A stretch of 64,000 nucleotides of DNA from Flavobacteriaceae bacterium UBA3159. GTDB taxonomy: Bacteria; Bacteroidota; Bacteroidia; Flavobacteriales; Flavobacteriaceae. Both the position numbers and the translations under genes were made by a program. The notes under the pieces are model-generated. The model had not been told where the DNA came from. It saw only the letters and a list, made by a program, of their open reading frames with translations, and ran no database searches. The first letter of the stretch is position 1, and the number at the start of each line of letters is the position of its first letter. Location: contig DEYL01000054.1 in assembly GCA_002364535.1 (NCBI GenBank), positions 7,309 through 71,308 on the forward strand, in the 5' to 3' direction. Below, piece after piece: positions 1 to 64,000 of the stretch.

Positions 1-617
1 TTTTCGTTTTCCAAATAGACATAGGGCGGGATATCGAGTGAAGCAGGCAGGATATAACTGTAATCAAAACCAACATCGATGGGACCTTTGGTTGGATTTT
101 TTGAAAAATCAACAATCTCTTCCTGATAGTCAGTGACAATCCCAGGGGCTCTTCTTTTGACCTGGTCCTCTCGGTAATTGGGTTTGAGTTGCCAGTCCAA
201 TCCCAGATGCCATTTACCCACCACAGCAGTTTGATAATCATTACGTTGTAAAAGCTTGGCCACCGTTTCTTTTTGGTCGGGAATCATCAAAGGTCCATAA
301 CTCCAAAGCACTCCTTTTTTAAGCCGGGTACGCCACGCATATTCTCCTGTCAGTATACTATATCGGGTAGGGGTGCAAACAGAAGAAGTAGAATGCATGT
401 CCATAAAAGCCATTCCTTGGTGTGCCAGCTGATCTAAATGGGGTGTTTTAATTTTACTTTTGTTGTTGTAATATTTCAAATCACCATAACCCAAATCGTC
501 TGCCAAAATATAAATTATATTGGGATGATTAGGTTTTGGCTGCTCCCCGGCAGTACACCCCAAAAAAATAAAAAAATAATAAACTAAGGATACCTTTTTT
601 AAAGTCATTTTTATCAT
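1..617 (-). CDS. S1 formylglycine-dependent sulfatase, N-terminal ~205 aa (C-terminus runs off the left window edge)
   Basis: My own reverse-strand translation from the ATG at 615-617 gives MIKMTLKKVSLVYYFFIFLGCTAGEQPKPNHPNIIYILADDLGYGDLKYYNN...HSTSSVCTPTRYSILTGEY. It has a lipoprotein-type signal (FLGC), the DDLGYGD metal site and a C-T-P-T-R formylglycine motif. It is absent from the ORF track because it is truncated. Confidence 0.8.
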   Translation of the reverse strand, partial: MIKMTLKKVSLVYYFFIFLGCTAGEQPKPNHPNIIYILADDLGYGDLKYYNNKSKIKTPHLDQLAHQGMAFMDMHSTSSVCTPTRYSILTGEYAWRTRLKKGVLWSYGPLMIPDQKETVAKLLQRNDYQTAVVGKWHLGLDWQLKPNYREDQVKRRAPGIVTDYQEEIVDFSKNPTKGPIDVGFDYSYILPASLDIPPYVYLENE

Positions 618-634
618 GCTATATTTTTACAAAA

Positions 635-2116
635 CTACTTTGCGTCGGCCAAAAATTCATTGAGTGGATTTCCATTCACATCGTAGTGAACTACTGAGAT
701 ACTTCCTTTTCCCTTGGGGTCAATGGTAACTGTCATGGTCCCTCCCACAATATTTAAATACAAATGTTCGGGCCTTACATCCTCTTGATCCCAGCCTGAG
801 GCGTGATCATCACTGTTGGCACCTATTGAAAACTCAACTATACCGTAATCTTGGTGTTTGGTGACATGTTGCCAATGGCGGTCACCACAAACTATATACA
901 TATTGGGCTGAGATGCAATAAATTTTCGAATGATTTCACCCTCGTGATAGAAGCCTCTATTGGAATGGTTGTCTTTTTTCTGGCTGCGATCGGGACCAAT
1001 TATAGGAGTTGGGCTGATCAATATCTTAAATGTAGCATCTGAGGCTTGTACCGTTCGCTTAAACCAGTCCATCTGCTCTTTACCCCAAATGGTTTTATTT
1101 GGGCCGTCGGCTTGGGTATTGGGGCTTCTATAATCTCGCCCCTCAACTAACCATATCTGCAAATCTTTTCCCCAGCGGAAGGTCCTGTATGTTTTGTCTT
1201 TGATCGGCATTTCCTGACGAAAAACAGCCAAACCTTGGTCAAAGGTAAAATCCCCCATAAAAGAGGACTTAATCCCTCGATAACAATCGTTAAACCAAGC
1301 ATCGTGGTCGTCTTTTTCAAAATAACTGGTAACTTGTGTATGGAAAGATTTATTGGTCGGTAAACTAAACATTCTGTCCCAATGATAATGGGCCATGCTT
1401 TTGTTCTTCGCCAAATTATCATAGTAGAGGATGTCCCCAGCGTGAACAAAAAAATCGAGATCAAGACTTTCTAGAAATGGATATATTTTGTACCCATCGG
1501 GATGGTCTTGATCGGGGTAACCTTGACAAGTACTCGCCGCAAAAACAATCTTTCGAGAGGTATTGGTATCTGGAGGAGTTTTAAATTTTCCTTTAATTTG
1601 GGCGGAGGTTTTTCCATTTATAGGACGGGCCTCTAATAACAGTTCATAAGTTTTCCCGGGAAGTAATTTATCCAAAATAAATTTTTTGCTGTAATTGGCT
1701 TCAGGGTCCACGCCTTCCCAAGCGGTAGACTGCCAGGAGGATGTATCATTGGGCTTGAAATGAACCCTAAGCTCTCCCTTCATTCCTGGAACGGCTCCTT
1801 CGACTGTATTGATATCATAGCCTTGTGGAAAATATACCGTACCATTTTTATCTCTCCTTGTTTTTCTCAAGTGCCTTTTGTTAGTAGCGGGATCAGTGTA
1901 TAACGAGATGGGTAGGGGCGCGTCATTTACGCGCTTTTTATTTTTAGTTAATCGCGCCCAAATAATAGCTTCAGTTTGAGACACATCGCCAATCCTGATA
2001 CCTGTAGCGAAATATGGACCTTGGTCACTTTCTGACTGAGACATTAACCCCAAAGGAGTCATGATTAGTACTAACAAAAAAGTTGCGATCTGGATATAAA
2101 AGGTTTTAATGCTCAT
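635..2116 (-). CDS. PhoD-like metallophosphatase (PhoD_N plus PhoD catalytic domain), secreted
   Basis: Has a signal peptide. GIRIGDVSQTEAIIWARLT resembles the PhoD N-terminal domain. FVHAGDILYYDN, FEKDDHDAWFND and VCGDRHWQH are PhoD/metallophosphatase metal-ligand blocks. The ATGA overlaps the upstream sulfatase stop. Confidence 0.75.
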   Translation of the reverse strand: MSIKTFYIQIATFLLVLIMTPLGLMSQSESDQGPYFATGIRIGDVSQTEAIIWARLTKNKKRVNDAPLPISLYTDPATNKRHLRKTRRDKNGTVYFPQGYDINTVEGAVPGMKGELRVHFKPNDTSSWQSTAWEGVDPEANYSKKFILDKLLPGKTYELLLEARPINGKTSAQIKGKFKTPPDTNTSRKIVFAASTCQGYPDQDHPDGYKIYPFLESLDLDFFVHAGDILYYDNLAKNKSMAHYHWDRMFSLPTNKSFHTQVTSYFEKDDHDAWFNDCYRGIKSSFMGDFTFDQGLAVFRQEMPIKDKTYRTFRWGKDLQIWLVEGRDYRSPNTQADGPNKTIWGKEQMDWFKRTVQASDATFKILISPTPIIGPDRSQKKDNHSNRGFYHEGEIIRKFIASQPNMYIVCGDRHWQHVTKHQDYGIVEFSIGANSDDHASGWDQEDVRPEHLYLNIVGGTMTVTIDPKGKGSISVVHYDVNGNPLNEFLADAK

Positions 2117-3570
2117 TTCTTTTGATTTTTAATTTGCTTTGATGTTCTTTTGAAATAATCGTTGATGATATGGCTACTCCCTACTTTCCAATCTACATTT
2201 ATCTTAGGCAGATTTTTTCGCATGTCCGTTTTCAGAACATCTAATGCTTCATGATTTGCAATATTGTAGCGTTCCTCAGGGTCTTTTTGCAAATCGTACA
2301 ACTCTTCAGCACCGTTTTCATAAAAAATATAGCGGTACTGCATATTAATCATGCTGTGATTGTTTTGCCCATAGGTTGTAATAGCCACGGCCGTGGAATC
2401 TATTTGTTGATTGATAAGAGGCAGCAAACTTTTCCCTTCATTGGTTGGATTTGGCGGTAATGCTGCCAGATCTATAAGTGTAGGGTACACATCAAGAAGT
2501 TCTACGGCTTGGGGAATCGACTGCTGTACATCTATTTTTGGAGATTTAAATACCAGCGGAACACGGGTAGATTCACTCCAGATTGTTTGTTTACCAAAAG
2601 ATCCTTTTTCACCAAGTTCATAGCCATGATCGGACCAAAGTACAACAATGGTGTTATCCTTGTAGGCGCTGTTTTCTAATGCATCGAGTACCACACCAAC
2701 TTGCTGATCTACAAAAGAAACACAAGCCAAATAGGCTTGAACGATTTTGCTCCACTCTCCACTTTCAATGGCCCAGTCTGTGGTAGGCATCATCCCTTTA
2801 AAGGCAATTTGTTTTGCGATCTCGGGAAGGTCGTCCCAATCATTGGGTAGGTAAGAGGGCAATGTCAATTTGTCTGGAGGATAAAGATCAAACCATTGTT
2901 TTGGGGCATACCAGGGAACATGTGGACGAATGAATCCGACGGCCATGAAAAAGGGACGATTGTGACTTTTTTTCAATTGTTTTTCCGCCCATTGGGCATA
3001 GCTGTAATCATACATCAAGCTGTCTTGACTCGGATACACGCCCCAGTCCGTAGAAGTACCCTTCTTGTCCCACTTTATTCTTTTTTCAGGAAGGGGCCCA
3101 AAACCTTGTATCCTCCCCCCTGACTCGTCAAAAACTCCCTCCGGAGCATGATTGTGAAAAATTTTCCCAACACCGAGGGTTTTATAGCCGTGATCTTTAA
3201 AGTATTGGGGTAAAAATCGAACCGTTTTCATTGATGGATTCCCTTTTCTAAGATTCTGGTCTTTGATCTGACCGTATATGCCCGTACTAGAAGGCCTAAG
3301 TCCAGAAAGTAATGAAGCGCGCGAAGGTCCACATATGGGTGCTTGACAGTGGGCATTTGTAAACAAAATACCCTCTTGGGCAAGGCGATCAATATTTGGT
3401 GTTTTTACGTTCGGATTAGCTTTTAAAACCCCAATCCAGTCATTGAGATCATCTATACTAATCATCAATACATTGAGGGGGGGATCTTTCTCTGGTGATG
3501 AACCACAGCCAGTGATTGAAAAAAACAAAAGTACCCTAAGTGCAGTATACAATCTTATTAATGCTCTCAT
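2113..3570 (-). CDS. S1 sulfatase (Cys-type), lipoprotein
   Basis: Lipobox ITGC. Motifs seen: ISIDDLNDW, AHCQAPICGPSRASLLSG (C-x-P-x-R), WSDHGYELGEKG. Confidence 0.9.
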   Translation of the reverse strand: MRALIRLYTALRVLLFFSITGCGSSPEKDPPLNVLMISIDDLNDWIGVLKANPNVKTPNIDRLAQEGILFTNAHCQAPICGPSRASLLSGLRPSSTGIYGQIKDQNLRKGNPSMKTVRFLPQYFKDHGYKTLGVGKIFHNHAPEGVFDESGGRIQGFGPLPEKRIKWDKKGTSTDWGVYPSQDSLMYDYSYAQWAEKQLKKSHNRPFFMAVGFIRPHVPWYAPKQWFDLYPPDKLTLPSYLPNDWDDLPEIAKQIAFKGMMPTTDWAIESGEWSKIVQAYLACVSFVDQQVGVVLDALENSAYKDNTIVVLWSDHGYELGEKGSFGKQTIWSESTRVPLVFKSPKIDVQQSIPQAVELLDVYPTLIDLAALPPNPTNEGKSLLPLINQQIDSTAVAITTYGQNNHSMINMQYRYIFYENGAEELYDLQKDPEERYNIANHEALDVLKTDMRKNLPKINVDWKVGSSHIINDYFKRTSKQIKNQKK

Positions 3571-6167
3571 CTTTTTGCTGCGTTAATTATACTTTTAGGA
3601 TAGTGATCTTGTGCTGTTTTTACAACTGTTTTTCCATTGACATTTTCAGTGAGCCTATAAAATTTATCTAGCTTGCCAGTATGGGATAAAAATTTTAGCT
3701 TTCCATCCTTACGTTCAATCGATATTTTAGCAGATTTATTTGTATCCATTTGAGCACTGATTTTCCAACCCTCTATTTCAAATACGTCACTATCCTCTAT
3801 CTGAAATATTTCTTTATACTTTAAGTCATCACTAACTTGTATAATGGCTAAATAACGCATTTTATCTTGTTTTTTTTGTGTAGTTGCTTTGAAATGCCAA
3901 TGATTTTTATAGGTAAGTAAGTTGCCACGGCCGTCTTTTTTTCTCAGGAAGTTTTTGGGCGCTACTGAAAACTGATTGGTAACTTCTCTGTCCAAGGGAG
4001 TGGAGCCATAAAGGGAGACTTTTCCTCCACGGTCCTCATAGGTGGTTTCCACAGTCTGATCTTCATCGTTTATTTTAAGACCTTGATAGTTGTGAATCAA
4101 CCAACTCCAGTCAACTGGTTTGTGCGCCTCCATCTCGTCATAAACCACAATGATGTTGGGTTTCAAAAGCAGGTAATGTCTTCTAAAGTGCTTGACCCCC
4201 ATATCATTTGGAATATTGTCTTTTCTAGCCTTTGGTGACAATTCGTGTGCTTGGTATGCATGGGATGCGTCCCCTACGGCATAGATCAACTGATTTCCCT
4301 CGATGAATTTGGGAATAAAGCCATATGCCCCTGAATCATAAGGTTGTCCGTGTTGATCGACCAATATACCGTTATGTCCTTGAGTGTGTTTGTACCACGC
4401 AAGAGTATGGGGAGCACCCATCCATGGACGGTATCCAGAATTATAAAACAATCGCTTTCCTTTATACGCAATATTAAAAGTATTGTGCTCGGCATGGGTA
4501 TGGGCCAGAGGTCCCATGGGTGAACTCTTGATGGAAACCCTTAGATTATTTTCGATATTCTTTCGATTGGAATTAAAATAAGCCACTCCAACATCAGGAA
4601 AAAAAGCTGCATCACTTAGCTTTATATTTTCATCCATTGAGGGAAGCGGCATGTCATATCCTTCGGTGATCCTGAACCATGCGTAATCTTGATCATCGGA
4701 TAATACAGCCTTTTCAAGTGGTCCTCCAGTGTAATCTAAATCAACTAATGGCTCCTCCAAGGCGTCCAATTTCGAAAAAACTGCCTTTGAATATTGCAAG
4801 GCAACCGGATCACCAGTGATCCTTGCATAAGCATCTGCAAAAGCTCCGTATTCTAAATTGGGCATAGGCCACTTTTTCCCATCATTACAAAAGCCGTCAC
4901 TTGTAGCCCCAGGAGGGTAAGCATAAAAGAGCCACTTCATAAAATTACTATACCAAGGTGTTCTGAAAAAGTTTTGTCCAGTGTAGGCTCCTAATTTCAA
5001 GGGGATGTCCAACAAGGTCATAACGTTCATTCGCATGTAACCTGTTCCGTTAAACCATGCGCCATCTTCTTCAGCCATTTTGGGATGCTGCGCCAGCCAC
5101 AATTCATAGATGTAGGTCAACCACTTTTCCGCTTCAGGAATTTCGTCTATTGTGGCCAAGGACGTAAGAAACATTCTGTGAAGTATGTGTTGCCAAACAT
5201 GCATGGATGAGTTTCGGTTTTCCAAGTAATTAGTCCATTTCTTATAAAAACCATTTGCACGTGCGGCCACCTGTTCAAGAATGGCTTTTCTCTCTATTAT
5301 ATCCAATTCTTCCCAAAAAACATCTACTGCCAGTGCTAAAGATTCCATAATATAAGAGTCCCCAAAGTCATTAATTCGCGTCAGTCCCTCTGGATTCCAG
5401 CTGGTGGCCTCGCGCATCCACAAAAGTGCAGTATCAAAATATTTTTTCTCTTTCGTTAATGCATACGCTTGAGTCAATGTTTGTAATGATTTTCCAAATT
5501 CATACCCCACTTCTTTGCTGAAATTCTTCTTAATTTTATCTGTCTCTTGTTTATCTCTTCCCTCAAATTTAATTAACGCATCTCTTTCACTTGGGATTCG
5601 CTTACCGATTAAATTATTCGCCCGCTCTAAAATATGATACCGCTCTTTATAGGGCATTACTTTTATCATCAAAGCCGACCAATCATCTTTTTTTAACATG
5701 ACCCTAGGGTGGGTTTTAGGTATGGATTTAATGAGAATTTCAATCCCTGCTGGAGCAAAATCTATTGAAGAATCATTGACGGTAAATGATGCAAAATCAC
5801 TCCATTCCTTACCCGAGACCTTGTATTGCCAATACCACTCCCCCGCTGCAAGGCTTTTGTGTATATTGATCATTGAGAATGGAATCTCCTTTATCTGAAA
5901 CAATGACTCTTTAAAAAGGCTGTCTCTGGAAAGTCTAACGTCGAATTTTTGAAATTTTTTGGAAGGCCACTGCAAGCTTGGGCTGTTAAATCTTACCACC
6001 TCAGCATTGTCGGGTGACATCCACCTGCGGTACTTAGGATATACCAATTTCGGAATTTCAGATTCTACAACTGGAGTTTCCTGACAGAGCAATAAACTGC
6101 CTTTTAGAAAAAACAGAATCAATAAGGTTATGGGTAAAAAATTCTTTTTTACTGCTGACTTTTCCAT
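3567..6167 (-). CDS. DUF4962 / heparinase II/III-like protein, candidate polysaccharide lyase
   Basis: 866 aa with a signal peptide. The N-terminal region (GEWYWQYKV) resembles DUF4962. The central part looks like an alpha/alpha toroid. HTHAEHNTFNIAYKGKRLFYNSGY matches the heparinase II/III C-terminal block (HxH...D/N.G). Confidence 0.7.
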   Translation of the reverse strand: MEKSAVKKNFLPITLLILFFLKGSLLLCQETPVVESEIPKLVYPKYRRWMSPDNAEVVRFNSPSLQWPSKKFQKFDVRLSRDSLFKESLFQIKEIPFSMINIHKSLAAGEWYWQYKVSGKEWSDFASFTVNDSSIDFAPAGIEILIKSIPKTHPRVMLKKDDWSALMIKVMPYKERYHILERANNLIGKRIPSERDALIKFEGRDKQETDKIKKNFSKEVGYEFGKSLQTLTQAYALTKEKKYFDTALLWMREATSWNPEGLTRINDFGDSYIMESLALAVDVFWEELDIIERKAILEQVAARANGFYKKWTNYLENRNSSMHVWQHILHRMFLTSLATIDEIPEAEKWLTYIYELWLAQHPKMAEEDGAWFNGTGYMRMNVMTLLDIPLKLGAYTGQNFFRTPWYSNFMKWLFYAYPPGATSDGFCNDGKKWPMPNLEYGAFADAYARITGDPVALQYSKAVFSKLDALEEPLVDLDYTGGPLEKAVLSDDQDYAWFRITEGYDMPLPSMDENIKLSDAAFFPDVGVAYFNSNRKNIENNLRVSIKSSPMGPLAHTHAEHNTFNIAYKGKRLFYNSGYRPWMGAPHTLAWYKHTQGHNGILVDQHGQPYDSGAYGFIPKFIEGNQLIYAVGDASHAYQAHELSPKARKDNIPNDMGVKHFRRHYLLLKPNIIVVYDEMEAHKPVDWSWLIHNYQGLKINDEDQTVETTYEDRGGKVSLYGSTPLDREVTNQFSVAPKNFLRKKDGRGNLLTYKNHWHFKATTQKKQDKMRYLAIIQVSDDLKYKEIFQIEDSDVFEIEGWKISAQMDTNKSAKISIERKDGKLKFLSHTGKLDKFYRLTENVNGKTVVKTAQDHYPKSIINAAKR

Positions 6168-7534
6168 GTTTTGTATAAATCTTTTAACTCCGCGACTACC
6201 TCTGGCTCTCGGCGATATAAATTGTTGGATTCCCCAGGGTCGCTTTCTAAATCAAAAAGTACAAAATCCTCTGAGTAAGTATAATCACGCCTGCTGGTAT
6301 CAAAGGGATTTGAATATAATTTCCATTTCCCTTTTCGGGCTACCCAGGTTAATCCATTACGCCATTTAAACTCCCAGCAATAACCAGCTTTATGATTGGA
6401 GGGAGCATTTTTATTTAAAATTATGGGCATCAGGGATTTTCCATCCATATTAGAGGTGTCAGTGTCAAATCCGCATAGATCTATAAGTGTTGGCATCCAG
6501 TCTACATTTACACTCATTTGATCTCTGAACTGATTGGAAGGAATTTTTCCAGGCCAAGATATGGCTGCTGGCACCCGAATACCTCCTTCAAACAAACATT
6601 GTTTGGCACCGCGATAGGGGCCCGTGTATCCCCCACCGTGGTAGGCGCGGGTTTCTGTAGAGTGGCCATTGTCCGATTGAAATATAATGATGGTGTCTTC
6701 TCTGAGGCTATGGGCTTCAAGGAGCCCTATAAGCGCTCCGATTTTTTCATCTTGGGTGGTCAGAAAAGCAGCGTAAAGATCCCGTGGGTGCTTAACTTCC
6801 TTTTCTCGGTAATATTTAATCCACTTTGCATAGCCTTGGTAGGGATAGTGAGGGGTGTTCATTGAGAAGAAAATAAAAAAGGGATCCTCCGACTTGTTCT
6901 CTATGATCTGTTTTGCCTCTTGTAACATAAGATCAGGAAAATATTGACCATCTAAAAAGATTTCCTGATTGTTTCTGTATAAATCGTGACGATTAGGACC
7001 ACCTTCATAGTTGTTGTCGCCTCCCCAATAGTAAAAATGAGAGTAATTGTCTATACATCCAACCAAGTGACCAAAACTGTAATCAAATCCTTGTTGGTTG
7101 GGACGCATTTCTGGTTGAAATCCAAGGTGCCATTTACCAATCAAATAAGTATTGTAACCGTTTTCCTTAAACATTTCTGCCATGGTGAATTCAGATGGGG
7201 GAAGTCCAGATTTTCTGCTCAAGTCTTGCCCTGCATTTCCTGGAACTCCTGCCCTTTGAGGGGTTTTACCTGTCAGCAAGGAAGCCCGGGAAGGAGAGCA
7301 AACAGGAGATGCATAAAACTGGGTAAAAGTAGTCCCACTCAACATGAGTTTATCCATGTTGGGTGTCACCAAGTCTTTGGCTCCCAAAATATTTACATCC
7401 AAAGTAGCCTGGTCGTCCGTGTATATAATTATTACATTGGGCTTTTTTTTTGCGGAAACAACATTAGCGTTTAAGTAAAAAACTGCTGTGAAGCTTAAAA
7501 AAATAGTCTTTATCAATGTTAATTTATGTTCCAT
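6149..7534 (-). CDS. S1 sulfatase (Cys-type)
   Basis: Motifs seen: IIIYTDDQ, YASPVCSPSRASLLTG, GKWHLG, FQSDNGHS. Confidence 0.9.
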   Translation of the reverse strand: MEHKLTLIKTIFLSFTAVFYLNANVVSAKKKPNVIIIYTDDQATLDVNILGAKDLVTPNMDKLMLSGTTFTQFYASPVCSPSRASLLTGKTPQRAGVPGNAGQDLSRKSGLPPSEFTMAEMFKENGYNTYLIGKWHLGFQPEMRPNQQGFDYSFGHLVGCIDNYSHFYYWGGDNNYEGGPNRHDLYRNNQEIFLDGQYFPDLMLQEAKQIIENKSEDPFFIFFSMNTPHYPYQGYAKWIKYYREKEVKHPRDLYAAFLTTQDEKIGALIGLLEAHSLREDTIIIFQSDNGHSTETRAYHGGGYTGPYRGAKQCLFEGGIRVPAAISWPGKIPSNQFRDQMSVNVDWMPTLIDLCGFDTDTSNMDGKSLMPIILNKNAPSNHKAGYCWEFKWRNGLTWVARKGKWKLYSNPFDTSRRDYTYSEDFVLFDLESDPGESNNLYRREPEVVAELKDLYKTWKSQQ

Positions 7535-9351
7535 ATTTTTAAATTTTTATATGTAAAATGTGACCATTGCATCTGCCGGAATGCAAATTTCCCTTCCTCT
7601 AATGGAAGACCCAATTCTTTATTTTCATCCTTCCAGTTAATGATCAAACGATCATCAACATACATACTGATTTGGTTTTCTTTCTTTATTAATTGTAACT
7701 GGTGTGTAGCAGTTGAATTGACTGGTATCCCTCGCGCTCCATATTGCACTGTCTTAAACCCTTTATTTTTTCTTAAATGACTGAAAGGACGATTAGGTTT
7801 TTTAGGGTTGTTCGTGTAATAAGAAATATGATAGTTGTTTAAATCTCCCTTGGTGTATTGACTAAAAACTCCTGTTCTCTTTTCCAGTGCGGGATCCATA
7901 ACATCTTCCCCATTCACTCCCTTGGCGGCAAAAAACACGATGCAGAGGCCGGCTTTGGGATTGAGATTCTGCATTTCCCACTCCGCCATAAAATTGGAGG
8001 GTAACTCCTGAGGGCACCAAAATACGTGATGAGATTTTTGATCAGGAGAGTACATTTCTAACCAATTGTTTCTGATCAGGGCTTTTGCAGCACCCTCCAA
8101 CCTCCAGTCGCTAATATCTGCTTTAGATGAAAAGGTGTTTTCATAAATAAGGTCTTGTTTATTGAACTCAATAGGATTGAATGCAATAGGATTTCTCAAA
8201 AATTCGATGAATTCCGAGGCAGCTAACAAAAATGCGCCGGTACCAAATTCCTGCCAGGAATCTGCCGTGTAAGGTTTTGGATCTTTTCCTACGGGCTGGA
8301 CAAATCCCAATCTTCCTTGTTTATTGACATGCTTGGTCAAAGCTTCCCAAGCACCAATCATCGGTTTTTCAAATAGGTTGCGATCCAATATACCATTGTT
8401 GATACCCCATGCAAAACCATAGCAAAAAAAGGCGCTACCACTGTTCTCTGGAATGTCTATTTCTGCCGTTTGAATGAATTTATCCCCTTTTCTATTGAGG
8501 TAGGCAAATACCCCGGGATCCAATAGGTTAGACCGCCACAATCCATCGGAAGTGAGCTCCTGAAGTTTTAATAGCTTGTGGGCCATGGATGTAAACTGAT
8601 CAACAAGGATTTGGCGTTTGGGATGGTCCTCCGGTATGATTTCCAACATGTGGACCAAACCTGCAAAAACCCAACCATTCCCCCTGCTCCAGAAAATTTT
8701 CTTTCCAGATTTTGTTTTTTTACCAAAATAACGATCATCACGGTAGATTAAATCTTCATTTTTGTCCCATAAATAGTCTGTGGTGATCAGCCAGTGGTCA
8801 ATGGCATAGTTTAAATATTCCTCCTCCCCAGTGATCTCGTACATTTTTACAAAAGTAGGGGGCGCCATAAACAGTGCGTCACACCAACTCCACCATTCGT
8901 GTTTATAGGGGTTGTTGTTATACCTCACATCTGGATTAGGTTTGTTTCTCAACAAATGAGCATCCAAAACCCACTTGGTATTTTTAATTAGTGCTGCATC
9001 CCCGATTTGTTGGTATAGGTCCAGATAAACCTGGGATATGGCAATTTTATCGGCATGATACATATCTGGTGGAGTTTCCCATTGGTGGTCCTCACTAATT
9101 TTAATTAGGAACTCTTGATAGGATTTATTCCCTGTGGTTTTGTAGGCCTTCATCATACCGATGTAGTAGGTAGCGAATTGCCAGTTGGTCAATGTAAATT
9201 TCTCAACATGATCGGTCTGTTGACTTTGCCAACCGATGACTTTATCAATTAATGCGATGACCTGCTGTTCTGACGTATGCTGTGGTTGCGCCACCAGGGG
9301 GTAACTCAATAATAAAAAAAGTATTATATATATCTGTTGTTGTATTTTCAT
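7519..9351 (-). CDS. GH105/GH88-like unsaturated uronyl hydrolase fused to a C-terminal DUF1961 (YesU-like, concanavalin-fold) domain
   Basis: The N-terminal ~390 aa contain WSRGNGWVFAGL, the GH88/GH105 WxRGNGW block. The C-terminal ~200 aa (HHVFWCPQELPSNFMAEWEM...YHISYYTNN...LRKNKGF...GKFAFRQMQWSHFTYKNLKIW) read like DUF1961. Confidence 0.75.
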   Translation of the reverse strand: MKIQQQIYIILFLLLSYPLVAQPQHTSEQQVIALIDKVIGWQSQQTDHVEKFTLTNWQFATYYIGMMKAYKTTGNKSYQEFLIKISEDHQWETPPDMYHADKIAISQVYLDLYQQIGDAALIKNTKWVLDAHLLRNKPNPDVRYNNNPYKHEWWSWCDALFMAPPTFVKMYEITGEEEYLNYAIDHWLITTDYLWDKNEDLIYRDDRYFGKKTKSGKKIFWSRGNGWVFAGLVHMLEIIPEDHPKRQILVDQFTSMAHKLLKLQELTSDGLWRSNLLDPGVFAYLNRKGDKFIQTAEIDIPENSGSAFFCYGFAWGINNGILDRNLFEKPMIGAWEALTKHVNKQGRLGFVQPVGKDPKPYTADSWQEFGTGAFLLAASEFIEFLRNPIAFNPIEFNKQDLIYENTFSSKADISDWRLEGAAKALIRNNWLEMYSPDQKSHHVFWCPQELPSNFMAEWEMQNLNPKAGLCIVFFAAKGVNGEDVMDPALEKRTGVFSQYTKGDLNNYHISYYTNNPKKPNRPFSHLRKNKGFKTVQYGARGIPVNSTATHQLQLIKKENQISMYVDDRLIINWKDENKELGLPLEEGKFAFRQMQWSHFTYKNLKIWNIN

Positions 9352-9360
9352 CGGTTTTTT

Positions 9361-10764
9361 CTACTGGTTGTATACTTCTGCTGAGCCTTGTTGTTGGTAC
9401 TTCCAAAAATAATGTTTTGAGGGAGTGTGTTCGGATTTAAATATTTTCTTTGCTTTTTCGATGAGTTGGGGGTGTCTCTGGCTCACATCAAAAGCCTCTC
9501 CTGGATCTAGGTAAAGGTTATAGAGTTCAATAAGACCTCGATCCCCGCTATGGAGGTTATTCTGGATGGCTTTCCATTTGCCAAAACGCGTTGCCCGCCA
9601 GCCATTTTTCTCATAAAATTCCCAATATAGCGGGGGAACCTCTTCAACCTTTCGGGTACCATGCAACACACCCGCAATACTTTGGCCATCAAAAGGGCCC
9701 TCGCTTTTAATGCCTAACAATTCCATCACCGTAGGGAAAAAATCAGCAAAATAGCCTACTTGACTGGTTTGGGTACCCGCTTTTATTTTTTTTGGGTGGT
9801 ACACCACAAAAGGAACCCGAATGCCCCCTTCATATGGGTCTCTCTTCATTCCTCGAAAAATACCATTACTATTAAACACGTCCCATTCTCCATAAATCTC
9901 TGCTGGACCATTATCGGAAGTAAAGAAAATATAAGTGTTTTCGGCAATTCCCAATGCCTCTAACCGTTTTACAATCCTGCCCACAGTCTCATCTAAACGG
10001 GTAACCATTGCCGCGTACTTTTTCTGAAGGTCGGTCCAATTTTTTTTGTTTGTATATATACCATCATCAGGAAGTTCATATCGGCTGTGTGGGATACAAA
10101 CTGGCAGGTAAAGGAAAAAGGGTTGGCGGTAATTTCTGTCGATAAAATTGATTGTTTGGTCGGCAAATAGGTTGTGTGTATACTGATGATTCGCCTCTTT
10201 CTCATTTCCGTATAGTATTATTTTTTTGGTATTTTCCCAAAGGTATTCAGGATAATAGGAATGGGCTCTTCTTTGGTTATAAAAGCCATAAAAATAGTCG
10301 AAACCTTTTTTATTGGGCGCCCCCGAGGTATTGGGTTCACCTAATCCCCACTTCCCTATCATCGCTGTTCTATAGCCGTGATACTTTAGTACCTCAGCAA
10401 TAGTAAGGTCTTCTTTTTTAAGGGGGACTCTACCCTTTTTTCCAGCCAAACCTACGACGCCTCCTTTTCCAAAGTTTCCGCGGACACGGGTATGCCCCGT
10501 ATGAAGACCAGTCATAAGCACACTTCGAGCGGGAGCACAAACTGCTGCGCCTGAGTAATAGTCTGTAAATTTCATGCCCCTACTTCCCAATTGATCGATG
10601 TTGGGAGTTTTAATTCTTTGTTGCCCATAAAGACTTACGTCCCCATACCCTAAATCATCCGCCATGATAAAAATGATGTTGGGTTGGTTTTGAGCAGACG
10701 CAAGGTTAAGCGCCAAAATCGAGAGACTAAAACATAAAATACAATTATGTAGTGATTTAATCAT
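9361..10764 (-). CDS. S1 sulfatase (Cys-type)
   Basis: Motifs seen: IFIMADDLGYGD, GAAVCAPARSVLMTG, GKWGLG, FTSDNGP. Confidence 0.9.
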   Translation of the reverse strand: MIKSLHNCILCFSLSILALNLASAQNQPNIIFIMADDLGYGDVSLYGQQRIKTPNIDQLGSRGMKFTDYYSGAAVCAPARSVLMTGLHTGHTRVRGNFGKGGVVGLAGKKGRVPLKKEDLTIAEVLKYHGYRTAMIGKWGLGEPNTSGAPNKKGFDYFYGFYNQRRAHSYYPEYLWENTKKIILYGNEKEANHQYTHNLFADQTINFIDRNYRQPFFLYLPVCIPHSRYELPDDGIYTNKKNWTDLQKKYAAMVTRLDETVGRIVKRLEALGIAENTYIFFTSDNGPAEIYGEWDVFNSNGIFRGMKRDPYEGGIRVPFVVYHPKKIKAGTQTSQVGYFADFFPTVMELLGIKSEGPFDGQSIAGVLHGTRKVEEVPPLYWEFYEKNGWRATRFGKWKAIQNNLHSGDRGLIELYNLYLDPGEAFDVSQRHPQLIEKAKKIFKSEHTPSKHYFWKYQQQGSAEVYNQ

Positions 10765-10771
10765 ACTTATT

Positions 10772-12436
10772 TTATTGTAAAGTTGTTATTATAAATTTCT
10801 TCTCCTGGGGGGTATGTCGTTCGATATAGCTTTCTATTTTTAATACCAAATCGGGTAGGGTTCCAGCAATATCCTTGTCATTTTTTCCCTCCAGCATCTG
10901 ATCAAAAATTTGAATACTTCCGTTTTTAGGAATTAAAATTTTGTAATCGCCAAAGCGAATAAAATAGTTCCAGAGCGGTTCATCAGGGATATATTTTTTT
11001 AATTGCTCTACAATCACTTTACTTTTTGGGAGATCAGCAATATTTTTGAATTGATTGGGGTCGTTGATCAAGTCGTACAGCTCAAAGCTTCCATCGAAAT
11101 AAGAGATCAACTGCCAGTCTGGGGTAGATATAGTATGCGATCCAATAGAGAAAGTGGTTAAACTAAACTCCTCCCAGTCGCTAGCTTCCTCTCTGAGAAG
11201 TGGCATTAAACTCCTTCCTTCCCAGGATGTTTTTTTTGGAATTCCTACGATGTCCGCCATGGTGGGTGCCAAATCCAATAGATTGACCATGTTTTTAATC
11301 TCTGATGTTTTTTTAAAATCGGTTGTGCCCAGTGGAGGAATAATTAAAAATGGTACCCGAGTACTTCTATACCAGCCAGTTGCCTTTCCCCAATGAGATT
11401 TTTCCCCGAGATGCCAACCGTGATCTGACCAAATTACAATCCATGTGTTGTTATTCAACTCCAACACATCAAGGGCTTTTACAAGATCACCTATAAGCTC
11501 GTCAACAAAAGAAACTGAGGCCAAATAGGAAGCTACCGCATTCTCCCACTGCCCGTATTTCAATACGGTTTCATGTTTTCCAGAGGTTTTTGGATACAAA
11601 GCGAGCTGTTTTGCCCGATAGGAGACATCCCCAAGATCGTTAACAAGGGTTTTGGGTAATTCAACCTCAGTAATAGGATACATATCGTGGAACCGCTTGG
11701 GGTTGAAGAGGGGTTGGTGTGGACGTTCAAAGCCCAAGGTCAATAAAAAGGGTTGGTCATTGATATTGTGGAGTTTGTTAACGCTCCAATCCAGACTTTT
11801 ACGATCTGAAAAAAGACTGTCTGGCAAATCTACAGGTCCCCAATCAAAAGTATGGGCCCGATTCCAGTATCGATCTGCAGGCATACCATTAAGGGGGAGT
11901 TTAAATGTTTTACCTAATTTGGAAACCTTGTGAAAGGGGTTTTGTTTGCTGATCTGTAGCTCAGACGAGGTAAAAGGTGCTGCAGAGCCCAATTTACCAC
12001 CATAGGCATCAAAAGCTGTGCTTGGAACGTTGGCAGTACTGCCGTGAAATAATTTACCAATACCAAAGACTTGGTATCCATTGTTTTTAAAATGTTCGGG
12101 TAGGCTTACCACCTGAGGCAGGTCACGACTGAACTTGATATTATTGTCATATATACCTGAAGTGACCGGGCGCATTCCACTGAGTATAGCCGTTCTGGAA
12201 GGTCCACACACTGGAGCAGGGCAATGGGCGTTAATAAAAGAAAACCCACGGGCTGCTAAGCGATCCATGTGGGGTGTTTTTACTTGTTCATATCCCAAAA
12301 AACCAACCCAATCGTTGAGATCGTCAATCGATATAAAAACAATATTTGGCTGGGTCTGTTGTAGCTTATCCAATCCCGAAGAGCAGCCGATTAACAGCAA
12401 CAGGAACAATAAAAATATTTTTTTCGTTGGCACCAA
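10772..12436 (-). CDS. S1 sulfatase (Cys-type), lipoprotein
   Basis: Lipobox LIGC. Motifs seen: ISIDDLNDW, AHCPAPVCGPSRTAILSG, WSDHGWHLGEKS. It is a paralogue type of 2113-3570 and 35616-37106. Confidence 0.9.
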   Translation of the reverse strand: MVPTKKIFLLFLLLLIGCSSGLDKLQQTQPNIVFISIDDLNDWVGFLGYEQVKTPHMDRLAARGFSFINAHCPAPVCGPSRTAILSGMRPVTSGIYDNNIKFSRDLPQVVSLPEHFKNNGYQVFGIGKLFHGSTANVPSTAFDAYGGKLGSAAPFTSSELQISKQNPFHKVSKLGKTFKLPLNGMPADRYWNRAHTFDWGPVDLPDSLFSDRKSLDWSVNKLHNINDQPFLLTLGFERPHQPLFNPKRFHDMYPITEVELPKTLVNDLGDVSYRAKQLALYPKTSGKHETVLKYGQWENAVASYLASVSFVDELIGDLVKALDVLELNNNTWIVIWSDHGWHLGEKSHWGKATGWYRSTRVPFLIIPPLGTTDFKKTSEIKNMVNLLDLAPTMADIVGIPKKTSWEGRSLMPLLREEASDWEEFSLTTFSIGSHTISTPDWQLISYFDGSFELYDLINDPNQFKNIADLPKSKVIVEQLKKYIPDEPLWNYFIRFGDYKILIPKNGSIQIFDQMLEGKNDKDIAGTLPDLVLKIESYIERHTPQEKKFIITTLQ

Positions 12437-12441
12437 TTGAT

Positions 12442-13785
12442 TTATTTTTTTTGTCCTCTGACATAGGACGTTGCAGGAAGATCCGGAAAGGTCGCTAACT
12501 CAGATGCCAAAATTCCTTTAATCTCAATTTGTTCTGCAGTCAGGTTTTTATGCTTTAATGGTTCGGTCTCCAAAATATCTTGCCTCATGTCAAAAAATCT
12601 ACCGTCTTTATACAGTTTGTACCTAGCATTTTGAGTGTAGACATTTCTGTGTTTGCAAACACTTTCACTCCACATGGGGTCGTAGTAAGTCGTAGCTGTT
12701 TGTCGTACTTTGATATTTTCCCCTCTAAAAATATCCATCATACTCACACCGTCACTGGTATTGGGTACCCCCAGAATATCACAGAAGGTAGCGTAAAAGT
12801 CCGTGAAATTAATCAGTCCCTCAAAACGCATGGGGGTTTTTATTTTATTCGGCCAACTGCCCACCATAGGAACATGATTCCCATGGGTAATGGTATTCCC
12901 CTTTGCCCCTCTAATAGGGCCATCTACCGTTTTTGAAATTAATGTTTTTTTCGTGCCATTGTCACCGACAAACAAGACCAAGGTGTTTTCAGCTATCCCT
13001 TGATTTTTCAACTCTTCAACTAATTTTCCAACTATTTTGTCCATGTATTTCACCATATCGACATAAAATCGGTTATCTCTTTTTGATCGAGTATCAAGCG
13101 ATTGCCATTCTGGCGTGTCTGGAGTTGGAACAAAAGGATCGTGAACTAACAGCATGGGATAATAAATAAAAAAGGGTTGGTCTTTGTTTTTTTTTATAAA
13201 ATCAACAGCATAATCCGAAACGACATCTGGGCCATAAGCGTTTTCATCTCTTGGTAATACCTCCCCATTTTGCTCCAGCAAGGGGTTGGCAAAACGCTCT
13301 CCTTCTCTTTTGACCTTTGTCAATTGCCACAGACAATATTCTTCAAAACCAAAATGATAAGGTCTTGTATTGTCATCGTTACCCTCGATCTGGTGTTCAA
13401 TTCCATTTAGTTGCCATTTCCCAACAATGGCTGTTTTGTATCCATTTTCTTTGAATAGGTTACCAAATGATTTTTCCCGTGGATTGAGATAGGTAAAATA
13501 TTCATAGTTTCTGTAATTGTATTTACCCGTCATTATTTTAACCCGTGAAGGGGTACACAAAGGCTGTGAAATGGAGTTAACAAAGTTGATCCCATTACTA
13601 GCCAAGGAATCTAATACTGGAGTTTTATAAGACAAACTTCCATTGATGCTCAAACATTCATATCCGATGTCATCAGCCATAATCAAGATAACGTTGGGCT
13701 TTAGAGTTTGGGGGGGTATTTCTTGGCATGAAACGACCAAAAGAGGCAATATCAATAAACATTTCAAAATATTTTTAATAGTCAT
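12442..13785 (-). CDS. S1 sulfatase (Cys-type), lipoprotein
   Basis: Lipobox VVSC. Motifs seen: ILIMADDIGYE, SQPLCTPSRVKIMTG, GKWQL, FVGDNGT. Confidence 0.9.
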   Translation of the reverse strand: MTIKNILKCLLILPLLVVSCQEIPPQTLKPNVILIMADDIGYECLSINGSLSYKTPVLDSLASNGINFVNSISQPLCTPSRVKIMTGKYNYRNYEYFTYLNPREKSFGNLFKENGYKTAIVGKWQLNGIEHQIEGNDDNTRPYHFGFEEYCLWQLTKVKREGERFANPLLEQNGEVLPRDENAYGPDVVSDYAVDFIKKNKDQPFFIYYPMLLVHDPFVPTPDTPEWQSLDTRSKRDNRFYVDMVKYMDKIVGKLVEELKNQGIAENTLVLFVGDNGTKKTLISKTVDGPIRGAKGNTITHGNHVPMVGSWPNKIKTPMRFEGLINFTDFYATFCDILGVPNTSDGVSMMDIFRGENIKVRQTATTYYDPMWSESVCKHRNVYTQNARYKLYKDGRFFDMRQDILETEPLKHKNLTAEQIEIKGILASELATFPDLPATSYVRGQKK

Positions 13786-14810
13786 TGTAATGATTTTAGT
13801 AGTAACGCATTACCATTAGATTTATAAATTGCATTAATCAGGGCAACTGATTTTTTGGCCTCCCACAAATCCACTTTGGGCTTTTTATCTAGTGTAACAA
13901 CCTCAATCATATCTTTGATTACCGCCTGGTGAAATTCATCACTAATGGCCATAGGATCTGATGCCCCAGAGCCAGAATCAACTGTACTATTCTCTAATTC
14001 CTTTTGAACACTTTCTACGGTAGAGGAAACGATTTTACCTCCACTGAAAAAAATACTTCCTAGGGTCCCATAAATATGAATGGACTCAGGCAAACCGGGA
14101 AATAAGGCAGTGCCTCCCGATAAAGTTCCCAGTGCACCGTTTTTAAATCTAAAGGAGGCTACCCCAACATCTTCCCCCTCGATGTTGTGGTGAAGGGTAT
14201 CAATATACCCACTAATTTCACTGACATCACCCATCAGGTGGAGCATCAAGTCGATGGTATGAATGCCCTGATTCATAAATGCTGCTCCACCATCTAGTTT
14301 TTTGGTCCCCCGCCAGGAATCATGATAATACTCCTCGGGACGATACCAATTGATTGACGTTTGACAAAGAAGTGGTTTTCCTAATACCCCCTCAGCTAAA
14401 AATTTTTTAAGCTTTTTGAATTCTGGATTTTCTCTATTTTGAAAAACACAAGCCAGTTTGACTTGGTTTTTTTTGACTACACTTTCAATGACATCAATTT
14501 TTTCAAGGCTGGTTTCCAGTGGTTTTTCACATAGTATATGTTTTCCAGCTTTTGCTATTTTCGATATGGTTTCTCCATGAAGTCCACTTTCATTACAAAT
14601 AATGATCACATCAACTTTAGGGTTTTCCAATACAGAATCTTCTTCCCAAAAAACAGGTGCGATAAATTTTGGCGCCATCTGTAAGGCTCTTGACTGGGAC
14701 TTACTCAATACACCCAATAGTTCGGCATTGGATATTTTTTCAATACAAGCAGCATGTAATAGAGCAATATTTCCTGTTCCTATTATTCCAAAACCGACTG
14801 AAGATTCCAT
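13782..14810 (-). CDS. Gfo/Idh/MocA-family NAD(P)-dependent oxidoreductase with no signal peptide
   Basis: The N-terminus FGIIGTGNIALLHAACI is a Rossmann GxGxxG. EKPLE is the family signature block. Nothing resembling an export signal is present. Confidence 0.85.
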   Translation of the reverse strand: MESSVGFGIIGTGNIALLHAACIEKISNAELLGVLSKSQSRALQMAPKFIAPVFWEEDSVLENPKVDVIIICNESGLHGETISKIAKAGKHILCEKPLETSLEKIDVIESVVKKNQVKLACVFQNRENPEFKKLKKFLAEGVLGKPLLCQTSINWYRPEEYYHDSWRGTKKLDGGAAFMNQGIHTIDLMLHLMGDVSEISGYIDTLHHNIEGEDVGVASFRFKNGALGTLSGGTALFPGLPESIHIYGTLGSIFFSGGKIVSSTVESVQKELENSTVDSGSGASDPMAISDEFHQAVIKDMIEVVTLDKKPKVDLWEAKKSVALINAIYKSNGNALLLKSLQ

Positions 14811-14819
14811 TGGGTGTTA

Positions 14820-17198
14820 TTAATAATTGTCCGACATACTGGTTGGAAGTGTTTCAATATTGGTTGCCCAATCGTAGTTGGGTTCTTCACCCAAAACAAA
14901 ATCTAAATTACCTCCTTTTATCAAATCTGTATGGTAAAACCATGACTGATCCAAGTTTTTTCCGTTAAGCTGAACACTCTGAATGTATTTATTCTTCAGA
15001 CTATTATTTTCAGTTGAAATGGTAAAACTTTTGCCTGGGTAATAGTCAGGATCCAAGTGGATCGTGATTTCATCAAATATGGGACTTGATATATCATAGG
15101 CAGGTTTGATTTCCGTTCCGCCTTTCATTTCAAATAGTCCCATTTTCATCAAAACAGCTAAGGATCCCATTAGCCCTTGATCCTCGTCTCCGCTGTAACC
15201 TTTTTGAGGACTGTTGTCACTGTAAACGTCTTCAATAACATCTCTAATCCATTTTTGTGTCAACCAAGGTTGTCCCAAATAATTGAAGATATAGCCCGTT
15301 TGCATAGACGGCTGATTTCCGTAGTTTATAAATGCCCTTCTGCGGTGGCTAGAGACAAATGAGTCACTGCGATAATTGTGGGCTACAAATCCATGTTGCT
15401 CTGCGATGAGAAACGATTGATTTAATCTTTTGGCTGCGGTTTTTTTCCCGCCCATTAAAGCAGCAAGCCCTGCCAAGTCATGAGGGACAAACCATGTGGC
15501 CGCAGCAGCCGTAGCCTCAACAAACCCTGAACCTAAAGGATCTTTATAATCCCCTTCGTAAACTAAAGGATCGAATGGTTCAATCCATGAGCCATCCATG
15601 GTTCTTGGACGCATCCAACCCGATGATGGGTCATATATTTTTTTGTAGTTTGTTGATCTCTTTAACAACATTTCATAATCATCAATTTTGTTCAGTGCCT
15701 TAGCCATTTGTGCCAGAGTCCAATCCTGATAGGCGTATTCCATGGTAACACCTGGACCACATTGATGGTAGCCATATTGCCTTTCATACATAGGAAAAGG
15801 AACGTATCCACGGTCAATATAAAACTCTATTCCACCACCTTTGGTGGTATTGTGTTCATATCCGACTTTACTCATCATTCCTCCTGGTAGGGCATTTTTG
15901 AGCAGGCCTTGATAGGCTTTATCAATGTCGTATCCTCTTATGCCTTTCATGTAGGCGCTAACAATGAAAGGCGTTGATGAGGCACCTGTCATAACATAAG
16001 TGTAATTTCCGCCTGAGGGGCCCCTGGGAATCAAGCCACCATCGTTGTACATCATCAGCATAGAATTGACAAATTCCTCTGTTATTCTTGGGTAAACCAA
16101 ATGCCATAACGTATTGAGGGTCCACTGAGCACCCCAAAAAGAATCAGAGTTGTAATGATTGAATTTAGGGTTTCCCTTTGAATCCAATGGAATTTGACCA
16201 ATTCGCTTCTTTTCTCCTGTCATATCGCTGTATTTGCCATTGACATCACTAATGATTCTACGGCCTTGCAGAGCGTGCCACAAATCGGTGTAAAACCGTA
16301 CCTGTTGGTCTTTTGTATTTCCTTTGATTTCAATTCTACTGAGGTAATCGTTCCATTGGTTTTTGGAATCTTCAACAACAGCATCAAAATCCCAATGACT
16401 TAATTCTGTTTGGAGGTTTAGTTCGGCCTGATCAATACTCACATAGGAAATTCCAACTTTCATGAGCAGCTGTTCACCCTCTTCAGTTTTGAACACAGGA
16501 TACACCCCTCCGTTTTCTCCTTCGAATTTCTTTACTTCCCCAATAAGCTCACCTTCTTTAAATGCGTGAAGTGCTTGAAAAGGTTTGTCAAAATGGATTG
16601 AGAAAAACACTTTAGTAGATTTAGGACGTCTGATGGTTCCTTCCATAACCGCATAGCCCTGGATTTTTTTCTTGGAGACCCGCCTAACGTATCCACTTTC
16701 TGTTCCACTGGGTCCCAATTGGGTTGAAAGATCTAGAATTACAACACTTTGATCAGATTTTGGAAAAGTATACCGATGAAAGCCTACTCTGACTGTTGAG
16801 GTGAGCTCAACTTTGACATTATAATCGTCCAATATTACAGAGTGATAACCAGGTTCCACCGTTTCTCTGTCGTGGGAATAAGTTGATCCGTAAACCTTGG
16901 GACCCAAATGTGCTTTGATGGCCCCTGTTGTAGGTAATACTGGAACTCCTGACAATTGCCACGCGTGAATATGACTGAAAAAATTTATAGTTTTTTCATT
17001 ATATCGGTAACCCGAGGCCCATGCTCCGGCTGTCCCCATATCGGGACTGAGGTTGACCATTCCAAAAGGGCGTGTTGCTGAGGTAAAGAAAAACCACCTG
17101 GAATTGGCAGAATCTACTAAGGGATTAACTAGATCAACAGGTCGCTGAGCAAATGTTAATGCACTAAAAAAAATTAAAAAATAGTATGTGTTTTTCAT
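14820..17198 (-). CDS. GH92-family exo-alpha-mannosidase-like glycoside hydrolase
   Basis: Has a signal peptide. RPFGMVNLSPDMG, GYHSVILDDYNVKVELTSTVRVGFHRYTFP, FYTDLWHAL, SFWGAQWTLNTLWHLVYP and MEYAYQDWTLAQMAKAL all match conserved GH92 blocks. Confidence 0.85.
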   Translation of the reverse strand: MKNTYYFLIFFSALTFAQRPVDLVNPLVDSANSRWFFFTSATRPFGMVNLSPDMGTAGAWASGYRYNEKTINFFSHIHAWQLSGVPVLPTTGAIKAHLGPKVYGSTYSHDRETVEPGYHSVILDDYNVKVELTSTVRVGFHRYTFPKSDQSVVILDLSTQLGPSGTESGYVRRVSKKKIQGYAVMEGTIRRPKSTKVFFSIHFDKPFQALHAFKEGELIGEVKKFEGENGGVYPVFKTEEGEQLLMKVGISYVSIDQAELNLQTELSHWDFDAVVEDSKNQWNDYLSRIEIKGNTKDQQVRFYTDLWHALQGRRIISDVNGKYSDMTGEKKRIGQIPLDSKGNPKFNHYNSDSFWGAQWTLNTLWHLVYPRITEEFVNSMLMMYNDGGLIPRGPSGGNYTYVMTGASSTPFIVSAYMKGIRGYDIDKAYQGLLKNALPGGMMSKVGYEHNTTKGGGIEFYIDRGYVPFPMYERQYGYHQCGPGVTMEYAYQDWTLAQMAKALNKIDDYEMLLKRSTNYKKIYDPSSGWMRPRTMDGSWIEPFDPLVYEGDYKDPLGSGFVEATAAAATWFVPHDLAGLAALMGGKKTAAKRLNQSFLIAEQHGFVAHNYRSDSFVSSHRRRAFINYGNQPSMQTGYIFNYLGQPWLTQKWIRDVIEDVYSDNSPQKGYSGDEDQGLMGSLAVLMKMGLFEMKGGTEIKPAYDISSPIFDEITIHLDPDYYPGKSFTISTENNSLKNKYIQSVQLNGKNLDQSWFYHTDLIKGGNLDFVLGEEPNYDWATNIETLPTSMSDNY

Positions 17199-17200
17199 TA

Positions 17201-18418
17201 TTAAATTTTTAGATATTTGTCCGCAAAGGATTTTAGTTTAGTTTCATTCACTTTAAGTCCAAAACCAGGTTTAAAGTGCACAGTGACTTTTCCCTGAGCA
17301 TCTAACTGCGTTGCTTTTTCTTCGATGCAATTTATAAATGCGTCTTGTTCCTGGGGCTTTTCCATAGCTTCTACCCAGGAGGCTTTATTGCCAATGGCAA
17401 TTTGTTGCCAAAAAGTACAGGCAGCACCAATGAGACTTGAGTCGCCGATCATGATTCCTTTTCCAGATTTTTTGATGACTTTGGCCAATTGATTTACCTC
17501 CTCAAAAGTACCCATGCATTTGGGATGAAGGTTGAAGTAATTTCCCATTCTGTCATCGAAATACTCAATACTTTTCGCTGCGGGTCTCATAATATGATCC
17601 GGGACGATGGAAAGTTTCCCTACGTTGGACTGTAAAAAGATAAGTTCTTCTTTTTTAAGATTGGAAGGATCTTCTACCCCATCCATTCCCGCTTCATGCA
17701 AAGCCACCATAAACTGTGACAATTCATTTAGATCTTTGACATGATCATAGCCGCGGTTCGGATCTCCCAAGATAAAAGCATCGGGACCTAAAAATTTTCG
17801 CAAAGCACTCACATTTTTTTTATCCATTTCAAAATCACCAAACATTTTAATTTTGACATAACGGTGCAGGTTTTGATCTTTTGCAATTTGGGCTTGTTTG
17901 ACCACCATCTCTTCTTCTTTTTCTAAAATACAAAAGATAGCGGGCACAGGATCTTGGCCTTCAAGCCCCCAGATTTTGATAGTTGGTTTATTTTCAATCT
18001 TACCCATTAAGTCATAAAGTGTCATGAGTAAACCTTCGGTTACAATGGGTTTCCACTGCCCCTGTAAAAATTGATTTCTGACTTCTTCTATGCCGTCTAT
18101 CAAGTTCATCCCCTTGATTTTTTGAAAAGCCTCAGACCATTTGGACAGGTCAAAATCTGGTTGGTTACTGGAAACTTTTGTCTCACCCCAGCCTGTTTGA
18201 TTAGCTCCTTTGATATTGATCATCACGTGTTGCCTGTTTTTCCAAACACCAAAACTAAAGTAACGTTCCTTTTTTACATTGATTAAAAATAAATTAATCT
18301 CTTCGATCTTTATATTTTTTGCCGAGGGGGTGAATCGCGGGGATAAAAAACTGGGCGCCAGAAGTAAGGGCAATATCCCGCTGGTTTGTTTTATAAATTT
18401 TCTTCTAGTATTAATCAT
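17201..18418 (-). CDS. Enolase-superfamily (MR/MLE-type) enzyme with a twin-arginine export signal
   Basis: The N-terminus MINTRRKFIKQTSGILPLLLAPSF has an RRxFxK Tat motif plus an h-region. The barrel carries YVKIKMFG (KxK), ILGDPNRGY (metal Asp), GVEDPS (metal Glu), SIVPDH (third ligand), NLHPKCMGT (second catalytic Lys) and MIGDSS. Confidence 0.75.
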   Translation of the reverse strand: MINTRRKFIKQTSGILPLLLAPSFLSPRFTPSAKNIKIEEINLFLINVKKERYFSFGVWKNRQHVMINIKGANQTGWGETKVSSNQPDFDLSKWSEAFQKIKGMNLIDGIEEVRNQFLQGQWKPIVTEGLLMTLYDLMGKIENKPTIKIWGLEGQDPVPAIFCILEKEEEMVVKQAQIAKDQNLHRYVKIKMFGDFEMDKKNVSALRKFLGPDAFILGDPNRGYDHVKDLNELSQFMVALHEAGMDGVEDPSNLKKEELIFLQSNVGKLSIVPDHIMRPAAKSIEYFDDRMGNYFNLHPKCMGTFEEVNQLAKVIKKSGKGIMIGDSSLIGAACTFWQQIAIGNKASWVEAMEKPQEQDAFINCIEEKATQLDAQGKVTVHFKPGFGLKVNETKLKSFADKYLKI

Positions 18419-18426
18419 AAAATCAT

Positions 18427-19842
18427 TTAAATTTCAGTTCGTTTTGTTTCAGCATTAGCCTTTTCGAGGAATTCCCCCAAGGCCTTGTTTAGTTTGATCA
18501 CCCGTTCCGGCATTTGTTTTGAAAGATCATTCTTTTCTTCTACATCCTCAGATAAATTAAATAATTCTAGTGCGTTTGTTTCCCAATTTTTAACCAACTT
18601 ATAATCCCCCCAGCGAATGGCGGAAATAGGTTTTCTGTTGGCGGCCTGGTGGAAAATTAAATAAGGAGAGTTGCGCTCCACCCGTCCAACTCCATTGTTG
18701 TGGATTATACATTCCAAGTTTCCTCCATCTATAATTTCTGGGAGTGAGTCGTTGTAGCCTGCCAGTCGGGCCACTGTTGGTAAAATATCTAATCCAGTAA
18801 CGGGAACATCAGAATGTGCGTTAGATGAAATTCCAGGCCCACAGACCACAAAAGGTACCCTAAGACCTCCCTCATACATCGATCCTTTGCCCCCTCTTAA
18901 AGGAAAGTTTCGGTCGATTCTTTGCTTAGGTCCAATGGGGATTGAGGTTCTTCCGCCATTATCAGACAAAAAGAAAATATAAGTGTTGTCTACAATTCCA
19001 AGCGATGCTATTTTATCCAACAAAATCCCTATTCCTTCATCCATATCCTCAGTCATTGCTGCAAAGGCTGGTACAAGGTGTTTTTGTCCTTTTTTTAACT
19101 TACTATATTTACTAATGTTTTTTTCGGAATGGGTGATGGCCAAGTGAACTGCGTAGTGAGAGATTTGAAGATAAAAAGGCTTATTATTTTTTGTTTGAGT
19201 TTCGATAAAATCATTTGATCTTTGGGTCAAGGAGAAAATTAATTTTGGATCATTGTAGGCTTTGGGCCAGGCTTCTCCCATGGGAAAAGGAATGTCTTTA
19301 CCCTCTTTTTGAAGGGTTTTCTTTCCCCCTCCAGTATTGTTTGATGTGAGCCCATCGCTGAAATCATAACCCATTTCCTCAGGGGTAAAATTATCGTAGC
19401 GGGCATCCCATTTCCCAAAATGAGCGGTAACGTATGCAGGGTCTACCATTTTTAGAATTTTGGGTATAGTCATCTGTTTTCTAAATGTCTTTGTCCAATT
19501 CTCCCTGTCTTTTTGATATTCGTGCTTTGCAGGAGTCAACCCGGTTAATATGCTTTTTCTGGTAGGTGAGCAAAAGGGCGCGGGTGAGTATCCATTGGTC
19601 ATGCGCATACCATTGTTTGCTAATCGTTCCATATTGGGAGTTTGATAGTAGTCGCTTTTGGAGCGCGGATCATTTGGATCGGCTAAAAAAGAGGTTCCAA
19701 CCCAACTTTGATCATCGGTTAGGATCACAATAAAGTTTGGTTTTCTCTCATTCGCCTTTTGACCATAACAAGATGAAAATACAAAAATGAATGTTACAAA
19801 AATTATATTCACATTATTTGAATATTTTGCAAGGGTTTTCAT
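18427..19842 (-). CDS. S1 sulfatase (Cys-type); first gene of the 13-gene minus-strand array
   Basis: Motifs seen: IVILTDDQSW, SPAPFCSPTRKSILTG, GKWD, FLSDNGG. Confidence 0.9.
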   Translation of the reverse strand: MKTLAKYSNNVNIIFVTFIFVFSSCYGQKANERKPNFIVILTDDQSWVGTSFLADPNDPRSKSDYYQTPNMERLANNGMRMTNGYSPAPFCSPTRKSILTGLTPAKHEYQKDRENWTKTFRKQMTIPKILKMVDPAYVTAHFGKWDARYDNFTPEEMGYDFSDGLTSNNTGGGKKTLQKEGKDIPFPMGEAWPKAYNDPKLIFSLTQRSNDFIETQTKNNKPFYLQISHYAVHLAITHSEKNISKYSKLKKGQKHLVPAFAAMTEDMDEGIGILLDKIASLGIVDNTYIFFLSDNGGRTSIPIGPKQRIDRNFPLRGGKGSMYEGGLRVPFVVCGPGISSNAHSDVPVTGLDILPTVARLAGYNDSLPEIIDGGNLECIIHNNGVGRVERNSPYLIFHQAANRKPISAIRWGDYKLVKNWETNALELFNLSEDVEEKNDLSKQMPERVIKLNKALGEFLEKANAETKRTEI

Positions 19843-19948
19843 CTGTTTAAATCTTTCTTAATTCTGGTTCACCTAATTTCAAATGCATTTAAAATTAGTT
19901 CTAAAAACCCTTAAATCATAATTTTTAAAGATATAAACTAATGAATTT

Positions 19949-21148
19949 TTATTGGTTTAATATAGCATTGTAAACATGATTTTCAAAAATTTCTCTACGT
20001 GAGTAATGCCAGCCTTTCATTTGTGTCATCAGTATCATTATCATTTCCTCCTTCGGGTCAATTCTAAAATAAGGTCCCCAAGATCCAAACCAGCCATAAC
20101 TTCCCTGGCTGCCAGGAAAAGGATATGCTTTAATATTTTTAATCACATTAAATGTAAAGCCGAATCCAATAGCATTATTGGGTTTATGATTGTCATTACT
20201 ACGTTTGGTGTTCTTGATTAACTTCAGTTGGTCACTGGTCATTAATGCTACCGTTTTTGGTTCTAAAATTGTAGTTCCTTTATAGGTCCCTTTGTTCAAC
20301 AGCATCCTACAAAAAATAGAAAAATCCAGCATGGTAGAGGCCAAACCTCCCGCGGGATTATAAAAGGTTACGTTATGTGTGTATGGCGAGCTCATTGGGT
20401 GATCAATTAAGCTGTGATACCCAGGTCTTTCTAAAAAATAACCCGATGCAAGACGATGGTGTTTCTCCTTGGGAATTTCAAAAAAAGTATCTTGCATGTT
20501 AAGGGGGTCGAAAATCTCTTTTTTTAAAAAAACATCGATTTTCTGTCCGGTTAGTTTTTCAATTAGATAAGCCCCTATGCTGACTGAGGGCCCGTATATC
20601 CATAAGGTTCCTGGTTCTGCAGCGAGTGGAATTTCACTCATCCTCTTTACCTCTGTCTCCAAATCAAAGGAGGGGTTGAATTTTAATACATCAAATTCCT
20701 TTCTCAACGCAGGGTATGTTTTTCCAATACCAGTGGTATGTCTTAGAACATCTATCACGCGAATAGGTTTTGAAGCAGGTTTGAGCGTTCCATCTGCTTG
20801 ATATACCATTGGGTTTTTATATTCTGGAATATAGAGACCAATGGGATCCTCTAACTCAAAATATCCCTTTTCATATAGCTTCATTATTGCTACAGCAACA
20901 ATGCATTTAGTCATGGAGGCGATTCTATGAATACTGTTTTGCTGAAGTAGTTTGCCCTCCTTAAGGTTGTCATGACCATATAAATCGGTATGAATTACTT
21001 TTCCTCCTTTTATGATCAATGTTTGAAATCCAACTAATTCACCGTCGGAAACAAATTGGCGCATCCTTTGATCTAACTTTTCAAAATTGTATTGAGCAGA
21101 AAGGTAAAGGCTGAAAAAAGTGAATAGAAATATGAATAGTCGTCTCAT
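19949..21148 (-). CDS. Beta-lactamase-fold serine hydrolase (possible esterase or peptidase)
   Basis: Has a signal peptide. It carries the S-x-x-K nucleophile motif in IASMTKCIVAVAIM. Overall it resembles the class C / family VIII esterase-like 'serine hydrolase' family. Confidence 0.7.
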   Translation of the reverse strand: MRRLFIFLFTFFSLYLSAQYNFEKLDQRMRQFVSDGELVGFQTLIIKGGKVIHTDLYGHDNLKEGKLLQQNSIHRIASMTKCIVAVAIMKLYEKGYFELEDPIGLYIPEYKNPMVYQADGTLKPASKPIRVIDVLRHTTGIGKTYPALRKEFDVLKFNPSFDLETEVKRMSEIPLAAEPGTLWIYGPSVSIGAYLIEKLTGQKIDVFLKKEIFDPLNMQDTFFEIPKEKHHRLASGYFLERPGYHSLIDHPMSSPYTHNVTFYNPAGGLASTMLDFSIFCRMLLNKGTYKGTTILEPKTVALMTSDQLKLIKNTKRSNDNHKPNNAIGFGFTFNVIKNIKAYPFPGSQGSYGWFGSWGPYFRIDPKEEMIMILMTQMKGWHYSRREIFENHVYNAILNQ

Positions 21149-21190
21149 ACTGTAAAACTAAATAGTAAATTGTATAATTAAAAATATAAA

Positions 21191-21226
21191 AAAACCCGTT
21201 TTTGTTTGAAATCAAAAACGGGTTTT
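21191..21226 (-). terminator. Rho-independent terminator after the SusD-like gene
   Basis: A perfect 14-bp inverted repeat, AAAACCCGTTTTTG (21191-21204) / CAAAAACGGGTTTT (21213-21226), with an 8-nt loop. Read on the minus strand it is followed by a T-run (complement of aaaatataaaaaaa). Confidence 0.8.
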
Positions 21227-21243
21227 AAAGAATATTAATCTAA

Positions 21244-23124
21244 TTAGTATCCAGGGTTCTGACTTACATCATTTGTTGCTAGATCAATTTCAGATAGTGG
21301 AATAGGTCTTAAATAGTGGTATTCTTCAATATAATTGAGGGCACCTATCCATGGATTGAATGCTTTACTTCTACTAATTAAAGTAGCTGTTCTTTTAAGG
21401 TCATACCATCTTAGTCCCTCTCCCATAAACTCACGTGCTCTTTCATCCATAATCATTTCAATTGTAACAGAACCTGATGCTCGGTAGCTTTTGGCGGCAG
21501 TTGAACTTAAATCATTTGGGTCAGCAGCCATATCGGCATCAGCACCAGATCCACCAACTGCACGATCAACAACTGCATTATAATAATCAGAAGCCGAACC
21601 GATAGATCCATTACTAGCTCCCTTAACAATTGCCTCAGCAGCTATAAGGTATGCCTCTGAAGATCTCATAAGGGGTTGGTCAAACTCTCCAAACCCGTTA
21701 CCATAGTCGATACCTGGCTCCCAAAACTTCCACATCATTGGGTGTTTACTGTTGTTGTGATAATTAGATTCATCTATTTTTCCGAGCTGGTCAACATTAA
21801 TTACGGCGTAATCCATATTTCCTCCTACATCCTTTCCTCTCTCTGCTAGGGTAGTCGCTGGATTATTCCAATCTCTATACTCGACAACTACATCGCCCTT
21901 TTTGATATCAATGGCAGCGACACCATCTGCAGGAACAAAACCAGGATTATCAACGACAGCATAAACCTTTTCAACAAAGTTTAAATGATATCTTGTATCA
22001 GTCTCAGGATCAAAAAGTCTCCAAACACCAGGGACAGTAGTATGAATACCCAATTGTCTGTTGTAGTCAGATGTTCTGCCTGGACTACCAGGACATTCAT
22101 CATGAGATCCTCCAAAAATACTATGTGCATTATTACCCCAATCAGATGAAATTCCTTCCCCACCAGCTGAATAAGAGTCTTCCCCAACACTAGTAAGTGG
22201 ACTATTGGAATATTGAACAGAGAATATTGTTTCAGTATTTTTGTAATTTTGATTACCAGGTTCATGACTTTGATTTGTTACATCTTCATTCTTTTTTGGA
22301 AAAATATCTTTATAATTGTCAACCATAGGGTGGGCAGCTATTACTTTATCAGCATACTCTCTTGCAGATGTGAAATCAGCAGGAGTTCCACCTAAGGCAT
22401 TCTGAAAATTCCAACCTCTAGTTAAATAAACCCTTGCAAGTAGATGTTGAGCTGCTCCTTTGTTGGCTCTACCATAATCAGATGCAGCTGGGGGTAAAGC
22501 TGCTTCAGCTTCAGTCAAATCAGTAATTATTTGAGAGTAAACCTCCGCGGAAGGAACTCTAATTACTTCTTTGCTGGCACCAGTTGTTTCTTCGAGTGGC
22601 ATAGGAATATCACCAAATTGCTGAACTAAAGAAAATAAGCAGTAAGATCTTATAAATTTCGCTTCCGCAACTCTTATAGATAAGGTATTAGCATATGAAC
22701 CGGTATTTTCAACTTTATCTGAACGTGATATAACAGTGTTTGCTCTATTTAAGGCTTTATAATGATAAACCCAAAAGTCTTCAACTTCAGATACACCAGA
22801 GGTGAATTCAGGTCCATATACGTCAATGTTAACATTAGGTTCAGTACCAACATTTCTAAAACCACCACTACGTGAAAAAATATCAGTTCCATTTAGAGTT
22901 AGTGCCCTAAGTTGAGCTATAGGTCTTAAAAGCGGATAAATTGACTTACTCAAATCTTCAAAACCGGAAGGAGTAGAAAAATAATCTCCAGCAGTTTGAT
23001 TTGAAATGCTTTCCTCTTTAAGTATAGATTCAGGCTCGCAACTCATTGCAACCAATAAAGAGAAAGCGATTAAAATTTTATTTAATGTTTTCATTTGTTT
23101 TATAATTTCTTTTAAACTTTTCAT
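21244..23124 (-). CDS. SusD/RagB-family outer-membrane glycan-binding lipoprotein (pair 2)
   Basis: Lies immediately downstream of a SusC-like gene. Has lipobox AMSC and the SusD-type C-terminus ...DVSQNPGY. The start may instead be the Met at 23094 (MKTLNKIL...). Confidence 0.85.
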   Translation of the reverse strand: MKSLKEIIKQMKTLNKILIAFSLLVAMSCEPESILKEESISNQTAGDYFSTPSGFEDLSKSIYPLLRPIAQLRALTLNGTDIFSRSGGFRNVGTEPNVNIDVYGPEFTSGVSEVEDFWVYHYKALNRANTVISRSDKVENTGSYANTLSIRVAEAKFIRSYCLFSLVQQFGDIPMPLEETTGASKEVIRVPSAEVYSQIITDLTEAEAALPPAASDYGRANKGAAQHLLARVYLTRGWNFQNALGGTPADFTSAREYADKVIAAHPMVDNYKDIFPKKNEDVTNQSHEPGNQNYKNTETIFSVQYSNSPLTSVGEDSYSAGGEGISSDWGNNAHSIFGGSHDECPGSPGRTSDYNRQLGIHTTVPGVWRLFDPETDTRYHLNFVEKVYAVVDNPGFVPADGVAAIDIKKGDVVVEYRDWNNPATTLAERGKDVGGNMDYAVINVDQLGKIDESNYHNNSKHPMMWKFWEPGIDYGNGFGEFDQPLMRSSEAYLIAAEAIVKGASNGSIGSASDYYNAVVDRAVGGSGADADMAADPNDLSSTAAKSYRASGSVTIEMIMDERAREFMGEGLRWYDLKRTATLISRSKAFNPWIGALNYIEEYHYLRPIPLSEIDLATNDVSQNPGY

Positions 23125-23142
23125 CGTATCGCTGATTTAGAA

Positions 23143-26100
23143 TTAAAAATTAATGTTAACCCCAAACAATACTGTAAGAGCAGGGAGATCATCATCATTT
23201 CCTCCTGAATTATATTCAGGGTCAAAGGATAGGAAATCAGTGAAAACAAATGGGTTTTGTACTTGACCATAAAGTCTAAATCTTGAAACTCCAAGTTCAC
23301 TCAAAATCTGACTAGGTAAGCTGTATCCCATTGTAACATCTGAAATTCTAACAAAATCTGCTAATTGGTAACTCAATCCAACTCTAGAAGTACCTCCCTT
23401 ACTTTCGTTTTTACTATTTAATCCCGGACCAGTGACCGGATTAAAGTATGTATTACTTGGATTATCAGGAGTCCAATAATCAATGTCTGCAGATCTATTG
23501 TAACGATCACTTGCAATATCACCGTATGTACCATTCAAGAATGCATTTGAATACATTTGACCTTGCCTAGTATACACAAAAAAGGACATATCCCAGTTTT
23601 TATAATTGAACTGGTTTCTCAAACCAGCGGTCCAATCTGGAGTACCCTTACCAACTATCATTCTATCATCAGAATTAATTTTTTTATCACCATTGAGATC
23701 ACGAATTCTAATTTGTCCTGGTTCTTGGCCAAATTCAGCTGCTTCAGCCTCCTGTCCAAGTTGCCAAATGCCCTCAAACTTATAACTATAATAAGCTCTT
23801 ACGGACTCTCCAACAAATCGTTTATTTCCTATGTCCTCGGTCAGACCACCTGCTAGCTTTACAACTTTATCGTCATTAGCGGTAAAAGTTAAGTTAGAAG
23901 ACCATTTGAAATCTCCTTTACTTAAATTAACAGAGTTAAGTGAGACTTCAATACCACTATTTTCAATTTCTCCCACGTTATCCAGTACATTATTAAATCC
24001 TGTGGAATTTGGAACTTTATCATCTAAAATTAAATCTTCAGTATTTCTTTTGTAATATTCAACTGTTCCACTTAGTTTAATGATACTTAAAGAAAAGTCT
24101 AAACCAAAATTAATCTCTTTACTCCTCTCCCAAACAACTCCTTGATTTGCAAGACTGTTTATTGTGTAACCCAACGCAGGATTTCCACCAAAATCGTAGA
24201 AGGTCTGAAAAATATTTGATTGAGTGGCATATGGACTAATACTTGCATTATTTCCAACTTCTCCATAACTAGCTCTTAGTTTTAAGTTATCAAAAACTCC
24301 AAGTTCTTGAACAAATGATTCATCAGACATTCTCCAGCCAATCGCGGCTGATGGGAAAAAAGCCCATTTGTTTCCATCAGCTAATTGAGATGCTCCATCA
24401 CGTCGGCCAGTAATAGTTATTAAATATTTACCATCAAAACCATAATTAACTCTCCCCATGTAAGAAACAATTGAATAATCAGTTAGGTTTGAACCATAAC
24501 TAGTAACTGTTGCTCCAGTTCCAAGACTATGCCATAGTGAACTATAAGGAAGATCCTCTACACCAATATTCATTGATTCATTATACTCTTCAAATACACT
24601 GAATAGAGCTGTTGCGTCTATAGAATGTTTTCCAAATTGCTTTGTGTAGCTAAGGGTGTTATCAACAGTATAATTGGAAGCTTTGTTTTGAATTGTTGAC
24701 CCTATTGGACTTCTTGATCCTTTACGTGATTTAGTGTAGGTTCCTCTAAATTCTCCTTCTCTCTGATTATTTGTGTATGCTGAGTATGAAGTTTTTAATT
24801 TTAAATCTGGAAATAATTCATATTCGAGATACACATTAGCAATCATTGAGTTAGACTTTCTTTGTCTTTGAAAGTTATCAGGATCAATTTCAATCAATGG
24901 ATTAATTACCTGAGAGTCGTTAATACCCATATAGAAAGCTAAATCACCTACAGGGCCAAAATTAGTGTCACGTTTATTTGGTTCAACGATATTATCAAAA
25001 TAAGGAGTACCGGTTGGTCTTGCTCTCATTGCAGACCTTACCGCTTCTGTGGATCCCCAATTTCTTTCATTTTCGGTAACATAAGCAGTAAATCCAACTT
25101 TAAATTTATCTGATACCTTACTTTCAATACCTGCGTTCAAACTTAACCGGCCATAATCAGCATTGCTAACAAGTCCCTCCTCTAATTGTTTACCAGCTGA
25201 AAAATTATAAGTTGTTGAATCAGATCCACCTGAAACTGAAATAGTATGATTTTGTTGAATAGCATCACGTGTTACCAAATCTAAAAAATCAGTGGTGATC
25301 CCATTATTTATATTGTACATTTCTTGAGCGGTAAAACCTCTACCGAACCTATCCTCATTTTTATATAATTCATAGAATTGCTTTGAACTCAATAGATCTG
25401 GAATGTGAGCCTTTGTTTTAACTCCATAATAACCATTGTAAGACACACTAGGTTTTCCTGATGCACCTTTTTTAGTAGTTACGATAATAACCCCATTTGC
25501 TCCACGAGCACCGTAAACAGCAGTAGAGGAAGCATCTTTAAGAACATCAATAGTCTGAATATCTCCTGGATTAATATCATTGATATTAGCTCCCATAATA
25601 CCGTCAACGACTACTAAAGGTCTTGTTTTTTCGTCATCAAAATTATTTAGACCTCTAATATTAATGTCGAAATCGTTCCCAGGTCTGCTTTTTGTCTTGG
25701 TAACCACCACACCAGCAACTTGTCCCTGGAGGGACGCAGCAGCTTGAATGGGGTTAGCTCTCTGAATAACTTCAGTTTTAATCTGGGCAATTGCTCCAGT
25801 TAAATCTCTTTTTTTAATAGATCCATAGCCTGTTAAAACAACCTCCTCTAGCTCGTCAGAGCCCATTTCCAAAGAAATATTAAATGATTCTGCTTTTGAC
25901 ACTTCAATTTCCTTATCTAAAAATCCAACAAATGAAAATGTTAGAAAGTCAGATTCTGACGCTTCAATTGAATAATTTCCATCAAAATCTGTTGAAGTGC
26001 CTGATTCAGTTCCTTTGACTAATACATTAACTCCTGGCAAAGGAACTCCTGATTCGTCGGTGACGATTCCAGATACAGTCCTCTGAGCATACACAAAATT

Positions 26101-26154
26101 TGTTATTATTAATGCAAATACAAGGGGAACAATTTTGTAGTTAAATTGTTTCAT
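23143..26154 (-). CDS. SusC-like TonB-dependent transporter (pair 2)
   Basis: Carboxypeptidase-regulatory-like N-domain (VSGIVTDESGVPLPGVNVLVKGT...TDFDGNYSI), plug region (VVLTGYGSIKKRDLTGA) and terminal ...GVNINF. No STN signalling domain is visible. I prefer the start at 26154 (MKQFNYKIVPLVFA...) over the ORF-track start at 26190. Confidence 0.9.
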   Translation of the reverse strand: MKQFNYKIVPLVFALIITNFVYAQRTVSGIVTDESGVPLPGVNVLVKGTESGTSTDFDGNYSIEASESDFLTFSFVGFLDKEIEVSKAESFNISLEMGSDELEEVVLTGYGSIKKRDLTGAIAQIKTEVIQRANPIQAAASLQGQVAGVVVTKTKSRPGNDFDINIRGLNNFDDEKTRPLVVVDGIMGANINDINPGDIQTIDVLKDASSTAVYGARGANGVIIVTTKKGASGKPSVSYNGYYGVKTKAHIPDLLSSKQFYELYKNEDRFGRGFTAQEMYNINNGITTDFLDLVTRDAIQQNHTISVSGGSDSTTYNFSAGKQLEEGLVSNADYGRLSLNAGIESKVSDKFKVGFTAYVTENERNWGSTEAVRSAMRARPTGTPYFDNIVEPNKRDTNFGPVGDLAFYMGINDSQVINPLIEIDPDNFQRQRKSNSMIANVYLEYELFPDLKLKTSYSAYTNNQREGEFRGTYTKSRKGSRSPIGSTIQNKASNYTVDNTLSYTKQFGKHSIDATALFSVFEEYNESMNIGVEDLPYSSLWHSLGTGATVTSYGSNLTDYSIVSYMGRVNYGFDGKYLITITGRRDGASQLADGNKWAFFPSAAIGWRMSDESFVQELGVFDNLKLRASYGEVGNNASISPYATQSNIFQTFYDFGGNPALGYTINSLANQGVVWERSKEINFGLDFSLSIIKLSGTVEYYKRNTEDLILDDKVPNSTGFNNVLDNVGEIENSGIEVSLNSVNLSKGDFKWSSNLTFTANDDKVVKLAGGLTEDIGNKRFVGESVRAYYSYKFEGIWQLGQEAEAAEFGQEPGQIRIRDLNGDKKINSDDRMIVGKGTPDWTAGLRNQFNYKNWDMSFFVYTRQGQMYSNAFLNGTYGDIASDRYNRSADIDYWTPDNPSNTYFNPVTGPGLNSKNESKGGTSRVGLSYQLADFVRISDVTMGYSLPSQILSELGVSRFRLYGQVQNPFVFTDFLSFDPEYNSGGNDDDLPALTVLFGVNINF

Positions 26155-26271
26155 ATTAATTATTTTAGATTTATTTAGTTTACTAGTCATTAAATTTAAT
26201 TCCTATTAAAAAAATTATTGTTTTTTTACCGTAAAAATACTGTTTTGAATAGATATAATGTAAAAGAAATT

Positions 26272-26309
26272 AAAAAAAGGGTTTTAAAATTCCTCTAAAC
26301 CCTTTTTTT
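26272..26309 (-). terminator. Rho-independent terminator after the SusD-like gene of pair 1
   Basis: Inverted repeat AAAGGGTTT (26276-26284) / AAACCCTTT (26297-26305), extendable through the flanking A/T runs, with a 12-nt loop. A T-run follows on the minus strand. Confidence 0.6.
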
Positions 26310-26324
26310 AATTTTTTTTTACTA

Positions 26325-27773
26325 CTAATATCCTGGATTTTGGGATAGTATTGAAGGATCATTAACCTTCAAAATTTCAGCTTCAGGAATACCAAAAAGT
26401 CTTTTTACGGAACTGTAAGGGTATGCGGATAGAGCAAAAGCTGATAAAACTACCTCATCTTTTCCTGTTCTTAAAAGGTCCCACCAACGATTACTCTCAC
26501 CAGCAAACTCAAATCTCCTTTCATTTATAATAGCATCTAAAAAAGAAGACTGACTAGAGAGCTCAGTGGAAGTTAAATCAGCTAATCCAGCTCTTGTTCT
26601 TACTTCATTTAATATGCTAAATGCCTCAGCACTAGGATAGCTTTCACTATTTAATATTTCAGCATAAAGCATTTTAACATCTGTATACCTTACTATTGGA
26701 ATATCAACGCCCCATTCTTGGAAAGTAGCTGGTGAATTGTTTTTTGCATATTTAATCCAAAAACGATCATCAGCAACAAATTCACCATCCTCTGTTGATG
26801 TCCATCCATTTTGAATGGTTAGATCTCTTCTCAAATCACCTGTTTCATATGAAAACCACAAATCATCACTTACCATTTGTTTTCGGGTAACTCCATTTAA
26901 TGGAACTTCAGCAGCCATTTTGGGAACTTGCTGAGGTTGACCATTTCCCATACCTGCAACTGTCTTGTCATATTGTATAGAGAAAACAACATGAGGTCCG
27001 TTATCATTTGATTCTTTAAAGAGTTCAGCATAATCTGATTGCATTGAAAATTTACCACTATCTATTATTGATTTGAGATGAGGTTTAGCTGAGGTATAAT
27101 TTCCCTGTTGAATGTATGCTTTTGCAGCCATACCGTTTGCAGAATAAATTGTTGGACGCCCTTTATCATTTTGATTACTACTTAGACCAGCTGATGGATT
27201 AGAAATAGCCTCAAATTCAGAAGTAACAAATGCATAAACTTCAGCAAGTGCTGTTCTTCCAACTGTAAAACTTTCCTCCAACCCTACAGGTTTCAATACC
27301 AAGGGTACGTCTCCGAAATGTCTTACTAACTCATAATACATAAGGGCCCTTAAAAATCTAGCTTGTGCAATATGACTTTGTTTTTGAGCATAGTCCTCGA
27401 TATCTTCAGATTTTTGTATAACTATATTTACACGATTTATGATTGAGTAACACGTGTTCCAAATATCAGTTGATACTTGAGAACCAGCATTTTCATTATA
27501 TTGAGATATGTTTAACTCTAAATTATTTGCATATCCTTGAGTCTGTGACGAATTATCTCCCCTCCATATTGCAGCTCTTATCATCATTTCATCATAGAGT
27601 GAATTCAAAGATGAATAAGCACCAGTTAACGCTTGATCTATTTGAATTGATGATTGATAGAAGTTTCCGGTAGTCAACTGTGAAATCGGAGCTAAATCTA
27701 AATCTTCTTCATCACAACCAATAAATACTGTTGTAATTATTAAGCTGTAAAATAAAATTCTAAATTTTTTCAT
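26325..27773 (-). CDS. SusD/RagB-family outer-membrane glycan-binding lipoprotein (pair 1)
   Basis: Has lipobox FIGC and lies directly downstream of a SusC-like gene. The C-terminus is ...ILSQNPGY. Confidence 0.85.
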   Translation of the reverse strand: MKKFRILFYSLIITTVFIGCDEEDLDLAPISQLTTGNFYQSSIQIDQALTGAYSSLNSLYDEMMIRAAIWRGDNSSQTQGYANNLELNISQYNENAGSQVSTDIWNTCYSIINRVNIVIQKSEDIEDYAQKQSHIAQARFLRALMYYELVRHFGDVPLVLKPVGLEESFTVGRTALAEVYAFVTSEFEAISNPSAGLSSNQNDKGRPTIYSANGMAAKAYIQQGNYTSAKPHLKSIIDSGKFSMQSDYAELFKESNDNGPHVVFSIQYDKTVAGMGNGQPQQVPKMAAEVPLNGVTRKQMVSDDLWFSYETGDLRRDLTIQNGWTSTEDGEFVADDRFWIKYAKNNSPATFQEWGVDIPIVRYTDVKMLYAEILNSESYPSAEAFSILNEVRTRAGLADLTSTELSSQSSFLDAIINERRFEFAGESNRWWDLLRTGKDEVVLSAFALSAYPYSSVKRLFGIPEAEILKVNDPSILSQNPGY

Positions 27774-27784
27774 TTTTATATATT

Positions 27785-30700
27785 TTAAAAAGTTGCTTTT
27801 AATCCTAATGTAACGACTCTGGATAATGGATACCCAGCATAATCAACTCCTGTAGTTAATGTGTTTTCTACTTCAGAGTTGTTTGCCTCCGGATTACCTC
27901 CAGGATATTTAGTTGAATTTAAAACATTATCCGCCGATAAATATAATCTAAGGTTTTTCATACCAATTTGATTGATAGTTTCTTTATCAAAAGTATAACC
28001 CAATGTGATGTTTTTAAGTCTAATATAATCTCCATCATAGAGCCACCTATCAGTAAAATCGGGAAGTCTACCACCTTCTTCTTTAAAGTATGTCCCATTA
28101 CCAGCAGTATAAGCTTCACCTGTTGGAACCCCATTAACTGAGGGAAGTCGTCTAGCACCATTCGCCCAAATTGCCAATTGGTTTCTACCTTGTTGACCTG
28201 CATCAGCATATCTACCAAAGAACCAATAAGCCTTAAAATCTAAAATAGCAGTTGTCAATATTCTTGCATCAAAGTTTTTGTATCTAAAAGTATTTGTAAA
28301 GCCAATTATATAGTCAGGAGTATTGTTTCCTAGTTCAGTTCTATCTCCTATACCTATTACGCCGTCACCGTCTGTATCAGCTATTGCTGGGTTACCAGCA
28401 ACTGCATTTTTTATCAAAGGTCTACTTGGAGACGGATTAGAAATATCAGATTCTGAATATATGCCATCGGTTTTGTACATATAGTAACTATGAAGGGGCC
28501 TTCCAACCATTGTCCTGTGAGTTGGCTGATTTCTAGATGTTCCAATAATTTGATCTATTCCGTAACCTAGTTTAGTTACTTTATTCTCATTATTTGTAAA
28601 ATTCAATGAACTAGACCAAAAGAAATCTCCTTTGGCAATATTATTAGTGTTAAGTTCAAGCTCCCACCCCCAATTTTCAACTTCACCTGAATTTAAAACA
28701 CTTGCTTGAGTTAATCCGGTTACAGCAGGAAGCTCAACTTCTAGTAATACATCTGAGGTTACGTTTTTATAGTAATCAAGTGAACCATAAATTCTGTTCC
28801 CAAAAAAACCAAAGTCTATACCTATACCCTGAGTTGTGGTAGTCTCCCAACTTAGATCGGGATTACTCGCGGTAGAAGGAGCAAATCCATATGCCAATTT
28901 ATTACCAAATGAATAGTTAGCTCCAGAGAGTTGACCAAATGAAGAATAGGCTCCAATTCTGTCGTTACCTGCTTGACCCCAACTTGCCCTAATTTTTAAT
29001 TGGTTAATATTAGGATTATCAATAATGTCATTACTTAACCTCCAGGCAACTGATGCGGCTGGGAATATACCCCATTTATTGTTTTCTCCAAATTTTGAAC
29101 TCCCATCTCTTCTTATCGTGAAATTAAACAAATATTTATCATCGAAATTATAAACAGCTCTTCCAAAATATGATTGCAATGAAGCCTCCATTTCATAATC
29201 GTCCCATTGCCTAAAAGCAGTTGCTGCATTAAATGTTTTAATGTCATCACTACCAAAATCCCATGAATCAAGAAAAGTGTATTCCCAGTCTTGTTCTTCA
29301 GCAGAGGCTCCAACTAAAAAATCTAAATTGTGAGAACCAACCGATAAATTATACGTAGCTGTTAATTGATATAAGAATTTGTTGTCATTTCTGTGTTCGT
29401 TTCTGGCTTCTCTTCTTGCCTTTTTGTTAACCCACATCGGTTTAAACCAATCATAGGTGAAATCCTCAATGTCAAAACCAAACTGACCTTTAATATTAAG
29501 TCCCTCAATTGGCTGAATTGAAATGTAAGATGTAACCAGGGATCTTTTTCTCTTACCAAAATCCTTGATATTTAACATTTGAAGGACTGGATTTGGGTTA
29601 TCAATTAGCCCAAGTGGGTGATTTCTGTGATTAAAATCCACGGGGATAGTTGGATCTGAAACTATAGCTCGCATATAAGCACCCTCTTTTCTCTCAGCCT
29701 CTCTTCTGCCACTCTCTCTCGAAACAGTAGTAGATAAACTTAAACCAGCAGAGACAATATCATTGATGTTGTAATTTCCATTAGCTCTAAAAGAAAACCT
29801 TTCATATTTGGTATTAATTACAAGTCCATCGGTAGCATTATAATTACTCGATATCATAAAATTACCACCCTCAACTCCTTTAAAGATTGAAACCTGATAA
29901 TTTCTTCTGACAGCTTGTTGAGTTATAGCCTCCTGCCAATTTGTATCAGTAATGTCTTCTGGATTTGTATACCACCATCTTCTAGGGTGATATTTGTTAG
30001 ATCTTTCACCTACTGTTGTTCCATCATAAACTCCGCCATTATCATTAATATACCTCAGTGTCTGTCCCCATTCACGATATTCTATGTACTCTGGACCGCT
30101 AAGCATATCAAGAGTATTTCCAGGGGCAATAGCTTCCATCCCTGTGTAAAAATCTAAATCTATTTTGGTCTCACCGGTTTTAGCTTGCTTTGTTTTGATG
30201 ATAACAACACCTCCAGCAGCTCTAGCACCATAAATTGCTCCAGCAGATGCATCTTTTAATACATCAATAGATTCAACGTCACCTATATTTATGTCCCTCA
30301 TACTTTCGACAGGCATGCCATCAATAATGTACAATGGGTTTGAACCACTTGTTATGCTATTTGTACCACGTACCTTAATATTAAACTCAGATCCAGGTAA
30401 ACCCGAGGATTGCTGAGCATAAACCCCAGCGAGCTGACCAGAAAAAGCCTCTCCCAATGTCATTATAGGTCTATCAACAAGACTTTCAGTATTTAGTTTG
30501 GATACTGAGTTTGTTAAATTTGACCTTTTTGTTGTTCCATAACCAGTCAATACAACTTCATCAAGCTCATCTGACCCCAATTCTAAAGAAATATCAAATG
30601 AATCAGCATTGGATACCTCAATTTCTTGATCCATAAATCCAACATACGAAAATGTAATTACATCGGAGTTCGAAACAGATATAGAGTAATTACCATCAAA

Positions 30701-30868
30701 ATCGGTAGACGTACCTATGTCAGATCCTTTGATCACAACATTAACACCTGGCAAAGGCACTCCTTCTTCATCAGAAACATTTCCTGAAATTGTCCTTTGC
30801 GCAAATGTAAAATTGAATGTCAAAAAAAGTAAAATGACCACATAATTGTTAAAACTTTTTCCCTTCAT
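27785..30868 (-). CDS. SusC-like TonB-dependent transporter (pair 1)
   Basis: N-domain ISGNVSDEEGVPLPGVNVVIKGS...TDFDGNYSI, plug VVLTGYGTTKRSNLT and terminal ...GLKATF. No STN domain is visible. Confidence 0.9.
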   Translation of the reverse strand: MKGKSFNNYVVILLFLTFNFTFAQRTISGNVSDEEGVPLPGVNVVIKGSDIGTSTDFDGNYSISVSNSDVITFSYVGFMDQEIEVSNADSFDISLELGSDELDEVVLTGYGTTKRSNLTNSVSKLNTESLVDRPIMTLGEAFSGQLAGVYAQQSSGLPGSEFNIKVRGTNSITSGSNPLYIIDGMPVESMRDINIGDVESIDVLKDASAGAIYGARAAGGVVIIKTKQAKTGETKIDLDFYTGMEAIAPGNTLDMLSGPEYIEYREWGQTLRYINDNGGVYDGTTVGERSNKYHPRRWWYTNPEDITDTNWQEAITQQAVRRNYQVSIFKGVEGGNFMISSNYNATDGLVINTKYERFSFRANGNYNINDIVSAGLSLSTTVSRESGRREAERKEGAYMRAIVSDPTIPVDFNHRNHPLGLIDNPNPVLQMLNIKDFGKRKRSLVTSYISIQPIEGLNIKGQFGFDIEDFTYDWFKPMWVNKKARREARNEHRNDNKFLYQLTATYNLSVGSHNLDFLVGASAEEQDWEYTFLDSWDFGSDDIKTFNAATAFRQWDDYEMEASLQSYFGRAVYNFDDKYLFNFTIRRDGSSKFGENNKWGIFPAASVAWRLSNDIIDNPNINQLKIRASWGQAGNDRIGAYSSFGQLSGANYSFGNKLAYGFAPSTASNPDLSWETTTTQGIGIDFGFFGNRIYGSLDYYKNVTSDVLLEVELPAVTGLTQASVLNSGEVENWGWELELNTNNIAKGDFFWSSSLNFTNNENKVTKLGYGIDQIIGTSRNQPTHRTMVGRPLHSYYMYKTDGIYSESDISNPSPSRPLIKNAVAGNPAIADTDGDGVIGIGDRTELGNNTPDYIIGFTNTFRYKNFDARILTTAILDFKAYWFFGRYADAGQQGRNQLAIWANGARRLPSVNGVPTGEAYTAGNGTYFKEEGGRLPDFTDRWLYDGDYIRLKNITLGYTFDKETINQIGMKNLRLYLSADNVLNSTKYPGGNPEANNSEVENTLTTGVDYAGYPLSRVVTLGLKATF

Positions 30869-30958
30869 TTTTGTAAGAATTATTTGTTTAAATTTTTTTG
30901 TGTTACCAAACTATCTTTAATTTTAAATATAGAGTAACCACCTTGCACAATATACAAA

Positions 30959-30980
30959 TTTTCTTAAATTTTTCTTAAAT
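30959..30980. repeat. Perfect 11-bp tandem direct repeat (TTTTCTTAAAT x2) in the divergent SusC / GH39 control region
   Basis: Read directly: TTTTCTTAAAT at 30959-30969 and again at 30970-30980. Confidence 0.6.
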
Positions 30981-31007
30981 GTTGTAAAAAAATTGACTTT
31001 GTTAAAA

Positions 31008-31015
31008 TATATTTG
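31008..31015 (+). promoter_or_regulatory. Candidate Bacteroidota -7 promoter box (TAnnTTTG) for the GH39-led plus-strand block
   Basis: TATATTTG matches the TAnnTTTG consensus and lies 137 nt upstream of the ATG at 31152. I found no clean -33 TTTG at canonical spacing. Confidence 0.3.
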
Positions 31016-31023
31016 TAACGATG

Positions 31024-31050
31024 GAGGTCTTTTTGTACCTCTTTTTTTTT
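31024..31050 (+). terminator. Terminator-like hairpin plus T9 inside the putative GH39 leader
   Basis: GAGGT (31024-31028), an 8-nt loop, ACCTC (31037-31041), then nine T (31042-31050). The stem is short (5-6 bp) and no plus-strand gene lies upstream. Confidence 0.3.
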
Positions 31051-31151
31051 AATTTCTCTTGTGATGACCTGTTTTAGATCATGATAGGATTTTAGAGGAT
31101 TCTATGGAATTATTGATGAAATTTACTTGAAGCCTTAAATAGAGCATAGAT

Positions 31152-32777
31152 ATGAGGACTACGGTTTTAATATTTTTAGTGATGACTTGCCTGGTAAAAG
31201 GGCAGAAACCTGAGACTACTTTTACCATTGATGCAGGGGAAGTAGTAGGTGAAAACACAGAATTTTGGAAAGCTGCCGGTTCCGACCATCTGTTTTATCA
31301 TGTGACACGTCCATCGGGACAGTCATTGCTTGATAGAATGGAAGCAACAAAATCGCATAAGTTTTTACGAACGCACCACACTTTTGTTCAGGATAGGAAA
31401 AAAGGGGTGCTGCGTGGACAAAATGTATATTCAGAGGACAAAAACGGTAACCCTGTTTACGATTTTTCAAATGTGAATAAAGTTTTTGGAGAATATGTAA
31501 AACGAGGTTTAAAGCCTGTTGTTGAGTACGATTATCTGCCCAAGCAATTGGAAAACAAAACCAATGAAGGCTCAAATGGAAATGACGAGGGCATGAAAAT
31601 GAAAAATATGGGCCCTAATGATTGGAAGAAATGGTCTGACCTTATGAAAGCGGCTACCCAAAATTTTATCGATGTATTTGGTGCAGAAGAAGTTCGAACC
31701 TGGTACTTTGAAGTATGGAACGAACCCGATGGCTGGCCTCTAGACCAAATGGATGTTTTTTACAAAATGTATGATATTTTTGTGGATGCAGTCACTTCGG
31801 TTAATAATGAGTTTCGTGTTGGAGGGCCTGCTTGTTACCATGAATATTTTCTACGCCCTTTTTTAAACCATGTGGTTAACGGAACCAATCATGTAACAGG
31901 AAAAAATGGAACCCGTATTGATTTTATTTCTTATCATATTTATGGCTTATCCGGTAAATGGTTAAACTCTGAGCCACATATTCAACCAAAGGTTCAGCGT
32001 TTTTCGCAATCTATACTTTGGTTAAAACGCTTAATGAAAGATTTCCCAGAGTTAAAAGGTACCGAGTTCCATATTAACGAGTGGGGAATGTCTTCTAATT
32101 TTTATAGAACGGTTGAGGACCATCCTGATTTGGTTTATCGTAATAATGAAGAATCCCCTCTTTTTTTAGTGAAATTAGTTAACTCCTTGTACCAAATAGA
32201 AGATAAACACAATTTTCCAATTTCCATATTGTTGTATTGGGGATTTTGTGGAGAAGCAGATTCCAACGAGGTTTTTGCAGGAAAGCGCGAACTTACTATT
32301 GCAGGAAACATTCCAAAACCCATTCAAACAGGATTTGAAATGCTTGCTCAATTAAAGGAGAAGCGAATTCAAGTATCACGTCAGAAAAAGGACAGCCGTT
32401 TTGGCGTATTAGCTACAAAATCAGGTAATGGAGAAATGGCACTTATTACTTATAATTACAACGAGACAGATAGAGCAGGCGAGAACAAGGAGAAAGTGAC
32501 CCTGCAATTTACCGGTTTAAAACCAAATTCAACATATCATGTTGAACAAACCAAATTAGACCAAAACAATAATAATACCTATTCAGCCTGGGAAAAAGCA
32601 GGAAGTCCTGCATCTTTATTAAAAGCTGAGATCGCAAAACTAAAGGATTCTGCCTCACTGGATTCAAGACGAAAAGAAGATTTTGTTGCGGATAATAACG
32701 GAAATGCAAAAGTGGAAATTGACATGGCCACACACACTATGCAATTGCTGAATATTAAAAAATCACCACACTTTTAA
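31152..32777 (+). CDS. GH39-like clan GH-A glycoside hydrolase
   Basis: Has a signal peptide. YFEVWNEPDGWP is an acid/base-type WNEP block and EFHINEWGMS is a nucleophile-type NEW/TE block. The ~540 aa length is typical of GH39. Confidence 0.6.
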   Translation: MRTTVLIFLVMTCLVKGQKPETTFTIDAGEVVGENTEFWKAAGSDHLFYHVTRPSGQSLLDRMEATKSHKFLRTHHTFVQDRKKGVLRGQNVYSEDKNGNPVYDFSNVNKVFGEYVKRGLKPVVEYDYLPKQLENKTNEGSNGNDEGMKMKNMGPNDWKKWSDLMKAATQNFIDVFGAEEVRTWYFEVWNEPDGWPLDQMDVFYKMYDIFVDAVTSVNNEFRVGGPACYHEYFLRPFLNHVVNGTNHVTGKNGTRIDFISYHIYGLSGKWLNSEPHIQPKVQRFSQSILWLKRLMKDFPELKGTEFHINEWGMSSNFYRTVEDHPDLVYRNNEESPLFLVKLVNSLYQIEDKHNFPISILLYWGFCGEADSNEVFAGKRELTIAGNIPKPIQTGFEMLAQLKEKRIQVSRQKKDSRFGVLATKSGNGEMALITYNYNETDRAGENKEKVTLQFTGLKPNSTYHVEQTKLDQNNNNTYSAWEKAGSPASLLKAEIAKLKDSASLDSRRKEDFVADNNGNAKVEIDMATHTMQLLNIKKSPHF

Positions 32778-33171
32778 TAGGGTTATTTAAATTTAGGATA
32801 TTTCTAATGTTACAAATATTTATGAAATATTTTCATCTAATATGTAATACCTCTTTCGTAATCTTCAATATGTTTATTTGTTATTCCCAAATCCCTAGAA
32901 ATTGTAATTGGGAGTGATATCGTCTTTTAAAACATCCAATTATAAATACCAACTAAATATCCATAAAATTTTTGTTGTATTTTTTTTAGTTTTTAACTAT
33001 CTCTTCTTAATGAGAGTGTCTCTAAGTATCTTCATTATCACAAAAGAAAATCACATTCCCTTCTCCAAAACTCATACCTTAACAGGAAATTTTTTAAATG
33101 AGTTTTGGCTAAACGGATTTATAATTAATTGAAATGATAAAAAGTAGTTGAATTAAGTTAATAAATGTATT

Positions 33172-34587
33172 ATGAAAAAATTGTTGATAATGCTTGGATT
33201 TATTGGGTTATCGATATCGTGCAAAACAAAAGAAATAAACAAAATAAAAAATCCACCAAACATTGTAATTATATATGCCGATGATTTGGGCTGGGTTGAT
33301 GTTGGTTATAATAAATACAGTAAGTTTTATGAAACGCCTTTCATAGACAAGTTAGCTTCCGAAGGGTTAATTCTTGATCGTTTTTATCCTTCCGCAGCGA
33401 ATTGTGCTCCTTCAAGAGCTAGTATGATGTGTGGTATGTATACCCCAAAACATGGGGTTTATCTTCCTCAAGGTCTGTCAAGAGGGGGGGCTATTGAAGA
33501 AATGCGCTTCAAAGTTCCAACTCATAAAGCAGACTCCTCTTTTAATACATTTCCTGTTAGTATTAATCAACTAAAACCCGACTTTATGTCTTTAGCGGAG
33601 TTGTTAAATCAAGCGGGTTATAAAACTGCACGTTATGGAAAATGGCATATTGGCGAGGATAACCAAGGTTTTGAAATTAATTCTGCAAATGGAGAAAAAG
33701 GCTATGTAACTAATCGTGGAAATTCGGAGAAACGTTTTTACTCTGACACATTGGTAGCTGAGAAATTGACAACGGCATCAATTGATTTTATTAAAGAAAA
33801 CAAAAAGGAACCTTTTTTCCTTTATTTAGCACACTGGGAGGTTCATGGACCTAAAAAAGCTAGAAAAGATAGAATATCTTATTACCAGAAGAAAAAAGAA
33901 GGCTTAGGATTTTCAGAGTTTAATGCAGAATATGCTGCTGAAGTGGAACAGTTGGATGTGAGCGTAAAAAGAATTTATGAAACACTCAAATCTGAAAACC
34001 TTTTAGAGAATACACTTTTTATTTTTGCTTCTGACAATGGTGGGGTTCCAAGTAATACACAAAACTATCCTTTAAGGGAGGGAAAGGGCACTTTTTATGA
34101 AGGGGGAATACGCTCCCCATGTTTCATCTATTGGAAAGGTGTAATAACAAAAGGACGAGTTTCTGACCAACCTATCAATGGAGTAGATTTCATGCCTACA
34201 TTTGCAGAAATTTCAGGAGTTGACATAGAAAAAGATAAATTTGATGGAGAATCTATTGTTCCTCTAATTTGGGGAAAAGATTATAAGAGGGTTAAGCCGA
34301 TATTCTTCCATTTTCCGCTTTACCTTGGAGGTGAAGGGCTACCATCATATAAAGGAAAAGAAAATTATTGGAGAGCCGTTCCTTTAACTGTTGTAATGAA
34401 AGATAAATGGAAATTAATCAAATATTATGAATATGATAAAGTTGAGCTTTATAATTTAGATGAAGATATATCAGAAACCAAAGACCTGTCAGCAATTGAC
34501 ATCAAAAAAAAGACAGAACTATTGAATCAATTGAATCAATGGGTAAAAAAAATAAATGCACCTGTTCCTCGTATTTTTAATGAATAA
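33172..34587 (+). CDS. S1 sulfatase (Cys-type), lipoprotein
   Basis: Lipobox SISC. Motifs seen: VIIYADDLGWVD, SAANCAPSRASMMCG, GKWHIG, FASDNGG. Confidence 0.9.
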   Translation: MKKLLIMLGFIGLSISCKTKEINKIKNPPNIVIIYADDLGWVDVGYNKYSKFYETPFIDKLASEGLILDRFYPSAANCAPSRASMMCGMYTPKHGVYLPQGLSRGGAIEEMRFKVPTHKADSSFNTFPVSINQLKPDFMSLAELLNQAGYKTARYGKWHIGEDNQGFEINSANGEKGYVTNRGNSEKRFYSDTLVAEKLTTASIDFIKENKKEPFFLYLAHWEVHGPKKARKDRISYYQKKKEGLGFSEFNAEYAAEVEQLDVSVKRIYETLKSENLLENTLFIFASDNGGVPSNTQNYPLREGKGTFYEGGIRSPCFIYWKGVITKGRVSDQPINGVDFMPTFAEISGVDIEKDKFDGESIVPLIWGKDYKRVKPIFFHFPLYLGGEGLPSYKGKENYWRAVPLTVVMKDKWKLIKYYEYDKVELYNLDEDISETKDLSAIDIKKKTELLNQLNQWVKKINAPVPRIFNE

Positions 34588-34866
34588 ATAATAAAGCTAG
34601 TGGGCTTAGTCACTTAAAAATAAGTTGCCATTCGGTATCGTTCTGTTTGATTAATTTATTTGGATAAATTTGGAAGAGTTTTTTAATTCATCTATTGATT
34701 CTTAGCCAAATAGTTTAGAGTAGATTTTCAGTTGATATTTAGATATTAATTATTAAATTGTCTTATTAAACATTTTAAGTCTTCTCTTTAATAATAACAT
34801 TGGGAGTCAGATTTTCAAGATAAATAAGTGATCTGCTTAATTAAATAACTAACAAAATATAATAAA

Positions 34867-35535
34867 ATGAAAAAATGTATTTTGATGTTTGCAATAATTC
34901 TATTTGGCTGTTCAGAACCAAATAAAGAACCTCCAAAAATATTAATTATTGGTGATTCTATTTCAGGAGGATATTTTCCATTTGTTCAGGAAAGTCTAAA
35001 AGGGAAAGCAAAAGTTTTTCAGCCATCTTATATTGATGATAACGGAAAAACTAAAGGGTGCTGCGGAGGAACTACTCAGGGATTAAAAGAAATAGACTTC
35101 TTTTTACGCAACAAAAAATGGGATATTATTCATTTTAATTTTGGTTTACATGATATTAAGCATATAGATCCAGTTACTGGAAAAAACAGTAAGAACTTAA
35201 GTCATCCCCATCAGGCTTCACCTGAAGAATATGAAAGAAACCTTATAGAAATTATCAAAAAATTACAACTAACTGGAGCTAAACTTATTTTTGCTACGAC
35301 AACTCCCTATCCCGATAAATTAGGAAAACAGATGCGTTCTCCAGGAATGCCCAAAATATATAATCAAGTTGCGCTCAAAATAATGAACAATAATCAAATT
35401 ATAGTTAATGATTTATATAGCTTAGTTTTACCTAAGATTAGTGAGCTTCAGATACCTAATAACGTTCATTTTAAGGAAAATGGGAGTAAATTTTTAGCAG
35501 ACCTGGTTGTAAAATCTATTATGGAGTCATTATAA
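34867..35535 (+). CDS. SGNH/GDSL-family hydrolase (probable carbohydrate O-acyl esterase), lipoprotein
   Basis: Lipobox LFGC. Block I is ILIIGDSISGGYF and the glycine/Asn block is HFNFGLHD. The C-terminal NNVHF sits where the DxxH block is expected. Confidence 0.7.
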   Translation: MKKCILMFAIILFGCSEPNKEPPKILIIGDSISGGYFPFVQESLKGKAKVFQPSYIDDNGKTKGCCGGTTQGLKEIDFFLRNKKWDIIHFNFGLHDIKHIDPVTGKNSKNLSHPHQASPEEYERNLIEIIKKLQLTGAKLIFATTTPYPDKLGKQMRSPGMPKIYNQVALKIMNNNQIIVNDLYSLVLPKISELQIPNNVHFKENGSKFLADLVVKSIMESL

Positions 35536-35615
35536 TCAAGATTTTAAATGACTAATTGGGCAAACTAAATAGTTTATTAAAAATTGCTTGAAGATGCCTA
35601 GTTTATGATAAATGA

Positions 35616-37106
35616 TTATTTGAAATAAAATTCCGGGGTTACCTTTTCCAAGGCTGGCATCAATGAATCAACTGTTTTTTGGTGATCAAATGCTATATTT
35701 ATGTTTTCCTCAGGATCAAATAAATGATCGTATAATTCTATTTTTGGTTCTTCTTTCCTAAAAAATTTTGTCAAACGATAACGATCAGATTTCAGACTGA
35801 CCCCATTTTTCCAAAAACCAAATGCCCGGTTTCGATGGTTTGATTTTCCAGTTTGGATTAATTCCACTAAACTTTTTCCGTCTAGTTCGTAGGGCTTAAC
35901 AATACCGCAAAAATCCAGCAATGTAGGATAAAGATCAACTGTCTCCACGATGGTCTTGATTTCTTTTGAAGCGTGATTTACTCTAGGTAGTTTAACAATC
36001 AGTGCACTTTTAAGGGATCGCTCAAAGAGGCTGTGTTTGCCCCACTTTCTATCGTTTCCTAAATGCCATCCGTGATCACCCCATAAAACAATCAGGGTAT
36101 TTTTATCCAAATCAAGAGCCTTAAGCTCTTTCAAAAGTTTGCCTATAAGATGGTCTACATAGCTAATAGATGCATAATATCCGTGAATCAATTTTCTTGC
36201 ATAGTCATCCGAAACGGGCTTTTCAAGAGTTGGCTTTTCGTCTGATAATTTATAATTGTAAAACTCCCCCATTTTTCCAAGGCTTTTAGGATGAACGTTT
36301 TTAGGGATAAGGGGATCTGAAGCAATTGGAATTAATGACCTTTCGTATAAATCCCAATATTTTTTTGGAGCATTAAAAGGCAAATGAGGTTTGAAAAATC
36401 CCACACCCAGAAAAAATGGTTTATTTTCTGCTTTTAATTTTTTTAATTCCTTAACTGCGCTATTTAAAATTAATCCGTCAGGATAACCATTATCAGCGAT
36501 GTCTATGCTTTCATAGGGTTTCACCAGTCCATTTAAACTCTGACGATTTTCTCCATTGGCATAAGCAAAAAAAGCATTCCATCCGGTTTTCCATTTGCCA
36601 GGATTGAATATAAAACGATCCCAGCTGTGTGGCATTTCTTTTACATCCGAAGGTTTTTCTTTATATCCATATACCAGTCCATCTACAGAATGACTCAGTT
36701 TACCTACACCAACAGTTGTATATCCATTTCTTCTAAAATGATGTACTATGGATTCTGGTTGATCTTTTTCATCTTGATTAGCCATTTCACTGTAGAAGGC
36801 CCGATTATCAATATGAATTTTTTTTCGTGGGCGAAGCCCTGTCATTAGACTGTAACGAGATGCTCCACATGTGGGAACTTGCACGTAGTGTCGACTAAAA
36901 AAACTCCCCTCTCTTGCCAATTGATCTATGTTGGGGCTTTTAACAACTTGATTCCCATATATCCCAAGTTCAGGTCTTAGGTCATCAACCGCTATAAAAA
37001 GTACATTTGGGGTTTTAAGCTTTGAAACTTGCCTTTCAGATTCACAAGCAATTACTAAAAGGAGTAAAGAGATTAAAATCCATTTATTTTTTAAAATAAA
37101 TACCAT
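35616..37106 (-). CDS. S1 sulfatase (Cys-type, Ala variant of the motif), lipoprotein
   Basis: Lipobox VIAC. Motifs seen: FIAVDDLRPELG, VQVPTCGASRYSLMTG (C-x-A-x-R), WGDHGWHLG. Confidence 0.9.
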   Translation of the reverse strand: MVFILKNKWILISLLLLVIACESERQVSKLKTPNVLFIAVDDLRPELGIYGNQVVKSPNIDQLAREGSFFSRHYVQVPTCGASRYSLMTGLRPRKKIHIDNRAFYSEMANQDEKDQPESIVHHFRRNGYTTVGVGKLSHSVDGLVYGYKEKPSDVKEMPHSWDRFIFNPGKWKTGWNAFFAYANGENRQSLNGLVKPYESIDIADNGYPDGLILNSAVKELKKLKAENKPFFLGVGFFKPHLPFNAPKKYWDLYERSLIPIASDPLIPKNVHPKSLGKMGEFYNYKLSDEKPTLEKPVSDDYARKLIHGYYASISYVDHLIGKLLKELKALDLDKNTLIVLWGDHGWHLGNDRKWGKHSLFERSLKSALIVKLPRVNHASKEIKTIVETVDLYPTLLDFCGIVKPYELDGKSLVELIQTGKSNHRNRAFGFWKNGVSLKSDRYRLTKFFRKEEPKIELYDHLFDPEENINIAFDHQKTVDSLMPALEKVTPEFYFK

Positions 37107-37127
37107 TTTTTTAAAACTTTTAAAAAA

Positions 37128-38579
37128 TCAATTTTCTAAATAAATAAAAGCAGATGTTTTTTTTGGATCACTATCCTCCCATCCATAAAATAAAATGTAA
37201 TCTTTTAATTGTTCTCCAGAGAAATCATTAATAAATTGGATATTATTAAATTTCCATTTACTTTTTTTATTTATAGGTGTTATTTTTTTTGAAAATTCCC
37301 AATTAATGCCATCTATTGAAACCCACTCTTCTATGTCTCCACCGCCATGCTTATCCATGTAGTGTCCATTCATTTGATTAATTTTTGTCCAATTTTTAAG
37401 ATTGTTTTTTTTAAGGAAATTAATTGCATCATCATATTTAGTCCTTGTTACTTTGTCACCAACTATTAAATATGAAAAATATTTGTTGTCTTTATATAAA
37501 ATTCCCCCATTATTCCATTGGTGATTAGAAGTTCTAATAGGAGATTTTACCCATTCTCCATTTAGAAATTGAACAAAATAATAATTAAAATCATCAATTG
37601 ATTTCTCGGTAATTAAATGAAGAAATGCTGGGTTACCATTTTTATCTATTATTATTTCAGGTGGAATTCCAGCCCCTCTACCCTGAGTATTCCAAACAAT
37701 ACAATCCTTATTAGCCGAGTCAAGGTCGATTGGAAGAATAAGTTGTTTTCCCCTAAAATTATATGCTTTTTGGGTTTTTAAATCAACTCTTAAATAATAC
37801 AAATTGTATTTAAAGTCGTTAGTTACAATTGAATTATATCTTTCATTAAAGTATCTGCCAGGATTATTTTCCTTATTATCATCATATGATATAAATGCAA
37901 TGTGAATAAACTTTCTATCATGGCTTAATCTAATAGAGTGATAAGATGACCATTCAAACATTCCTCCTATATCTAGATTAGTAGTAGTATTTTCAACATA
38001 GGCCCAGCTTTGAGTTTCTTCTTGTTTTATGGCATATTTCCAATGCCCTGTATGACCTCCTTCCCTGAAATAAACAAGGTCACCATAAGCTGATTTTGAA
38101 TATGATGGGTAAGATACTTTTGTGTCTAAAAAGGATTTCTTCACCCAATCATCTTTAGACCTTCCAATTGAACTTTCATTCTTTGAAATCAAATGATAAC
38201 CTGAAGAGTTATGAGTTCCATACACAACATTAATTTTCATTTTATTGTCTAGCCAAATTATAGGGCAATGATGATGGTCAGATGATGAATTATTATCTAA
38301 ACTAAAGGTGGTCCCTAATTTTTTAGTTTTTACATTAAATGAAGTAATCATTGGTATTGTTTTAGGCTTTTCATCCAAGTTAACTCTATTACCATTGTAA
38401 ACCAGATAAAGGGTATCGCCTAATTTTAGTACTTGAGGCCTTTGTCTCCTATCATATAACATTTTTAAATTCCCCCCTTGACCGAAAGAATATATCGAAT
38501 TTAAGCTCTCAACATTTTCTTGGGACCATAAATGAGATGTTATTATTAAAAAGAATATTGTTATAAATTTTAAAGCCAT
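37128..38579 (-). CDS. Secreted protein of unknown function, possibly a BNR_4-type beta-propeller
   Basis: Has a signal peptide. The His-rich block SSDHHHCPIIWLDNKMKINVVYGTHNS and repeated short beta-strand-like segments recall, from memory, the BNR_4 (PF15892) family. The gene is visibly more AT-rich than both neighbours. Confidence 0.4.
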   Translation of the reverse strand: MALKFITIFFLIITSHLWSQENVESLNSIYSFGQGGNLKMLYDRRQRPQVLKLGDTLYLVYNGNRVNLDEKPKTIPMITSFNVKTKKLGTTFSLDNNSSSDHHHCPIIWLDNKMKINVVYGTHNSSGYHLISKNESSIGRSKDDWVKKSFLDTKVSYPSYSKSAYGDLVYFREGGHTGHWKYAIKQEETQSWAYVENTTTNLDIGGMFEWSSYHSIRLSHDRKFIHIAFISYDDNKENNPGRYFNERYNSIVTNDFKYNLYYLRVDLKTQKAYNFRGKQLILPIDLDSANKDCIVWNTQGRGAGIPPEIIIDKNGNPAFLHLITEKSIDDFNYYFVQFLNGEWVKSPIRTSNHQWNNGGILYKDNKYFSYLIVGDKVTRTKYDDAINFLKKNNLKNWTKINQMNGHYMDKHGGGDIEEWVSIDGINWEFSKKITPINKKSKWKFNNIQFINDFSGEQLKDYILFYGWEDSDPKKTSAFIYLEN

Positions 38580-38604
38580 CTAAATAAGTAAATTTAATTA
38601 AAAA

Positions 38605-40149
38605 TTACCAGCTTTTGGAGATTACATTTTGCATCTCAGGGCTATCTGTTTGAGAATCACCAAAATCCTCTCTCAATTGAATTAATTCGTTTTTCAATTC
38701 CTTAATAGTAGATTGATAATTTGGATTATCGTATTGGTTTTCAAGTTCCAAAGGGTCATTGACCAGATCATAAAATTCCCAACTAGGTGGAGTAGCTTTA
38801 TCGGTATATGTTCCCTTAAGTCCCAATGAGAGACCATAGTAAAAAATCAATTTGTTGCGATCTGTCCGAATACCCAGGTGAGCAGGTCGATTGATTGAAT
38901 GAGCGTAATATCTATAATACATCTTGTCCCTCCAATGACCGGGAGTTTCCATTATGAGATTTTTACGAAAGCTTTCTCCCTGGAATTGATCAGGTTGTGG
39001 GATACCCGCATAGTCTAATAGTAGTGAGGGAAAGTCGATATTTAATACAATGTCGTCTATCCTTTTGCCAGCTGGAATTTCCTCTGGATAACGAATCACA
39101 AAGGGCATACGGGCAGATTCTTCCAAAAACATTCGCTTGTCAAACATACCGTGTTCACCCAAGAAATAACCTTGATCGGAGGTGTAAATGATCAGGGTAT
39201 TGTCGACCAAGCCATTATCATCCAAATAGGTCAACATTCTTCCGATATTGTCATCTATAGCTGCAGCCGATTTCAAGAAGTCTTTGACAAATTTTTGATA
39301 GGTTTTTTTTCTAGACTGAACAGCATCCAAACCTTCTGTGTCGAATGGGAGACCAGGATAGCGATCATTGTCTTTGATAGAGGCCTGTCGCCACCGCTCT
39401 GCCAAAATCTCAAGGATTTGCCCGTCAAAGCTACGTCCCGACTGTTGGGGATCAAAATCCAGTAATGAGACAGGTTCGGGAATAGTATCGTTTTCAAATA
39501 AATTTCTGAATCGCGCTGGATAATCAAAGGGTTCGTGGGTGGCTTTAAAATGAGTCATCAGCATAAAAGGCTTTTCTTTATCCCTTTGATCCAACCACTT
39601 TAGCGATTCATCCATAATGACATCGGCGGAGAATCCCTTGTACTCCTTACCTCCTTTGTTTCCGTATTCCCAATTGTCATTGTTTTTTAGAATAGGGTTG
39701 TGGTACCTCCCCTGTCCCGGCAGTATATTGAAATGGTCAAAACCGGAGGGTTTGTCCTTCAGGTGCCACTTACCAATAAGTGCAGTCTGATAACCTGATT
39801 TTTGAATCAGTTGGGCTACATTTTGTCGATTGGAATCTAAGGCATCGGTAAGGGTAAAGACTTGATTGTTATGACTGTATTGACCGGTGAGTATGGAGGC
39901 ACGGCTGGGAACACAAATAGAGTTGGTGCAAAAGGCATTGTCCAAAACCACCCCATCTGCAGCCAACCTTTTGATGTTTTGATTGACCGCATATTGCTCT
40001 AAGACACCGCCGTATATACCCCACGCCTGACTTGTATGATCATCGGACATTATAAAAATAATATTGGGAGGTCGGTGCAGTTTTTTACCCGGTGAAGTAC
40101 TACAACTAAGCGCCAAAAAACAAATAAAACACAGATATATAGATTTCAT
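38605..40149 (-). CDS. S1 sulfatase (Cys-type), lipoprotein
   Basis: Lipobox ALSC. Motifs seen: IFIMSDDH, CTNSICVPSRASILTG, GKWHL, YTSDQGY. The C-terminal tail is WEFYDLVNDPLELEN. Confidence 0.9.
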   Translation of the reverse strand: MKSIYLCFICFLALSCSTSPGKKLHRPPNIIFIMSDDHTSQAWGIYGGVLEQYAVNQNIKRLAADGVVLDNAFCTNSICVPSRASILTGQYSHNNQVFTLTDALDSNRQNVAQLIQKSGYQTALIGKWHLKDKPSGFDHFNILPGQGRYHNPILKNNDNWEYGNKGGKEYKGFSADVIMDESLKWLDQRDKEKPFMLMTHFKATHEPFDYPARFRNLFENDTIPEPVSLLDFDPQQSGRSFDGQILEILAERWRQASIKDNDRYPGLPFDTEGLDAVQSRKKTYQKFVKDFLKSAAAIDDNIGRMLTYLDDNGLVDNTLIIYTSDQGYFLGEHGMFDKRMFLEESARMPFVIRYPEEIPAGKRIDDIVLNIDFPSLLLDYAGIPQPDQFQGESFRKNLIMETPGHWRDKMYYRYYAHSINRPAHLGIRTDRNKLIFYYGLSLGLKGTYTDKATPPSWEFYDLVNDPLELENQYDNPNYQSTIKELKNELIQLREDFGDSQTDSPEMQNVISKSW

Positions 40150-40191
40150 ATTTTAGTTTTTTTGAATAGGATATCGAATTTATTTTTTTGT

Positions 40192-40199
40192 TACATTTG
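40192..40199 (+). promoter_or_regulatory. Candidate -7 promoter box (TAnnTTTG) for the DUF1080-led operon
   Basis: TACATTTG lies 35 nt upstream of the preferred ATG at 40234. A TTTG at 40161-40164 is the only upstream -33-like element and sits at non-canonical spacing. Confidence 0.35.
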
Positions 40200-40214
40200 C
40201 GTGCACGCACACAA
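40198..40214. promoter_or_regulatory. 12-bp perfect palindrome TGCGTGCACGCA overlapping the shared motif GTGCACGCACACAA; candidate operator in an 84-bp divergent region
   Basis: Read directly. TGCGTGCACGCA (40198-40209) equals its own reverse complement. GTGCACGCACACAA (40201-40214) recurs with one mismatch at 45175-45188. Confidence 0.45.
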
Positions 40215-40233
40215 TCAACTAACAAATAATATT

Positions 40234-41628
40234 ATGAAAATCAAATTTAACTTTTTTAGTCAACTGCCCATGCTAACCATGGCGTTATTTTTATGTTCAA
40301 ATATGATCGCCCAATCAGATTGGAAATCACTTTTTAACGGTAAGGATATGTCGGGTTGGGAGGTGAAAAATGGAACTGCTAAATATCACATTACCAATGA
40401 AGCCATCGTAGGTACTTCACGAACCGGAACCCCAAATACTTTTTTGTGTACAAAAAAGATGTACGGTGATTTTATCTTGGAGTTGGAGGTGTTAGTTACT
40501 CCTGGGCTGAATTCCGGTATTCAGTTTCGCTCAAACTCATCAAAAGAATATAAGAATGGTCGTGTTCACGGTTATCAATCTGAGCTGGATACAAGTAGAA
40601 GAGCGTGGTCTGCTGGAATTTATGATGAAGGACGAAGAGGTTGGTTGTATCCACTTACAATAAACACAAAGGGTGGTGCTGCCTTCAACAATGGCGGCTG
40701 GAACAAGGTGAGAATTGAGGCCATTGGAAATTCAATCAAAACTTTTATGAATGGAGTTCAATGTGCCAATCTTGTGGACGATATGACCGACAAAGGCTTT
40801 ATTGCCTTGCAGGTGCATTCCATCAGAGAAAAAGGTCAAGAGGGAAAAACCATCCAGTGGAAAAACATCAAAATTGTAACTGAAAACCTAGATCGGTACA
40901 GAACAAAAAATCAACCCCAAGCTAGACAAATTAGTTATTTGACCAATACACTCACCCAAGAAGAGAAGCGAAAAGGTTGGAGATTGCTTTGGGATGGAAA
41001 AACTAAAAATGGTTGGAAAGGATCTAAATCTGATTACTTTCCAAAACACGGGATCGAAATAGTTAATGGAACCATTCACTTTCTGAAACACGATAAAACA
41101 AAAGATTTCAAAAGATCTGGATCTATTGTTACCAAAGAAAGATTTGATAACTTTGAGTTAGAGGTTGATTTTATGGTTAAAAAAGGAGGTAATAGTGGTA
41201 TCAAATATTTTGTTGATGCATTAACTTATGGGGATGGTAGGAACATTGGATTTGAATTTCAAATTCTAGATGATGATCACCCAGATCATAATGGTGGTGT
41301 TGGTGGAAACAGAACTATCGGTTCACTCTATGACCTAATAGCCGCTGAAAACCTATCTGAATCAAATCGAGATGATATTAGAGCTAATAGTAATGGTAAG
41401 TGGAACAGAGCAAGAGTTGTTGTAAATGGTGGAAAAGTTCAACACTGGATAAACAACATCAAAGTTGTAGAATATGACCGTTTTTCTCAATCGATGAAAA
41501 ATCTGATTAAAAAAAGCAAATACGTAAACCACCAAGGCTTTGGAATGGGAAGCAGTGGTAGGATATTGCTTCAAGATCACAGTCCCGGAGACGTTAAGTT
41601 TAAAAACATAAAAATTCGTGAGTTCTAG
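40234..41628 (+). CDS. Tandem DUF1080 (3-keto-disaccharide hydrolase family, concanavalin-like fold) protein, secreted
   Basis: Two repeats share the same architecture. Repeat 1: DWKSLFNGKDMSGWEV...FILELEVLV...NSGIQFRS...FIALQVHS...IQWKNIKI. Repeat 2: GWRLLWDGKTKNGWKG...FELEVDFMV...NSGIKYFV...ILLQDH...VKFKNIKI. I prefer the start at 40234 (MKIKFNFFSQLPMLTMALFLCSNMIAQ) over 40162. Confidence 0.8.
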   Translation: MKIKFNFFSQLPMLTMALFLCSNMIAQSDWKSLFNGKDMSGWEVKNGTAKYHITNEAIVGTSRTGTPNTFLCTKKMYGDFILELEVLVTPGLNSGIQFRSNSSKEYKNGRVHGYQSELDTSRRAWSAGIYDEGRRGWLYPLTINTKGGAAFNNGGWNKVRIEAIGNSIKTFMNGVQCANLVDDMTDKGFIALQVHSIREKGQEGKTIQWKNIKIVTENLDRYRTKNQPQARQISYLTNTLTQEEKRKGWRLLWDGKTKNGWKGSKSDYFPKHGIEIVNGTIHFLKHDKTKDFKRSGSIVTKERFDNFELEVDFMVKKGGNSGIKYFVDALTYGDGRNIGFEFQILDDDHPDHNGGVGGNRTIGSLYDLIAAENLSESNRDDIRANSNGKWNRARVVVNGGKVQHWINNIKVVEYDRFSQSMKNLIKKSKYVNHQGFGMGSSGRILLQDHSPGDVKFKNIKIREF

Positions 41629-43174
41629 GATTTTAATTTCTTTAATTCTTCTAAGCAGTTTATCAAATTGTAATGAAACACCGCTTCCGAAAAGTCCTAC
41701 CAATGTCATTCTGATTCTTGTTGATGACATGGGCTTTTCGGACTTGGGTGCCTATGGCAGTGAGGTAGCAACCCCTAATATCGATCGTCTGGCTTTGGAT
41801 GGTGTAAGGTTTACCAATGCCTATAATACATCTAAATGCTTTCCCTCCAGGGCTGCCCTGCTCACGGGATTGTATTCCCAGCAAATGGGGTACCACGAAA
41901 GTTTTAGGCAGCCTATGCGTAATGCGATTACACTGGGAGAGTTGTTTCAATCGTCGGGTTACACTACCCTTTGGTCGGGTAAACACCATAGCACAGAAAA
42001 CCCTGTGGACAGAGGTTTTGATCATTACAGTGGACTGTTAGATGGCGCAGCCAATCATTTTAACCCGGGAATTAAAAGAGAGGGTGAGGGACAACCGGCC
42101 CAAAAAGGACTTAAAAATACACCCGTTACCTACCGAAATTGGGTAATCGAAGGCGAAGTTTACAATCCATATACACCCAAATCCAAAGAATTCTATACCA
42201 CCGATATTTTTACAAATTATGCTCTTGATTGGATGGATCAAATCAAACACGAAAAACCTTTTTTCCTTTACCTGTCCTACACCGCTCCTCATGACCCCCT
42301 CATGGCTTGGCCAAAAGACATTGAAAAGTATAATGACCGTTATAAAGAGGGATATGAAGCAATAAGAAAAAAACGATTCAAAAAACAAAAACTATTGGGC
42401 GTGCTTCCCAAAAATGCAGTATTATCAAAATCTGAACACTCCGATTGGGACAGCCTGACCGCAGCAGAAAAAGCCGAGGAAAGCAGAACCATGGCCGTAT
42501 ATGCTGCCATGATTGATCGTTTGGATCAGAACATTGGCAGAATACTGAAAAAGCTAAAACAGCAGGGAAAGCTTAACAACACGCTTATTATTTTTACCTC
42601 TGATAATGGAGGATCGAGCGAGGTAGTCAATATCCCGGAAGGAACCGGAGAAATTGGCACCTCTACCAACTGGAAGTCCTTGGGAAAAAACTGGGCTAAT
42701 GTGAGTAATACACCTTACAGAGAATATAAAAACTGGAGTCATGAAGGGGGTATAAAAACCCCATTGATCGCCTATTGGCCAGAAAAAATAAAAAATAAAG
42801 GCTTTATATCCCACAAACCTGTACATTTTATTGATTTCCTTCCTACCCTACAGGAACTGATAGGGGCAAGCTATCCTCAGCATTTAAATGGTTATACAAT
42901 TTTTCCCAGCCCGGGAAAAAGTTTTTTGCCTCAATTATTGGGGGACTCATCCTTTAAAAGAGATGCCCCAATATTTTGGCAATGGAGACATGGAAAAGCA
43001 GTAAGGGATGGGAGTTGGAAATTAGTAGCACATAAGGAAGTCTGGGAGTTGTTCAATTTGGAAACTGACCCCGTTGAGGAAATCAACCTTATTGACAAGG
43101 ATAAAGAAAAAGCAGCACAACTAAAATCGCTCTATAAAGATTGGGCCGCCCAGTTTAAAATTACCAAAAGATGA
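41618..43174 (+). CDS. S1 sulfatase (Cys-type), lipoprotein; GTG start
   Basis: GTG at 41618 overlaps the upstream stop by 11 nt, and no in-frame ATG precedes the catalytic domain. Lipobox LSNC. Motifs seen: ILILVDDMGFSD, NTSKCFPSRAALLTG, FTSDNGG. Confidence 0.85.
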   Translation: MSSRILISLILLSSLSNCNETPLPKSPTNVILILVDDMGFSDLGAYGSEVATPNIDRLALDGVRFTNAYNTSKCFPSRAALLTGLYSQQMGYHESFRQPMRNAITLGELFQSSGYTTLWSGKHHSTENPVDRGFDHYSGLLDGAANHFNPGIKREGEGQPAQKGLKNTPVTYRNWVIEGEVYNPYTPKSKEFYTTDIFTNYALDWMDQIKHEKPFFLYLSYTAPHDPLMAWPKDIEKYNDRYKEGYEAIRKKRFKKQKLLGVLPKNAVLSKSEHSDWDSLTAAEKAEESRTMAVYAAMIDRLDQNIGRILKKLKQQGKLNNTLIIFTSDNGGSSEVVNIPEGTGEIGTSTNWKSLGKNWANVSNTPYREYKNWSHEGGIKTPLIAYWPEKIKNKGFISHKPVHFIDFLPTLQELIGASYPQHLNGYTIFPSPGKSFLPQLLGDSSFKRDAPIFWQWRHGKAVRDGSWKLVAHKEVWELFNLETDPVEEINLIDKDKEKAAQLKSLYKDWAAQFKITKR

Positions 43175-45090
43175 TTTTGATTTTTGATATGATGCGCCAA
43201 CCTAGCCTAATGTTTTTTCTTTTTTTTAACTGCTCACTCTTTTTGGGCTGTTCCAACCCCACGGAAGGAGAAAAAAAACCCCCAAATATTTTGTGGATTA
43301 CCGTGGAAGACATCAGCCCCGATCTGGGTTGCTATGGAGACCCATTGGCCCATACACCAACTTTGGATGCCCTGGCCTCAAAAGGATTTCGTTACAATCA
43401 TGCCATTGCCAATGCACCCGTTTGTGCACCTGCACGAAACGCCATAATCACAGGAATGTATCCCTCATCTCTGGGTACACTTCACATGCGTTCTTTTTCC
43501 AATACCATGAAAAGCTCGGGAAGAATTCCAACAGAAATCAAACTCTACCCAGAGGTGTTGAGAAGTGCTGGATATTACTGCACCAACAACAACAAAGAGG
43601 ACTATAATTTTAATTTGAAAAGAGAAATCTGGGATGAATCCAGCAAAACTGCTCATTGGAAAAAAAGACCCAATAAAAACACCCCTTTCTTTTCAATTTT
43701 CAATTTGACCATGACGCATGAAAGCTGCATCAACAATCAAGAAAAACACGAACGACTAACCCAAGACCTTCCTGAGCACTTGAGAACAGTTCCCGAAAAA
43801 ATAGCAGTTCCCCCCTACTATCCAGACACGCCCGAAGTAAGAAGATTACTGACACGTCATTATGACAATATTGCCACAATGGATGCTGTAGTGGAAAAAC
43901 TACTCCAAGAACTCGAAGAGTCCGGGGAAAGTAAAAACACCATAGTCTTTTTTTATTCCGACCACGGTACAGGTCTACCTAGACACAAAAGATGGCTGTT
44001 TGACACAGGGGTAAAAGTACCTTTTATCGTTTATATTCCGGAACAATACAAAGAGTTGTATCCCGCTGAACCGGGAAGCGAAGTAGATCAATTAATCAGT
44101 TTTATCGACTTGGCCCCAACCGCCATTGAGCTGGCAGGTGCTCAAATTCCAAAGAGCATGCAAGGGCAAGCTTTTTTGGGAAAAAATCTAAAACTGGAAA
44201 GAGATTATGTATTCTTGGCCAGAGGCAGAATGGATGAACGCTATGACATCCAAAGAGGGGTCAGAAGTAAAAGATTTAAATACCTCCGTTACTACGAACC
44301 CAAAAAATCATTTATACAATACATGAATACCCCCGAAGGAGGCCCTTTGATGACAGAACTAAGAAAGGCTGAAAAAGAAGGGGCGCTAAAGCCAGAAGGA
44401 CAGCAACTCGTTGCGTCCACAAAACCCGCTGAATCCTTGTTTGATTTGAGTAAAGATCCAATGGAATTTAATGACTTAGCCAATGATCCAAGAATGAAAG
44501 AAGAGTTGGCAAGGCTTAGAGCCGTTCACGATCAATGGATGAAACAAGTACTGGACGTTGGACTAATTCCAGAGGCCATAATGAGAAACTGGGAAGAAAA
44601 GAACGATCAATCCATTTACAAATGGATTAGGACACAAGAAGATTTTTATGATGAATTGTTGTTGATATCCTCAACAGCAAATGAAAATATATTGTTTAAA
44701 GGGTTAAATCACCCCAATGAAGCCATTCGATATTGGGCAGGGCAAGGGCTTTACAATCTGGATAAAAAGATTAAAAAGGCCACTATCGACCGTTTAAACC
44801 AAAAACTCAATGATTCCGTTATCAATGTAAGTATTAGTGCTGCTCGGGCATTACTCAAGCATAAATCCCCCTCCAAAGAATTGATGAAAGTATTATCCAG
44901 CGGATTAAAAGCAGAAAACGAGTGGACGCGATTACAAACAGCTTTGGTGTTGGATGATTTTCAGAATGCGCTTAAAGTTTTGGAAAAACAATCACAAAAT
45001 CTTATTGATTCCGACACAAACAAATATGTTGTTAGGGTTCTAAATCATGGGCTAAACGAGCTTAACGGAACTTCGAGTAAGGTCAGGTAA
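43171..45090 (+). CDS. S1 sulfatase (Cys-type) with a C-terminal HEAT/ARM-like repeat extension
   Basis: ATGA overlap with the upstream stop. Lipobox FLGC. Motifs seen: LWITVEDISPDLG, IANAPVCAPARNAIITG, FYSDHGT. The last ~150 aa carry HEAT-like units (HPNEAIRYWAGQGL, DSVINVSISAARALLKH, AENEWTRLQTALVLDD). Confidence 0.85.
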   Translation: MILIFDMMRQPSLMFFLFFNCSLFLGCSNPTEGEKKPPNILWITVEDISPDLGCYGDPLAHTPTLDALASKGFRYNHAIANAPVCAPARNAIITGMYPSSLGTLHMRSFSNTMKSSGRIPTEIKLYPEVLRSAGYYCTNNNKEDYNFNLKREIWDESSKTAHWKKRPNKNTPFFSIFNLTMTHESCINNQEKHERLTQDLPEHLRTVPEKIAVPPYYPDTPEVRRLLTRHYDNIATMDAVVEKLLQELEESGESKNTIVFFYSDHGTGLPRHKRWLFDTGVKVPFIVYIPEQYKELYPAEPGSEVDQLISFIDLAPTAIELAGAQIPKSMQGQAFLGKNLKLERDYVFLARGRMDERYDIQRGVRSKRFKYLRYYEPKKSFIQYMNTPEGGPLMTELRKAEKEGALKPEGQQLVASTKPAESLFDLSKDPMEFNDLANDPRMKEELARLRAVHDQWMKQVLDVGLIPEAIMRNWEEKNDQSIYKWIRTQEDFYDELLLISSTANENILFKGLNHPNEAIRYWAGQGLYNLDKKIKKATIDRLNQKLNDSVINVSISAARALLKHKSPSKELMKVLSSGLKAENEWTRLQTALVLDDFQNALKVLEKQSQNLIDSDTNKYVVRVLNHGLNELNGTSSKVR

Positions 45091-45155
45091 TCTTATTTAT
45101 TGAAATATTAGGGTATTTAATAACTTAATTAGGTAGCAATATTCAAAAAAAATTA

Positions 45156-45163
45156 TATTTTTG
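45156..45163 (+). promoter_or_regulatory. Candidate -7 promoter box (TAnnTTTG) inside the 128-bp gap ahead of the Tat oxidoreductase
   Basis: TATTTTTG lies 56 nt upstream of the ATG at 45219. Confidence 0.35.
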
Positions 45164-45174
45164 GTATGATACAT

Positions 45175-45188
45175 GTGTACGCACACAA
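45175..45188 (+). promoter_or_regulatory. Second copy of the GTGyACGCACACAA motif
   Basis: GTGTACGCACACAA matches 40201-40214 at 13 of 14 positions. Both copies are preceded by ACAT and followed by TCAACTAA within 20 nt. Confidence 0.45.
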
Positions 45189-45218
45189 AAAGTATATTCA
45201 ACTAAAATTAATACAATA

Positions 45219-46601
45219 ATGGATTTAAACAGAAGGAAATTTATCAAAGATGCCTCTCTTGTTTCGGCTGGGGTAATTGCCGGGGTAAGTGGTGTTAGCG
45301 CTGCTAGCACTGCGATGAGTGCCCAGAGTTACAGAAGAATTATTGGCTCCAATGATCGTCTTAACGTTGGAATCGTTGGGTTTTCAGGTCGAGCCAAAGG
45401 TTCGCTTATTCCCGCTTTTCAACAACATACAAAACAACAAAACTGCCAGATTGTAGGTGTTTCTGACATTTGGAACAGAAGGAGAGACGTGGGAAAAGCG
45501 TTTCTGGAAAAAACAACCGGCAACAAAATCGAAACATGGAGAAATAATGAGGAAATGTATGACAAAAATCAAATTGACGCTGTCATCATTTCGACTGCTG
45601 ATTTCCAGCACGCCCTTCATACCGTTCAGGCTGCCAATGCCAAAAAAGACGTTTATGTAGAAAAGCCTTTTGCCGAAACCATGGAAGATGCCAGGTTAGG
45701 AAAGAAAGCTGCCAATGATGCGGGTATTATTCTTCAAGTAGGATCACAACGCAGAAGTGGGAAAAACTACCATGCTGCCGACAAGTATATGAAATCGGGA
45801 GCTTTTGGAGATGTGGTTATGGTCGAGATGACTTGGAACGTAAACCAACCCGGGAGATGGAGAGTATATCCCAATAAAGTAAAAGACATCAAGGAATCTG
45901 ATGTGGATTGGAAAAGATACCTAATGAACCGTCCTTACCAAAAATGGGATCCAAGAAAATACTTAGAATATCGTTTGTTCTGGCCATTATCCTCGGGTAT
46001 CCCTGGACAGTGGATGGCGCACCAGATTGATACTGTTCACTGGTTTTCAGGCCTAGAGCATCCAAGAAGTGTAGCTGCGAATGGTGGTATCTACCTTTGG
46101 AAAGATGGTCGAACCAACTTTGATACCATGACCGCGGTATTCGATTACGGTCCCTTGGATGATACTAACTCCGGATTTCAAGTGGTCTATTCTTCCCGCT
46201 TTACCAATTCTGCAGGAGGAACCAAAGAAATTTACTACTCCAATGGAGGTGAACTAAACATGAAGACCAACAAAGTAACACCCAACGGTGGACTTACAGA
46301 ACGTTATTCTAGTGGAATGAACATGAAACCCAATCAATTGAAAGAATTTTCATTGTCTGAAATCGATACTAAGGTGGTTACTTCTGCCAATACTGGAGTG
46401 GATAACATGACTTCTAATCACATGCTCAACTGGCTGGAATGCGTCCGTTCCAGAGCAAAAACCAATGCACCGGTTGAAGCTGGGTATAACCACTCAATTG
46501 CCAACATCATGACTACAGCATCTATGAGGACTGGGCTTAAAGCCACTTTCGATGAAAAAAATCAAGAAGTGTTGGCTGGTGGAAAAGTATTCAAATACTA
46601 A
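45219..46601 (+). CDS. Tat-exported Gfo/Idh/MocA-family oxidoreductase
   Basis: MDLNRRKFIKDASLVSAGVIAGVSGVSA has an RRxFxK twin-arginine signal. The Rossmann motif is VGIVGFSGRAK and YVEKPF is the family EKP block. Confidence 0.85.
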   Translation: MDLNRRKFIKDASLVSAGVIAGVSGVSAASTAMSAQSYRRIIGSNDRLNVGIVGFSGRAKGSLIPAFQQHTKQQNCQIVGVSDIWNRRRDVGKAFLEKTTGNKIETWRNNEEMYDKNQIDAVIISTADFQHALHTVQAANAKKDVYVEKPFAETMEDARLGKKAANDAGIILQVGSQRRSGKNYHAADKYMKSGAFGDVVMVEMTWNVNQPGRWRVYPNKVKDIKESDVDWKRYLMNRPYQKWDPRKYLEYRLFWPLSSGIPGQWMAHQIDTVHWFSGLEHPRSVAANGGIYLWKDGRTNFDTMTAVFDYGPLDDTNSGFQVVYSSRFTNSAGGTKEIYYSNGGELNMKTNKVTPNGGLTERYSSGMNMKPNQLKEFSLSEIDTKVVTSANTGVDNMTSNHMLNWLECVRSRAKTNAPVEAGYNHSIANIMTTASMRTGLKATFDEKNQEVLAGGKVFKY

Positions 46602-46610
46602 TACAGTACT

Positions 46611-48233
46611 ATGATTAGGGCTTTTACTTTAATAATAATCCTAAGCGTCGTAATGAATTCATGCGAAGGACAACCCAAAACTACCGAAGCGGAATATGCT
46701 TCGGTAGTTTTTGTAAACGATACAGCAAACCAAAAAGTTGACGTACAACTTAATGGTACGCTATTTACCAGTTACCATTATCAAGCTTCACTTCCCAAAC
46801 CCGTTCTTTTTCCTTTGGTTACCGCCAGTGGCAAAACACTCACAAGAGGTTTCCCTATTGACCCTCAACCGGGAGAACGTGTTGACCACCCCCATCATAT
46901 GGGTCATTGGTTTAACTATGGAGACGTTAATGGATTGGACTTCTGGAACAACTCTAATGCCATTCCAAAAGAAAAATTAGAAGACTACGGTAAGATTGTA
47001 CACAGCGAAATTGTTAAAATAAATCAAGAACAAGGCAGTCTTACTACTAAAAGTAGTTGGCAAAGTACTGCAGGTGAATCCATGCTGGATGAAACTACCG
47101 TTTTTGAATTCTCGCAAGAGGGCAATACCAGAATTATTGATAGGTACACCACACTTACCGCACTTCAAGACATTTCATTTAAAGACAATAAAGAAGGAGT
47201 TTTTGGCGTTCGTGTAACCCGTGCTATGGAATTACCCGCCAAAAAACCAGCAATTTTTGTCGATGCACAAGGCAATCCGACAGAAGTAAAGGTATTGGAC
47301 AATACTGGTGTTAACGGGAACTACCTCAGCAGTGAAGGATTGGAAGGAAATGACGTTTGGGGAACCCGGGCCGAATGGGTAAAACTCTACAGCACAATAA
47401 AGGAAGAACCCGTTTCCATCACCATCATGGACAACCCCAATAATGTGGGCTATCCCACCTATTGGCATGCCAGAGACTACGGTCTTTTTTCGGCCAACCC
47501 CTTAGGTCAAGAAGTTTTTTCAAAAGGGAAAGAAGCTCTGAATTTTTCTTTACAAAATGGAGAGTCAGTAACGTTTCATTATAGAATGTTGGTACATAAC
47601 GGATCAATTCTTGATCCAAAAGACATTAGTAAATTTTCGTTAGTTGATAATAAATATAAGACCTATTTCGACGGATCAGATCTTTCTCAATGGGTTATAA
47701 AAACTAGAAGAGGAGAGGCTGATGGTGTTATTGTAAAGGAAATTGATCTGAATGACAACATATGGTGGTCTGTTGAAGATAATCTTTTGAAAGTAAAAAA
47801 TGGCCCAGATGAAATGGGCTCAACACTGTGGACCAAGAATTCGTTCGAAAACTTTAGAGTTCGTCTTAATTTTAAATTCATCGAAGGTAATATAGACTCT
47901 GGAATTTTTATGAGAGGAAGTGACCATTTAAATCCTCAAATTCAAATAGGCGTATCAGGTTCATTAAAAAGAGATATGACTTGTTCTCCCTACATTCCAA
48001 AAAAAGGGTATCCCAAAGAAGCTACTAAAGTTAAATCACTCCTCAAAATGAACGACTGGAATAACATGGTTGCTGAAGCTATAGGTGACCGCTACAGAGT
48101 ATGGTTAAATGGGGAACAAGTGATGGATTACAGTATGGAAGATGCAAATCTTAGTGGCCCCGTTGGTATCCAGCTTCATAGCGGAAGAGAGATGGAAATC
48201 TGGTATAAATCAATCGATATTGCCAGTTTCTAA
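46611..48233 (+). CDS. Fusion protein: N-terminal DUF6807 (PmoA-like) domain plus C-terminal DUF1080 domain, lipoprotein
   Basis: Lipobox MNSC. HPHHMGHWFNYGDVNGLDFWN is the characteristic DUF6807 block. The last ~190 aa (YFDGSDLSQWV...FRVRLNFKF...DSGIFMRG...GIQLHSGREMEIWYKSIDI) follow the DUF1080 pattern seen in 40234-41628. Confidence 0.7.
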   Translation: MIRAFTLIIILSVVMNSCEGQPKTTEAEYASVVFVNDTANQKVDVQLNGTLFTSYHYQASLPKPVLFPLVTASGKTLTRGFPIDPQPGERVDHPHHMGHWFNYGDVNGLDFWNNSNAIPKEKLEDYGKIVHSEIVKINQEQGSLTTKSSWQSTAGESMLDETTVFEFSQEGNTRIIDRYTTLTALQDISFKDNKEGVFGVRVTRAMELPAKKPAIFVDAQGNPTEVKVLDNTGVNGNYLSSEGLEGNDVWGTRAEWVKLYSTIKEEPVSITIMDNPNNVGYPTYWHARDYGLFSANPLGQEVFSKGKEALNFSLQNGESVTFHYRMLVHNGSILDPKDISKFSLVDNKYKTYFDGSDLSQWVIKTRRGEADGVIVKEIDLNDNIWWSVEDNLLKVKNGPDEMGSTLWTKNSFENFRVRLNFKFIEGNIDSGIFMRGSDHLNPQIQIGVSGSLKRDMTCSPYIPKKGYPKEATKVKSLLKMNDWNNMVAEAIGDRYRVWLNGEQVMDYSMEDANLSGPVGIQLHSGREMEIWYKSIDIASF

Positions 48234-48250
48234 AGTTATCTTATATAAAT

Positions 48251-48296
48251 AAAACCGCTATCGAGTTTAACAATTTCGTTGGCGGTTTATTTTATA
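48251..48296 (+). terminator. Rho-independent terminator closing the 40234-48233 block
   Basis: AAAACCGC (48251-48258) pairs with GCGGTTT (48282-48288), with additional imperfect pairing (TCGA/TCG) inside. A T-rich tail tattttat follows. Confidence 0.55.
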
Positions 48297-48321
48297 TACT
48301 ACTTAAACAAACACTTATATT

Positions 48322-49644
48322 ATGTTAAATAAAAAAATTTTCGTTGGTATTTTTCTTTTCTCAGTTTTACTGAGTAACTCACAGACTACAAAAACAGAAA
48401 TCAATGAAATAGTTAAAGAGTGGGCGTCACCAACAAAATTTCCAGACCATGTTGTTTTAAGTGCAACTGAAGATCCCTCAAGATCAGTTGGAGTTAATTG
48501 GAGGACTGAAGCCAGTAATGAAATAGGTTATGTTGAGCTTGCAGTTGCTGGACCTGGACCCTACTTTAAAAAAAATAGCAAAAAATATAAAGCAGAAAGA
48601 ACTGTAGTAGATTCTGAGCAAGCATACAAAGATGGATTCAAAGCTTCATATTTTGAAGTTCAAATCGATCAATTAGCACCTAATACTCTTTATGCTTACA
48701 GAGTTGGTAATTATCATTTTAAAAGTGAATGGCATCATTTTAAAACTGCTAATAACCAGCCGACTCCAATTTCTTTTTTATATGTAGGAGATGCTCAAAA
48801 TTATATTTTAGAATTATGGTCCAGAGTAATTAGGAATGCATACAAAACAGCTCCTAATGCTGATTTTTTTATCCATGCAGGTGATTTAGTTGATGATGGT
48901 CATGAGGAGATTGATTGGAATGAATGGTTTGCGGCTGGAAGCTTTATTCATAGCGAAATACCAGCTATTGCAGTCCCAGGAAATCATGAGTATCGCTATC
49001 TTGATGGAAGTTTATTTTCACAGAATGAAGTACTTTCTGTTCAATGGAATGCTCAATTCGGTTTTCCTAAAAATGGTCCAAAAGGATTGGAAAAAACCTG
49101 TTATTATGTAGATTATCCAGATTTAAAAATAATAGCTCTTAATAGTAATATTGATATAAAACGTCAAGCTAAATGGCTGAAGGATGTTTTAAAGAGTAAT
49201 GATAAAAAATGGGTAGTAGTTACTTATCATCATCCTGTATTTTCTGCATCTACAGGTAGAGATAACTCAGAACTAAGATTACTGTGGCAGCCTATTTTTG
49301 AGGAATATAATGTTGATCTGGCCCTTCAAGGCCATGACCATACCTATGCTAGGGGTGCTATTTATGAGAAACCCATCGTCGTTAAAAATGATGTTAAGAA
49401 TCAAAACATTATAGGACCAGTATATGTAGTATCTGTTAGTGGAGGTAAAATGTACTCTGTCAATAAAACAGGTTGGGATGAATTTGGAGCAACTCAAGGT
49501 AAAACTGGAGAACGCATCCAATTATTCCAACACATTTCTATTGACGGAGACCGATTGATATATCGATCTTTTACTGCTACAGGGGAATTATTTGACCGTT
49601 TTGGAATATTAAAGCAAAATGGAAAAAACAAATACTTTGATTAA
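48322..49644 (+). CDS. Purple-acid-phosphatase-like calcineurin-fold metallophosphoesterase, secreted
   Basis: PAP N-domain block VVLSATEDPSRSVGVNWRT, followed by GDAQN, HAGDLVDDG, VPGNHEY, VTYHHP and QGHDHTY, the canonical metallophosphatase ligand series. Confidence 0.75.
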   Translation: MLNKKIFVGIFLFSVLLSNSQTTKTEINEIVKEWASPTKFPDHVVLSATEDPSRSVGVNWRTEASNEIGYVELAVAGPGPYFKKNSKKYKAERTVVDSEQAYKDGFKASYFEVQIDQLAPNTLYAYRVGNYHFKSEWHHFKTANNQPTPISFLYVGDAQNYILELWSRVIRNAYKTAPNADFFIHAGDLVDDGHEEIDWNEWFAAGSFIHSEIPAIAVPGNHEYRYLDGSLFSQNEVLSVQWNAQFGFPKNGPKGLEKTCYYVDYPDLKIIALNSNIDIKRQAKWLKDVLKSNDKKWVVVTYHHPVFSASTGRDNSELRLLWQPIFEEYNVDLALQGHDHTYARGAIYEKPIVVKNDVKNQNIIGPVYVVSVSGGKMYSVNKTGWDEFGATQGKTGERIQLFQHISIDGDRLIYRSFTATGELFDRFGILKQNGKNKYFD

Positions 49645-49689
49645 GAAGTAACAAAAATCCTACAGAATCATAAAAGCATTATTTCTAAA

Positions 49690-50478
49690 ATGAAAATAAA
49701 ATTAAAAAACGTTGGAAAGTGCTTTTTGAATTATACAATTTTAATTTTGGGTTTTCAGATTAATGCCCAATCAATAAAAGAACAGCCTAAAGAAATTATT
49801 TTACTAATAGGTCAATCAAATATGGCAGGGCGAGCCGAAATGATTAAGCAAGACTACCAAGTCGTTAAAAATGCTTTTCTGTTCGACAGTCTTAATCGAT
49901 GGGTTCCACTAAAAAGTCCCCTAAACATTCACTCTTCGATTAGAAAAGAGGCCAGTATACAAAGATTCAATTTGGGGCATTCTTTCGCCAAGGAAGTAAT
50001 TGCTGATGGCAACATCAACCCCCTGGGATTGGTGGTCAATGCCAAAGGGGGTACCAAAATCGATCAATGGATTCCCGGAACCCATTTCTTTAAGGAAGCC
50101 CTTAGAAGAGGCAAATCTGCAATTGGTGATCAGGGAAAGATCATTGCTACCTTTTGGCTTCAGGGAGAAGGCAATCTAGGGGATAAAGATCCAAAATTTG
50201 CCATCTACTTCAAAAAACTCAAATCTATAATTTACACTTTGAGAAAGGAGTTTAATAATGAAAAAATGATATTCATTGCCTCTGAACTAAATAAAAACCG
50301 GCCTGAAAATGAAGATTTTAAAAAAATGCTAGACAGACTCAATACCGAAATCCCCCATGGAGCATCGGTAAAGTCTGCCGGAACCTCAACATATGACGGT
50401 ACGCATTACGACCATAAAAGTCTTGAGGTTTTGGGTAAAAGGTTTGCCATTAAGTTTAAAGAATTGTATAAAAAATAA
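49690..50478 (+). CDS. SASA/DUF303-family carbohydrate O-acetylesterase-like protein
   Basis: Has a signal peptide. LIGQSNMAGRAEM matches the GQSNM(x)G nucleophile block of the sialate O-acetylesterase-like family. The ~260 aa size fits. Confidence 0.6.
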   Translation: MKIKLKNVGKCFLNYTILILGFQINAQSIKEQPKEIILLIGQSNMAGRAEMIKQDYQVVKNAFLFDSLNRWVPLKSPLNIHSSIRKEASIQRFNLGHSFAKEVIADGNINPLGLVVNAKGGTKIDQWIPGTHFFKEALRRGKSAIGDQGKIIATFWLQGEGNLGDKDPKFAIYFKKLKSIIYTLRKEFNNEKMIFIASELNKNRPENEDFKKMLDRLNTEIPHGASVKSAGTSTYDGTHYDHKSLEVLGKRFAIKFKELYKK

Positions 50479-50490
50479 AAATTAAATACA

Positions 50491-52803
50491 TTGAAATTCA
50501 AAACATTCTACTACCTATTAATTTCATTCATTGCAATGCTCTTTCTGGGCTGTGGAGAAGAAAATATTCTACCCAAAGGTTTGAGAACCGATTTGATGCG
50601 TAATTCAGATTATGTAGGACTTAATGGAAAAAAACAATCCCTTATACTCCAAAACGATGTATTGACCAAGGGGCGGTACGAAATTGCAAAAGTTCAATCT
50701 GAAAACCCACTCTTTAATTGGATTCTGGACGATAGATCTCAAAACACCATCGCATATCAGATCTTGTTAAGCAGCAATCGAGCTGGATTAAAACAAAACA
50801 AAGGCGATCACTGGGACAGTGGCAAAATATACAGCCACCAATCCTCAACCATATACAAAGGCAATCCACTTCAAAAAAACAAGGTCTATTACTGGAAAGT
50901 CCGGTATTGGGAAAATGAGGATCAAAGTTCTGGCTATTCAGAACCTCAAGCATTTGTGATCGACCCCAATGCATCGCCTGAAAAATTTTCACAAGAACCA
51001 CTGGTCGCTTCAGACGAATTTCCGGAGCTCACCAAAAAAATAGATGGAAGCTATTTTCTTGATTTTAGAAAAGCTGCTTTTGCTAAACTTAAAATCGAAT
51101 TGAATTCATCAAAGGAAGATTCAATTCTGGTAAGTGTAGGTGAGATGAAACAAAAAAACGTTTTATCGATTGATGCTCAAGCAGGAAGGAACATCAGATA
51201 CCATCAAACCCACTTAAAATTAAAACCGGGAACACACTGGTATGAAATCCCTTGGCCGGTAAACAAGAAAAGGGCCAGTAACCGTTTTATGATAAAAATG
51301 CCGGACTATATCGGAGAGGTTTACCCTTTCCGATTTGTCGAGGTTAAAGGTTATGGCGGCGATTTAAAAGCCCCTCAAGCTATCAGGACGGTGATCAATT
51401 ATACTTTTGAGGAATCTGCCTCATCTTTTATTTCAAGTGACAAAGTTTTAAACCAAGTTTGGGATTTTTGTAAATATTCTATGAAAGCTACCAGTTTCTG
51501 TGGCTATTATGTAGATGGAGACAGAGAGCGAATCCCTTATGAAGCCGATGCTTTTATCAATCAACTTTCTCACTATGCTGTAGACGCTGAGTATGGCATT
51601 GCCAGGGGCAGTATGAAGCACTTGTTATTCAATCCTACATGGCCCACCGAATGGACCCTTTATAATATTCTGATGGCCTGGTATGATTATCTCTATACCG
51701 GAGACAATCGCTTCATTGAAAAATATTATGAGGAATTAAAAATCAAAACACTGATGGACTTGTCGGATGAGACAGGTCTTATAAGCACTTTGACAGGTAA
51801 ACAAACGGAAGCCTTTTTTGAAAAATTACACAAAAATCATTGGGGAAAAAACAACAACCTAAGAGACATTGTCGACTGGCCTCAGGCGCAGCCTCCCGGT
51901 GGTTATGAGAATCTAAAGCATTTTACAGGAACAGAAAAAGAACATCCGGGAGAAAACGATGGTTATGTTTATCAAACCTACAATGCAGTGGTCAATGCCT
52001 TGTATTATGGGGCTTTGAAAATAATGGAAGAAATTGCCCTTGATCTAGATCAAAAGGAGGATCTAAGCTTATTTCAAACACGCAGTGAAAAATTCAAAAA
52101 AGCATATCTGGAAACCTTTCAGGATAAAAACAATGGTTTGATCAATGATGGGGAAGATACAGACCACAAATCTCAACACGCCAATATGTTTGCACTGACT
52201 TTTGGACTGATCCCGCAAAAGGACATAGAAAATGTAGTGACTTATGTAGCGCAAAAAAACATGTCCTGTAGCGTCTATGGATCACAAATTTTACTGGAGG
52301 GGCTTTTTGATTATGGCGGTGCGGATCATGCCATAGGCCTTATGGCCGCAAAAACAGAAAGAAGCTGGTACAACATGATCCGATATGGATCAACCATCAC
52401 CATGGAGGCATGGGACAAAAGGTATAAACCCAATTTGGATTTGAACCACGCCTGGGGCGGTGCACCTGCCAATATTATTGTCAGAAAGATGATGGGAGTA
52501 GCCCCCCTGACCACTGGAGCGCAAAAAATTAAAATACACCCCAAAATAGGCACCCTTGAATTCGCAATCCTAAAAACCAGTTTTATCACAGGAACAGTCG
52601 AGCTTGAGTGTCGTCAAACCGACAACACTTTTGCGATGAATGTCAACCTACCGGGAGGGGTTACAGGAGACCTGATGATTCCTGCTTTGAAAGGTGATAA
52701 AAAGCTGTATATCAACGGCCAAACTACGCAAAAAAAGGCTGAGAAAGGATATTTTCATCTAAAAGATTTTCCTGCCGGAAAAACATCTTTTGCGGTTAAA
52801 TAA
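50491..52803 (+). CDS. GH78-like alpha-L-rhamnosidase, lipoprotein; TTG start
   Basis: TTG at 50491 followed by MKFKTFYYLLISFIAMLFLGC. The N-domain block is YYWKVRYWENEDQSSGYSEPQAF. The catalytic six-hairpin region has YYVDGDRERIPYEADAFINQ (the D.P.RER..W.GD-type block) and MEAWD...NHAWGGAP. Confidence 0.75.
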   Translation: MKFKTFYYLLISFIAMLFLGCGEENILPKGLRTDLMRNSDYVGLNGKKQSLILQNDVLTKGRYEIAKVQSENPLFNWILDDRSQNTIAYQILLSSNRAGLKQNKGDHWDSGKIYSHQSSTIYKGNPLQKNKVYYWKVRYWENEDQSSGYSEPQAFVIDPNASPEKFSQEPLVASDEFPELTKKIDGSYFLDFRKAAFAKLKIELNSSKEDSILVSVGEMKQKNVLSIDAQAGRNIRYHQTHLKLKPGTHWYEIPWPVNKKRASNRFMIKMPDYIGEVYPFRFVEVKGYGGDLKAPQAIRTVINYTFEESASSFISSDKVLNQVWDFCKYSMKATSFCGYYVDGDRERIPYEADAFINQLSHYAVDAEYGIARGSMKHLLFNPTWPTEWTLYNILMAWYDYLYTGDNRFIEKYYEELKIKTLMDLSDETGLISTLTGKQTEAFFEKLHKNHWGKNNNLRDIVDWPQAQPPGGYENLKHFTGTEKEHPGENDGYVYQTYNAVVNALYYGALKIMEEIALDLDQKEDLSLFQTRSEKFKKAYLETFQDKNNGLINDGEDTDHKSQHANMFALTFGLIPQKDIENVVTYVAQKNMSCSVYGSQILLEGLFDYGGADHAIGLMAAKTERSWYNMIRYGSTITMEAWDKRYKPNLDLNHAWGGAPANIIVRKMMGVAPLTTGAQKIKIHPKIGTLEFAILKTSFITGTVELECRQTDNTFAMNVNLPGGVTGDLMIPALKGDKKLYINGQTTQKKAEKGYFHLKDFPAGKTSFAVK

Positions 52804-52891
52804 TCAAAATAAATAATATATTTTCAAAATTTATGAAAACTTACTAACTTTGAAAAAAATCATGGTAACATAAGAATTTAATAACTGTGTT

Positions 52892-53053
52892 ATGGTGGTC
52901 AATGCATGTTACGCCAAACTTTACCAAGCATTGGATGATAATATTCTTAGACCAGACGATGGTGTGGAAGTTCAAATTTCCAGATGCCCCGAATGTGAAG
53001 GAATAATAAAGTCACCCTCTTATTTTGGTATTGAAATGGTTTGTAATAATTAA
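52892..53053 (+). CDS. Unlisted small ORF, 53 aa, four Cys (possible zinc-ribbon-like peptide or a gene remnant)
   Basis: My own translation: MVVNACYAKLYQALDDNILRPDDGVEVQISRCPECEGIIKSPSYFGIEMVCNN. It has an ATG start and a TAA stop and fills most of an otherwise empty 274-bp gap. It is below the ORF-track length cut-off. Confidence 0.25.
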   Translation: MVVNACYAKLYQALDDNILRPDDGVEVQISRCPECEGIIKSPSYFGIEMVCNN

Positions 53054-53077
53054 TCTTTTAACTTAATAAATTACCCA

Positions 53078-53608
53078 ATGAAAAAACTACTCATTATCAT
53101 CCTCGTAGCATCAGCTACATTGACACAAGCACAAGGCTTTAAAGGTTTAGACAAAAGCCCTATGGATCGTGTTTTTTATCCTGTTTCCAACAGGGTTACT
53201 GATAAGGCCGTTGTCATCACTTACAGCCGTCCTCAATTGAGAGGGAGGAATCTAGAAGATGTGGTTCAAACCTATAAAATTTGGAGAACTGGAGCAAATG
53301 AAGCCACAGAGTTCAGACTTTATAAGTCAATCAAACTGGGAGGTAAAGTTATTAAAGCAGGGACTTATACAATGTATACCTACCCTAAAGACAATTCCTC
53401 CGAGATCATCATTAATTCAGCCACAAATGTCTGGGGGGCTTACAGCTACGACCAATCAAAAGACATTGCAAGAATCGAAGTACCCGTGACAGAATCAACC
53501 GAATATCTCGAAGCTTTCTCATTCGTATTTAGTGGTGAAGGAAACAACGTAGTGCTTCACGGTGGTTGGGGAAATGCAAGGGTAGAAATTCCAATTACAA
53601 TTCTCTAA
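53078..53608 (+). CDS. DUF2911-family secreted protein
   Basis: Has a signal peptide. IWRTGANEATEFRLYKSIKLGGKVIKAGTYTMYT matches the W.tGANeaT...G..l.aG.Y block of DUF2911. Confidence 0.6.
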   Translation: MKKLLIIILVASATLTQAQGFKGLDKSPMDRVFYPVSNRVTDKAVVITYSRPQLRGRNLEDVVQTYKIWRTGANEATEFRLYKSIKLGGKVIKAGTYTMYTYPKDNSSEIIINSATNVWGAYSYDQSKDIARIEVPVTESTEYLEAFSFVFSGEGNNVVLHGGWGNARVEIPITIL

Positions 53609-53628
53609 GCCTAACAAAAGCTTTTATT

Positions 53629-53652
53629 AAAACCCCTTTTAGGGGTTTTTTT
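53629..53652 (+). terminator. Rho-independent terminator
   Basis: AAAACCCCT-ttt-AGGGGTTTT followed by a T-run (aaaaccccttttaggggttttttt). Confidence 0.8.
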
Positions 53653-53718
53653 ATTCTATTAAACTTGTTATGGTCTAATAGTATTTTTAAGTAATTTAGT
53701 CAATTATTATCAAAACTT

Positions 53719-54966
53719 ATGAAACAACTGCTGCTGGATTTTTACCAACGTTTGGGAATCAATCGAAGCATGGCCGAGGGTTTAGAGGCCATTACATTTG
53801 GCCTGATTGTTGTTTTGATGGCTTCTATTTTTTGGTTTTTCAGTAAACGTATTTTAAGGCTGATCTTTCTAAAAATCTCAAAAAGGACAAAATCGAAGTT
53901 TGACGATTTTTTAATCAAAAACAAAATCCCGGAAACCCTCTCCTTCTTCCCCCCGCTTTTTATTCTTATTGGATTTCTTCCCCAATCTTTGATCTCCTTC
54001 CCTCTACTTGAACCGAATGTAGCATCACTATTAGAAATATTGGGGACAATTGTTACCATCATTCTGGTAAGGCGGTTGTTAAACTCATTTAAAGATTTTT
54101 TCAAAACACTCAAAAATTTCAAAGATAAACCCATTGACAGCTACATTCAAGTGATAATGATTTTTGTATGGTTTATTGGAATCATGTTTGTTTTCTCCAT
54201 TTTGTCGGGAAAAGACATCGGTACCTTTCTGGCTACTTTGGGAGCCCTTTCCGCTGTTATCCTATTGATTTTTAAAGACTCTATCCTCGGTTTTGTTGCC
54301 AGTATTCAAGTAACAATCAATGATACAGTAAGAATTGGAGATTGGATCACCATGAATAGCTACAATGCCGATGGGGATGTGATAGAAATCAACCTATCTA
54401 CAGTAAAAGTTCAGAACTTTGACAATACTATCACCTCTATTCCTACTTATAAACTAGTTTCAGATTCGTTTGTCAATTGGAGGGGCATGAGCGAATCTGG
54501 TGGAAGAAGAATTAAAAGGGCATTATTGATCCGAGTATCGAGCATATTTTTTTTAGACGAACAGCACTTACAAAAGCTTTTAAAAATTGAGCGGATTGCT
54601 CCTTTTATTACACAAAGGAAAAAGGAAATCGAGGCTGAAAACAATACCCATCAGGCGGATAAATCTCTTTTACTCAATGGAAGAAACATGACCAACATAG
54701 GGCTTTTCCGAAGATATGCTTCGGCTTACCTAGAAAACCACCCAAAAATCAACAGTGATTTAACGGTAATGGTAAGGCAATTGGCACCAACCCCCGAGGG
54801 AGTTCCCCTTGAGGTGTATGCCTTTGTCAAAGACAAAGTATGGGGCAACTATGAAAGTATTATGTCCGATATATTCGATCATTTATTGGCTGCGATACCC
54901 TTCTTTGAATTGGAGTGTTTTGAGTATACTTCCAACCCTAATTTCCCTTCAAAACAAAAGGAATAA
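53719..54966 (+). CDS. MscS-family mechanosensitive ion channel
   Basis: Multiple N-terminal TM helices, then the MscS beta-domain block IGDWITMNSYNADGDVIEINLSTVKVQNFDNTITSIPTYKLVSDSFVNW. Confidence 0.8.
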   Translation: MKQLLLDFYQRLGINRSMAEGLEAITFGLIVVLMASIFWFFSKRILRLIFLKISKRTKSKFDDFLIKNKIPETLSFFPPLFILIGFLPQSLISFPLLEPNVASLLEILGTIVTIILVRRLLNSFKDFFKTLKNFKDKPIDSYIQVIMIFVWFIGIMFVFSILSGKDIGTFLATLGALSAVILLIFKDSILGFVASIQVTINDTVRIGDWITMNSYNADGDVIEINLSTVKVQNFDNTITSIPTYKLVSDSFVNWRGMSESGGRRIKRALLIRVSSIFFLDEQHLQKLLKIERIAPFITQRKKEIEAENNTHQADKSLLLNGRNMTNIGLFRRYASAYLENHPKINSDLTVMVRQLAPTPEGVPLEVYAFVKDKVWGNYESIMSDIFDHLLAAIPFFELECFEYTSNPNFPSKQKE

Positions 54967-55046
54967 AATTAATTTTTTATTTACGGTTATCTTTGAGATT
55001 CTCATTACTTTTAAATTCTATAATTTTAAAAAAAAATTGATTTTAT

Positions 55047-55469
55047 ATGGATTTTTCCCAGCTTTACAATCCAGGATTTAAAAACAGAAATAGAGCCCAT
55101 TTTGCTGCCATTGTCAATTTGGCCCTGGCAGACGATCACATCTCTGACGAAGAAAAAAAATTTATTGATAGACTGGCCATCTATCTTGAAATTGATCCGG
55201 ACATGGTCAAAAAAGTTATGGAATCTCCCGAGTTGTATAAAGCCGACCCTCCTGCCGACAAAAACTCCCGCCTAGAGAGACTATACGACTTGAGTAAAAT
55301 GATTTTTGCTGATAACATTGCCGATGACAATGAAAAAAAATTATTAAAGAAAATGGTAATTGGTTTAGGCTTTGAGGCAGAAAAGACCAATCAGGTTGTT
55401 GAAACTGCCCTTAGTATGGTGGCAAAGGGAATTGACCAAGATGATTTTGTAGAGGCCTTTAAGGTTTAA
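55047..55469 (+). CDS. TerB-like small helical protein
   Basis: Two repeats of the pattern (A)DDhISDEEKKFI / ADDNEKKLLKKMV, typical of TerB-family domains. Confidence 0.45.
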   Translation: MDFSQLYNPGFKNRNRAHFAAIVNLALADDHISDEEKKFIDRLAIYLEIDPDMVKKVMESPELYKADPPADKNSRLERLYDLSKMIFADNIADDNEKKLLKKMVIGLGFEAEKTNQVVETALSMVAKGIDQDDFVEAFKV

Positions 55470-55894
55470 TATTTCAAATCACTTACGTAATAGCCCATTT
55501 CTTCGTCAGCCATCATTAAGTCCCTATCAATATAGACCGAACTGGGATAACCTTTATCCGGGTCGTACTCTGCCTCCAGCCTGTGCACCTTATCCTTTTC
55601 GGCTTCCTCTATTAGATCAAACAATTGATCAATCGTTTGAATCCCCCAATGCTCATACTCATCATAGGAAGCTCCATCGACTTTTACTATTTTTCCATCG
55701 ACAACTTGAACAGCCTTTGGAAGAGTAGCCTCCCTCCTGCAAAAACAAGAAATTTGAAAGGTATAGCTATAAGAATCAACGGCCAAGGCCTCCCATTTGT
55801 TTTTGCTAAGTTCAAAATCGTTGAGCGGCTCAATCTTTTTTTCGCTGCAATTCAACAATAAAAAAGCCAATAAATAAGTTTTTTTTTGAATCAT
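55466..55894 (-). CDS. Small lipoprotein (DUF6174-like)
   Basis: I prefer the start at the internal Met (MIQKKTYLLAFLLLNCSEKK) because it gives a lipobox and avoids overlapping the upstream gene. Contains YSYTFQISCFCRRE. The family call is from memory only. Confidence 0.4.
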   Translation of the reverse strand: MIQKKTYLLAFLLLNCSEKKIEPLNDFELSKNKWEALAVDSYSYTFQISCFCRREATLPKAVQVVDGKIVKVDGASYDEYEHWGIQTIDQLFDLIEEAEKDKVHRLEAEYDPDKGYPSSVYIDRDLMMADEEMGYYVSDLKY

Positions 55895-55947
55895 TAATTT
55901 AACTTTCAATAACCAAAAATTAGTGGATAAAAATAATCCCAGTTTGC

Positions 55948-58900
55948 CTATTTGAAAATCTTCTGATAACGCCAATAGGAAAAAGCTCCCAATAGTATAA
56001 CCATAACGATGGAGTAATATACAAAACTAGGGGTTATGATTTTGTCACCACTGGCATAGGAATGTAAACCGACCAAATAAAAATTCACCCCAAAATAGGT
56101 CATCAATATACTGGCAAAGGCGACTATGCTCATAAAATTAAAAGTCCAATTCCCCCTCAATCCTGGAACAAATCGCATGTGAATCACAAAAGCGTAAATC
56201 AAAATACTGATCAAGGCCCAAGTCTCTTTGGGATCCCAACCCCAATAACGTCCCCAACTTTCATTGGCCCACATACCCCCCAGAAAATTTCCTATGGTAA
56301 GCATGATCAAACCAATAGTAAGGGAAAGTTCGTTGATGATGGTCAATTCCTTGATGTTCAAACCTATTTTTTCTTTGTTCTTGATACCGGCAATGGAAAT
56401 CAAAAGAAGTGCAACCACCCCAATGATCATACTGAGAGCAAAAGGCCCGTAACTACCTACGATCACAGCTACGTGGATCATCAACCAGTAACTATCAAGA
56501 ACAGGCTGTAAATTTGCAATGGCCGGATCCATCCAATTCCAATGGGCAATCATCAGCACCATAGAGGAGACAAAAGCGGTAGCAGCTATGGTTAACTCAG
56601 ATTTTCTTCCAAAAATCAATCCGAAAAACATGGTGGCCCAAGCCACATAGATCATGGATTCATAAGCATCACTCCAGGGGGCATGACCAGATATAAACCA
56701 TCGGGCAATTAACCCTGATGTGTGTAACAGGAAAAGCAGTAGCAAACTGCCTTTCAAAACATTGATACTCAAATTCAAAATTTTACCTTCCCTAAAGATT
56801 TTAACAATCAGTAACATAAAAAGTAACAATCCCGCATAGAGATACCAACTGAAAAGTTTTTTAAATATATCGTATCGATTGTAAAGAATTTCGGCTTCAA
56901 TTTTATCTTTAGAAGGCATAACAGCACCCCCAAATTTATTCTGAAACCCTTCAAGACTTTGCAATAGATTTTCGGCTTGGGCGAAGTCACCGTCGCTTCT
57001 GGCCAGCCTCAAAGCATTAAAATAAAGGGGTAAAATATTTTGGACGTAAAGGGAATCCTTTCCTTTAAAAGAAGCTTCATTCAGCTCGGGATAAGATACC
57101 CATTTGTTCGAAGGATCGCCGGGAATCGGAAAAACCCTTAGGACTTTTCCTTCCAATGCAGCATATAAAAGGTTGACCCTCTTGTCTACCTCAATAAAAT
57201 CCTTTTGAAACTGATTGGGAACTGCAGTACGATAGGCTTCCTCCAATTGAGAAGAAATTTTATAATTACCTTGGTTGTCAAAAAATGAAACCAATGAGGT
57301 GTATTTTTGTTTGGAATCTACCCCTACAATTTTACGAAGACTGTCATTGCCTCGTTTAAGGTATATGATGGGGATATTGTACCAAAGGGCAGGGCTTTCA
57401 AAAATTGACATCATCACCTGATCTGCATTGAGCTCACCATAGTGGTCTTTTTTGCTGACCTTACGAAGCAATTCGGAAGAAAAAGTATTGGCCGGTTTCA
57501 TTCGCCCACCCAGGTCTTGTATGACCAAACTACCAAATTTTTGGGCATGTTCCTTGGCAATAGTATTGGCCCTGACCACGGAGTCAAAATCAAAGTTGTT
57601 TTGTGAGGCATGGTTATGGACTTGGGCATTTAAACCCACAGATCCTAATAAGAATAGAAGGCCAACGAGTGCTTTCTTTTTATTTTTGATCTTTTCCAAA
57701 GCAACAGACAAGTCTTTAAATCTGGTCTTCCCAAAAAAGAAAATACCTATCATACTTAAATAGAGAAGTATATAACCTGCATAGGTGATCCATGTCCCCC
57801 AAAAATCGTGATTGACGGATAGGACTGTCCCCTTTTCATCAGGATCAAATGAGGCCTGAAAAAAACGATAGCCCTTGTGATCCAGAACATGATTCATATA
57901 GATATCATAATCGAAGGCATTTTGCTCTTCTACCGTTATTTTACTCATAAAAGAGGAGTAACTCTTTTCTGTACCGGGATACTTTTCTGCAATAAAATCG
58001 TTCAAACGAATGCTAAAAGGTAAATCTAAGCGCTTAGAACCAAACCTTAAGTAAAAATCAAGTCCACCCAGTGTGATTTTTTTCATATTGTTAACAATTC
58101 CCTTACCTCCCAACAGGTTAATGGTTTCACTTTTTCCATTTGTAGCTACCTGGAGTCGCAATGCATCCTGAACTTCAGCGGCACCCTCCTCGGATTTTAC
58201 CCAGTCAAATTTTCCTCTAAGTGGAGGTTCAGGAATGACAAACTGAAATCCTTGAAGGTTGTAAAGCGAACGCAATTGTAATTCCTGCTCATTGTCCTTC
58301 TCAACCGAACCGGATTGTTGATCAGCCATCCTGAGGTATGTCCCGTCAAAAGGCGTTGTTATATAATGTAGTCCTGCCTCTGAACGTATGTTGACAGCAC
58401 CGGCAATGGGATTGTTTAAAGTAAAAATAATATTGTGGATGTTCGCAACCTCGCCTTCCTTGAGAGAATGGTCGTGACGGCTACCGTCTGAGGATTCGAC
58501 AATAGTTAGATAACGTTCACCGGAATCATCCAAAATCAATTGTTCACTGACATCCTCTGCATAATTTTCAAATCGGATGGAGAAGGGCTGACCGTTGAAT
58601 TCATTTTCCCACTCAAAATCATTATTGACATGCTCAGAAAAAAGAAAGTCTTTTTCTAAAGTTTTACGCTGGGGGACACCTTGGATCTCTCCCTCAATAA
58701 AAACAGTCAAATAGGTTTTATCGGACAAAAAGGTGTTTTGGGCAGCTCCTTCGCGAATGGGCATGACCCCTTCGTATCCAAAATACCGGGTAATAAAGGC
58801 CCCAAAAATAGTTAAAATGAAAGATAAATGGATCATGAGAATCGCCCACTTCTCCTTTTTTAACAATCTGTATTTGAAAATATTTCCAAAAAAATTAACC

Positions 58901-59076
58901 ATAAAAAGGGCCAAAATCAATTCAAACCACCATGCATTGTAAACCCATATTTTGGCGGTATCCGTACTGTACCAGCTTTCTATAAAGGTTCCAAATGCCA
59001 TTGCTGAGGAAAAAGCAATAAACAACAAAGCCATCAACTGGTTCGAAAATAAATATTTAAGGATTTTTTCTTTCAT
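55948..59076 (-). CDS. ccsBA: System II cytochrome c synthase, fused ResB/CcsB-CcsA (CcsBA)
   Basis: About 1040 aa and polytopic. The N-terminal half is ResB-like. The C-terminal half has the tryptophan-rich haem-handling motif WANESWGRYWGWDPKETWA. I prefer the ATG at 59076 over the GTG at 59091. Confidence 0.85.
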   Translation of the reverse strand: MKEKILKYLFSNQLMALLFIAFSSAMAFGTFIESWYSTDTAKIWVYNAWWFELILALFMVNFFGNIFKYRLLKKEKWAILMIHLSFILTIFGAFITRYFGYEGVMPIREGAAQNTFLSDKTYLTVFIEGEIQGVPQRKTLEKDFLFSEHVNNDFEWENEFNGQPFSIRFENYAEDVSEQLILDDSGERYLTIVESSDGSRHDHSLKEGEVANIHNIIFTLNNPIAGAVNIRSEAGLHYITTPFDGTYLRMADQQSGSVEKDNEQELQLRSLYNLQGFQFVIPEPPLRGKFDWVKSEEGAAEVQDALRLQVATNGKSETINLLGGKGIVNNMKKITLGGLDFYLRFGSKRLDLPFSIRLNDFIAEKYPGTEKSYSSFMSKITVEEQNAFDYDIYMNHVLDHKGYRFFQASFDPDEKGTVLSVNHDFWGTWITYAGYILLYLSMIGIFFFGKTRFKDLSVALEKIKNKKKALVGLLFLLGSVGLNAQVHNHASQNNFDFDSVVRANTIAKEHAQKFGSLVIQDLGGRMKPANTFSSELLRKVSKKDHYGELNADQVMMSIFESPALWYNIPIIYLKRGNDSLRKIVGVDSKQKYTSLVSFFDNQGNYKISSQLEEAYRTAVPNQFQKDFIEVDKRVNLLYAALEGKVLRVFPIPGDPSNKWVSYPELNEASFKGKDSLYVQNILPLYFNALRLARSDGDFAQAENLLQSLEGFQNKFGGAVMPSKDKIEAEILYNRYDIFKKLFSWYLYAGLLLFMLLIVKIFREGKILNLSINVLKGSLLLLFLLHTSGLIARWFISGHAPWSDAYESMIYVAWATMFFGLIFGRKSELTIAATAFVSSMVLMIAHWNWMDPAIANLQPVLDSYWLMIHVAVIVGSYGPFALSMIIGVVALLLISIAGIKNKEKIGLNIKELTIINELSLTIGLIMLTIGNFLGGMWANESWGRYWGWDPKETWALISILIYAFVIHMRFVPGLRGNWTFNFMSIVAFASILMTYFGVNFYLVGLHSYASGDKIITPSFVYYSIVMVILLGAFSYWRYQKIFK

Positions 59077-59476
59077 CTCAATCTTCACCACATCATTTGC
59101 AGTGCAAAGATATCGGTTGAAATTGAATTATTATAACTTCAAAAGACCAAATTGTTGATCAAAAAAATGGTTTCTGTTAACAATCCAATCATCAGCACCT
59201 TAAACAAAACTTCCTTTTTAAATTGGCCTAGAAAACTGCCAGATAACTAATGGCCGCCGACACACAAATTAGTATTTGAAAAAAAAAATGAAGGGTTTCC
59301 TTGCTGGTGATGAAATATGTCGCAAAAGATCCAAAGGAGGTCAACACAATGATGGAGATGGGGATCACAAATAAAACCAAGTAAAGAATTGATTGCGGAG
59401 GGAAAAGTAGATGATTATAACAATATGATTTAGATATCTTAAAGTTAAGAAAAATATCTTTATGTATTTTTGATCA

Positions 59477-60232
59477 ATGAGAAAAGTTATTTTGATTGGA
59501 GCGGGCCATTTGGCTTTTCATTTCTATAGGCAATTCTTGACCTGTAGGGAAGTAAATTTGATCCAGTGGTACAACAGATCGCTGGAAAAAATTGATTTTG
59601 CACAATCAAAAGTAGCGGTGACCAACCAACTGTCTCAACTCAAAACTGCCGATTTATACTTGATCTGTGTCAGTGATGATGCTATTAAATCCGTCAGTGA
59701 AAATATTCAAAACGATGGATTGATCGCCCACTGTGCCGGAGGGGTTCCTCTAAACCGACTGTGCGGACCGTCAAGAAAAGCCGTATTTTACCCCCTACAA
59801 AGCTTTACAAAAGGGCGTGATTTGAGTTTCAACAAGCTTACTTTTTGCATCGAAACCTCCCATCCCAAAGATCAAATCCTTCTTGAAGATTTGGCCAAAG
59901 CACTAGGTGGAGTTACCCATGAGTTTAACAGTGATAAAAGAGCCCAAATGCATATGATTGCTGTATTGATAAATAATTTTGGAAACCATCTACTACATCT
60001 AGGAAGTGAACTTTCTAAAAAACACAACATACCTTTCCATATTTTCAGTCTCTTGATAAAAGAAACTTATCAAAAAGCACTGGATAACGGTCCTGAAAAT
60101 TCCCAAACTGGTCCTGCCTCTAGACATGACCAAAAAACCATAAATAAACATTTGGAGATGCTCACAGATTACGATTTAAAAAAACTATACCTAAATTTGA
60201 CTACTTCAATTCAAAAAAAACATGAGCGATAA
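59477..60232 (+). CDS. Rossmann-like / DUF2520 domain protein
   Basis: The N-terminus VILIGAGHLAFHF is GxGxxA-type. The size and C-terminal helical domain are consistent with the DUF2520 family common in Bacteroidota. Confidence 0.5.
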   Translation: MRKVILIGAGHLAFHFYRQFLTCREVNLIQWYNRSLEKIDFAQSKVAVTNQLSQLKTADLYLICVSDDAIKSVSENIQNDGLIAHCAGGVPLNRLCGPSRKAVFYPLQSFTKGRDLSFNKLTFCIETSHPKDQILLEDLAKALGGVTHEFNSDKRAQMHMIAVLINNFGNHLLHLGSELSKKHNIPFHIFSLLIKETYQKALDNGPENSQTGPASRHDQKTINKHLEMLTDYDLKKLYLNLTTSIQKKHER

Positions 60233-60731
60233 GAACTACAAAAACCTACTGAATACTGTTTCTACATTTGTCTTCGATGTTGATGGTGTGATGAACAATG
60301 GAAAATTAATGATAACCACCGAAGGGGAAATGTATCGGGAAATGAATACTCGTGATGGCTTTGCCATCAAATATGCCATAATAAAAGGCTATAAAATCGC
60401 TATCATATCGGGAGGCACCAATGAGGGGGTAAGAAAAAGACTCGAACTACTTGGGGTTGATAAAGTCTATTTGGGCACACTCGAAAAAGACATTGCTTTT
60501 GATGATTTTGTCAAAAACTACGATATCGATCCTGAAGAAGTGCTTTACATGGGTGATGACATACCGGATTTATCTGTATTGGAAAAGGTAGGCGTGGCTA
60601 CCTGCCCTCAGGATGCCGTCGCCGATGTCAAAAAGATTGTGGATTATGTATCCCACAAAAAAGGAGGCGATGGATGTGTCAGAGAGATCATAGAACAGGT
60701 CATGAGGGTACAAAATAAATGGGGTTTTTAA
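60222..60731 (+). CDS. kdsC: KDO 8-phosphate phosphatase (HAD-IIIA, KdsC family)
   Basis: FVFDVDGVMNNG (DxDG nucleophile block), RDGFAIKYA, IISGG and YMGDDIPDL. The ~170 aa size fits. Confidence 0.8.
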   Translation: MSDKNYKNLLNTVSTFVFDVDGVMNNGKLMITTEGEMYREMNTRDGFAIKYAIIKGYKIAIISGGTNEGVRKRLELLGVDKVYLGTLEKDIAFDDFVKNYDIDPEEVLYMGDDIPDLSVLEKVGVATCPQDAVADVKKIVDYVSHKKGGDGCVREIIEQVMRVQNKWGF

Positions 60732-60755
60732 TAAATAAATCAGTAGTCTAAAACG

Positions 60756-61340
60756 ATGATTCCCTTCAACGATTATCAAATTATACTGGCTTCTAGTTCA
60801 CCCAGGAGGAAGGATTTTTTAGAAAGCTTGAGTATTCCGTTTACCATCAAAACCCATCAGGTTGATGAAACCTTTCCCCCAGAACTTAAGGGAAAGAAAA
60901 TAGTCGAGTTTATCGTCCGACAAAAAAGCGCTCCTTTTATCAACTCCCTCCGCCCAAAGCAAATTGTCATTACCGCAGACACCATCGTTTGGTGTGAGAA
61001 TCGATATCTGGGAAAACCAGAAAACAAAAAAGTAGCCAAAGAGATGTTGAAATTTCTGTCTGGAAAATCGCACGAGGTCATTACATCAGTAGGTTTTCTA
61101 ACCAGCCAAAAATTTGAAATGATAACAGAGGCCACAAAAGTTTATTTCAAAAACTTTACGGATCAAGAAATCGATCATTATATCGAGGAGGCATCACCTT
61201 TAGACAAAGCCGGAGCCTATGGCATTCAGGATTGGATTGGGGCCATAGGGGTTACCCATATCGAAGGTAGCTACACCAATGTGGTTGGACTCCCTCTCGC
61301 TCAAGTAAAGGACAAATTATCAATTTTGGTTCAGGAGTAA
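60756..61340 (+). CDS. maf: Maf-family nucleoside triphosphate pyrophosphatase
   Basis: ILASSSPRRKDFL, ITADTIV, KAGAYGIQ and the ~190 aa length are canonical Maf blocks. Confidence 0.85.
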   Translation: MIPFNDYQIILASSSPRRKDFLESLSIPFTIKTHQVDETFPPELKGKKIVEFIVRQKSAPFINSLRPKQIVITADTIVWCENRYLGKPENKKVAKEMLKFLSGKSHEVITSVGFLTSQKFEMITEATKVYFKNFTDQEIDHYIEEASPLDKAGAYGIQDWIGAIGVTHIEGSYTNVVGLPLAQVKDKLSILVQE

Positions 61341-61437
61341 TGAGTCAACTGGATCAAAAATCGTATTTTGTGGAAGCATAACCGACAATTGAATTCCAAT
61401 ATATAATATTGACTCGTTAGAGCTACTTCAGCACAAC

Positions 61438-63912
61438 ATGAAACTTCGCAGTTGCTTTTTACCCTCCCAAACCAGATTACCAAAACCTTTTATTCTTTTG
61501 TTATTACTGATTTTTTGGATGAATTCGTCCAGTGCACAATCCTCCTCTGACATCTTTAAACAACTCAAGAAATTAAATTTTTTGGGTTCAGTACTCTATC
61601 TTGCTGCCCATCCCGATGATGAGAACACACGAGTAATCTCTTATTTTTCCAATCATGTATTGGCCCGAACAGCATACCTGTCCATGACCCGGGGTGATGG
61701 AGGTCAAAACCTCATCGGAGCGGAACTTCGTGAAGCACTGGGATTGATTCGAACACAAGAACTATTGGCGGCCCGGAAAATCGATGGAGGGACTCAGTTT
61801 TTTACTATGGCCAATGATTTTGGATATTCTAAAAATCCAAAAGAAACACTTTCCATTTGGGATAAAGATAAGGTTTTGGTGCAAACCATTGCCCGTATCC
61901 AAAAATTCAAACCCGATATCATCATCAACCGATTCAATAGCGGAAGCTCCGGCAGAACACACGGACACCATACCGCATCGGCCATGATCAGTGAATGGGC
62001 TTTTGAACAATTACATACAGATCAGACTGCGTGGCACCCCCAACGCCTGTTCCACAATACCTCATGGTATTTTTATGGCAGTCGAGAAAATTTTGAAAAA
62101 GCCAACAAAAAAGGCATGCTGGCCATCGATACGGGTGTTTTTGATCCCCTATCCGGAAAAACCAATTCAGAAATTGCCGCATTGAGTAGAAGCCAGCACA
62201 AGTCGCAGGGCTTTGGCAGTGCTGCAGCCCTCGGCGAAAGAATGGAATACTTGGAATTGATCAAGGGAAAAGAATTGACCCTCAATGACCCTTTCGAAGG
62301 CATCAACACCCAATGGTCAAGAGTAAAAGAGGGGGCTCCTATTGGAAAAGCCATTGAAAAAATCATTGAAGATTTTGATTTCTCTGCCCCCTACAAAAGT
62401 GTGGTTCCATTACTTGAAGTAAAAGCAATGATCATGGAACTACAGGACGAACATTGGAAAAGTGTCAAAAACGAGGAAGTCGATACCCTTATTCTTAACT
62501 GCTTGGGAATCGAACTTCAACTCAATTCAAATATGCCTTATGGAGTTTTGGGAGAAGAACTCCAAATCAAAGTTTTGGTCAACAATCCCAGCCCCCTGTC
62601 TGTGAGTTTAAATGGCATACAATGGAAAGACCAGTCGTATGATTTAAATAAAAGGCTCAAGACCAACCAGCTTTTCAATAAAAGCTTCAAAACTAAAGTA
62701 TCCGGGTCCATCAGCAGTCCCTACTGGCTCATTCAAAAAGGCAGCCAAGGAATGTATACCACCGACAAAACAGAATGGATTGGGGCCGCAAAATCCCCGG
62801 TTGCCTACATTGCTGAACTCAGCTTTTCCATCAAAGGAAAAAAGCTAAAAATACGTTTGCCGCTTGAATTCAGAAGGACTGACCCGGTAAGAGGGGAAGT
62901 GGTTACACCATTTCACATCCTCCCGGAGGGCAGTCTGCAACTCGAAGCCCCCGTCTTTCTTTTCTCTACAGGTGAGAGTCGTAGGGTAAAAGTGAGTGTC
63001 AAAAATTTAGGCCCCTCTATTGAGGGAACACTAAAATTACAAAGCCCGGGATCATGGGAATTTAATCCAAAGTCTATTCAGGTGGCCATTAAGGGCAAGG
63101 GAAATCAAAGCGATTATTATTTTGACATCAAAGCGCCTTTAGAAACTACCGTAGGGTACTTAAAACCCTTACTTCAAACCCAAACAAAAACCTTGGGGGC
63201 CTCCCTTAAAGAGATCGCTTACAACCATATCCCCGAACAATATCTAGTTTCCCCTGCCCAATCCAAAGTGGTGGCTTTAAATTTAAAAACCGGGGTAGAA
63301 AAAGTTGCTTATATCGAAGGTGCTGGAGACAACATCCCACAAAGTTTAACTGCCTTAGGGGTCGAGGTAGAAATATTAAAAGCCAAAAATATAACCTTCG
63401 AAAAATTGAACCCTTTTGATTCGGTTATCCTGGGTATCAGGGCCTTTAATGTTAAAGATGCTTTGGCTTACAAAAACAAGATCCTTTGGAAATATGTTGC
63501 GGCCGGTGGAAACCTTTTGATCCAATACAACACAAGCAGAAGATTAAAAACCAAAAAACTGACTCCCTTTACTTTAAACATCTCAAGAGATCGTGTGTCT
63601 AGTGAAAGTGCCGAAGTTCATATCATCAATCCAAAACATCCGATTTTTAATTATCCAAATAAAATTACAGCCCAAGATTTTGAAGACTGGGTTCAAGAAA
63701 GAGGCTTGTATTTTCCCAATCAATGGGATCCGCAATTTACCCCTCTATTACAAATGAATGATGTTGGGGAATCTCCCAAAAAAGGTTCTCTGTTAGTTTC
63801 CAACTATGGTAAAGGTAGGATCGTTTATACTGGCTTAAGTTTCTTCCGACAACTTCCTGCGGGTGTACCCGGAGCCTATCGGTTGTTCTTTAACCTTATT
63901 GCAAAACCATGA
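61438..63912 (+). CDS. Large secreted PIG-L/LmbE-family deacetylase with a long C-terminal extension
   Basis: Has a signal peptide. LYLAAHPDDENTRVISY is the PIG-L AHPDDE zinc motif, followed by MTRGDGGQN. The C-terminal ~250 aa (AYIEGAGDNIP...VILGIRAFN...GGNLLIQYN) resemble a class-I glutamine amidotransferase-like / ThuA-like fold. Confidence 0.7.
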   Translation: MKLRSCFLPSQTRLPKPFILLLLLIFWMNSSSAQSSSDIFKQLKKLNFLGSVLYLAAHPDDENTRVISYFSNHVLARTAYLSMTRGDGGQNLIGAELREALGLIRTQELLAARKIDGGTQFFTMANDFGYSKNPKETLSIWDKDKVLVQTIARIQKFKPDIIINRFNSGSSGRTHGHHTASAMISEWAFEQLHTDQTAWHPQRLFHNTSWYFYGSRENFEKANKKGMLAIDTGVFDPLSGKTNSEIAALSRSQHKSQGFGSAAALGERMEYLELIKGKELTLNDPFEGINTQWSRVKEGAPIGKAIEKIIEDFDFSAPYKSVVPLLEVKAMIMELQDEHWKSVKNEEVDTLILNCLGIELQLNSNMPYGVLGEELQIKVLVNNPSPLSVSLNGIQWKDQSYDLNKRLKTNQLFNKSFKTKVSGSISSPYWLIQKGSQGMYTTDKTEWIGAAKSPVAYIAELSFSIKGKKLKIRLPLEFRRTDPVRGEVVTPFHILPEGSLQLEAPVFLFSTGESRRVKVSVKNLGPSIEGTLKLQSPGSWEFNPKSIQVAIKGKGNQSDYYFDIKAPLETTVGYLKPLLQTQTKTLGASLKEIAYNHIPEQYLVSPAQSKVVALNLKTGVEKVAYIEGAGDNIPQSLTALGVEVEILKAKNITFEKLNPFDSVILGIRAFNVKDALAYKNKILWKYVAAGGNLLIQYNTSRRLKTKKLTPFTLNISRDRVSSESAEVHIINPKHPIFNYPNKITAQDFEDWVQERGLYFPNQWDPQFTPLLQMNDVGESPKKGSLLVSNYGKGRIVYTGLSFFRQLPAGVPGAYRLFFNLIAKP

Positions 63913-64000
63913 AAAAAGAATTGCCTAAAATATATTGTATACTGCTGTTGACACAATTATTTTTTTGGAGTTTTTTTTATCTGTTTATGAAAATTTTTAG
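63909..64000 (+). CDS. Start of a hydrophobic protein (partial; runs off the right edge)
   Basis: The ATG at 63909 overlaps the upstream TGA (ATGA). Translation is MKKELPKIYCILLLTQLFFWSFFYLFMKIF...; only 30 codons are visible. Confidence 0.3.
   Translation, partial: MKKELPKIYCILLLTQLFFWSFFYLFMKIF

Follow-up and report, generated by a model that had tools for sequence, protein, structure and literature searches.

The closest described system is the ulvan locus PUL H of Formosa agariphila KMM 3901 (Reisky et al. 2019; Baumgen et al. 2021, PMC8511951; reviewed in PMC8360166), and the published ulvan cascade comprises GH105, GH78, and GH39 enzymes with sulfatases of subfamilies S1_7, S1_8, and S1_25 (PMC8360166; PMC8511951). 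A second point of comparison is provided by GH92-rich PULs of North Sea bloom-associated flavobacteria, which carry three to four GH92 genes, GH2, GH3, and GH43_2 enzymes, and up to six sulfatases, have neither lyases nor GH105, and were proposed to target diatom glucuronomannan (PMC6794258). Among single enzymes, the relevant relatives are the PL15_2 exolytic heparinases (BIexoHep, PDB 6LJA; PMC7904915) and the families PL25 (PLSV_3936, PDB 5UAM/5UAS), PL42 (FoRham1), and GH145 (BT3686 and others), in the last of which a His/Tyr/Arg triad confers lyase activity and the product is passed to GH105 (PMC8406133).

The window, a 64,000-nucleotide stretch of contig DEYL01000054.1, carries a very large, sulfatase-packed PUL of an uncultured pelagic (open-ocean) Flavobacteriaceae bacterium (Table 1). 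Pfam HMM scans of its open reading frames upheld most gene assignments of an earlier note: two SusC/SusD pairs, a DUF4962/heparinase II/III-like lyase, by-eye calls of GH105/GH88-like, GH92, GH39-like, and GH78-like enzymes, three esterase-types (GDSL, SASA, and beta-lactamase-fold), two metallophosphoesterases (PhoD-like and purple-acid-phosphatase-like), and redox/enolase-type proteins (two GFO/IDH/MocA and one enolase-superfamily). The note had counted 13 S1 sulfatases with an intact C-x-(P/A)-x-R motif, but Pfam and a motif check give 12 in the window. Of these, 11 are full-length, with Pfam Sulfatase E-values between 1e-39 and 1e-60, and one is cut by the window edge; the number reaches 13 with one beyond the left edge. 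The resulting density is about 226 sulfatases per Mbp against 13 per Mbp for the top genus average given for the NS5 marine flavobacteria (PMC9122927), and the locus is therefore not a chance cluster. Of the span first proposed, positions 1 to 52,803, the right boundary is sound, as DUF2911, MscS, and cytochrome c biogenesis genes come next. The left edge of the window instead cuts through the PUL, whose start is not base 1. On L025, a metagenome contig of 100% identity, the PUL extends further left and includes the remainder of the edge sulfatase, one further sulfatase, a GH28 enzyme, another GH78 (the second), and another SusC (the third).

Table 1. Features of the locus in window positions. 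E-values are from Pfam unless another source is named; sulfatase subfamilies are those of the nearest PDB structure found with concatenated queries, not SulfAtlas assignments.
Positions	Strand	Feature	Support
3-617	-	S1 sulfatase, CTPTR; N-terminal 205 aa, cut by window edge	S1_15 structures 9BAU, 9BAS, 7P26 nearest (concatenated search); complete gene ~499-502 aa on L025
635-2116	-	PhoD-like phosphatase, signal peptide; last conserved gene of core operon	PhoD 2.4e-22; syntenic in relatives, 67-97% identity
2113-3570	-	S1 sulfatase, CGPSR, lipoprotein signal, S1_7-like	6e-50; 6HHM
3567-6167	-	PL15_2-like polysaccharide lyase candidate, exolytic-type	DUF4962 1e-91, Hepar_II_III_C 3e-14
6149-7534	-	S1 sulfatase, CSPSR, S1_19-like	4.4e-57; 6BIA, 9HH3
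7519-9351	-	GH105 unsaturated uronyl hydrolase with fused DUF1961 (YesU-like)	GH88/105 7.7e-72, DUF1961 7.6e-53
9361-10764	-	S1 sulfatase, CAPAR, S1_20-like	5.6e-60; 7ANA, 7AN1
10772-12436	-	S1 sulfatase, CGPSR, lipoprotein	5.3e-44; 9KOQ, 6PT4
12442-13785	-	S1 sulfatase, CTPSR, lipoprotein, S1_19-like	4.4e-47; 9HH3, 6BIA, 6B0K
13782-14810	-	GFO/IDH/MocA oxidoreductase	Pfam; NCBIfam best match inositol 2-dehydrogenase, 2.9e-37, under curated cut-off
14820-17198	-	GH92 exo-alpha-mannosidase-family protein	GH92 3.2e-144, GH92N 8.2e-61
17201-18418	-	Tat-exported enolase-superfamily (MR/MLE) protein	MR_MLE_C 5.3e-12; RRxF motif and K-x-K/D/E/D/H residues invariant across 30 homologs; Foldseek matches generic MR/MLE only
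18427-19842	-	S1 sulfatase, CSPTR, S1_16-like	4.3e-40; 9FO1 (S1_16)
19949-21148	-	Beta-lactamase-fold serine hydrolase, likely an esterase	1.7e-48; NCBIfam best match methyl acetate hydrolase AcmB, 9e-33, under cut-off
21244-26190	-	SusD1 (21244-23124), glycan-binding lipoprotein, and SusC1 (23143-26190), TonB-dependent transporter	Pfam
26325-30868	-	SusD2 (26325-27773) and SusC2 (27785-30868), second transporter pair, variable block	Pfam
31152-32777	+	GH39 glycoside hydrolase, variable block	2e-47
33172-34587	+	S1 sulfatase, CAPSR, S1_16/S1_19-like, variable block	4.4e-53; 9FO1, 6B0K
34867-35535	+	GDSL-type esterase lipoprotein, variable block	Lipase_GDSL_2 1.1e-08, 36.2 bits (cut-off 32.9)
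35616-37106	-	S1 sulfatase, CGASR, lipoprotein, S1_7-like, adjoins PL25-like gene	1.3e-45; 6HHM, then iduronate-2-sulfatase
37128-38579	-	Distant PL25-type (BNR_4 family) lyase candidate, predicted seven-bladed beta-propeller	See text
38605-40149	-	S1 sulfatase, CVPSR, lipoprotein, S1_11-like (hexose-6-sulfatase type)	3.4e-51; 7LHA, 7SNJ, 5G2V
40162-41628	+	Two-domain DUF1080 ('3-keto-disaccharide hydrolase') protein; true start probably ATG at ~40234	6e-82, two stretches
41618-43174	+	S1 sulfatase, CFPSR, S1_4-like	1.2e-57; 7ALL, 1HDH
43171-45090	+	S1 sulfatase, CAPAR, S1_8-like, C-terminal HEAT-repeat extension	Sulfatase 3.5e-39, HEAT_2 4.8e-06; 9BB9, 9BBD, 9BBA, named S1_8A-C
45219-46601	+	Tat-exported GFO/IDH/MocA oxidoreductase, glycoside 3-dehydrogenase-like	Pfam; NRRKFIK motif; NCBIfam best match BT_2158_fam, 3.3e-27, 95 bits (cut-off 750)
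46611-48233	+	DUF6807 + DUF1080 fusion lipoprotein	1.8e-77, 1.2e-27
48322-49644	+	Purple-acid-phosphatase-like metallophosphoesterase	Metallophos 5.6e-20, Pur_ac_phosph_N 1.6e-15
49690-50478	+	SASA-type carbohydrate acetylesterase	SASA 2.3e-42
50491-52803	+	GH78-type alpha-L-rhamnosidase lipoprotein, right end of locus	Bac_rhamnosid6H 1.6e-40, Ig_Rha78A_N 5.2e-18; PDB alpha-rhamnosidase 6I60, 9.5e-30

Like PUL H, the window contains a flavobacterial SusC/D PUL with many S1 sulfatases, beta-eliminating lyases (candidates here), GH105, GH39, S1_7- and S1_8-type sulfatases (one S1_8-like), GH78 (one in the window and a second just outside), and an (alpha/alpha)-toroid lyase-fold enzyme near GH105 (compare P29_PDnc or P10_PLnc). 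The nearest structure to both S1_7-like sulfatases, 6HHM, is the F. agariphila ulvan sulfatase P18_S1_7. In contrast to PUL H, there is no PL28 or PL40 lyase in the window, the PL25-type gene is very distant, the toroid-fold enzyme is PL15_2-like, and GH2 was not seen; neither a GH3/GH43 beta-xylosidase nor a clear S1_25 rhamnose-3-sulfatase was found at the locus, so canonical Ulva ulvan would be incompletely covered. Additions relative to PUL H are GH92, two phosphatases, the Tat-exported enolase-superfamily protein, a GFO/DUF1080/DUF6807 module, and, on L025, GH28. The PUL H host is a seaweed associate, whereas the window comes from an uncultured open-ocean lineage. The North Sea PULs share with the window an origin in marine Flavobacteriaceae, SusC/D, and GH92 with multiple sulfatases, but the window has a single GH92, two lyase candidates, GH105, GH78, and 12 sulfatases.

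The larger lyase candidate has the domain architecture of the PL15_2 exolytic heparinases and resembles BIexoHep over its full length (E 2.7e-101 across residues 72-858), keeping equivalents of the catalytic His337, Tyr390, and His555, with Met aligned in place of Asn336. Unlike the setting of the PL15_2 heparinases, its genomic context contains no glycosaminoglycan enzymes, and its substrate is presumably another 4-linked uronate than theirs. To our knowledge, the PL15_2 members characterized to date are heparinases. For the GH105 enzyme, the best structure is 4CE7, an ulvan-specific unsaturated 3S-rhamnoglycuronyl hydrolase (8.9e-58), and the C-terminal part matches YesU (1OQ1, 2.8e-40).

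The earlier note reported no canonical ulvan lyase type, a statement that needs qualifying because it missed an apparent PL25-type propeller (37128-38579). Single-sequence searches with this protein gave no Pfam and no PDB match, but a profile of 52 homologs matched the PL25 ulvan lyase 5UAM (E 1.3e-11), and PF15892 is matched by 50 of the 52 as well as by PL25. Residues H103, Y157, and R172 align to the PL25 catalytic His123, Tyr188, and Arg204 in invariant columns. Foldseek placed its confident AF2 model (pLDDT 85.7) with a PL25 ulvan lyase at E 8.5e-19; the top 19 matches are all PL25, PL42, GH145, PL24, or one uncharacterized Bacteroides propeller, those characterized all act on Rha-GlcA linkages, and after them E falls by about five orders of magnitude. 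By activity, the PL25 and PL24 matches are ulvan lyases and PL42 is a Rha-alpha-1,4-GlcA lyase. The predicted fold and aligned triad thus suggest a previously unrecognized distant relative of ulvan lyases and a candidate lyase. Unlike PLSV_3936, it keeps only one of the four PL25 Zn ligands, and with about 16% identity to PL25 and no single-sequence match it may form a separate family with a different substrate; the subfamily to which it belongs, with 84 representatives at E<=1e-30, is uncharacterized. A sulfatase like that at 35616-37106 flanks the gene in relatives L027, L029, and L030.

Together with GH105 and the P18_S1_7-like sulfatases, the two lyase candidates give an enzyme set that fits ulvan-type chemistry, with extras. 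The extras are GH92, GH28, and the oxidoreductase/DUF1080 module. The claim that the mix fits no single known substrate was therefore too strong, since the PL25-type, PL15_2-like, GH105, GH78, GH39, and S1_7-like proteins together correspond to most steps of the ulvan cascade as published; the earlier note's interpretation is partly supported. We give a probability of about 0.5 to the joint reading that the locus is a composite PUL of at least 65 kb, most of it in the window, and that it targets an ulvan-like, heavily sulfated, O-acetylated glycan. The backbone would contain uronic acid (GlcA/IdoA) bearing (sulfated) L-rhamnose at O4, with some alpha-mannose too. This strengthens the earlier case for a sulfated rhamnose/uronate/mannose heteropolysaccharide. 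Among close relatives and in the literature searched we found no syntenic, biochemically assigned locus and no characterized counterpart of the core operon. Counting against an ulvan-like target, the known ulvan pathway includes neither GH92 nor GH28, and neither phosphatases nor an oxidoreductase module, and GH78 falls outside the strictly conserved core. The open ocean is not a habitat of Ulva, and the searched literature documents no pelagic ulvan-like glycan, nor one matched to this locus.

The locus had been described as a single PUL; its composite nature is visible in a variable 9.6-kb block (26090-35654) carrying SusC2/SusD2, GH39, a sulfatase, and the GDSL esterase; L031, a close relative, lacks this block except for remnants of about 200 bp. 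It could be argued that the region is instead an island of independent, side-by-side PULs, each for its own glycan and hence without a single substrate. One of them might then be centered on GH92-GH105-PL15 and act on a sulfated alpha-mannan/uronate, GH39 and its own SusC/D could form a mini-PUL, and GH28-GH78 could serve with the third SusC for a rhamnose/galacturonate glycan. The three SusC genes, the variable block, and the divergent operon directions favor such an island, as do the more distant PL25-like orthologs, which have different sulfatase-containing neighborhoods that include GH2 and GH10, and the failure to detect the GH28 and GH78 left of the core in more distant relatives (L009-L023), where a different sulfatase and then SusC are found. 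However, in L031 the PL25-like gene trio immediately precedes SusC1/SusD1 in the same orientation; trio, pair, and the beginning of the core form a single series of genes read in one direction, with the right arm adjoining. In addition, the lyases, GH105, GH78, and S1_7/S1_8-like sulfatases make one coherent pathway across all sub-blocks. Tandem susC/D pairs inside a single PUL are also common, and we consider independent PULs a rather unlikely explanation.

Synteny of the core operon, which runs from GH92 through the PL15-like lyase to PhoD and includes GH105 and five sulfatases, extends to at least 12 species-level genomes of uncultured marine Flavobacteriaceae; all close relatives of the locus are uncultured MAGs/SAGs. 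GH92 belongs to the strictly conserved operon (81-95% identity) and GH78 does not, which would suit a core directed at a sulfated diatom or brown-algal glucuronomannan (an alternating or GlcA-decorated alpha-mannan), with the rhamnose enzymes accessory. A lyase, an unsaturated-uronyl hydrolase, and an alpha-mannosidase could process a 4-linked GlcA-Man backbone, and sulfatase-rich GH92 PULs are those proposed for the diatom polymer. Those PULs, however, differ from the window in GH92 number and accompanying enzymes, as described above, and in Phaeodactylum the polymer consists of alpha-1,3-mannan that bears GlcA as side groups (PMC6794258), offering lyases no 4-substituted uronate. The Rha-GlcA activity of the propeller's characterized structural relatives and the rhamnose-3-sulfate specificity of the nearest GH105 structure also argue against glucuronomannan, leaving it distinctly improbable. 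A glycosaminoglycan-like (heparin/heparan-type) sulfated polymer from animals is very improbable: the PL15_2 exo-heparinase similarity, the S1_7-like (iduronate-2-sulfatase family) and S1_11-like (GlcNAc-6-sulfatase family) sulfatases, and the membership of alpha-L-iduronidases in GH39 point towards it, but no PL8, PL12, PL13, or PL21 endolyase and no hexosaminidase were found at the locus, the uronyl hydrolase groups with GH105 structures, the GH39 protein is far nearer beta-xylosidases (~3e-28) than alpha-L-iduronidase (9e-13) in PDB, glycosaminoglycan breakdown has no use for GH78, GH92, GH28, or a PL25-type propeller, and the hosts are free-living open-ocean bacteria.

Under the preferred reading, an ulvan-like glycan degraded by a composite PUL, the SusD/SusC pairs would bind and import fragments, and the propeller, through its conserved triad, would break Rha-(1,4)-uronate linkages in a beta-elimination reaction. 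The PL15_2-like enzyme would trim the oligosaccharides exolytically, and GH105 would take off the resulting 4,5-unsaturated uronate. A dozen exo-/endo-sulfatases (S1_7-, S1_8-, S1_4-, S1_11-, S1_15-, S1_16-, S1_19-, and S1_20-like) would remove sulfate and the three esterases acetyl groups, and this stripping would allow GH78 (rhamnose), GH39, and GH92 (mannose) to act. GH28 may handle galacturonate-type residues, and the Tat-exported GFO oxidoreductase with the DUF1080/DUF6807 proteins could provide an oxidative (3-keto) route for hydrolase-resistant bonds. Export signals are visible in the sequences of all locus proteins except the GFO enzyme at 13782-14810, which gives the chemistry a cell-surface or periplasmic location.

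We established the gene content of the window from an ORF listing and Pfam scans of all ORFs of at least 150 aa, which bore out nearly all of the enzyme families that the earlier note had assigned by eye. On the minus strand, from position 30868 down to base 1, the order is SusC2, SusD2, SusC1, SusD1, a beta-lactamase-fold hydrolase, a sulfatase, an enolase-superfamily protein, GH92, a GFO oxidoreductase, three sulfatases, a GH105 fused to DUF1961, a sulfatase, a lyase with DUF4962 and Hepar_II_III_C domains, a sulfatase, a PhoD-like phosphatase and the N-terminal part of another sulfatase. From 31152 onward the plus strand carries GH39, a sulfatase and a GDSL esterase, followed by a minus-strand trio (a Pfam-silent ORF between two sulfatases) and by a plus-strand right arm, which begins with a double-DUF1080 protein, two sulfatases and a second GFO oxidoreductase and ends with a DUF6807-DUF1080 protein, a purple-acid-phosphatase-like protein, a SASA esterase and GH78.

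The window holds two adjacent SusC/SusD pairs, with a third SusC past its left edge, and the co-located CAZymes are exported, as judged from Pfam matches and N-termini. Every locus protein but the minus-strand GFO oxidoreductase starts with a signal peptide, a lipoprotein signal or a twin-arginine (Tat) motif, as expected of a polysaccharide utilization locus (PUL). The extent first proposed, 1-52803, is sound on the right, since housekeeping genes (Pfam) start beyond 52803, but has to be given up on the left: matching contigs continue with the rest of the cut sulfatase, another sulfatase, GH28, a second GH78 and the third SusC, and a separate Pfam scan agrees. In window ORFs of 150 aa or more, Pfam found no regulator domain (HTCS, SusR, ECF sigma/anti-sigma and similar), and the gaps between genes leave no room for a regulator gene; a PUL regulator could be located outside the window. 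The window contains neither tRNA genes nor Rfam families.

Coordinates of the features discussed, in window positions
Feature	Position	Strand	Remarks
PhoD-like phosphatase	635-2116	-	exported
Sulfatase	2113-3570	-	S1_7-like by nearest structure
DUF4962/Hepar_II_III_C lyase	3567-6167	-	
GH105-DUF1961 fusion	7519-9351	-	
Sulfatase	10772-12436	-	no clear subfamily by nearest structure
GFO oxidoreductase	13782-14810	-	no export signal
Enolase-superfamily (MR/MLE) protein	17201-18418	-	twin-arginine export motif TRRKFIK
SusD1/SusC1	21244-26190	-	
SusD2/SusC2	26325-30868	-	
Sulfatase/ORF/sulfatase trio	35616-40149	-	
Sulfatase of the trio	35616-37106	-	S1_7-like by nearest structure
Pfam-silent ORF	37128-38579	-	483 aa, signal peptide
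Tat-exported GFO oxidoreductase and the DUF1080 and DUF6807-DUF1080 proteins near it	40162-41628, 45219-48233	+	
Sulfatase with C-terminal extension	43171-45090	+	S1_8-like
Purple-acid-phosphatase-like protein	48322-49644	+	exported
GH78	50491-52803	+	
Fused ResB/CcsA-type cytochrome c biogenesis protein, then DUF6174 protein	55948-59091	-	1047 aa (fused protein); unrelated to the PUL

The Pfam-silent ORF has no Pfam match even at E ≤ 10 and no PDB match by single sequence (phmmer), and its identity emerged only from a homolog profile and structure prediction. More than 130 homologs were found, and a profile of 52 homologs matches the PL25 ulvan lyase PLSV_3936 (5UAM/5UAS) with an E-value of 1.3e-11 over about 250 residues; Pfam BNR_4 is matched by 50 of the 52 as well as by the aligned part of PLSV_3936. 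PLSV_3936 has His123, Tyr188 and Arg204 as catalytic residues (PMC13193363); in the alignment their counterparts in the window protein are H103, Y157 and R172, invariant in all 52 homologs, while a single ligand of the four in the PL25 Zn site (His208, His264, Cys266 and His278) is kept, H176 being the equivalent of His208. A confident AlphaFold2 model (pLDDT 85.7, pTM 0.86) predicts a seven-bladed beta-propeller, which Foldseek aligns to 5UAM with an E-value of 8.5e-19 and TM scores of 0.66/0.72. The best 19 Foldseek matches comprise the PL25 ulvan lyase, a PL42 L-Rha-alpha-1,4-GlcA lyase, GH145, PL24 ulvan lyases and one uncharacterised Bacteroides propeller, after which the E-values fall off from about 1e-12 to 3e-07; rhamnose-(1,4)-glucuronate is the linkage on which all characterised members among these 19 act. 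For GH145, lyase activity has been shown to come from this His/Tyr/Arg triad, with GH105 taking the product (PMC8406133). On the profile and the predicted model, we regard the ORF as a candidate distant PL25-type propeller that keeps the triad and is too divergent to be called a PL25 member.

An exhaustive profile search returned 1064, 448 and 84 cluster representatives at E ≤ 1e-3, 1e-10 and 1e-30, respectively, and the group of this ORF is a modest, uncharacterised branch. An S1_7-like sulfatase adjoins the PL25-like gene in four further contigs. More distantly, an ortholog with 64% identity lies in a different sulfatase-rich cluster (positions 1-19582 of locus L027, on the 1.9-Mb ENA contig ERZ28548087), together with a split GH2, a GH10 xylanase-family gene and a carboxylesterase; two neighbouring sulfatase fragments there (270 and 279 aa) look like one frameshifted gene.

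BIexoHep, an exolytic heparinase of PL15_2, matches the DUF4962/Hepar_II_III_C protein from end to end (E-value 2.7e-101), and equivalents of its catalytic His337, Tyr390 and His555, whose roles are known for PL15_2 (PMC7904915), are kept. By architecture and similarity the window protein is PL15_2-like, with a putative exolytic activity. PL40 was considered for this protein and set aside: its structure 9VTK (PMC12915356) is absent from the PDB matches, although the searched PDB copy may not hold it, and PL15_2 matches at 1e-101. The structure nearest to the GH105 domain is 4CE7 (8.9e-58), the ulvan-specific 'unsaturated 3S-rhamnoglycuronyl hydrolase' of Nonlabens. Its fusion partner DUF1961, kept in the syntenic relatives, is homologous to B. 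subtilis YesU (PDB 1OQ1), a rhamnogalacturonan-locus protein whose function is not known. GH78 is divergent but clear; its best PDB match is 6I60, which we take to be other than the F. agariphila ulvan rhamnosidase, and we claim no ulvan link for it. The nearest structures to GH39 are beta-xylosidases.

A motif scan found an intact C-x-(P/A)-x-R in 12 S1 sulfatases with a Pfam Sulfatase domain (11 complete, one cut by the window edge), where 13 had been counted by eye. Subfamilies were approximated by two concatenated-query PDB searches, which give the best window partner per structure and not SulfAtlas assignments. Both S1_7-like enzymes best match 6HHM, the ulvan sulfatase P18_S1_7 (PMC9096561). 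Apart from the one with no clear subfamily, the rest are approximately S1_8-, S1_4-, S1_11-, S1_15-, S1_16-, S1_19- and S1_20-like by nearest structure, and S1_25 (6HR5) gave a partial match only. The S1_8-like sulfatase on the plus strand has a C-terminal extension of about 200 residues, unusual for a sulfatase, with a weak HEAT_2 match (4.8e-06) just under the gathering score.

Several other exported proteins accompany these enzymes. In the enolase-superfamily protein, RRxF, K189-x-K191, D219, E249/D250, D274 and H298 are invariant in 30 homologs (44-100% identity). Foldseek was of no help in assigning its function, returning generic MR/MLE members only. The MR/MLE superfamily abstracts protons alpha to carboxylates, and because of this chemistry and the uronate-targeting setting the periplasmic protein could be an epimerase or dehydratase working at C5 of uronates. 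The Tat-exported GFO oxidoreductase has the BT_2158_fam glycoside 3-dehydrogenase as its best NCBIfam match, with 95 bits against the cut-off of 750 that defines this part of the BT2156-2160-type oxidative 3-keto-glycoside pathway; with the Tat signal of this enzyme and the three DUF1080 ('3-keto-disaccharide hydrolase') domains and one DUF6807 domain of its neighbours, the set resembles a BT2158-type oxidative glycoside-cleavage system without qualifying as one. The two phosphatases inside the PUL are of different types. The PhoD-like gene closes the core operon (the minus-strand string from GH92 through the PL15-type lyase to PhoD) and is strictly conserved there. Their presence hints that the glycan bears phosphate esters or diesters, or that phosphorus is scavenged along with it.

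Among species-representative genomes, scanning yielded 18 loci, every one from metagenome-assembled or single-cell genomes of uncultured Flavobacteriaceae/Bacteroidota. The string GH92-GFO-three sulfatases-GH105-sulfatase-lyase-sulfatase-PhoD is strictly syntenic in at least 12 of the 18, at 60-94% amino-acid identity, and the lyase and PhoD proteins recur at 100% identity on long contigs of several marine metagenomes, among them an ENA contig of 193 kb, a JGI contig of 219 kb and a scaffold from Tara Oceans. In the close relative L031 (80-95% identity), the trio is joined to the upstream side of SusC1-SusD1 in the same orientation, with the right arm adjacent, and the 9.6-kb block at 26090-35654 (SusD2, SusC2, GH39, sulfatase and GDSL) is missing. 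The region is thus a PUL whose core is conserved and whose accessory blocks vary. An island of independent PULs, which the several SusC genes, the changes of strand and the missing block could also suggest, is a less probable rival reading. Downstream of its single SusD, L031 has about 200 bp (its positions 18251-18454) that resemble the start of SusC2 (5' end) and the tail of SusD2 (3' end), a sign that tandem susC/D pairs have been gained, lost or rearranged. GC content is 0.31-0.36 over 21000-38000, compared with about 0.40 in the flanking PUL arms; low GC was dropped as evidence for horizontal insertion of the 9.6-kb block, since the low-GC zone exceeds the block and gives no clean insertion signature.

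The published ulvan pathway comprises lyases, GH105/GH88, GH78, a GH39 endo-rhamnosidase, S1_7, S1_8 and S1_25 sulfatases, GH3/GH43 xylosidases and a toroid-fold dehydratase working with GH105 (PMC8360166; PMC8511951). Like it, the window has a GH105/GH88-type hydrolase, GH78 and a GH39 that may be of the endo-rhamnosidase type. For the ulvan lyase families PL24, PL25, PL28 and PL40, its candidate is the divergent PL25-type propeller with its triad, and, by nearest PDB structure, two S1_7-like and one S1_8-like sulfatase with no clear S1_25. A GH3/GH43 beta-xylosidase, for Xyl-Rha3S units, is absent by Pfam from the window and from the 9 kb to its left. Beyond the ulvan pathway, there are GH92, GH28, the phosphatases, the oxidoreductase/DUF1080 module and the periplasmic enolase-superfamily protein. 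The locus thus reproduces most of the ulvan pathway logic with divergent parts, so that the earlier note, which had missed the propeller, went too far in seeing no canonical ulvan lyase type and no fit to a single known substrate, while the rhamnose/uronate/mannose composition it proposed is plausible.

From gene content and homology we infer each catalytic step as well as the substrate, and the best reading is that the PUL would target an ulvan-like rhamno-glucuronan with sulfate and acetyl groups and with some mannose, which some pelagic organism would make. Glucuronomannan as the target of the GH92/GH105/PL15 core is a less probable alternative: compared with the sulfatase-containing, GH92-rich glucuronomannan-type PUL (PMC6794258), the window has one GH92 and none of the other defining families. 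A glycosaminoglycan-like target would suit the heparinase relative of the large lyase and looks improbable, the unsaturated uronyl hydrolase grouping with GH105 structures. The literature searched on the NS5 group, bloom metagenomes and this enzyme set and its host genomes contains no description of the locus, and the search for a syntenic locus already assigned to a substrate turned up no characterised one there or among the species-representative genomes.

For most open-ocean sulfated glycans, we know of neither a structure nor a degradation pathway. The locus described here is conserved across an uncultured pelagic Flavobacteriaceae clade, and its chemistry has until now been tied to the coastal seaweed polymer ulvan. 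Tentatively, with a probability of about 0.3, the propeller would found a new lyase family or subfamily that is widespread in marine Bacteroidota, Planctomycetota and Verrucomicrobiota, and the PUL, conserved in at least 12 species of the clade, would mark an unrecognised pelagic sulfated rhamnoglucuronan. If the ulvan-like reading of the locus holds, an uncharacterised branch would be added to the PL25/GH145/PL42 propeller superfamily, and the PL25-type propeller, the PL15_2-like lyase, GH105 and the S1_7-like sulfatases would serve as enzyme probes with which to detect and dissect a hitherto unseen rhamnose-uronate sulfated glycan in plankton-derived organic matter. The significance would grow with proof that the propeller is a new lyase family and with the discovery of a pelagic glycan of the ulvan type. 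On the tentative new-family reading, a 'planktonic ulvan' from phytoplankton or cyanobacteria would be a source of carbon regularly available in surface ocean waters.

What the first reader, a model, noticed from the sequence alone, without database searches (positions are those of the whole stretch)
17201..18418. Twin-arginine-exported enolase-superfamily enzyme embedded in the glycan operon
Seen in the sequence: the ORF begins MINTRRKFIKQTSGILPLLLAPSF, an RRxFxK motif plus a hydrophobic region. It then carries the MR/MLE catalytic constellation: KIK, GDPN, VEDP, PDH, HPKCMG.

Established knowledge: enolase-superfamily enzymes abstract the proton alpha to a carboxylate. This gives racemisation/epimerisation, dehydration or beta-elimination. 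Characterised members are essentially cytoplasmic. Tat export suits proteins that fold or oligomerise before export.

Inference: C5 of a uronic acid is alpha to its carboxylate. A periplasmic member in a uronate-processing, sulfatase-rich operon, 3 bp from GH92 and 9 bp from a sulfatase, could therefore be a new type of uronate C5-epimerase. It could also be an oligosaccharide lyase or an acid-sugar dehydratase acting before import.
Basis: partly seen in the sequence, partly recalled or inferred. Interest (0 to 1): 0.75.

Follow-up and report, generated by a model that had tools for sequence, protein, structure and literature searches.

The report
Exported enolase-family enzyme in sulfated-glycan locus
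A marine flavobacterium exports to its periplasm an unusual member of the normally cytoplasmic enolase enzyme superfamily; the gene sits between a sulfatase and a mannosidase, so it probably carries out an undescribed step in breaking down acidic sulfated algal sugars.

Summary
The ORF at 17201-18418 (-) encodes 405 aa with a consensus twin-arginine signal (TRRKFIK) followed by a full enolase-superfamily fold (AF2 pLDDT 88; TM 0.74-0.83 to mandelate racemase and MLE-type enzymes).

One detail is wrong. The lysine in "HPKCMG" is not conserved. The invariant residue is H298, which aligns with the beta6 catalytic lysine of the MLE subgroup. The signature KxK / D-E-D / His(beta6) / Asp(beta7) matches no described subgroup.

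The family is small: 73 representative clusters at E<1e-30 among 1.84 billion proteins. I found no publication on it.

RRxF is kept in 98 of 100 close homologues. Opitutales relatives carry Sec signals. Firmicutes relatives have no signal, and neither do their neighbouring sulfatases and GH88.

Partners across phyla are sulfatases (adjacent, and once fused), alpha-mannosidases (GH92, or GH38/GH125), GH88, heparinase II/III-like proteins and UxaC. A separate subclade is fused to GT2 glycosyltransferases.

Best reading: a Mg2+-dependent enzyme that works at the oligosaccharide stage. It removes the C5 proton of a uronate in a sulfated (glucurono)mannan-type glycan. The result is either 4,5-elimination that feeds GH88, or C5 epimerisation. 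The function is inferred, not shown.

The parts
17201..18418 (-). CDS of the exported enolase-superfamily enzyme ('ENOL', 405 aa)
   Evidence: ORF list; Pfam MR_MLE_C; AF2 model with pLDDT 88; Foldseek hits to MR and MLE structures
18329..18418 (-). Tat signal peptide region (residues 1-30). The twin-arginine motif T4-R5-R6-K7-F8-I9-K10 lies at 18389-18409 and the h-region is G14-L25
   Evidence: Sequence; RRxF in 98 of 100 homologues; low pLDDT for residues 1-30 and first strand at residue 40; the same NRRKFIK motif occurs in the Tat-type GFO oxidoreductase of the locus
17969..18313 (-). N-terminal capping domain (about residues 36-150) with a family-specific conserved lid, N47-x4-R52-x2-S55-x3-W59-x-N61-R62-Q63-H64
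   Evidence: Secondary structure; invariant columns
17339..17968 (-). (beta/alpha)7-beta barrel domain (about residues 151-360)
   Evidence: Strand order; Pfam MR_MLE_C covers residues 172-393
17846..17854 (-). K189-x-K191 at the end of beta2 (acid/base pair)
   Evidence: Aligned to the KxK of 2p88 and 2chr; conserved down to about 30% identity
17597..17764 (-). Metal ligands D219 (17762-17764, beta3), E249 (17672-17674, beta4) and D274 (17597-17599, beta5)
   Evidence: HMM alignments to 2p88 and 2chr; conservation table; coordinates
17525..17527 (-). H298 at the end of beta6. It is invariant and occupies the position of the MLE-subgroup catalytic lysine
   Evidence: Alignments 'fnlhP' vs 'NIKLM' (2p88) and 'SLKLC' (2chr); invariant. 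The neighbouring K300 (17519-17521) is variable
17441..17443 (-). D326 just after beta7. It is conserved and is a possible partner of H298
18427..19842 (-). S1 sulfatase immediately upstream (8-nt spacer). Its best solved relative is a S1_16 kappa-carrageenan sulfatase
   Evidence: orthologue adjacent or next-but-one in about 40 Bacteroidota loci
14820..17198 (-). GH92 alpha-mannosidase immediately downstream (2-nt spacer)
   Evidence: ENOL-GH92 adjacency conserved at 46-100% ENOL identity
13782..14810 (-). GFO/IDH/MocA oxidoreductase without a signal peptide (cytoplasmic)
   Evidence: conserved after GH92
7519..9351 (-). GH88 unsaturated glucuronyl hydrolase fused to DUF1961, with a Sec signal
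   Evidence: DUF1961 and GH88 are also next to the cytoplasmic homologue in Vallitalea
3567..6167 (-). DUF4962 + heparinase II/III C-domain protein (candidate uronate lyase)
2113..3570 (-). S1 sulfatase, 41% identical to the sulfatase that directly flanks ENOL in Cyclobacteriaceae-type loci. For that flanking sulfatase, the best solved relatives are 6hhm and human iduronate-2-sulfatase
21244..30868 (-). Two SusC/SusD pairs heading the same transcriptional direction (the PUL core)
31152..32777 (+). GH39 (the family of beta-xylosidases and alpha-L-iduronidases), divergent from the PUL
   Evidence: conserved in L009, L012 and L016
45219..46601 (+). Tat-signal GFO/IDH/MocA oxidoreductase (MDLNRRKFIKD...). 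It is the only other Tat-type protein in the locus

Best explanation
The gene encodes a divalent-metal (Mg2+-type) enolase-superfamily enzyme of a previously undescribed subgroup. Its signature is beta2 KxK, a beta3/4/5 D-E-D metal triad, a beta6 His in place of the MLE lysine, and a beta7 Asp.

The protein is exported folded through the Tat pathway into the periplasm. There it works beside the PUL's sulfatases and exo-glycosidases on imported oligosaccharides from a sulfated, mannose- and uronate-containing algal glycan (glucuronomannan type).

Proposed mechanism:
1. The metal binds the carboxylate of a desulfated, probably non-reducing-end, uronate residue.
2. K191 or K189 on one face, or H298 (with D326) on the other, removes the C5 proton to give a metal-stabilised enediolate.
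3. The enediolate collapses in one of two ways. (a) It expels the O4 substituent (OH, sulfate or sugar). This gives a 4,5-unsaturated uronate that GH88 then removes, which exposes mannose for GH92. (b) It is reprotonated from the opposite face, which is C5 epimerisation (GlcA <-> IdoA).

I put about 0.55 on the uronate-directed C5 deprotonation. Within that, I put about 0.5 on elimination, 0.35 on epimerisation and the rest on other outcomes.

What is shown: the ORF, the signal motif and its conservation, the fold, the residue conservation, and the gene neighbourhoods and fusions.

What is inferred: export itself, the metal, the substrate and the reaction.
For: Fold and catalytic residues:
- Pfam MR_MLE_C.
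- The 50 best-listed of 662 Foldseek PDB matches at E<=0.001 are all enolase-superfamily; the best matches reach TM 0.74/0.83.
- KxK, D219, E249 and D274 align to 2p88 and 2chr, and H298 aligns to their beta6 Lys.
- These residues are conserved down to about 30% identity across 45+ representatives.

Export:
- TRRKFIK motif plus a modest h-region.
- RRxF in 98 of 100 homologues.
- 27 of 98 have a lipobox-like Cys after the h-region.
- Opitutales relatives use Sec signals instead.
- The only other Tat motif in the locus is on a GFO oxidoreductase, a classic Tat cargo class.

Compartment logic:
- In the Firmicutes loci L063, L065, L066 and L068 the homologue, the sulfatases, GH88 and the heparinase-like enzymes all lack signals and follow ABC importers.
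- In Bacteroidota the corresponding enzymes all carry signals.
- The enzyme therefore belongs to the oligosaccharide-processing stage.

Partners:
- A sulfatase is adjacent in at least 7 independent lineages.
- Fusions exist to a sulfatase (P0128, P0333), to Hepar_II_III_N (P0155) and to GT2 (P0164, P0156).
- The sulfatase fusion is co-operonic with UxaC uronate isomerase.
- GH88/DUF1961 co-occur in the window, in L031, L034, L036, L045 and L065, and GH88 alone in L066.
- The flanking sulfatases in L004 and L005 resemble iduronate-2-sulfatase.
- Alpha-mannosidases of unrelated families flank it in Bacteroidota (GH92) and in Epulopiscium (GH38, GH125).
- Sulfated glucuronomannans are known from diatoms and brown algae, and are cleaved eliminatively (PMC9723552, PMC13063451, PMC9410043).

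Chemistry precedent: among the best sugar-acting sequence relatives are 3,6-anhydro-D-galactonate cycloisomerase (5olc) and galactarolactone cycloisomerase (4ggb/4hpn). From my own knowledge, both remove the proton alpha to the carboxylate and expel a beta ether or ester oxygen.
Against: - No activity, localisation or ligand data exist.
- I could not inspect model coordinates, so the H298-D326 pairing and the pocket size are inferred from strand order only.
- The Epulopiscium operon (2 sulfatases, ENOL, GH125, 2 x GH38) has no GH88, lyase or other uronate-specific gene within 10 kb.
- Several Bacteroidales, Chitinophagaceae and PVC loci also lack GH88.
- The adjacent sulfatases are not one orthologous group, so no single sulfated substrate is implied.
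- L066 already has a lyase, GH88, KduI and KduD, so an extra eliminase looks redundant there.
- Enolase-superfamily active sites are normally closed over small substrates, and no member is known to accept a glycoside.
- The GT2-linked subclade fits an epimerase better than an eliminase.
Confidence: 0.55

Rival explanations
1. It is a periplasmic dehydratase or cycloisomerase for a free acid sugar. The substrate would be an aldonate, aldarate or (sulfo)uronate monomer, released or oxidised in the periplasm. One example is mannonate or gulonate-type acids made by the Tat-exported GFO/IDH/MocA oxidoreductases. Another is a desulfated uronate monomer handed on to UxaC-type catabolism.
For: - Acid-sugar dehydration is the commonest sugar chemistry in the superfamily (my own knowledge).
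- Tat-type GFO oxidoreductases are immediate neighbours in Bacteroidales and Chitinophagaceae loci, and are present in this locus.
- The sulfatase-ENOL fusion sits in an operon without a glycosidase but with UxaC, Ldh_2, 2-hydroxyacid dehydrogenase, a gluconokinase-like kinase and an SDR.
- A His as general acid is typical of the superfamily's dehydratases (my own knowledge).
Against: - In the window the GFO next to GH92 has no signal, so it is in a different compartment.
- The Firmicutes operons contain no dehydrogenase that could make an aldonate.
- In Bacteroidota, monosaccharide-stage enzymes are cytoplasmic, whereas this protein tracks the sulfatases and exo-glycosidases.
- Fusions to GT2 and to a heparinase II/III N-domain point to glycan-bound substrates.
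- Scores against all curated acid-sugar dehydratase models are far below their cut-offs.
Confidence: 0.2
2. It is a racemase or epimerase for a non-uronate carboxylate substituent carried by the glycan. Candidates are an amino acid amide-linked to a uronic acid (formally an N-acyl amino acid), a lactyl (1-carboxyethyl) ether, or a glycerate aglycone.
For: - The best profile hits are N-succinylamino-acid racemase and dipeptide epimerases, and the top NCBIfam hit is an N-acetyl-D-Glu racemase.
- There are two candidate bases on opposite faces.
- A subclade lies in glycan-biosynthesis clusters.
- This reading could explain the Epulopiscium mannosidase operon, which lacks uronate enzymes.
Against: - Sequence similarity within this superfamily does not predict the reaction.
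- Nothing in the loci (amidases, peptidases) points to amino-acid substituents.
- The recurrent partners are uronate-specific (GH88, heparinase II/III, UxaC, PL2, GH28, GH115).
Confidence: 0.08
3. The N-terminus is not a working export signal, so the protein is cytoplasmic. In that case it is an ordinary cytoplasmic enolase-superfamily enzyme of the downstream monosaccharide pathway.
For: - No predictor (SignalP, TatP) or experiment was available.
- Related family members without any signal exist.
- The cleavage site is not obvious: there is no AxA, and the candidates are APS|F and PSA|K.
Against: - RRxF is conserved in 98 of 100 homologues within an otherwise variable 30-residue leader.
- The h-region is present.
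- Lipobox-type Cys variants and Sec-signal variants in Opitutales both argue for export.
- The start codon is unambiguous.
- The disordered leader precedes the fold.
Confidence: 0.04
4. It is a catalytically dead binding or scaffold protein that chaperones or tethers sulfatases, or binds oligosaccharides.
For: It is tightly coupled to sulfatases, including by fusion.
Against: All metal ligands and acid/base residues are under strong conservation across phyla. Only very distant relatives (P0166-P0181) lose them.
Confidence: 0.03

Closest known systems
MLE-subgroup racemases and epimerases of the enolase superfamily (N-succinyl Arg/Lys racemase 2p88; dipeptide epimerases 3jva, 3rit, 3q45; chloromuconate cycloisomerase 2chr)
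   Same: They share the two-domain fold, KxK at beta2, the Asp/Glu/Asp metal triad at beta3-5, and the best profile E-values (3e-12 to 1e-7).
   Different: - The catalytic beta6 Lys is replaced by an invariant His (H298).
- There is an extra conserved Asp after beta7.
- The capping-domain lid motif is unique (NVxKxRxFSxGxWxNRQH).
- Identity is only 15-20%.
- This protein is exported, sits in a glycan locus, and scores far below every curated NCBIfam cut-off.
Mandelate racemase (1mns and related entries)
   Same: It is the top structural match (E 1.9e-20, TM 0.74/0.83). It uses a Lys on one face and a His on the other for 1,1-proton transfer (mechanism from my own knowledge).
   Different: In MR the His sits on beta7 and is paired with an Asp on beta6, and the third metal ligand is Glu. 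Here the His is on beta6, the Asp is on beta7 and the third ligand is Asp. MR is cytoplasmic and its substrate is aromatic.
3,6-anhydro-D-galactonate cycloisomerase DauB (5olc, Zobellia carrageenan regulon, PMC5698469) and galactarolactone cycloisomerase Gci (4ggb/4hpn)
   Same: These are among the best sugar-acting sequence hits. Both belong to marine-glycan or uronate catabolism. From my own knowledge, both abstract the proton alpha to the carboxylate and expel a beta ether or ester oxygen, which is the same regiochemistry as the proposed C5-H/O4 elimination.
   Different: Both act on free monomers in the cytoplasm. The similarity is confined to the N-terminal half up to beta3. Their catalytic residues are those of the MR subgroup.
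Polysaccharide lyases with GH88, and uronate C5-epimerases (heparinase II/III, PL families, D-glucuronyl C5-epimerase, AlgG)
   Same: They share the proposed chemistry (neutralise the uronate carboxylate, remove H5, then eliminate O4 or reprotonate) and the same pathway neighbours (GH88, sulfatases).
   Different: The folds are unrelated: (alpha/alpha) toroid plus beta-sandwich, or beta-helix. No known PL or epimerase family has an enolase fold. Activity here is untested.
Tat-exported GFO/IDH/MocA oxidoreductases and GH109-type enzymes of Bacteroidota PULs
   Same: They use the same export route and carry an almost identical signal motif in the same locus (NRRKFIK). They are periplasmic enzymes of glycan processing that fold before export.
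   Different: They are unrelated in fold and are NAD-dependent. The reason for Tat export here is unclear, because Opitutales relatives use Sec.

Membership tests
Enolase superfamily (MR/MLE-type) | alpha+beta capping domain followed by a (beta/alpha)7-beta barrel | tested here: met
   AF2 model with pLDDT 88 and the expected strand order. Foldseek TM is 0.74/0.83 to 1mns, and there are 662 matches at E<=0.001. Pfam MR_MLE_C scores 46.3 bits against a 29.4 cut-off.
Enolase superfamily (MR/MLE-type) | Three carboxylate metal ligands at the ends of beta3, beta4 and beta5 | tested here: met
   D219, E249 and D274 align to the ligands of 2p88 and 2chr and are conserved. Metal binding itself was not tested.
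MLE subgroup | KxK at beta2 AND a catalytic Lys at the end of beta6 | tested here: not met
   The KxK is present (K189/K191). The beta6 position is an invariant His (H298), and the nearby K300 is not conserved.
MR subgroup | His (beta7)-Asp (beta6) dyad, with Glu as the third metal ligand | tested here: not met
   The third ligand is Asp (D274). The His is on beta6 and the Asp on beta7, which is the reverse arrangement.
Curated isofunctional families (NCBIfam: DgcA racemase, muconate cycloisomerase, OSBS, cis-3-hydroxy-L-proline dehydratase, galactonate dehydratase) | Score at or above the curated equivalog cut-off | tested here: not met
   The best scores are 34 bits against a cut-off of 400, 33 against 335 and 23 against 131.
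Tat (twin-arginine) substrates | (S/T)-R-R-x-F-L-K motif, a weakly hydrophobic h-region and an N-terminal position | tested here: met
   T4-R5-R6-K7-F8-I9-K10. The h-region peaks at 2.19 on the Kyte-Doolittle scale (11-residue window). RRxF occurs in 98 of 100 homologues.
Tat (twin-arginine) substrates | TatABC-dependent export and signal cleavage | not testable with these tools
   No predictor or experiment was available. Indirect support comes from the Sec and lipobox variants in relatives.
Polysaccharide utilisation locus component | Co-directional with SusC/SusD and CAZymes or sulfatases, and the neighbourhood is conserved | tested here: met
CAZy polysaccharide lyases / uronate C5-epimerases | Sequence or fold membership in a known PL or epimerase family | tested here: not met
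   Only enolase-superfamily matches were found.
CAZy polysaccharide lyases / uronate C5-epimerases | Eliminative cleavage (A235) or C5 H/D exchange on uronate-containing glycans | not testable with these tools
   This needs enzymology.

The most novel reading that the evidence does not exclude
This clade is the founding member of a new class of glycan-active enzyme built on the enolase fold. It would be an exo-acting 'uronate 4,5-eliminase'. It would dehydrate (or remove sulfate or a sugar from) a saturated terminal uronate on an oligosaccharide to give a 4,5-unsaturated uronate for GH88. Bacteria could then strip glucuronate from sulfated glucuronomannans and GAG-like glycans without a glucuronidase. 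Its GT2-fused sister clade would be a new family of polymer-level uronate C5-epimerases.
Probability: 0.28. Interest if true: 0.9.

Novelty: new variant of a known kind. Interest (0 to 1): 0.72.

Why it matters
To my knowledge, every characterised enolase-superfamily enzyme works in the cytoplasm on small free acids. This clade is conserved, exported and embedded in PULs, and it has a different catalytic residue. That extends the superfamily into extracytoplasmic glycan processing.

If the function is confirmed, it would add a new enzyme class (lyase, dehydratase or epimerase) to the CAZyme toolbox. It would also fill an unassigned step in the turnover of sulfated mannose- and uronate-containing algal glycans, which matter for the marine carbon cycle.

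Relatives without signals in gut Firmicutes sit in sulfatase, heparinase II/III and GH88 operons. The same chemistry may therefore operate on host or dietary sulfated glycans.

The family is small and sharply defined. It occurs in at least one cultured strain (Arenibacter catalasegens P308H10), so it can be tested directly.

Tried and rejected
1. K300 of 'HPKCMG' as the catalytic lysine. Rejected: the position is variable (N, D, H, G, S), whereas H298 is invariant and aligns with the MLE lysine.
2. A single orthologous 'partner sulfatase'. Rejected: the flanking sulfatases fall into at least three groups. These are S1_16-like, 6hhm/iduronate-2-sulfatase-like, and ARSB/S1_19-like in the fusion.
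3. The enzyme as a KduI substitute acting on the GH88 product. Rejected: L066 has KduI and KduD as well, and the product has no proton alpha to the carboxylate.
4. A periplasmic aldonate route using the GFO next to GH92. Weakened: that GFO has no signal.
5. A scan of genome contigs with the broad alignment A2 failed because no conserved stretch was found. A1 was used instead, so distant cytoplasmic relatives are under-sampled in that set.
6. Literature searches for enolase superfamily combined with Tat/periplasm, PUL/sulfatase, C5-epimerase or GH88 found nothing on this family.
7. The enzyme table of the Polaribacter sulfated-mannan PUL lists no such protein, and only CAZymes and sulfatases were tested there.
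8. The 671-aa neighbour in Vallitalea, and the 483-aa window protein that was scanned with Pfam only, gave no Pfam or PDB hit. Whether L065 truly lacks a lyase is therefore open.
9. Active-site geometry could not be inspected, because the structure tool returns no coordinates.
Full report
**1. The observation**

The ORF at 17201..18418 (-) is real. It is 405 aa, starts at ATG, and begins MINTRRKFIKQTSGILPLLLAPSFLSPRF. All quoted motifs are present: K189-I-K191, G-D219-P-N221, V-E249-D-P, P-D274-H and H298-P-K300-C-M-G. Eight nucleotides separate it from the upstream sulfatase, and two from the GH92 that follows.

The start is the first start codon after an in-frame stop. The only alternative within 50 codons is a TTG at codon 16.

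**2. Superfamily membership**

- Pfam matches only MR_MLE_C (5e-12, above the gathering score).
- NCBIfam hits to racemases, cycloisomerases, OSBS and dehydratases all lie far below their cut-offs.
- PDB sequence hits are weak (best is 5olc at 4e-7). A family profile reaches 3e-12 for the N-succinyl Arg/Lys racemase 2p88.
- An AF2 model built on 21 homologues is confident (pLDDT 88, pTM 0.84). Residues 1-30 are disordered. The rest has the strand order of a capping domain plus a (beta/alpha)7-beta barrel.
- Foldseek against the PDB returns only enolase-superfamily enzymes among the 50 best-listed of 662 matches at E<=0.001. Mandelate racemase is first (TM 0.74/0.83), at 13-20% identity.

**3. 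Catalytic residues**

The profile alignments place K189/K191 on the beta2 KxK. D219, E249 and D274 fall on the three metal ligands. H298 falls on the beta6 catalytic lysine of MLE-subgroup enzymes: 'FNLHP' aligns with 'NIKLM' in 2p88 and with 'SLKLC' in 2chr.

In 21 homologues at 44-89% identity, and in about 45 representatives down to about 30% identity, the following are essentially invariant: K189, K191, D219, N221, E249, D250, D274, R278, N296, H298, P299, D326, E350, E353 and K354. K300 varies.

The combination of an Asp as third ligand (MLE-like), a His on beta6 and an Asp on beta7 (the reverse of MR's Asp-beta6/His-beta7 dyad) fits no described subgroup that I know of. The capping domain carries a family-specific lid: N47, R52, S55, W59, N61, R62, Q63 and H64. 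The conserved Arg and Trp residues are the kind that bind anionic sugars. That last point is an inference.

**4. Export**

T4-R5-R6-K7-F8-I9-K10 matches the Tat consensus. A weakly hydrophobic h-region follows it. RRxF occurs in 98 of 100 full-length close homologues, although the rest of the leader is variable. In 27 of 98, a Cys follows the h-region, as in Tat-lipoproteins.

More distant relatives in Opitutales have classical Sec signals. Neolewinella and Pirellulales relatives have Tat signals.

Within the locus, the only other Tat-type leader belongs to a GFO/IDH/MocA oxidoreductase (MDLNRRKFIKD). Every other enzyme has a Sec or lipoprotein signal, apart from the signal-less GFO342; the leader of the 3-keto-disaccharide hydrolase at 40162-41628 is ambiguous because its start codon is doubtful. 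Export was not tested, but it is supported by three independent kinds of signal in the family.

**5. Size and spread of the family**

A profile search of 1.84 billion representative proteins finds only 73 clusters at E<1e-30, 185 at 1e-10 and 898 at 1e-3. This is a small, sharply separated branch of a very large superfamily.

A pattern scan of 185,579 species genomes found it in 54 loci. The taxa are marine Flavobacteriaceae MAGs, Cyclobacteriaceae, Saprospiraceae, Chitinophagaceae, Bacteroidales, Arenibacter catalasegens P308H10 (a cultured strain), Opitutales, Planctomycetota, Lentisphaeria and a Christensenellaceae.

Source annotations are generic, for example 'L-alanine-DL-glutamate epimerase-like', 'o-succinylbenzoate synthase' and 'hypothetical'. 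Six literature searches found nothing on it.

**6. Context in the window**

The window holds a ~52-kb locus that contains:
- two SusC/D pairs and 13 S1 sulfatases;
- GH92, GH88 fused to DUF1961, and a DUF4962/heparinase II/III-like protein;
- GH39, GH78, SASA and GDSL esterases;
- two 3-keto-disaccharide-hydrolase-like proteins, a Tat-GFO and DUF6807;
- PhoD and a purple acid phosphatase.

The identical protein lies on at least 21 marine metagenome contigs, including Tara samples, with the same neighbours.

**7. Conserved neighbours**

I labelled ORFs in 60 loci by BLAST against annotated references.
- About 40 Bacteroidota loci, at 46-100% identity, keep the order sulfatase-ENOL-GH92(-GFO342-sulfatases-GH88).
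- Soil Bacteroidales have 3-keto-disaccharide hydrolase, Tat-GFO, ENOL, sulfatase.
- Chitinophagaceae have sulfatase, ENOL, Tat-GFOs.
- PVC relatives lie beside GH78, GH29 and GH2.

The flanking sulfatases are not one orthologous group. The window's neighbour is S1_16-like (9fo1). Those in L004 and L005 are closest to 6hhm and human iduronate-2-sulfatase.

**8. Relatives without a signal**

Firmicutes homologues at about 33-37% identity, with all catalytic residues kept, sit in ABC-importer operons:
- Lachnospiraceae L063: a double sulfatase then ENOL, flanked by heparinase II/III proteins.
- Vallitalea L065: two sulfatases, ENOL, a 671-aa unknown, two sulfatases, DUF1961, GH88.
- L066: GH123, ENOL, sulfatase, heparinase II/III, GH88, an unknown, KduI, KduD.
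- Epulopiscium L068: two sulfatases, ENOL, GH125, GH38, GH38.

In the three of these loci whose N-termini were read (L063, L065, L066), the sulfatases, the heparinase II/III and GH88 enzymes of the ENOL operons, and ENOL all lack signals. The enzyme therefore always shares the compartment of the sulfatases and exo-glycosidases. That is the periplasm in diderm SusC/D users and the cytoplasm in ABC importers. This places it at the oligosaccharide stage and explains why Bacteroidota must export it.

**9. Fusions and a biosynthetic clade**

Pfam confirms four kinds of fusion:
- sulfatase+ENOL (P0128, P0333, with a Sec signal);
- ENOL+Hepar_II_III_N (P0155);
- GT2+ENOL (P0164);
- methyltransferase+2xGT2+ENOL (P0156).

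The P0333 fusion lies in an operon with UxaC (uronate isomerase), Ldh_2, a 2-hydroxyacid dehydrogenase, a gluconokinase-like kinase, an SDR and Nramp.

A subclade at about 30% identity has Q64 and the motifs HPH and GDNS. It sits among GT2s and Wzm/Wzt ABC exporters.

**10. Interpretation**

The superfamily's common step is metal-assisted removal of the proton alpha to a carboxylate. In the glycans implied by these neighbours, the obvious carboxylate is a uronate, whose C5-H is the alpha proton. The neighbours in question are:
- GH88, heparinase II/III-like proteins, UxaC, PL2, GH28 and GH115;
- iduronate-2-sulfatase-like sulfatases;
- alpha-mannosidases of three unrelated families.

Sulfated glucuronomannans are known from diatoms (PMC9723552, PMC13063451). 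Sulfated fucoglucuronomannan is known from brown algae, where it is cleaved eliminatively (PMC9410043). These combine mannose, glucuronate and sulfate, which matches the gene set.

After deprotonation, two outcomes are plausible.
- (a) Elimination of the O4 substituent gives a 4,5-unsaturated uronate for GH88. This is favoured by the GH88/DUF1961 linkage across phyla and by the absence of GH2/GH79-type glucuronidases in the window. It is also favoured by the cycloisomerase relatives 5olc and 4ggb and by the superfamily's bias toward dehydration.
- (b) C5 epimerisation. This is favoured by the two-base architecture, by the racemase and epimerase relatives, by the GT2-linked clade, by GH39 and iduronate-sulfatase-like neighbours, and by the UxaC operon.

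I give about 0.55 to uronate-directed chemistry overall, with a slight preference for elimination in this catabolic clade.

**11. What does not fit**

- The Epulopiscium operon has no uronate-specific gene within 10 kb.
- Several loci lack GH88.
- L066 already has a lyase with GH88, KduI and KduD.
- No enolase-superfamily enzyme is known to accept a glycoside.
- I could not inspect coordinates to judge the pocket size or the H298-D326 geometry.

The main rival is a periplasmic free acid-sugar dehydratase (0.2). It is supported by the recurrent Tat-GFO neighbours and by the UxaC operon. It is weakened by the compartment mismatch with GFO342 in the window, by the lack of dehydrogenases in the Firmicutes operons, and by the glycan-enzyme fusions.

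**12. Verdict**

The protein is a new variant (a distinct subgroup) of a known superfamily. Its localisation is unprecedented and its functional coupling to sulfated-glycan catabolism is strong and seen across phyla. The reaction remains to be determined.

Noticed in passing
window 40162-41628 (+), 45219-46601 (+), 46611-48233 (+): A periplasmic oxidoreductase module lies inside the same sulfatase PUL. It consists of a 3-keto-disaccharide-hydrolase-like protein, a Tat-signal GFO/IDH/MocA oxidoreductase, and a DUF6807 + 3-keto-disaccharide-hydrolase fusion. The same module lies divergent from sulfatase-ENOL-GH92 in L013, L024, L026, L027, L030 and L058. This suggests an oxidative glycoside-cleavage route that runs in parallel with hydrolysis.
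   Followed up: partly
window 37128-38579 (-): A 483-aa secreted protein between two sulfatases has no Pfam hit even at E<=1. It is an uncharacterised PUL component.
   Followed up: partly
L065 11160-13175 (+): A 671-aa protein lies directly after the cytoplasmic ENOL homologue in a Vallitalea locus with sulfatases, DUF1961 and GH88. It has no Pfam or PDB match. It is a candidate new lyase or glycosidase; alternatively, the locus truly lacks a lyase.
   Followed up: partly
P0128/P0333, P0155, P0164, P0156 (proteins from elsewhere): The family occurs in domain fusions: sulfatase+ENOL, ENOL+heparinase II/III N-domain, GT2+ENOL, and methyltransferase+2xGT2+ENOL. The sulfatase fusion P0333 lies in an operon with UxaC, Ldh_2, a 2-hydroxyacid dehydrogenase, a gluconokinase-like kinase, an SDR and Nramp (L067).
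   Followed up: yes
L068/L069 7221-18576 (Epulopiscium sp.): This ABC-importer operon has two sulfatases, ENOL, GH125 and two GH38 genes. It is a Gram-positive counterpart of sulfatase-ENOL-GH92 that uses unrelated alpha-mannosidase families and has no uronate-specific enzyme nearby. The GH88-coupled model does not explain it.
   Followed up: partly
window 43171-45090 (+): An S1 sulfatase carries a C-terminal HEAT-repeat extension (639 aa).
   Followed up: no
window 635-2116 (-) and 48322-49644 (+): A PhoD-like phosphatase and a purple acid phosphatase lie towards the two ends of the glycan locus (PhoD is its first gene; SASA and GH78 follow the purple acid phosphatase). PhoD is also kept near ENOL in L036 and L042. 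The substrate may carry phosphate esters, or the locus may be linked to phosphate scavenging.
   Followed up: no
homologues P0037-P0112 and L042 9989-11209: About a quarter of the Tat-bearing homologues, including the one in Arenibacter catalasegens, have a lipobox-like Cys after the h-region (Tat-lipoprotein type). The window protein has none, so it is probably soluble.
   Followed up: partly
window 6986-7474 (+): A 162-aa GTG ORF lies antisense inside the sulfatase gene 6149-7534. It is most likely spurious.
   Followed up: no
window 40162-41628 (+) and 10772-12436 (-): These two ORFs were called from TTG starts. For 40162-41628, the hydrophobic signal begins only after an internal Met (MKIKFNFF...), so the true start is probably downstream.
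   Followed up: no

Follow-up and report, generated by a model that had tools for sequence, protein, structure and literature searches.

A candidate oxidative glycoside-cleavage cassette with two sulfatases and a DUF6807 protein in a marine flavobacterium

Why would a Tat-exported Gfo/Idh/MocA oxidoreductase (Gfo), DUF1080 domains, and a DUF6807 domain be encoded together with two sulfatases? Oxidation, elimination, and hydration of glycosides have been described for Bacteroides thetaiotaomicron BT2156-BT2160 and Alistipes AL1-AL5 (Liu 2021 PMC8121099; Nasseri 2024 10.1101/2024.03.25.586180). An earlier note proposed an oxidize-then-eliminate route for this locus, and its Gfo and DUF1080 proteins are homologous to those of the proven pathway, but that route is already established in these two studies and is not new. 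On balance, we consider it probable that the locus encodes an oxidative (non-Koshland) route of periplasmic glycoside cleavage. It would be a cassette of the BT2156-2160/Alistipes AL type that, in this Flavobacteriaceae lineage, was suited to a sulfated glycan, probably an ulvan-like one, when two sulfatases were inserted, with DUF6807 as a further conserved component working with this Gfo subfamily. This reading builds on observed domain identities, export signals, synteny, fusions, subfamily specificity, and a promoter motif. What distinguishes it from the known pathway would be the lineage-specific sulfatase insertion, DUF6807 as a recurrent partner, and an operator-like motif at two promoters.

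Gene order and promoters

The window, the whole 64-kb stretch of marine flavobacterial DNA that we analyzed, contains five co-directional ORFs on the + strand running from 40162/40234 to 48233. The ORF listing and a Pfam profile search bear out the five genes and domain calls of the earlier note, with every call above its curated Pfam cut-off save HEAT_2 at the C terminus of the second sulfatase, which falls just under (27.2 versus 27.7 bits). The features are as follows.

40192..40214, + strand: promoter P1, Bacteroidota -7 box TACATTTG (40192-40199), then operator-like motif GTGCACGCACACAA (40201-40214)
40234..41628, + strand: exported tandem DUF1080 protein, 464 aa (PF06439 twice, E 6e-82)
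41618..43174, + strand: S1_4-like formylglycine sulfatase with lipoprotein-type signal (PF00884, E 1e-57; CFPSR)
43171..45090, + strand: S1_8-like formylglycine sulfatase with C-terminal HEAT-like domain (PF00884, E 4e-39; CAPAR)
45156..45188, + strand: promoter P2, -7 box TATTTTTG (45156-45163), then operator-like motif GTGTACGCACACAA (45175-45188)
45219..46601, + strand: Tat-exported Gfo/Idh/MocA oxidoreductase, 460 aa (PF01408, GFO_IDH_MocA, E 5e-18; PF22725)
46611..47645, + strand: lipoprotein signal MIRAFTLIIILSVVMNSC, then DUF6807 domain (PF14100, E 2e-77, aa 42-340)
47655..48233, + strand: third DUF1080 domain, fused to DUF6807 (PF06439, E 1e-27, aa 349-537)

The last two entries form a single gene, one ORF from 46611 to 48233. 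The first gene had been started at 40150/40162, and its reading frame does extend back to TTG 40162; the most likely start, however, is ATG 40234, which gives a signal peptide beginning MKIKFNFF and a 464-aa protein as in relatives. Reading the junctions from the sequence, we recovered the 11-nt overlap of GTG 41618 with the end of the first gene, which relatives call identically, as well as the 128-bp gap before the Gfo gene and the 9-bp gap before the DUF6807-DUF1080 gene. The ATGA overlap at 43171-43174 is likewise present, but it is uncertain as a start, since relatives use ATG 43189, 18 nt downstream.

Relatives at 78-96% identity keep the identical five-gene order, so the arrangement is not a product of chance. 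A core cassette of tandem DUF1080, Gfo, DUF6807, and short DUF1080, in that order and free of sulfatases, adjoins LacI and SusC/D genes in Maribacter, Arenibacter, and Aurantibacter, where the redox genes are contiguous. Judged from this synteny, the two sulfatases are an insertion specific to the present lineage, with no counterpart in the relatives' conserved cassette.

The operator-like motif GTGCACGCACACAA of P1 lies 20 nt upstream of ATG 40234, and its P2 equivalent GTGTACGCACACAA precedes the ATG of the Gfo gene by 30 nt. With two mismatches allowed, the motif occurs twice in 64 kb, at P1 and P2 only, against a chance expectation of 0.22. It is kept at P1 in orthologous intergenic regions and at P2 in loci L001 and L011-L013. 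This predicted operator, common to both module promoters, is new relative to the described pathway and, with the conserved synteny, sustains the view that the five genes form one module.

The oxidoreductase and the DUF1080 domains

The Gfo protein begins with the Tat signal MDLNRRKFIKD, as first noted, and the twin-arginine motif NRRKFIK recurs in 51 of 54 orthologues. As in the BT and AL loci, a Tat-exported Gfo of about 450-490 aa sits beside an exported DUF1080 protein in a Bacteroidota sugar locus with its own regulation. Also common to this protein and the BT/AL dehydrogenase are EKP, the Gln that contacts NAD, the Trp, and the catalytic His (AL3 Gln161, Trp195, and His252); EKP and the His are present in all 54 orthologues. 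Its best PDB matches are 8tdf/8tdh (E 1e-14), and its best NCBIfam match is the BT_2158_fam glycoside 3-dehydrogenase, at 95 bits against a 750-bit cut-off, followed by iolG. The position of Asp248, which binds sugar in AL3, is occupied by Gln or Asn in 53 of the 54 orthologues. These features point to a subfamily distinct from BT2158/AL3 and associated with DUF6807. Because the protein falls outside the BT2158 family and Asp248 is replaced, it may differ in substrate and in the carbon that it oxidizes, which could be C3 or C1.

The tandem DUF1080 protein matches PDB 4jqt over its full length (E 3e-143). Its C-terminal domain, which also matches 3osd/8rr2/8tda at about 1e-22, keeps N134, E164, Q166, Y190, K245, Q273, and H275, and thus at least seven of eight conserved BT2157 active-site residues, and by these residues it resembles the BT2157 3-keto-glycoside lyase/hydratase. 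The N-terminal domain belongs to a divergent DUF1080 subtype, and the third domain to a short, 3imm-like subtype (PDB matches 4jqt/3imm/3s5q), so that each of the module's three DUF1080 domains represents a subtype of its own, where the BT and AL loci have a single domain. The BT2157 residue pattern is missing from two of the three. In Maribacter and relatives, the third domain is a separate 201-aa gene, and split DUF6807 and short-DUF1080 genes occur in loci L007, L009, L014-L018, L022, and L036; the DUF6807-DUF1080 protein is, by this comparison, a fusion of two neighboring genes. DUF1080 is functionally heterogeneous, an endo-xanthanase having been reported within the family.

Further differences from the BT and AL loci lie in what accompanies these proteins. 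The cassette includes neither the xylose-isomerase-like TIM-barrel lyase (BT1/AL1) nor an adjacent cytosolic second dehydrogenase, and it has two sulfatases inside the operon as well as DUF6807, for which published descriptions of the BT and AL clusters give no counterpart.

DUF6807 and its association with the oxidoreductase

At 50% identity, DUF6807 resolves into about 3,200 clusters, and in agreement with the earlier note, the literature that could be searched assigns it no biochemistry. Most members carry signal or lipobox sequences. About 20 polar residues are conserved family-wide across sequences only 29-51% identical; conserved positions include D92, H93, H95, D110, D192, K194, R201, D274, H275, R288, Y290, and N296 along with five Trp, in a DH-x-H / D / K / R / DH / R-x-Y constellation. 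On these grounds, DUF6807 looks like an exported enzyme. The closest Foldseek match to its AF2 model (pLDDT 86, pTM 0.88) is galactose mutarotase (E 3e-6, TM 0.36-0.44), suggesting a distant resemblance to the mutarotase-like β-supersandwich. Proteins of the galactose mutarotase/aldose 1-epimerase superfamily bind sugars and, like DUF6807, are all-β with about 300-350 aa. In contrast to mutarotases, DUF6807 proteins are exported or lipoproteins, and their conserved pattern (DH-x-H and so on) differs from the mutarotase signature; profile comparison with E. coli GalM gave no sequence similarity (hhalign probability 0.1%).

A same-strand Gfo gene is adjacent to DUF6807 in 53 of 80 genome loci. 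Conversely, DUF6807 adjoins Gfo genes of at least 53% identity in 19 of 29 informative loci, and Gfo genes of at most 33% identity in none of 28 (15 with both flanks informative). The linkage recurs in several phyla. The commonest co-located families are DUF1080 (32/80) and the xylose-isomerase-like TIM barrel (16/80 loci; 12 of 85 immediate flanking genes), which is the BT1/AL1 lyase family. Of the 80 loci, 20 have Gfo but neither of these two, and Gfo, DUF1080, and the TIM barrel are all missing from 17. Independent fusions join DUF6807 to each of the three DUF1080 subtypes, with either domain first, and elsewhere to a 7-bladed lactonase (P0139), an SMP-30/gluconolactonase (P0252), an MBL-fold hydrolase (P0145), a cupredoxin, and a redoxin. 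It appears, from these neighborhoods, to be a regular and so far unstudied component of oxidative cassettes.

The lactonase, MBL-fold, cupredoxin, and redoxin fusions are unexplained by a 3-keto scheme, and several of them bear on a different reading, which we regard as unlikely. Here, Gfo would act at C1, turning the reducing ends of free sugars or of oligosaccharides into aldonolactones as another carbonyl is reduced, DUF6807 would be a periplasmic mutarotase supplying the preferred anomer, lactonases would act downstream, and DUF1080 would have a different or loosely connected role. Zymomonas mobilis glucose-fructose oxidoreductase (GFOR) and the Caulobacter aldose-aldose oxidoreductase are periplasmic Gfo enzymes that bind NADP tightly; they share with the present protein Tat export of a cofactor-loaded Gfo and a redox-neutral periplasmic ping-pong logic, and they oxidize C1 of free aldoses. 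The mutarotase fold matches, the P0139, P0252, and P0145 fusions, the replaced Asp248, the Gfo matches to these two enzymes, and locus L093, where the neighbor of a DUF6807-cupredoxin fusion is a propeller with weak similarity to glucose/sorbosone dehydrogenase, all favor C1 oxidation. However, the similarity of Gfo to these enzymes is weak (5a02, E 4e-7; Z. mobilis GFOR, E 5e-4), neither has a DUF1080 or DUF6807 link, and the closest curated family and structure are those of glycoside 3-dehydrogenase. Among the neighbors and fusion partners of DUF6807, DUF1080 and the TIM-barrel lyase family predominate by a wide margin, lactonase families are absent from its recurrent immediate neighbors, and profile annotation of the window found no lactonase gene in or beside the module; the lack of profile similarity to GalM also counts against a mutarotase.

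Less probable still is a non-catalytic role, in which DUF6807 and the divergent DUF1080 domains would serve as SGBP-like or lectin-like glycan-binding lipoproteins that only present substrate, with a mechanistically uncoupled Gfo acting on monosaccharides or inositols. The folds of both, concanavalin-like jelly roll and β-supersandwich, are common among carbohydrate-binding modules, the fifth gene product is a lipoprotein, the catalytic pattern of BT2157 does not appear in two of the three DUF1080 domains, and iolG is the second-best Gfo match. The family-wide polar residues of DUF6807, including DH-x-H, are nevertheless typical of an active site and not of a binding surface. DUF6807 is, moreover, repeatedly fused to enzyme domains. 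In several phyla it sits tightly and specifically beside a single Gfo subfamily, often at loci that have no SusC/D (present at only 18 of 80).

Sulfatases, reaction order, and PUL context

Both sulfatases carry the C-x-P-x-R formylglycine motif. The first best matches PDB 7all (E 9e-81) and the Pseudomonas arylsulfatase 1hdh, and the second S1_8A/B/C (9bb9/9bbd/9bba, E 1e-71 to 1e-63), which suggests S1_4 and S1_8, respectively, as their closest relatives. S1_4 members remove sulfate from 3S-Gal or 6S-Gal (10.1101/2020.11.20.392076), and characterized S1_8 enzymes are 2-O-sulfatases and an ulvan xylose sulfatase.

For the preferred reading, oxidative glycoside cleavage, we infer each chemical step, the oxidation site, the sulfatase specificities, and the DUF6807 reaction. 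The S1_8-like (2-O) and S1_4-like (3-O or 6-O) sulfatases would hydrolytically desulfate the non-reducing-end sugar of imported oligosaccharides, freeing the 2- and 3-hydroxyls. Gfo, exported folded with tightly bound NAD(P)+, would then oxidize a ring hydroxyl, most likely at C3. A DUF1080 domain, for which the tandem protein's BT2157-like C-terminal domain is the best candidate, would abstract the C2 proton, expel the glycosidic oxygen, and hydrate the ensuing 2-hydroxy-3-keto-glycal, after which reduced Gfo would return the hydride to the 3-keto sugar and regenerate NAD+. DUF6807 would partner this Gfo subfamily directly. Judged by its mutarotase-like fold and by the Asp, His, and Trp residues that it conserves, it may be an enzyme whose substrate is the keto-sugar intermediate, for example an extra lyase/hydratase, or an anomer or ring-form isomerase holding the 3-keto sugar in a form that Gfo can reduce.

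The two apparently intact formylglycine sulfatases favor ordinary desulfation by hydrolysis, ahead of the redox steps, and the exclusion of O3-modified sugars as substrates (Nasseri 2024, 10.1101/2024.03.25.586180) provides a rationale for desulfation before oxidation. The sulfatases most likely unmask O2 and O3 hydroxyls for glycoside cleavage by the redox enzymes. The earlier note's sulfatase link does not hold as a conserved property of the module, a sulfatase lying within 10 kb of only 12 of the 80 DUF6807 loci. Its proposal that a keto group makes a β-positioned sulfate ester leave, in a non-hydrolytic system for sulfatase-resistant sulfates, is chemically plausible by the same E1cB logic as for a glycosidic oxygen, and the module sits in a sulfatase-rich PUL, but it is unsupported and very improbable given two intact sulfatases in the operon, a redox cassette without a sulfatase in most lineages (Maribacter-type cassettes having none), and a 3-O-sulfate that would itself block oxidation (Nasseri 2024, 10.1101/2024.03.25.586180).

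The surrounding PUL looks ulvan-like from its gene content. The ulvan literature that we examined contains no description of a Tat-Gfo/DUF1080/DUF6807 module in ulvan degradation. In common with ulvan PULs such as that of Formosa agariphila (PL24/25/28/40, GH78, GH88/105, GH39, S1_7/S1_8/S1_25), the window encodes GH78, GH88, GH39, an S1_8-like sulfatase, many other sulfatases, and two SusC/D pairs, and a neighboring gene models as a PL25/PL24/PL42/GH145-like propeller. It also encodes GH92 and a PL15-like lyase, which are atypical of ulvan PULs.

The five-gene module and the known oxidative pathway

The module consists of five genes on the + strand, which we checked against an ORF list and by a Pfam scan, reading the junctions from the sequence.

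Genes of the module
40162/40234-41628, +, gene 1: two PF06439 (DUF1080) domains (E 6e-82)
41618-43174, +, gene 2: sulfatase (PF00884, E 1e-57)
43171-45090, +, gene 3: sulfatase with a HEAT-like C-terminus (PF00884, E 4e-39)
45219-46601, +, gene 4: Gfo/Idh/MocA oxidoreductase, here the Gfo enzyme (PF01408, E 5e-18), N-terminus MDLNRRKFIKD
46611-48233, +, gene 5: DUF6807 at aa 42-340 (PF14100, E 2e-77) fused to a third DUF1080 domain at aa 349-537 (PF06439, E 1e-27)

All structural statements made on these genes in an earlier note, which had worked from the sequence without database searches, were borne out by the ORF list and scan: each of the domains it named matched its HMM (PF06439, PF00884, PF01408, PF14100), and the junctions it described were seen on direct reading. 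Gene 2 begins at a GTG (41618) that overlaps gene 1 by 11 nt, genes 2 and 3 overlap by ATGA (43171-43174), and gaps of 128 bp and 9 bp lie 5' of the Gfo gene and of gene 5, respectively. For gene 1, the start is almost certainly ATG 40234, which gives the signal peptide MKIKFNFFSQLPMLTMALFLCSNMIAQ and a product of 464 aa, matching its relatives; the start called in relatives for gene 3, the second sulfatase, is the ATG 18 nt 3' of 43171. Export signals can be read in all five products, of the Tat type for the Gfo enzyme and of the Sec or lipoprotein type for the other four, and the translations of both sulfatases contain the formylglycine motif C-x-P-x-R (CFPSR and CAPAR).

The earlier note interpreted the module as an oxidise-then-eliminate pathway. 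This interpretation is partly supported, and such chemistry is already established for BT2156-BT2160 of Bacteroides thetaiotaomicron and AL1-AL5 of Alistipes (Liu et al. 2021; Nasseri et al. 2024). The DUF1080 protein BT2157 is active on 3-keto-trehalose, and the Tat-exported Gfo enzyme BT2158 was proposed as the periplasmic oxidase (Liu et al. 2021, PMC8121099). Oxidation at C3 is carried out by AL3/BT3 with tightly bound NAD, the β-lyases AL1/BT1 are xylose-isomerase-like TIM barrels, and the dehydrogenase is recycled from its reduced state by reduction of a 3-keto sugar (Nasseri et al. 2024, 10.1101/2024.03.25.586180).

An NCBIfam model now exists for the glycoside 3-dehydrogenase of this pathway (BT_2158_fam, NF058561), and it is the top NCBIfam family for the window Gfo enzyme at 95.2 bits (E 3e-27). 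Since the curated equivalog cut-off is 750 bits, the enzyme is, as judged by its sequence, a relative of BT_2158_fam and not a member. Its nearest solved relatives in a PDB search are 8tdf and 8tdh (E 1e-14). We compared residues with AL3 by printed alignment, in which AL3 numbering minus 29 gives the 8tdf chain index. The EKP motif, Gln161, Trp195, and the catalytic His252 are retained and Gln replaces Asp248, with Arg192 offset by one position in the alignment to 8tdf and Tyr349 beyond the aligned stretch. The EKP motif and catalytic histidine are invariant in all 54 Gfo genes that adjoin DUF6807 genes, and 51 of the 54 encode a twin-arginine (RRxF) motif; in the window protein (MDLNRRKFIKD), a hydrophobic stretch comes after it. 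At the position of Asp248, 36 of these genes encode Gln, 17 Asn, and one Asp, and their median identity to the window Gfo enzyme is 61% (n = 54). The DUF6807-adjacent Gfo enzymes form a distinct, coherent subfamily. GH109 is another Tat-exported, NAD-dependent glycosidase of the Gfo type; we dropped this assignment for the window enzyme because no GH109 structure was found among its PDB matches at E ≤ 1e-3.

The three PF06439 domains of the module, whose signal peptides were read from the sequence, differ in how closely they resemble BT2157. The two-domain structure 4jqt is a full-length homologue of gene 1 (PDB search, E 3e-143), and the nearest solved relatives of the gene 1 C-domain are 3osd, 8rr2, 8tda, and 9fbe. 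By printed alignment (BT2157 numbering minus 25 gives the 3osd chain index), this C-domain retains seven of the eight conserved channel residues of BT2157 (Asn134, Glu164, Gln166, Tyr190, Lys245, Gln273, and His275), the eighth, Glu103, falling in an ambiguously aligned loop. The N-domain lacks the Lys245 insertion and has the Glu/Gln pair in swapped order (YQSELD). The DUF1080 domain of gene 5 belongs to a short, 3imm-like subtype, with Asp in place of Asn, the motif QIQ, and the Gln-x-His retained.

On balance, we lean toward viewing the module as a variant of the oxidative pathway already known for glycoside cleavage. The variant would be marked by a distinct Tat-Gfo subfamily, three DUF1080 subtypes, and a tightly linked DUF6807, to which the lineage of the window alone adds two inserted sulfatases and a duplicated promoter/operator.

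Conservation of the cassette and partners of DUF6807

In relatives at 78 to 96% identity, which come from marine metagenomes and Flavobacteriaceae metagenome-assembled genomes, the gene order of the window is unchanged and takes in both sulfatases as well as, downstream, the genes for the phosphatase, esterase, and GH78. The next clade (57-64% identity) comprises Maribacter, Arenibacter, and Aurantibacter, where the cassette reads [tandem DUF1080, 457 aa]-[Gfo, 452 aa]-[DUF6807, 359 aa]-[DUF1080, 201 aa]-LacI beside a SusC/D pair, with zero sulfatases within it. The order [tandem DUF1080]-[Gfo]-[DUF6807] is also contiguous in four loci from more distant Bacteroidota (L025, L059, L071, and L079). 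Because the cassette is uninterrupted in both the sister clade and these distant loci, we conclude that the two sulfatases are an insertion specific to the lineage of the window. Likewise, DUF6807 and the last DUF1080 are separate neighboring genes in Maribacter-type cassettes, which marks the gene 5 product as a fusion of adjacent genes. Maribacter algarum has the same fusion as the window, and in Portibacter lacus the domain order is reversed (DUF1080-DUF6807) and a Gfo gene follows.

To place DUF6807 more broadly, we searched 1.84 billion representatives exhaustively and obtained 3175 clusters at E ≤ 1e-3 and 1948 at E ≤ 1e-10. The window domain itself (aa 42-340) scores 261 bits against a 27-bit gathering cut-off for PF14100, formerly "PmoA". 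Most clusters consist of single-domain proteins of 340 to 370 aa; most members have an N-terminal signal, with a lipobox in those from Flavobacteriia. An exact-sequence look-up of the window protein returned no record, and its nearest relatives are 96% identical (search representative P0001; locus L137).

We then annotated 80 genome loci with DUF6807 from Bacteroidota, Acidobacteriota, Gemmatimonadota, Ignavibacteria, and Calditrichota, using probes derived from the window. A Gfo gene adjoins DUF6807 on the same strand in 53 of the 80. DUF1080 occurs anywhere in the locus in 32 and is adjoining or fused in 17, SusC/D genes are found in 18, and a sulfatase lies within 10 kb in 12. The earlier note had asked for a neighborhood survey of DUF6807, Tat-exported Gfo enzymes, DUF1080, and sulfatases; with only 12 of 80 loci, sulfatases are not a conserved part of the association. 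Xylose-isomerase-like TIM barrels outnumber every other Pfam family among the other 85 genes that directly flank DUF6807 (12 genes), and LacI regulators come second (8).

Gfo, DUF1080, and TIM-barrel genes within 4 kb of DUF6807 in the 80 loci
Gfo and DUF1080: 23
Gfo only: 20
None of the three: 17
Gfo and TIM barrel: 11
DUF1080 only: 4
Gfo, DUF1080, and TIM barrel: 3
TIM barrel only: 2

As this cross-tabulation indicates, the two families that supply lyases in the known pathway, DUF1080 and the TIM barrel, are mostly alternatives to one another, whereas Gfo is the constant partner of DUF6807. We also ran the test in reverse on metagenome contigs. DUF6807 adjoins Gfo genes of at least 53% identity to the window enzyme in 19 of 29 informative loci, and it adjoins Gfo genes of at most 33% identity in none of 28 (15 of them with both flanks informative). 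The idea that DUF6807 stands in for a missing TIM-barrel lyase is weakened, since TIM barrels co-occur with it in 16 of the 80 loci and, for the most part, it is DUF1080 rather than DUF6807 with which they alternate.

Gene fusions tie DUF6807 to DUF1080 as well. All three DUF1080 subtypes of the window occur in fusions with DUF6807 among the search representatives: the short subtype, C-terminal in the window protein, P0038, and P0039 and N-terminal in P0050; the BT2157-like subtype in P0125; and the subtype of the gene 1 N-domain singly in P0148 and in tandem in P0245. By the Rosetta-stone argument, fusions with all three subtypes provide strong evidence for a functional link between the two families.

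Predicted fold and candidate roles of DUF6807

Searches of the PDB by sequence or profile yielded no solved DUF6807 structure, with matches confined to the DUF1080 part of the fusion. An AlphaFold model of the domain is confident (pLDDT 86, pTM 0.88) and almost all β. Foldseek aligned it to galactose mutarotases (E 3e-6), GH36 N-domains, and OpgD/MdoD at TM scores of 0.36 to 0.44; for GalM, despite the Foldseek E value of 3e-6, the TM score is 0.36 to 0.39 and the RMSD exceeds 14 Å. The model thus suggests a galactose-mutarotase-like supersandwich, an assignment that applies to fold class only. Alignment to Escherichia coli GalM by hhalign gave a probability of 0.1%, and no mutarotases were among the matches of a PDB profile search. 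We did not adopt DUF6807 as an aldose 1-epimerase/galactose mutarotase, as neither a profile relationship nor the catalytic His/His/Glu signature was found.

An alignment of 100 sequences that are 29 to 51% identical to the window protein reveals conserved polar residues (R79, D92, H93, H95, N107, D110, D192, K194, R201, D274, H275, N278, R288, Y290, and N296) and conserved tryptophans (W112, W150, W250, W256, and W285). A conserved Asp/His cluster combined with several tryptophans would fit a carbohydrate-active, possibly metal-dependent enzyme. Candidate roles would be that of a lyase or hydratase acting on the keto-sugar, or an anomer or ring isomerization that feeds cofactor recycling.

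Beyond this, we tentatively envisage DUF6807 as a new periplasmic, probably metal-dependent enzyme class of mutarotase fold that, with its dedicated Tat-Gfo enzyme, could form the two-protein core of a widespread, redox-neutral, non-Koshland system. The DUF1080 and TIM-barrel lyases would be exchangeable, and in the window the core would have been recruited, together with its own sulfatases and a regulator site, for sulfated algal glycan linkages that glycoside hydrolases handle poorly. Oxidative glycan breakdown was characterized only in 2021 to 2024, in gut Bacteroidota. Among marine and soil bacteria, a related cassette is common in the Bacteroidota, Acidobacteriota, Gemmatimonadota, Ignavibacteria, and Calditrichota. 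It can be joined by sulfatases in a polysaccharide utilization locus (PUL) for sulfated algal polysaccharides, and it has DUF6807, with about 3200 sequence clusters, as its extra conserved part. Assigning a reaction to DUF6807 would allow thousands of genes to be annotated and could account for the turnover of the cofactor that periplasmic Gfo enzymes bind tightly, or for the cleavage of additional linkage types. In models of ulvan-type glycan degradation, and so for marine carbon cycling, it would add a non-hydrolytic step. The main value lies in a concrete, testable set of partners for a family whose several thousand proteins lack annotation.

The main rival holds that the dehydrogenase is GFOR-like and oxidizes C1 to make aldonolactones, with DUF6807 as a periplasmic mutarotase. 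We consider it improbable, and it is kept alive by fusions of DUF6807 to lactonases, which have no explanation in the 3-keto scheme: a 7-bladed lactonase in P0139 and an SMP-30/gluconolactonase in P0252. The lactonase-type propellers of these two proteins are unrelated to each other. Other representatives fuse DUF6807 to an MBL-fold hydrolase (P0145, followed by a Gfo gene), a redoxin (P0265), a peptidase S51 domain (P0218), or a cupredoxin (P0250). The operon of the last (locus L093) also has an Nramp metal transporter gene, a TIM-barrel gene, two DUF1080 genes, and a gene for a propeller with weak similarity to glucose/sorbosone dehydrogenase (PQQ sugar dehydrogenases).

The literature on DUF6807, PF14100, or "PmoA family protein" assigns no function, in agreement with the earlier note, which had stated that the domain lacks assigned biochemistry; it yielded a naming mention and one incidental neighbor gene. 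The latter is a PF14100 gene on a Lac+ Verrucomicrobia cosmid that enables S. meliloti to grow on lactose. It lies in a putative operon, with the gene for a membrane-bound dehydrogenase/HEAT/cytochrome c protein on one side and that for a DUF377 protein on the other, and the study reports both products as unconventional β-galactosidases (Cheng et al. 2017, PMC5342196). Oxidative glycoside cleavage may be hinted at here as well.

Sulfatases, putative regulatory sites, and the surrounding PUL

The gene 2 sulfatase is closest in structure searches to 7all and the Pseudomonas arylsulfatase 1hdh (E 1e-80), and these nearest solved structures place it putatively near subfamily S1_4. From the data statement of 10.1101/2020.11.20.392076, 7all would be the S1_4 enzyme BT4683; Bacteroides S1_4 members remove 3S-Gal or 6S-Gal and are heterogeneous in specificity (10.1101/2020.11.20.392076). 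Gene 3 is probably S1_8-like, again as assigned from its nearest solved structures, the S1_8A/B/C sulfatases 9bb9, 9bbd, and 9bba (E 1e-71). These are exo-galactose-2-sulfatases of a λ-carrageenan locus (10.1101/2025.01.09.632246), and an S1_8 enzyme desulfates xylose-2-sulfate in ulvan fragments (PMC8360166). The C-terminal ~170 aa of the gene 3 product form a HEAT-repeat-like extension (HEAT_2, 27.2 bits, just under the cut-off), and the solved S1_8C sulfatase, at 651 aa, is similar in length to the whole gene 3 product.

The characterized dehydrogenase contacts OH-2 and OH-3 and does not oxidize O3-modified sugars (Nasseri et al., 10.1101/2024.03.25.586180). For this reason, the economical view is that the inserted sulfatases would unmask the hydroxyls that the redox enzymes need. 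The alternative in the earlier note, in which the keto group assists elimination of sulfate, found no comparative support and is hard to square with two intact formylglycine-type, hydrolytic sulfatases inside the operon.

Bacteroidota-type -7 boxes (TAnnTTTG) occur in the intergenic regions 5' of gene 1 (TACATTTG, 40192-40199) and 5' of the Gfo gene (TATTTTTG, 45156-45163), each with the motif GTG(C/T)ACGCACACAA just downstream (40201-40214 and 45175-45188). This operator-like motif is partly palindromic (TGTGT-ACGC-ACACA), has exactly two copies in the 64 kb with up to two mismatches allowed (0.22 expected by chance), and is kept in the orthologous intergenic regions of relatives. The paired -7 box and shared motif at both regions suggest two transcription units, one made up of gene 1 and the sulfatases, the other of Gfo and DUF6807-DUF1080, and suggest that one dedicated regulator, distinct from that of the rest of the PUL, would control both. 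No regulator gene is visible near the module. In Maribacter, a LacI gene lies directly 3' of the cassette, and a tandem classic LacI-type operator, TTAACGTTAACGTTAA, lies 5' of the tandem DUF1080 gene (locus L004, 7100-7125; locus L007, 5160-5185). A scan for sigma-70 promoters and intrinsic terminators gave no enrichment, as expected for Bacteroidota.

Two SusC/SusD pairs (21244-30868) with CAZymes alongside identify the surroundings as a Bacteroidota PUL, and housekeeping genes begin at ~53.7 kb. Pfam scans of the large ORFs gave thirteen sulfatases in total in the window, together with a GH88-DUF1961 fusion, GH92, GH39, a GH78-like rhamnosidase, a SASA esterase, a purple acid phosphatase, an enolase-superfamily protein, and a cytosolic Gfo enzyme.

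Features of the PUL outside the module
3567-6167, -, DUF4962 and heparinase II/III lyase, PL15-like; nearest PDB entries 6lja/6ljl (E 3e-101), which we take to be an exolytic heparinase, and oligoalginate lyases
7519-9351, -, GH88 unsaturated glucuronyl hydrolase fused to DUF1961
13782-14810, -, cytosolic Gfo/Idh/MocA enzyme, among sulfatases
17201-18418, -, enolase-superfamily protein, among sulfatases
37128-38579, -, BNR_4-type ORF between two sulfatases, just upstream of the module; sole large ORF without a Pfam match

The relatives of the last of these are named BNR_4 or "BNR-4 repeat" proteins, and some are fused to esterase domains (P0289 and P0296). A search of the PDB by sequence gave no relative. 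Its AlphaFold (AF2) model is a 7-bladed propeller (pLDDT 87, pTM 0.86) whose top structural matches are PL25 ulvan lyase (E 2e-18, TM 0.65-0.71), with PL42 rhamnose-α-1,4-glucuronate lyase, GH145, and PL24 ulvan lyase also matching. All four act on rhamnose-glucuronate linkages, and the modeled protein may represent an uncharacterized lyase or hydrolase family for rhamnose-uronate linkages.

The DUF4962/heparinase II/III protein and GH88 point to a uronate-containing substrate. Together, the propeller matches, GH78, GH88, GH39, and the S1_8-like sulfatase suggest an ulvan-like sulfated rhamno-glucuronan; ulvan units contain GlcA or IdoA, Xyl or Xyl2S, and Rha3S (PMC8360166). The GH92 and PL15-like lyase of the window are atypical for ulvan loci. 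The cytosolic Gfo enzyme (top NCBIfam match iolG, under its cut-off) and the enolase-superfamily protein could form a cytoplasmic oxidative sugar pathway or, by analogy, reduce keto-sugars like BT2159/AL4. The GH88-DUF1961 protein is another fusion of an enzyme to a domain of unknown function within the same PUL.
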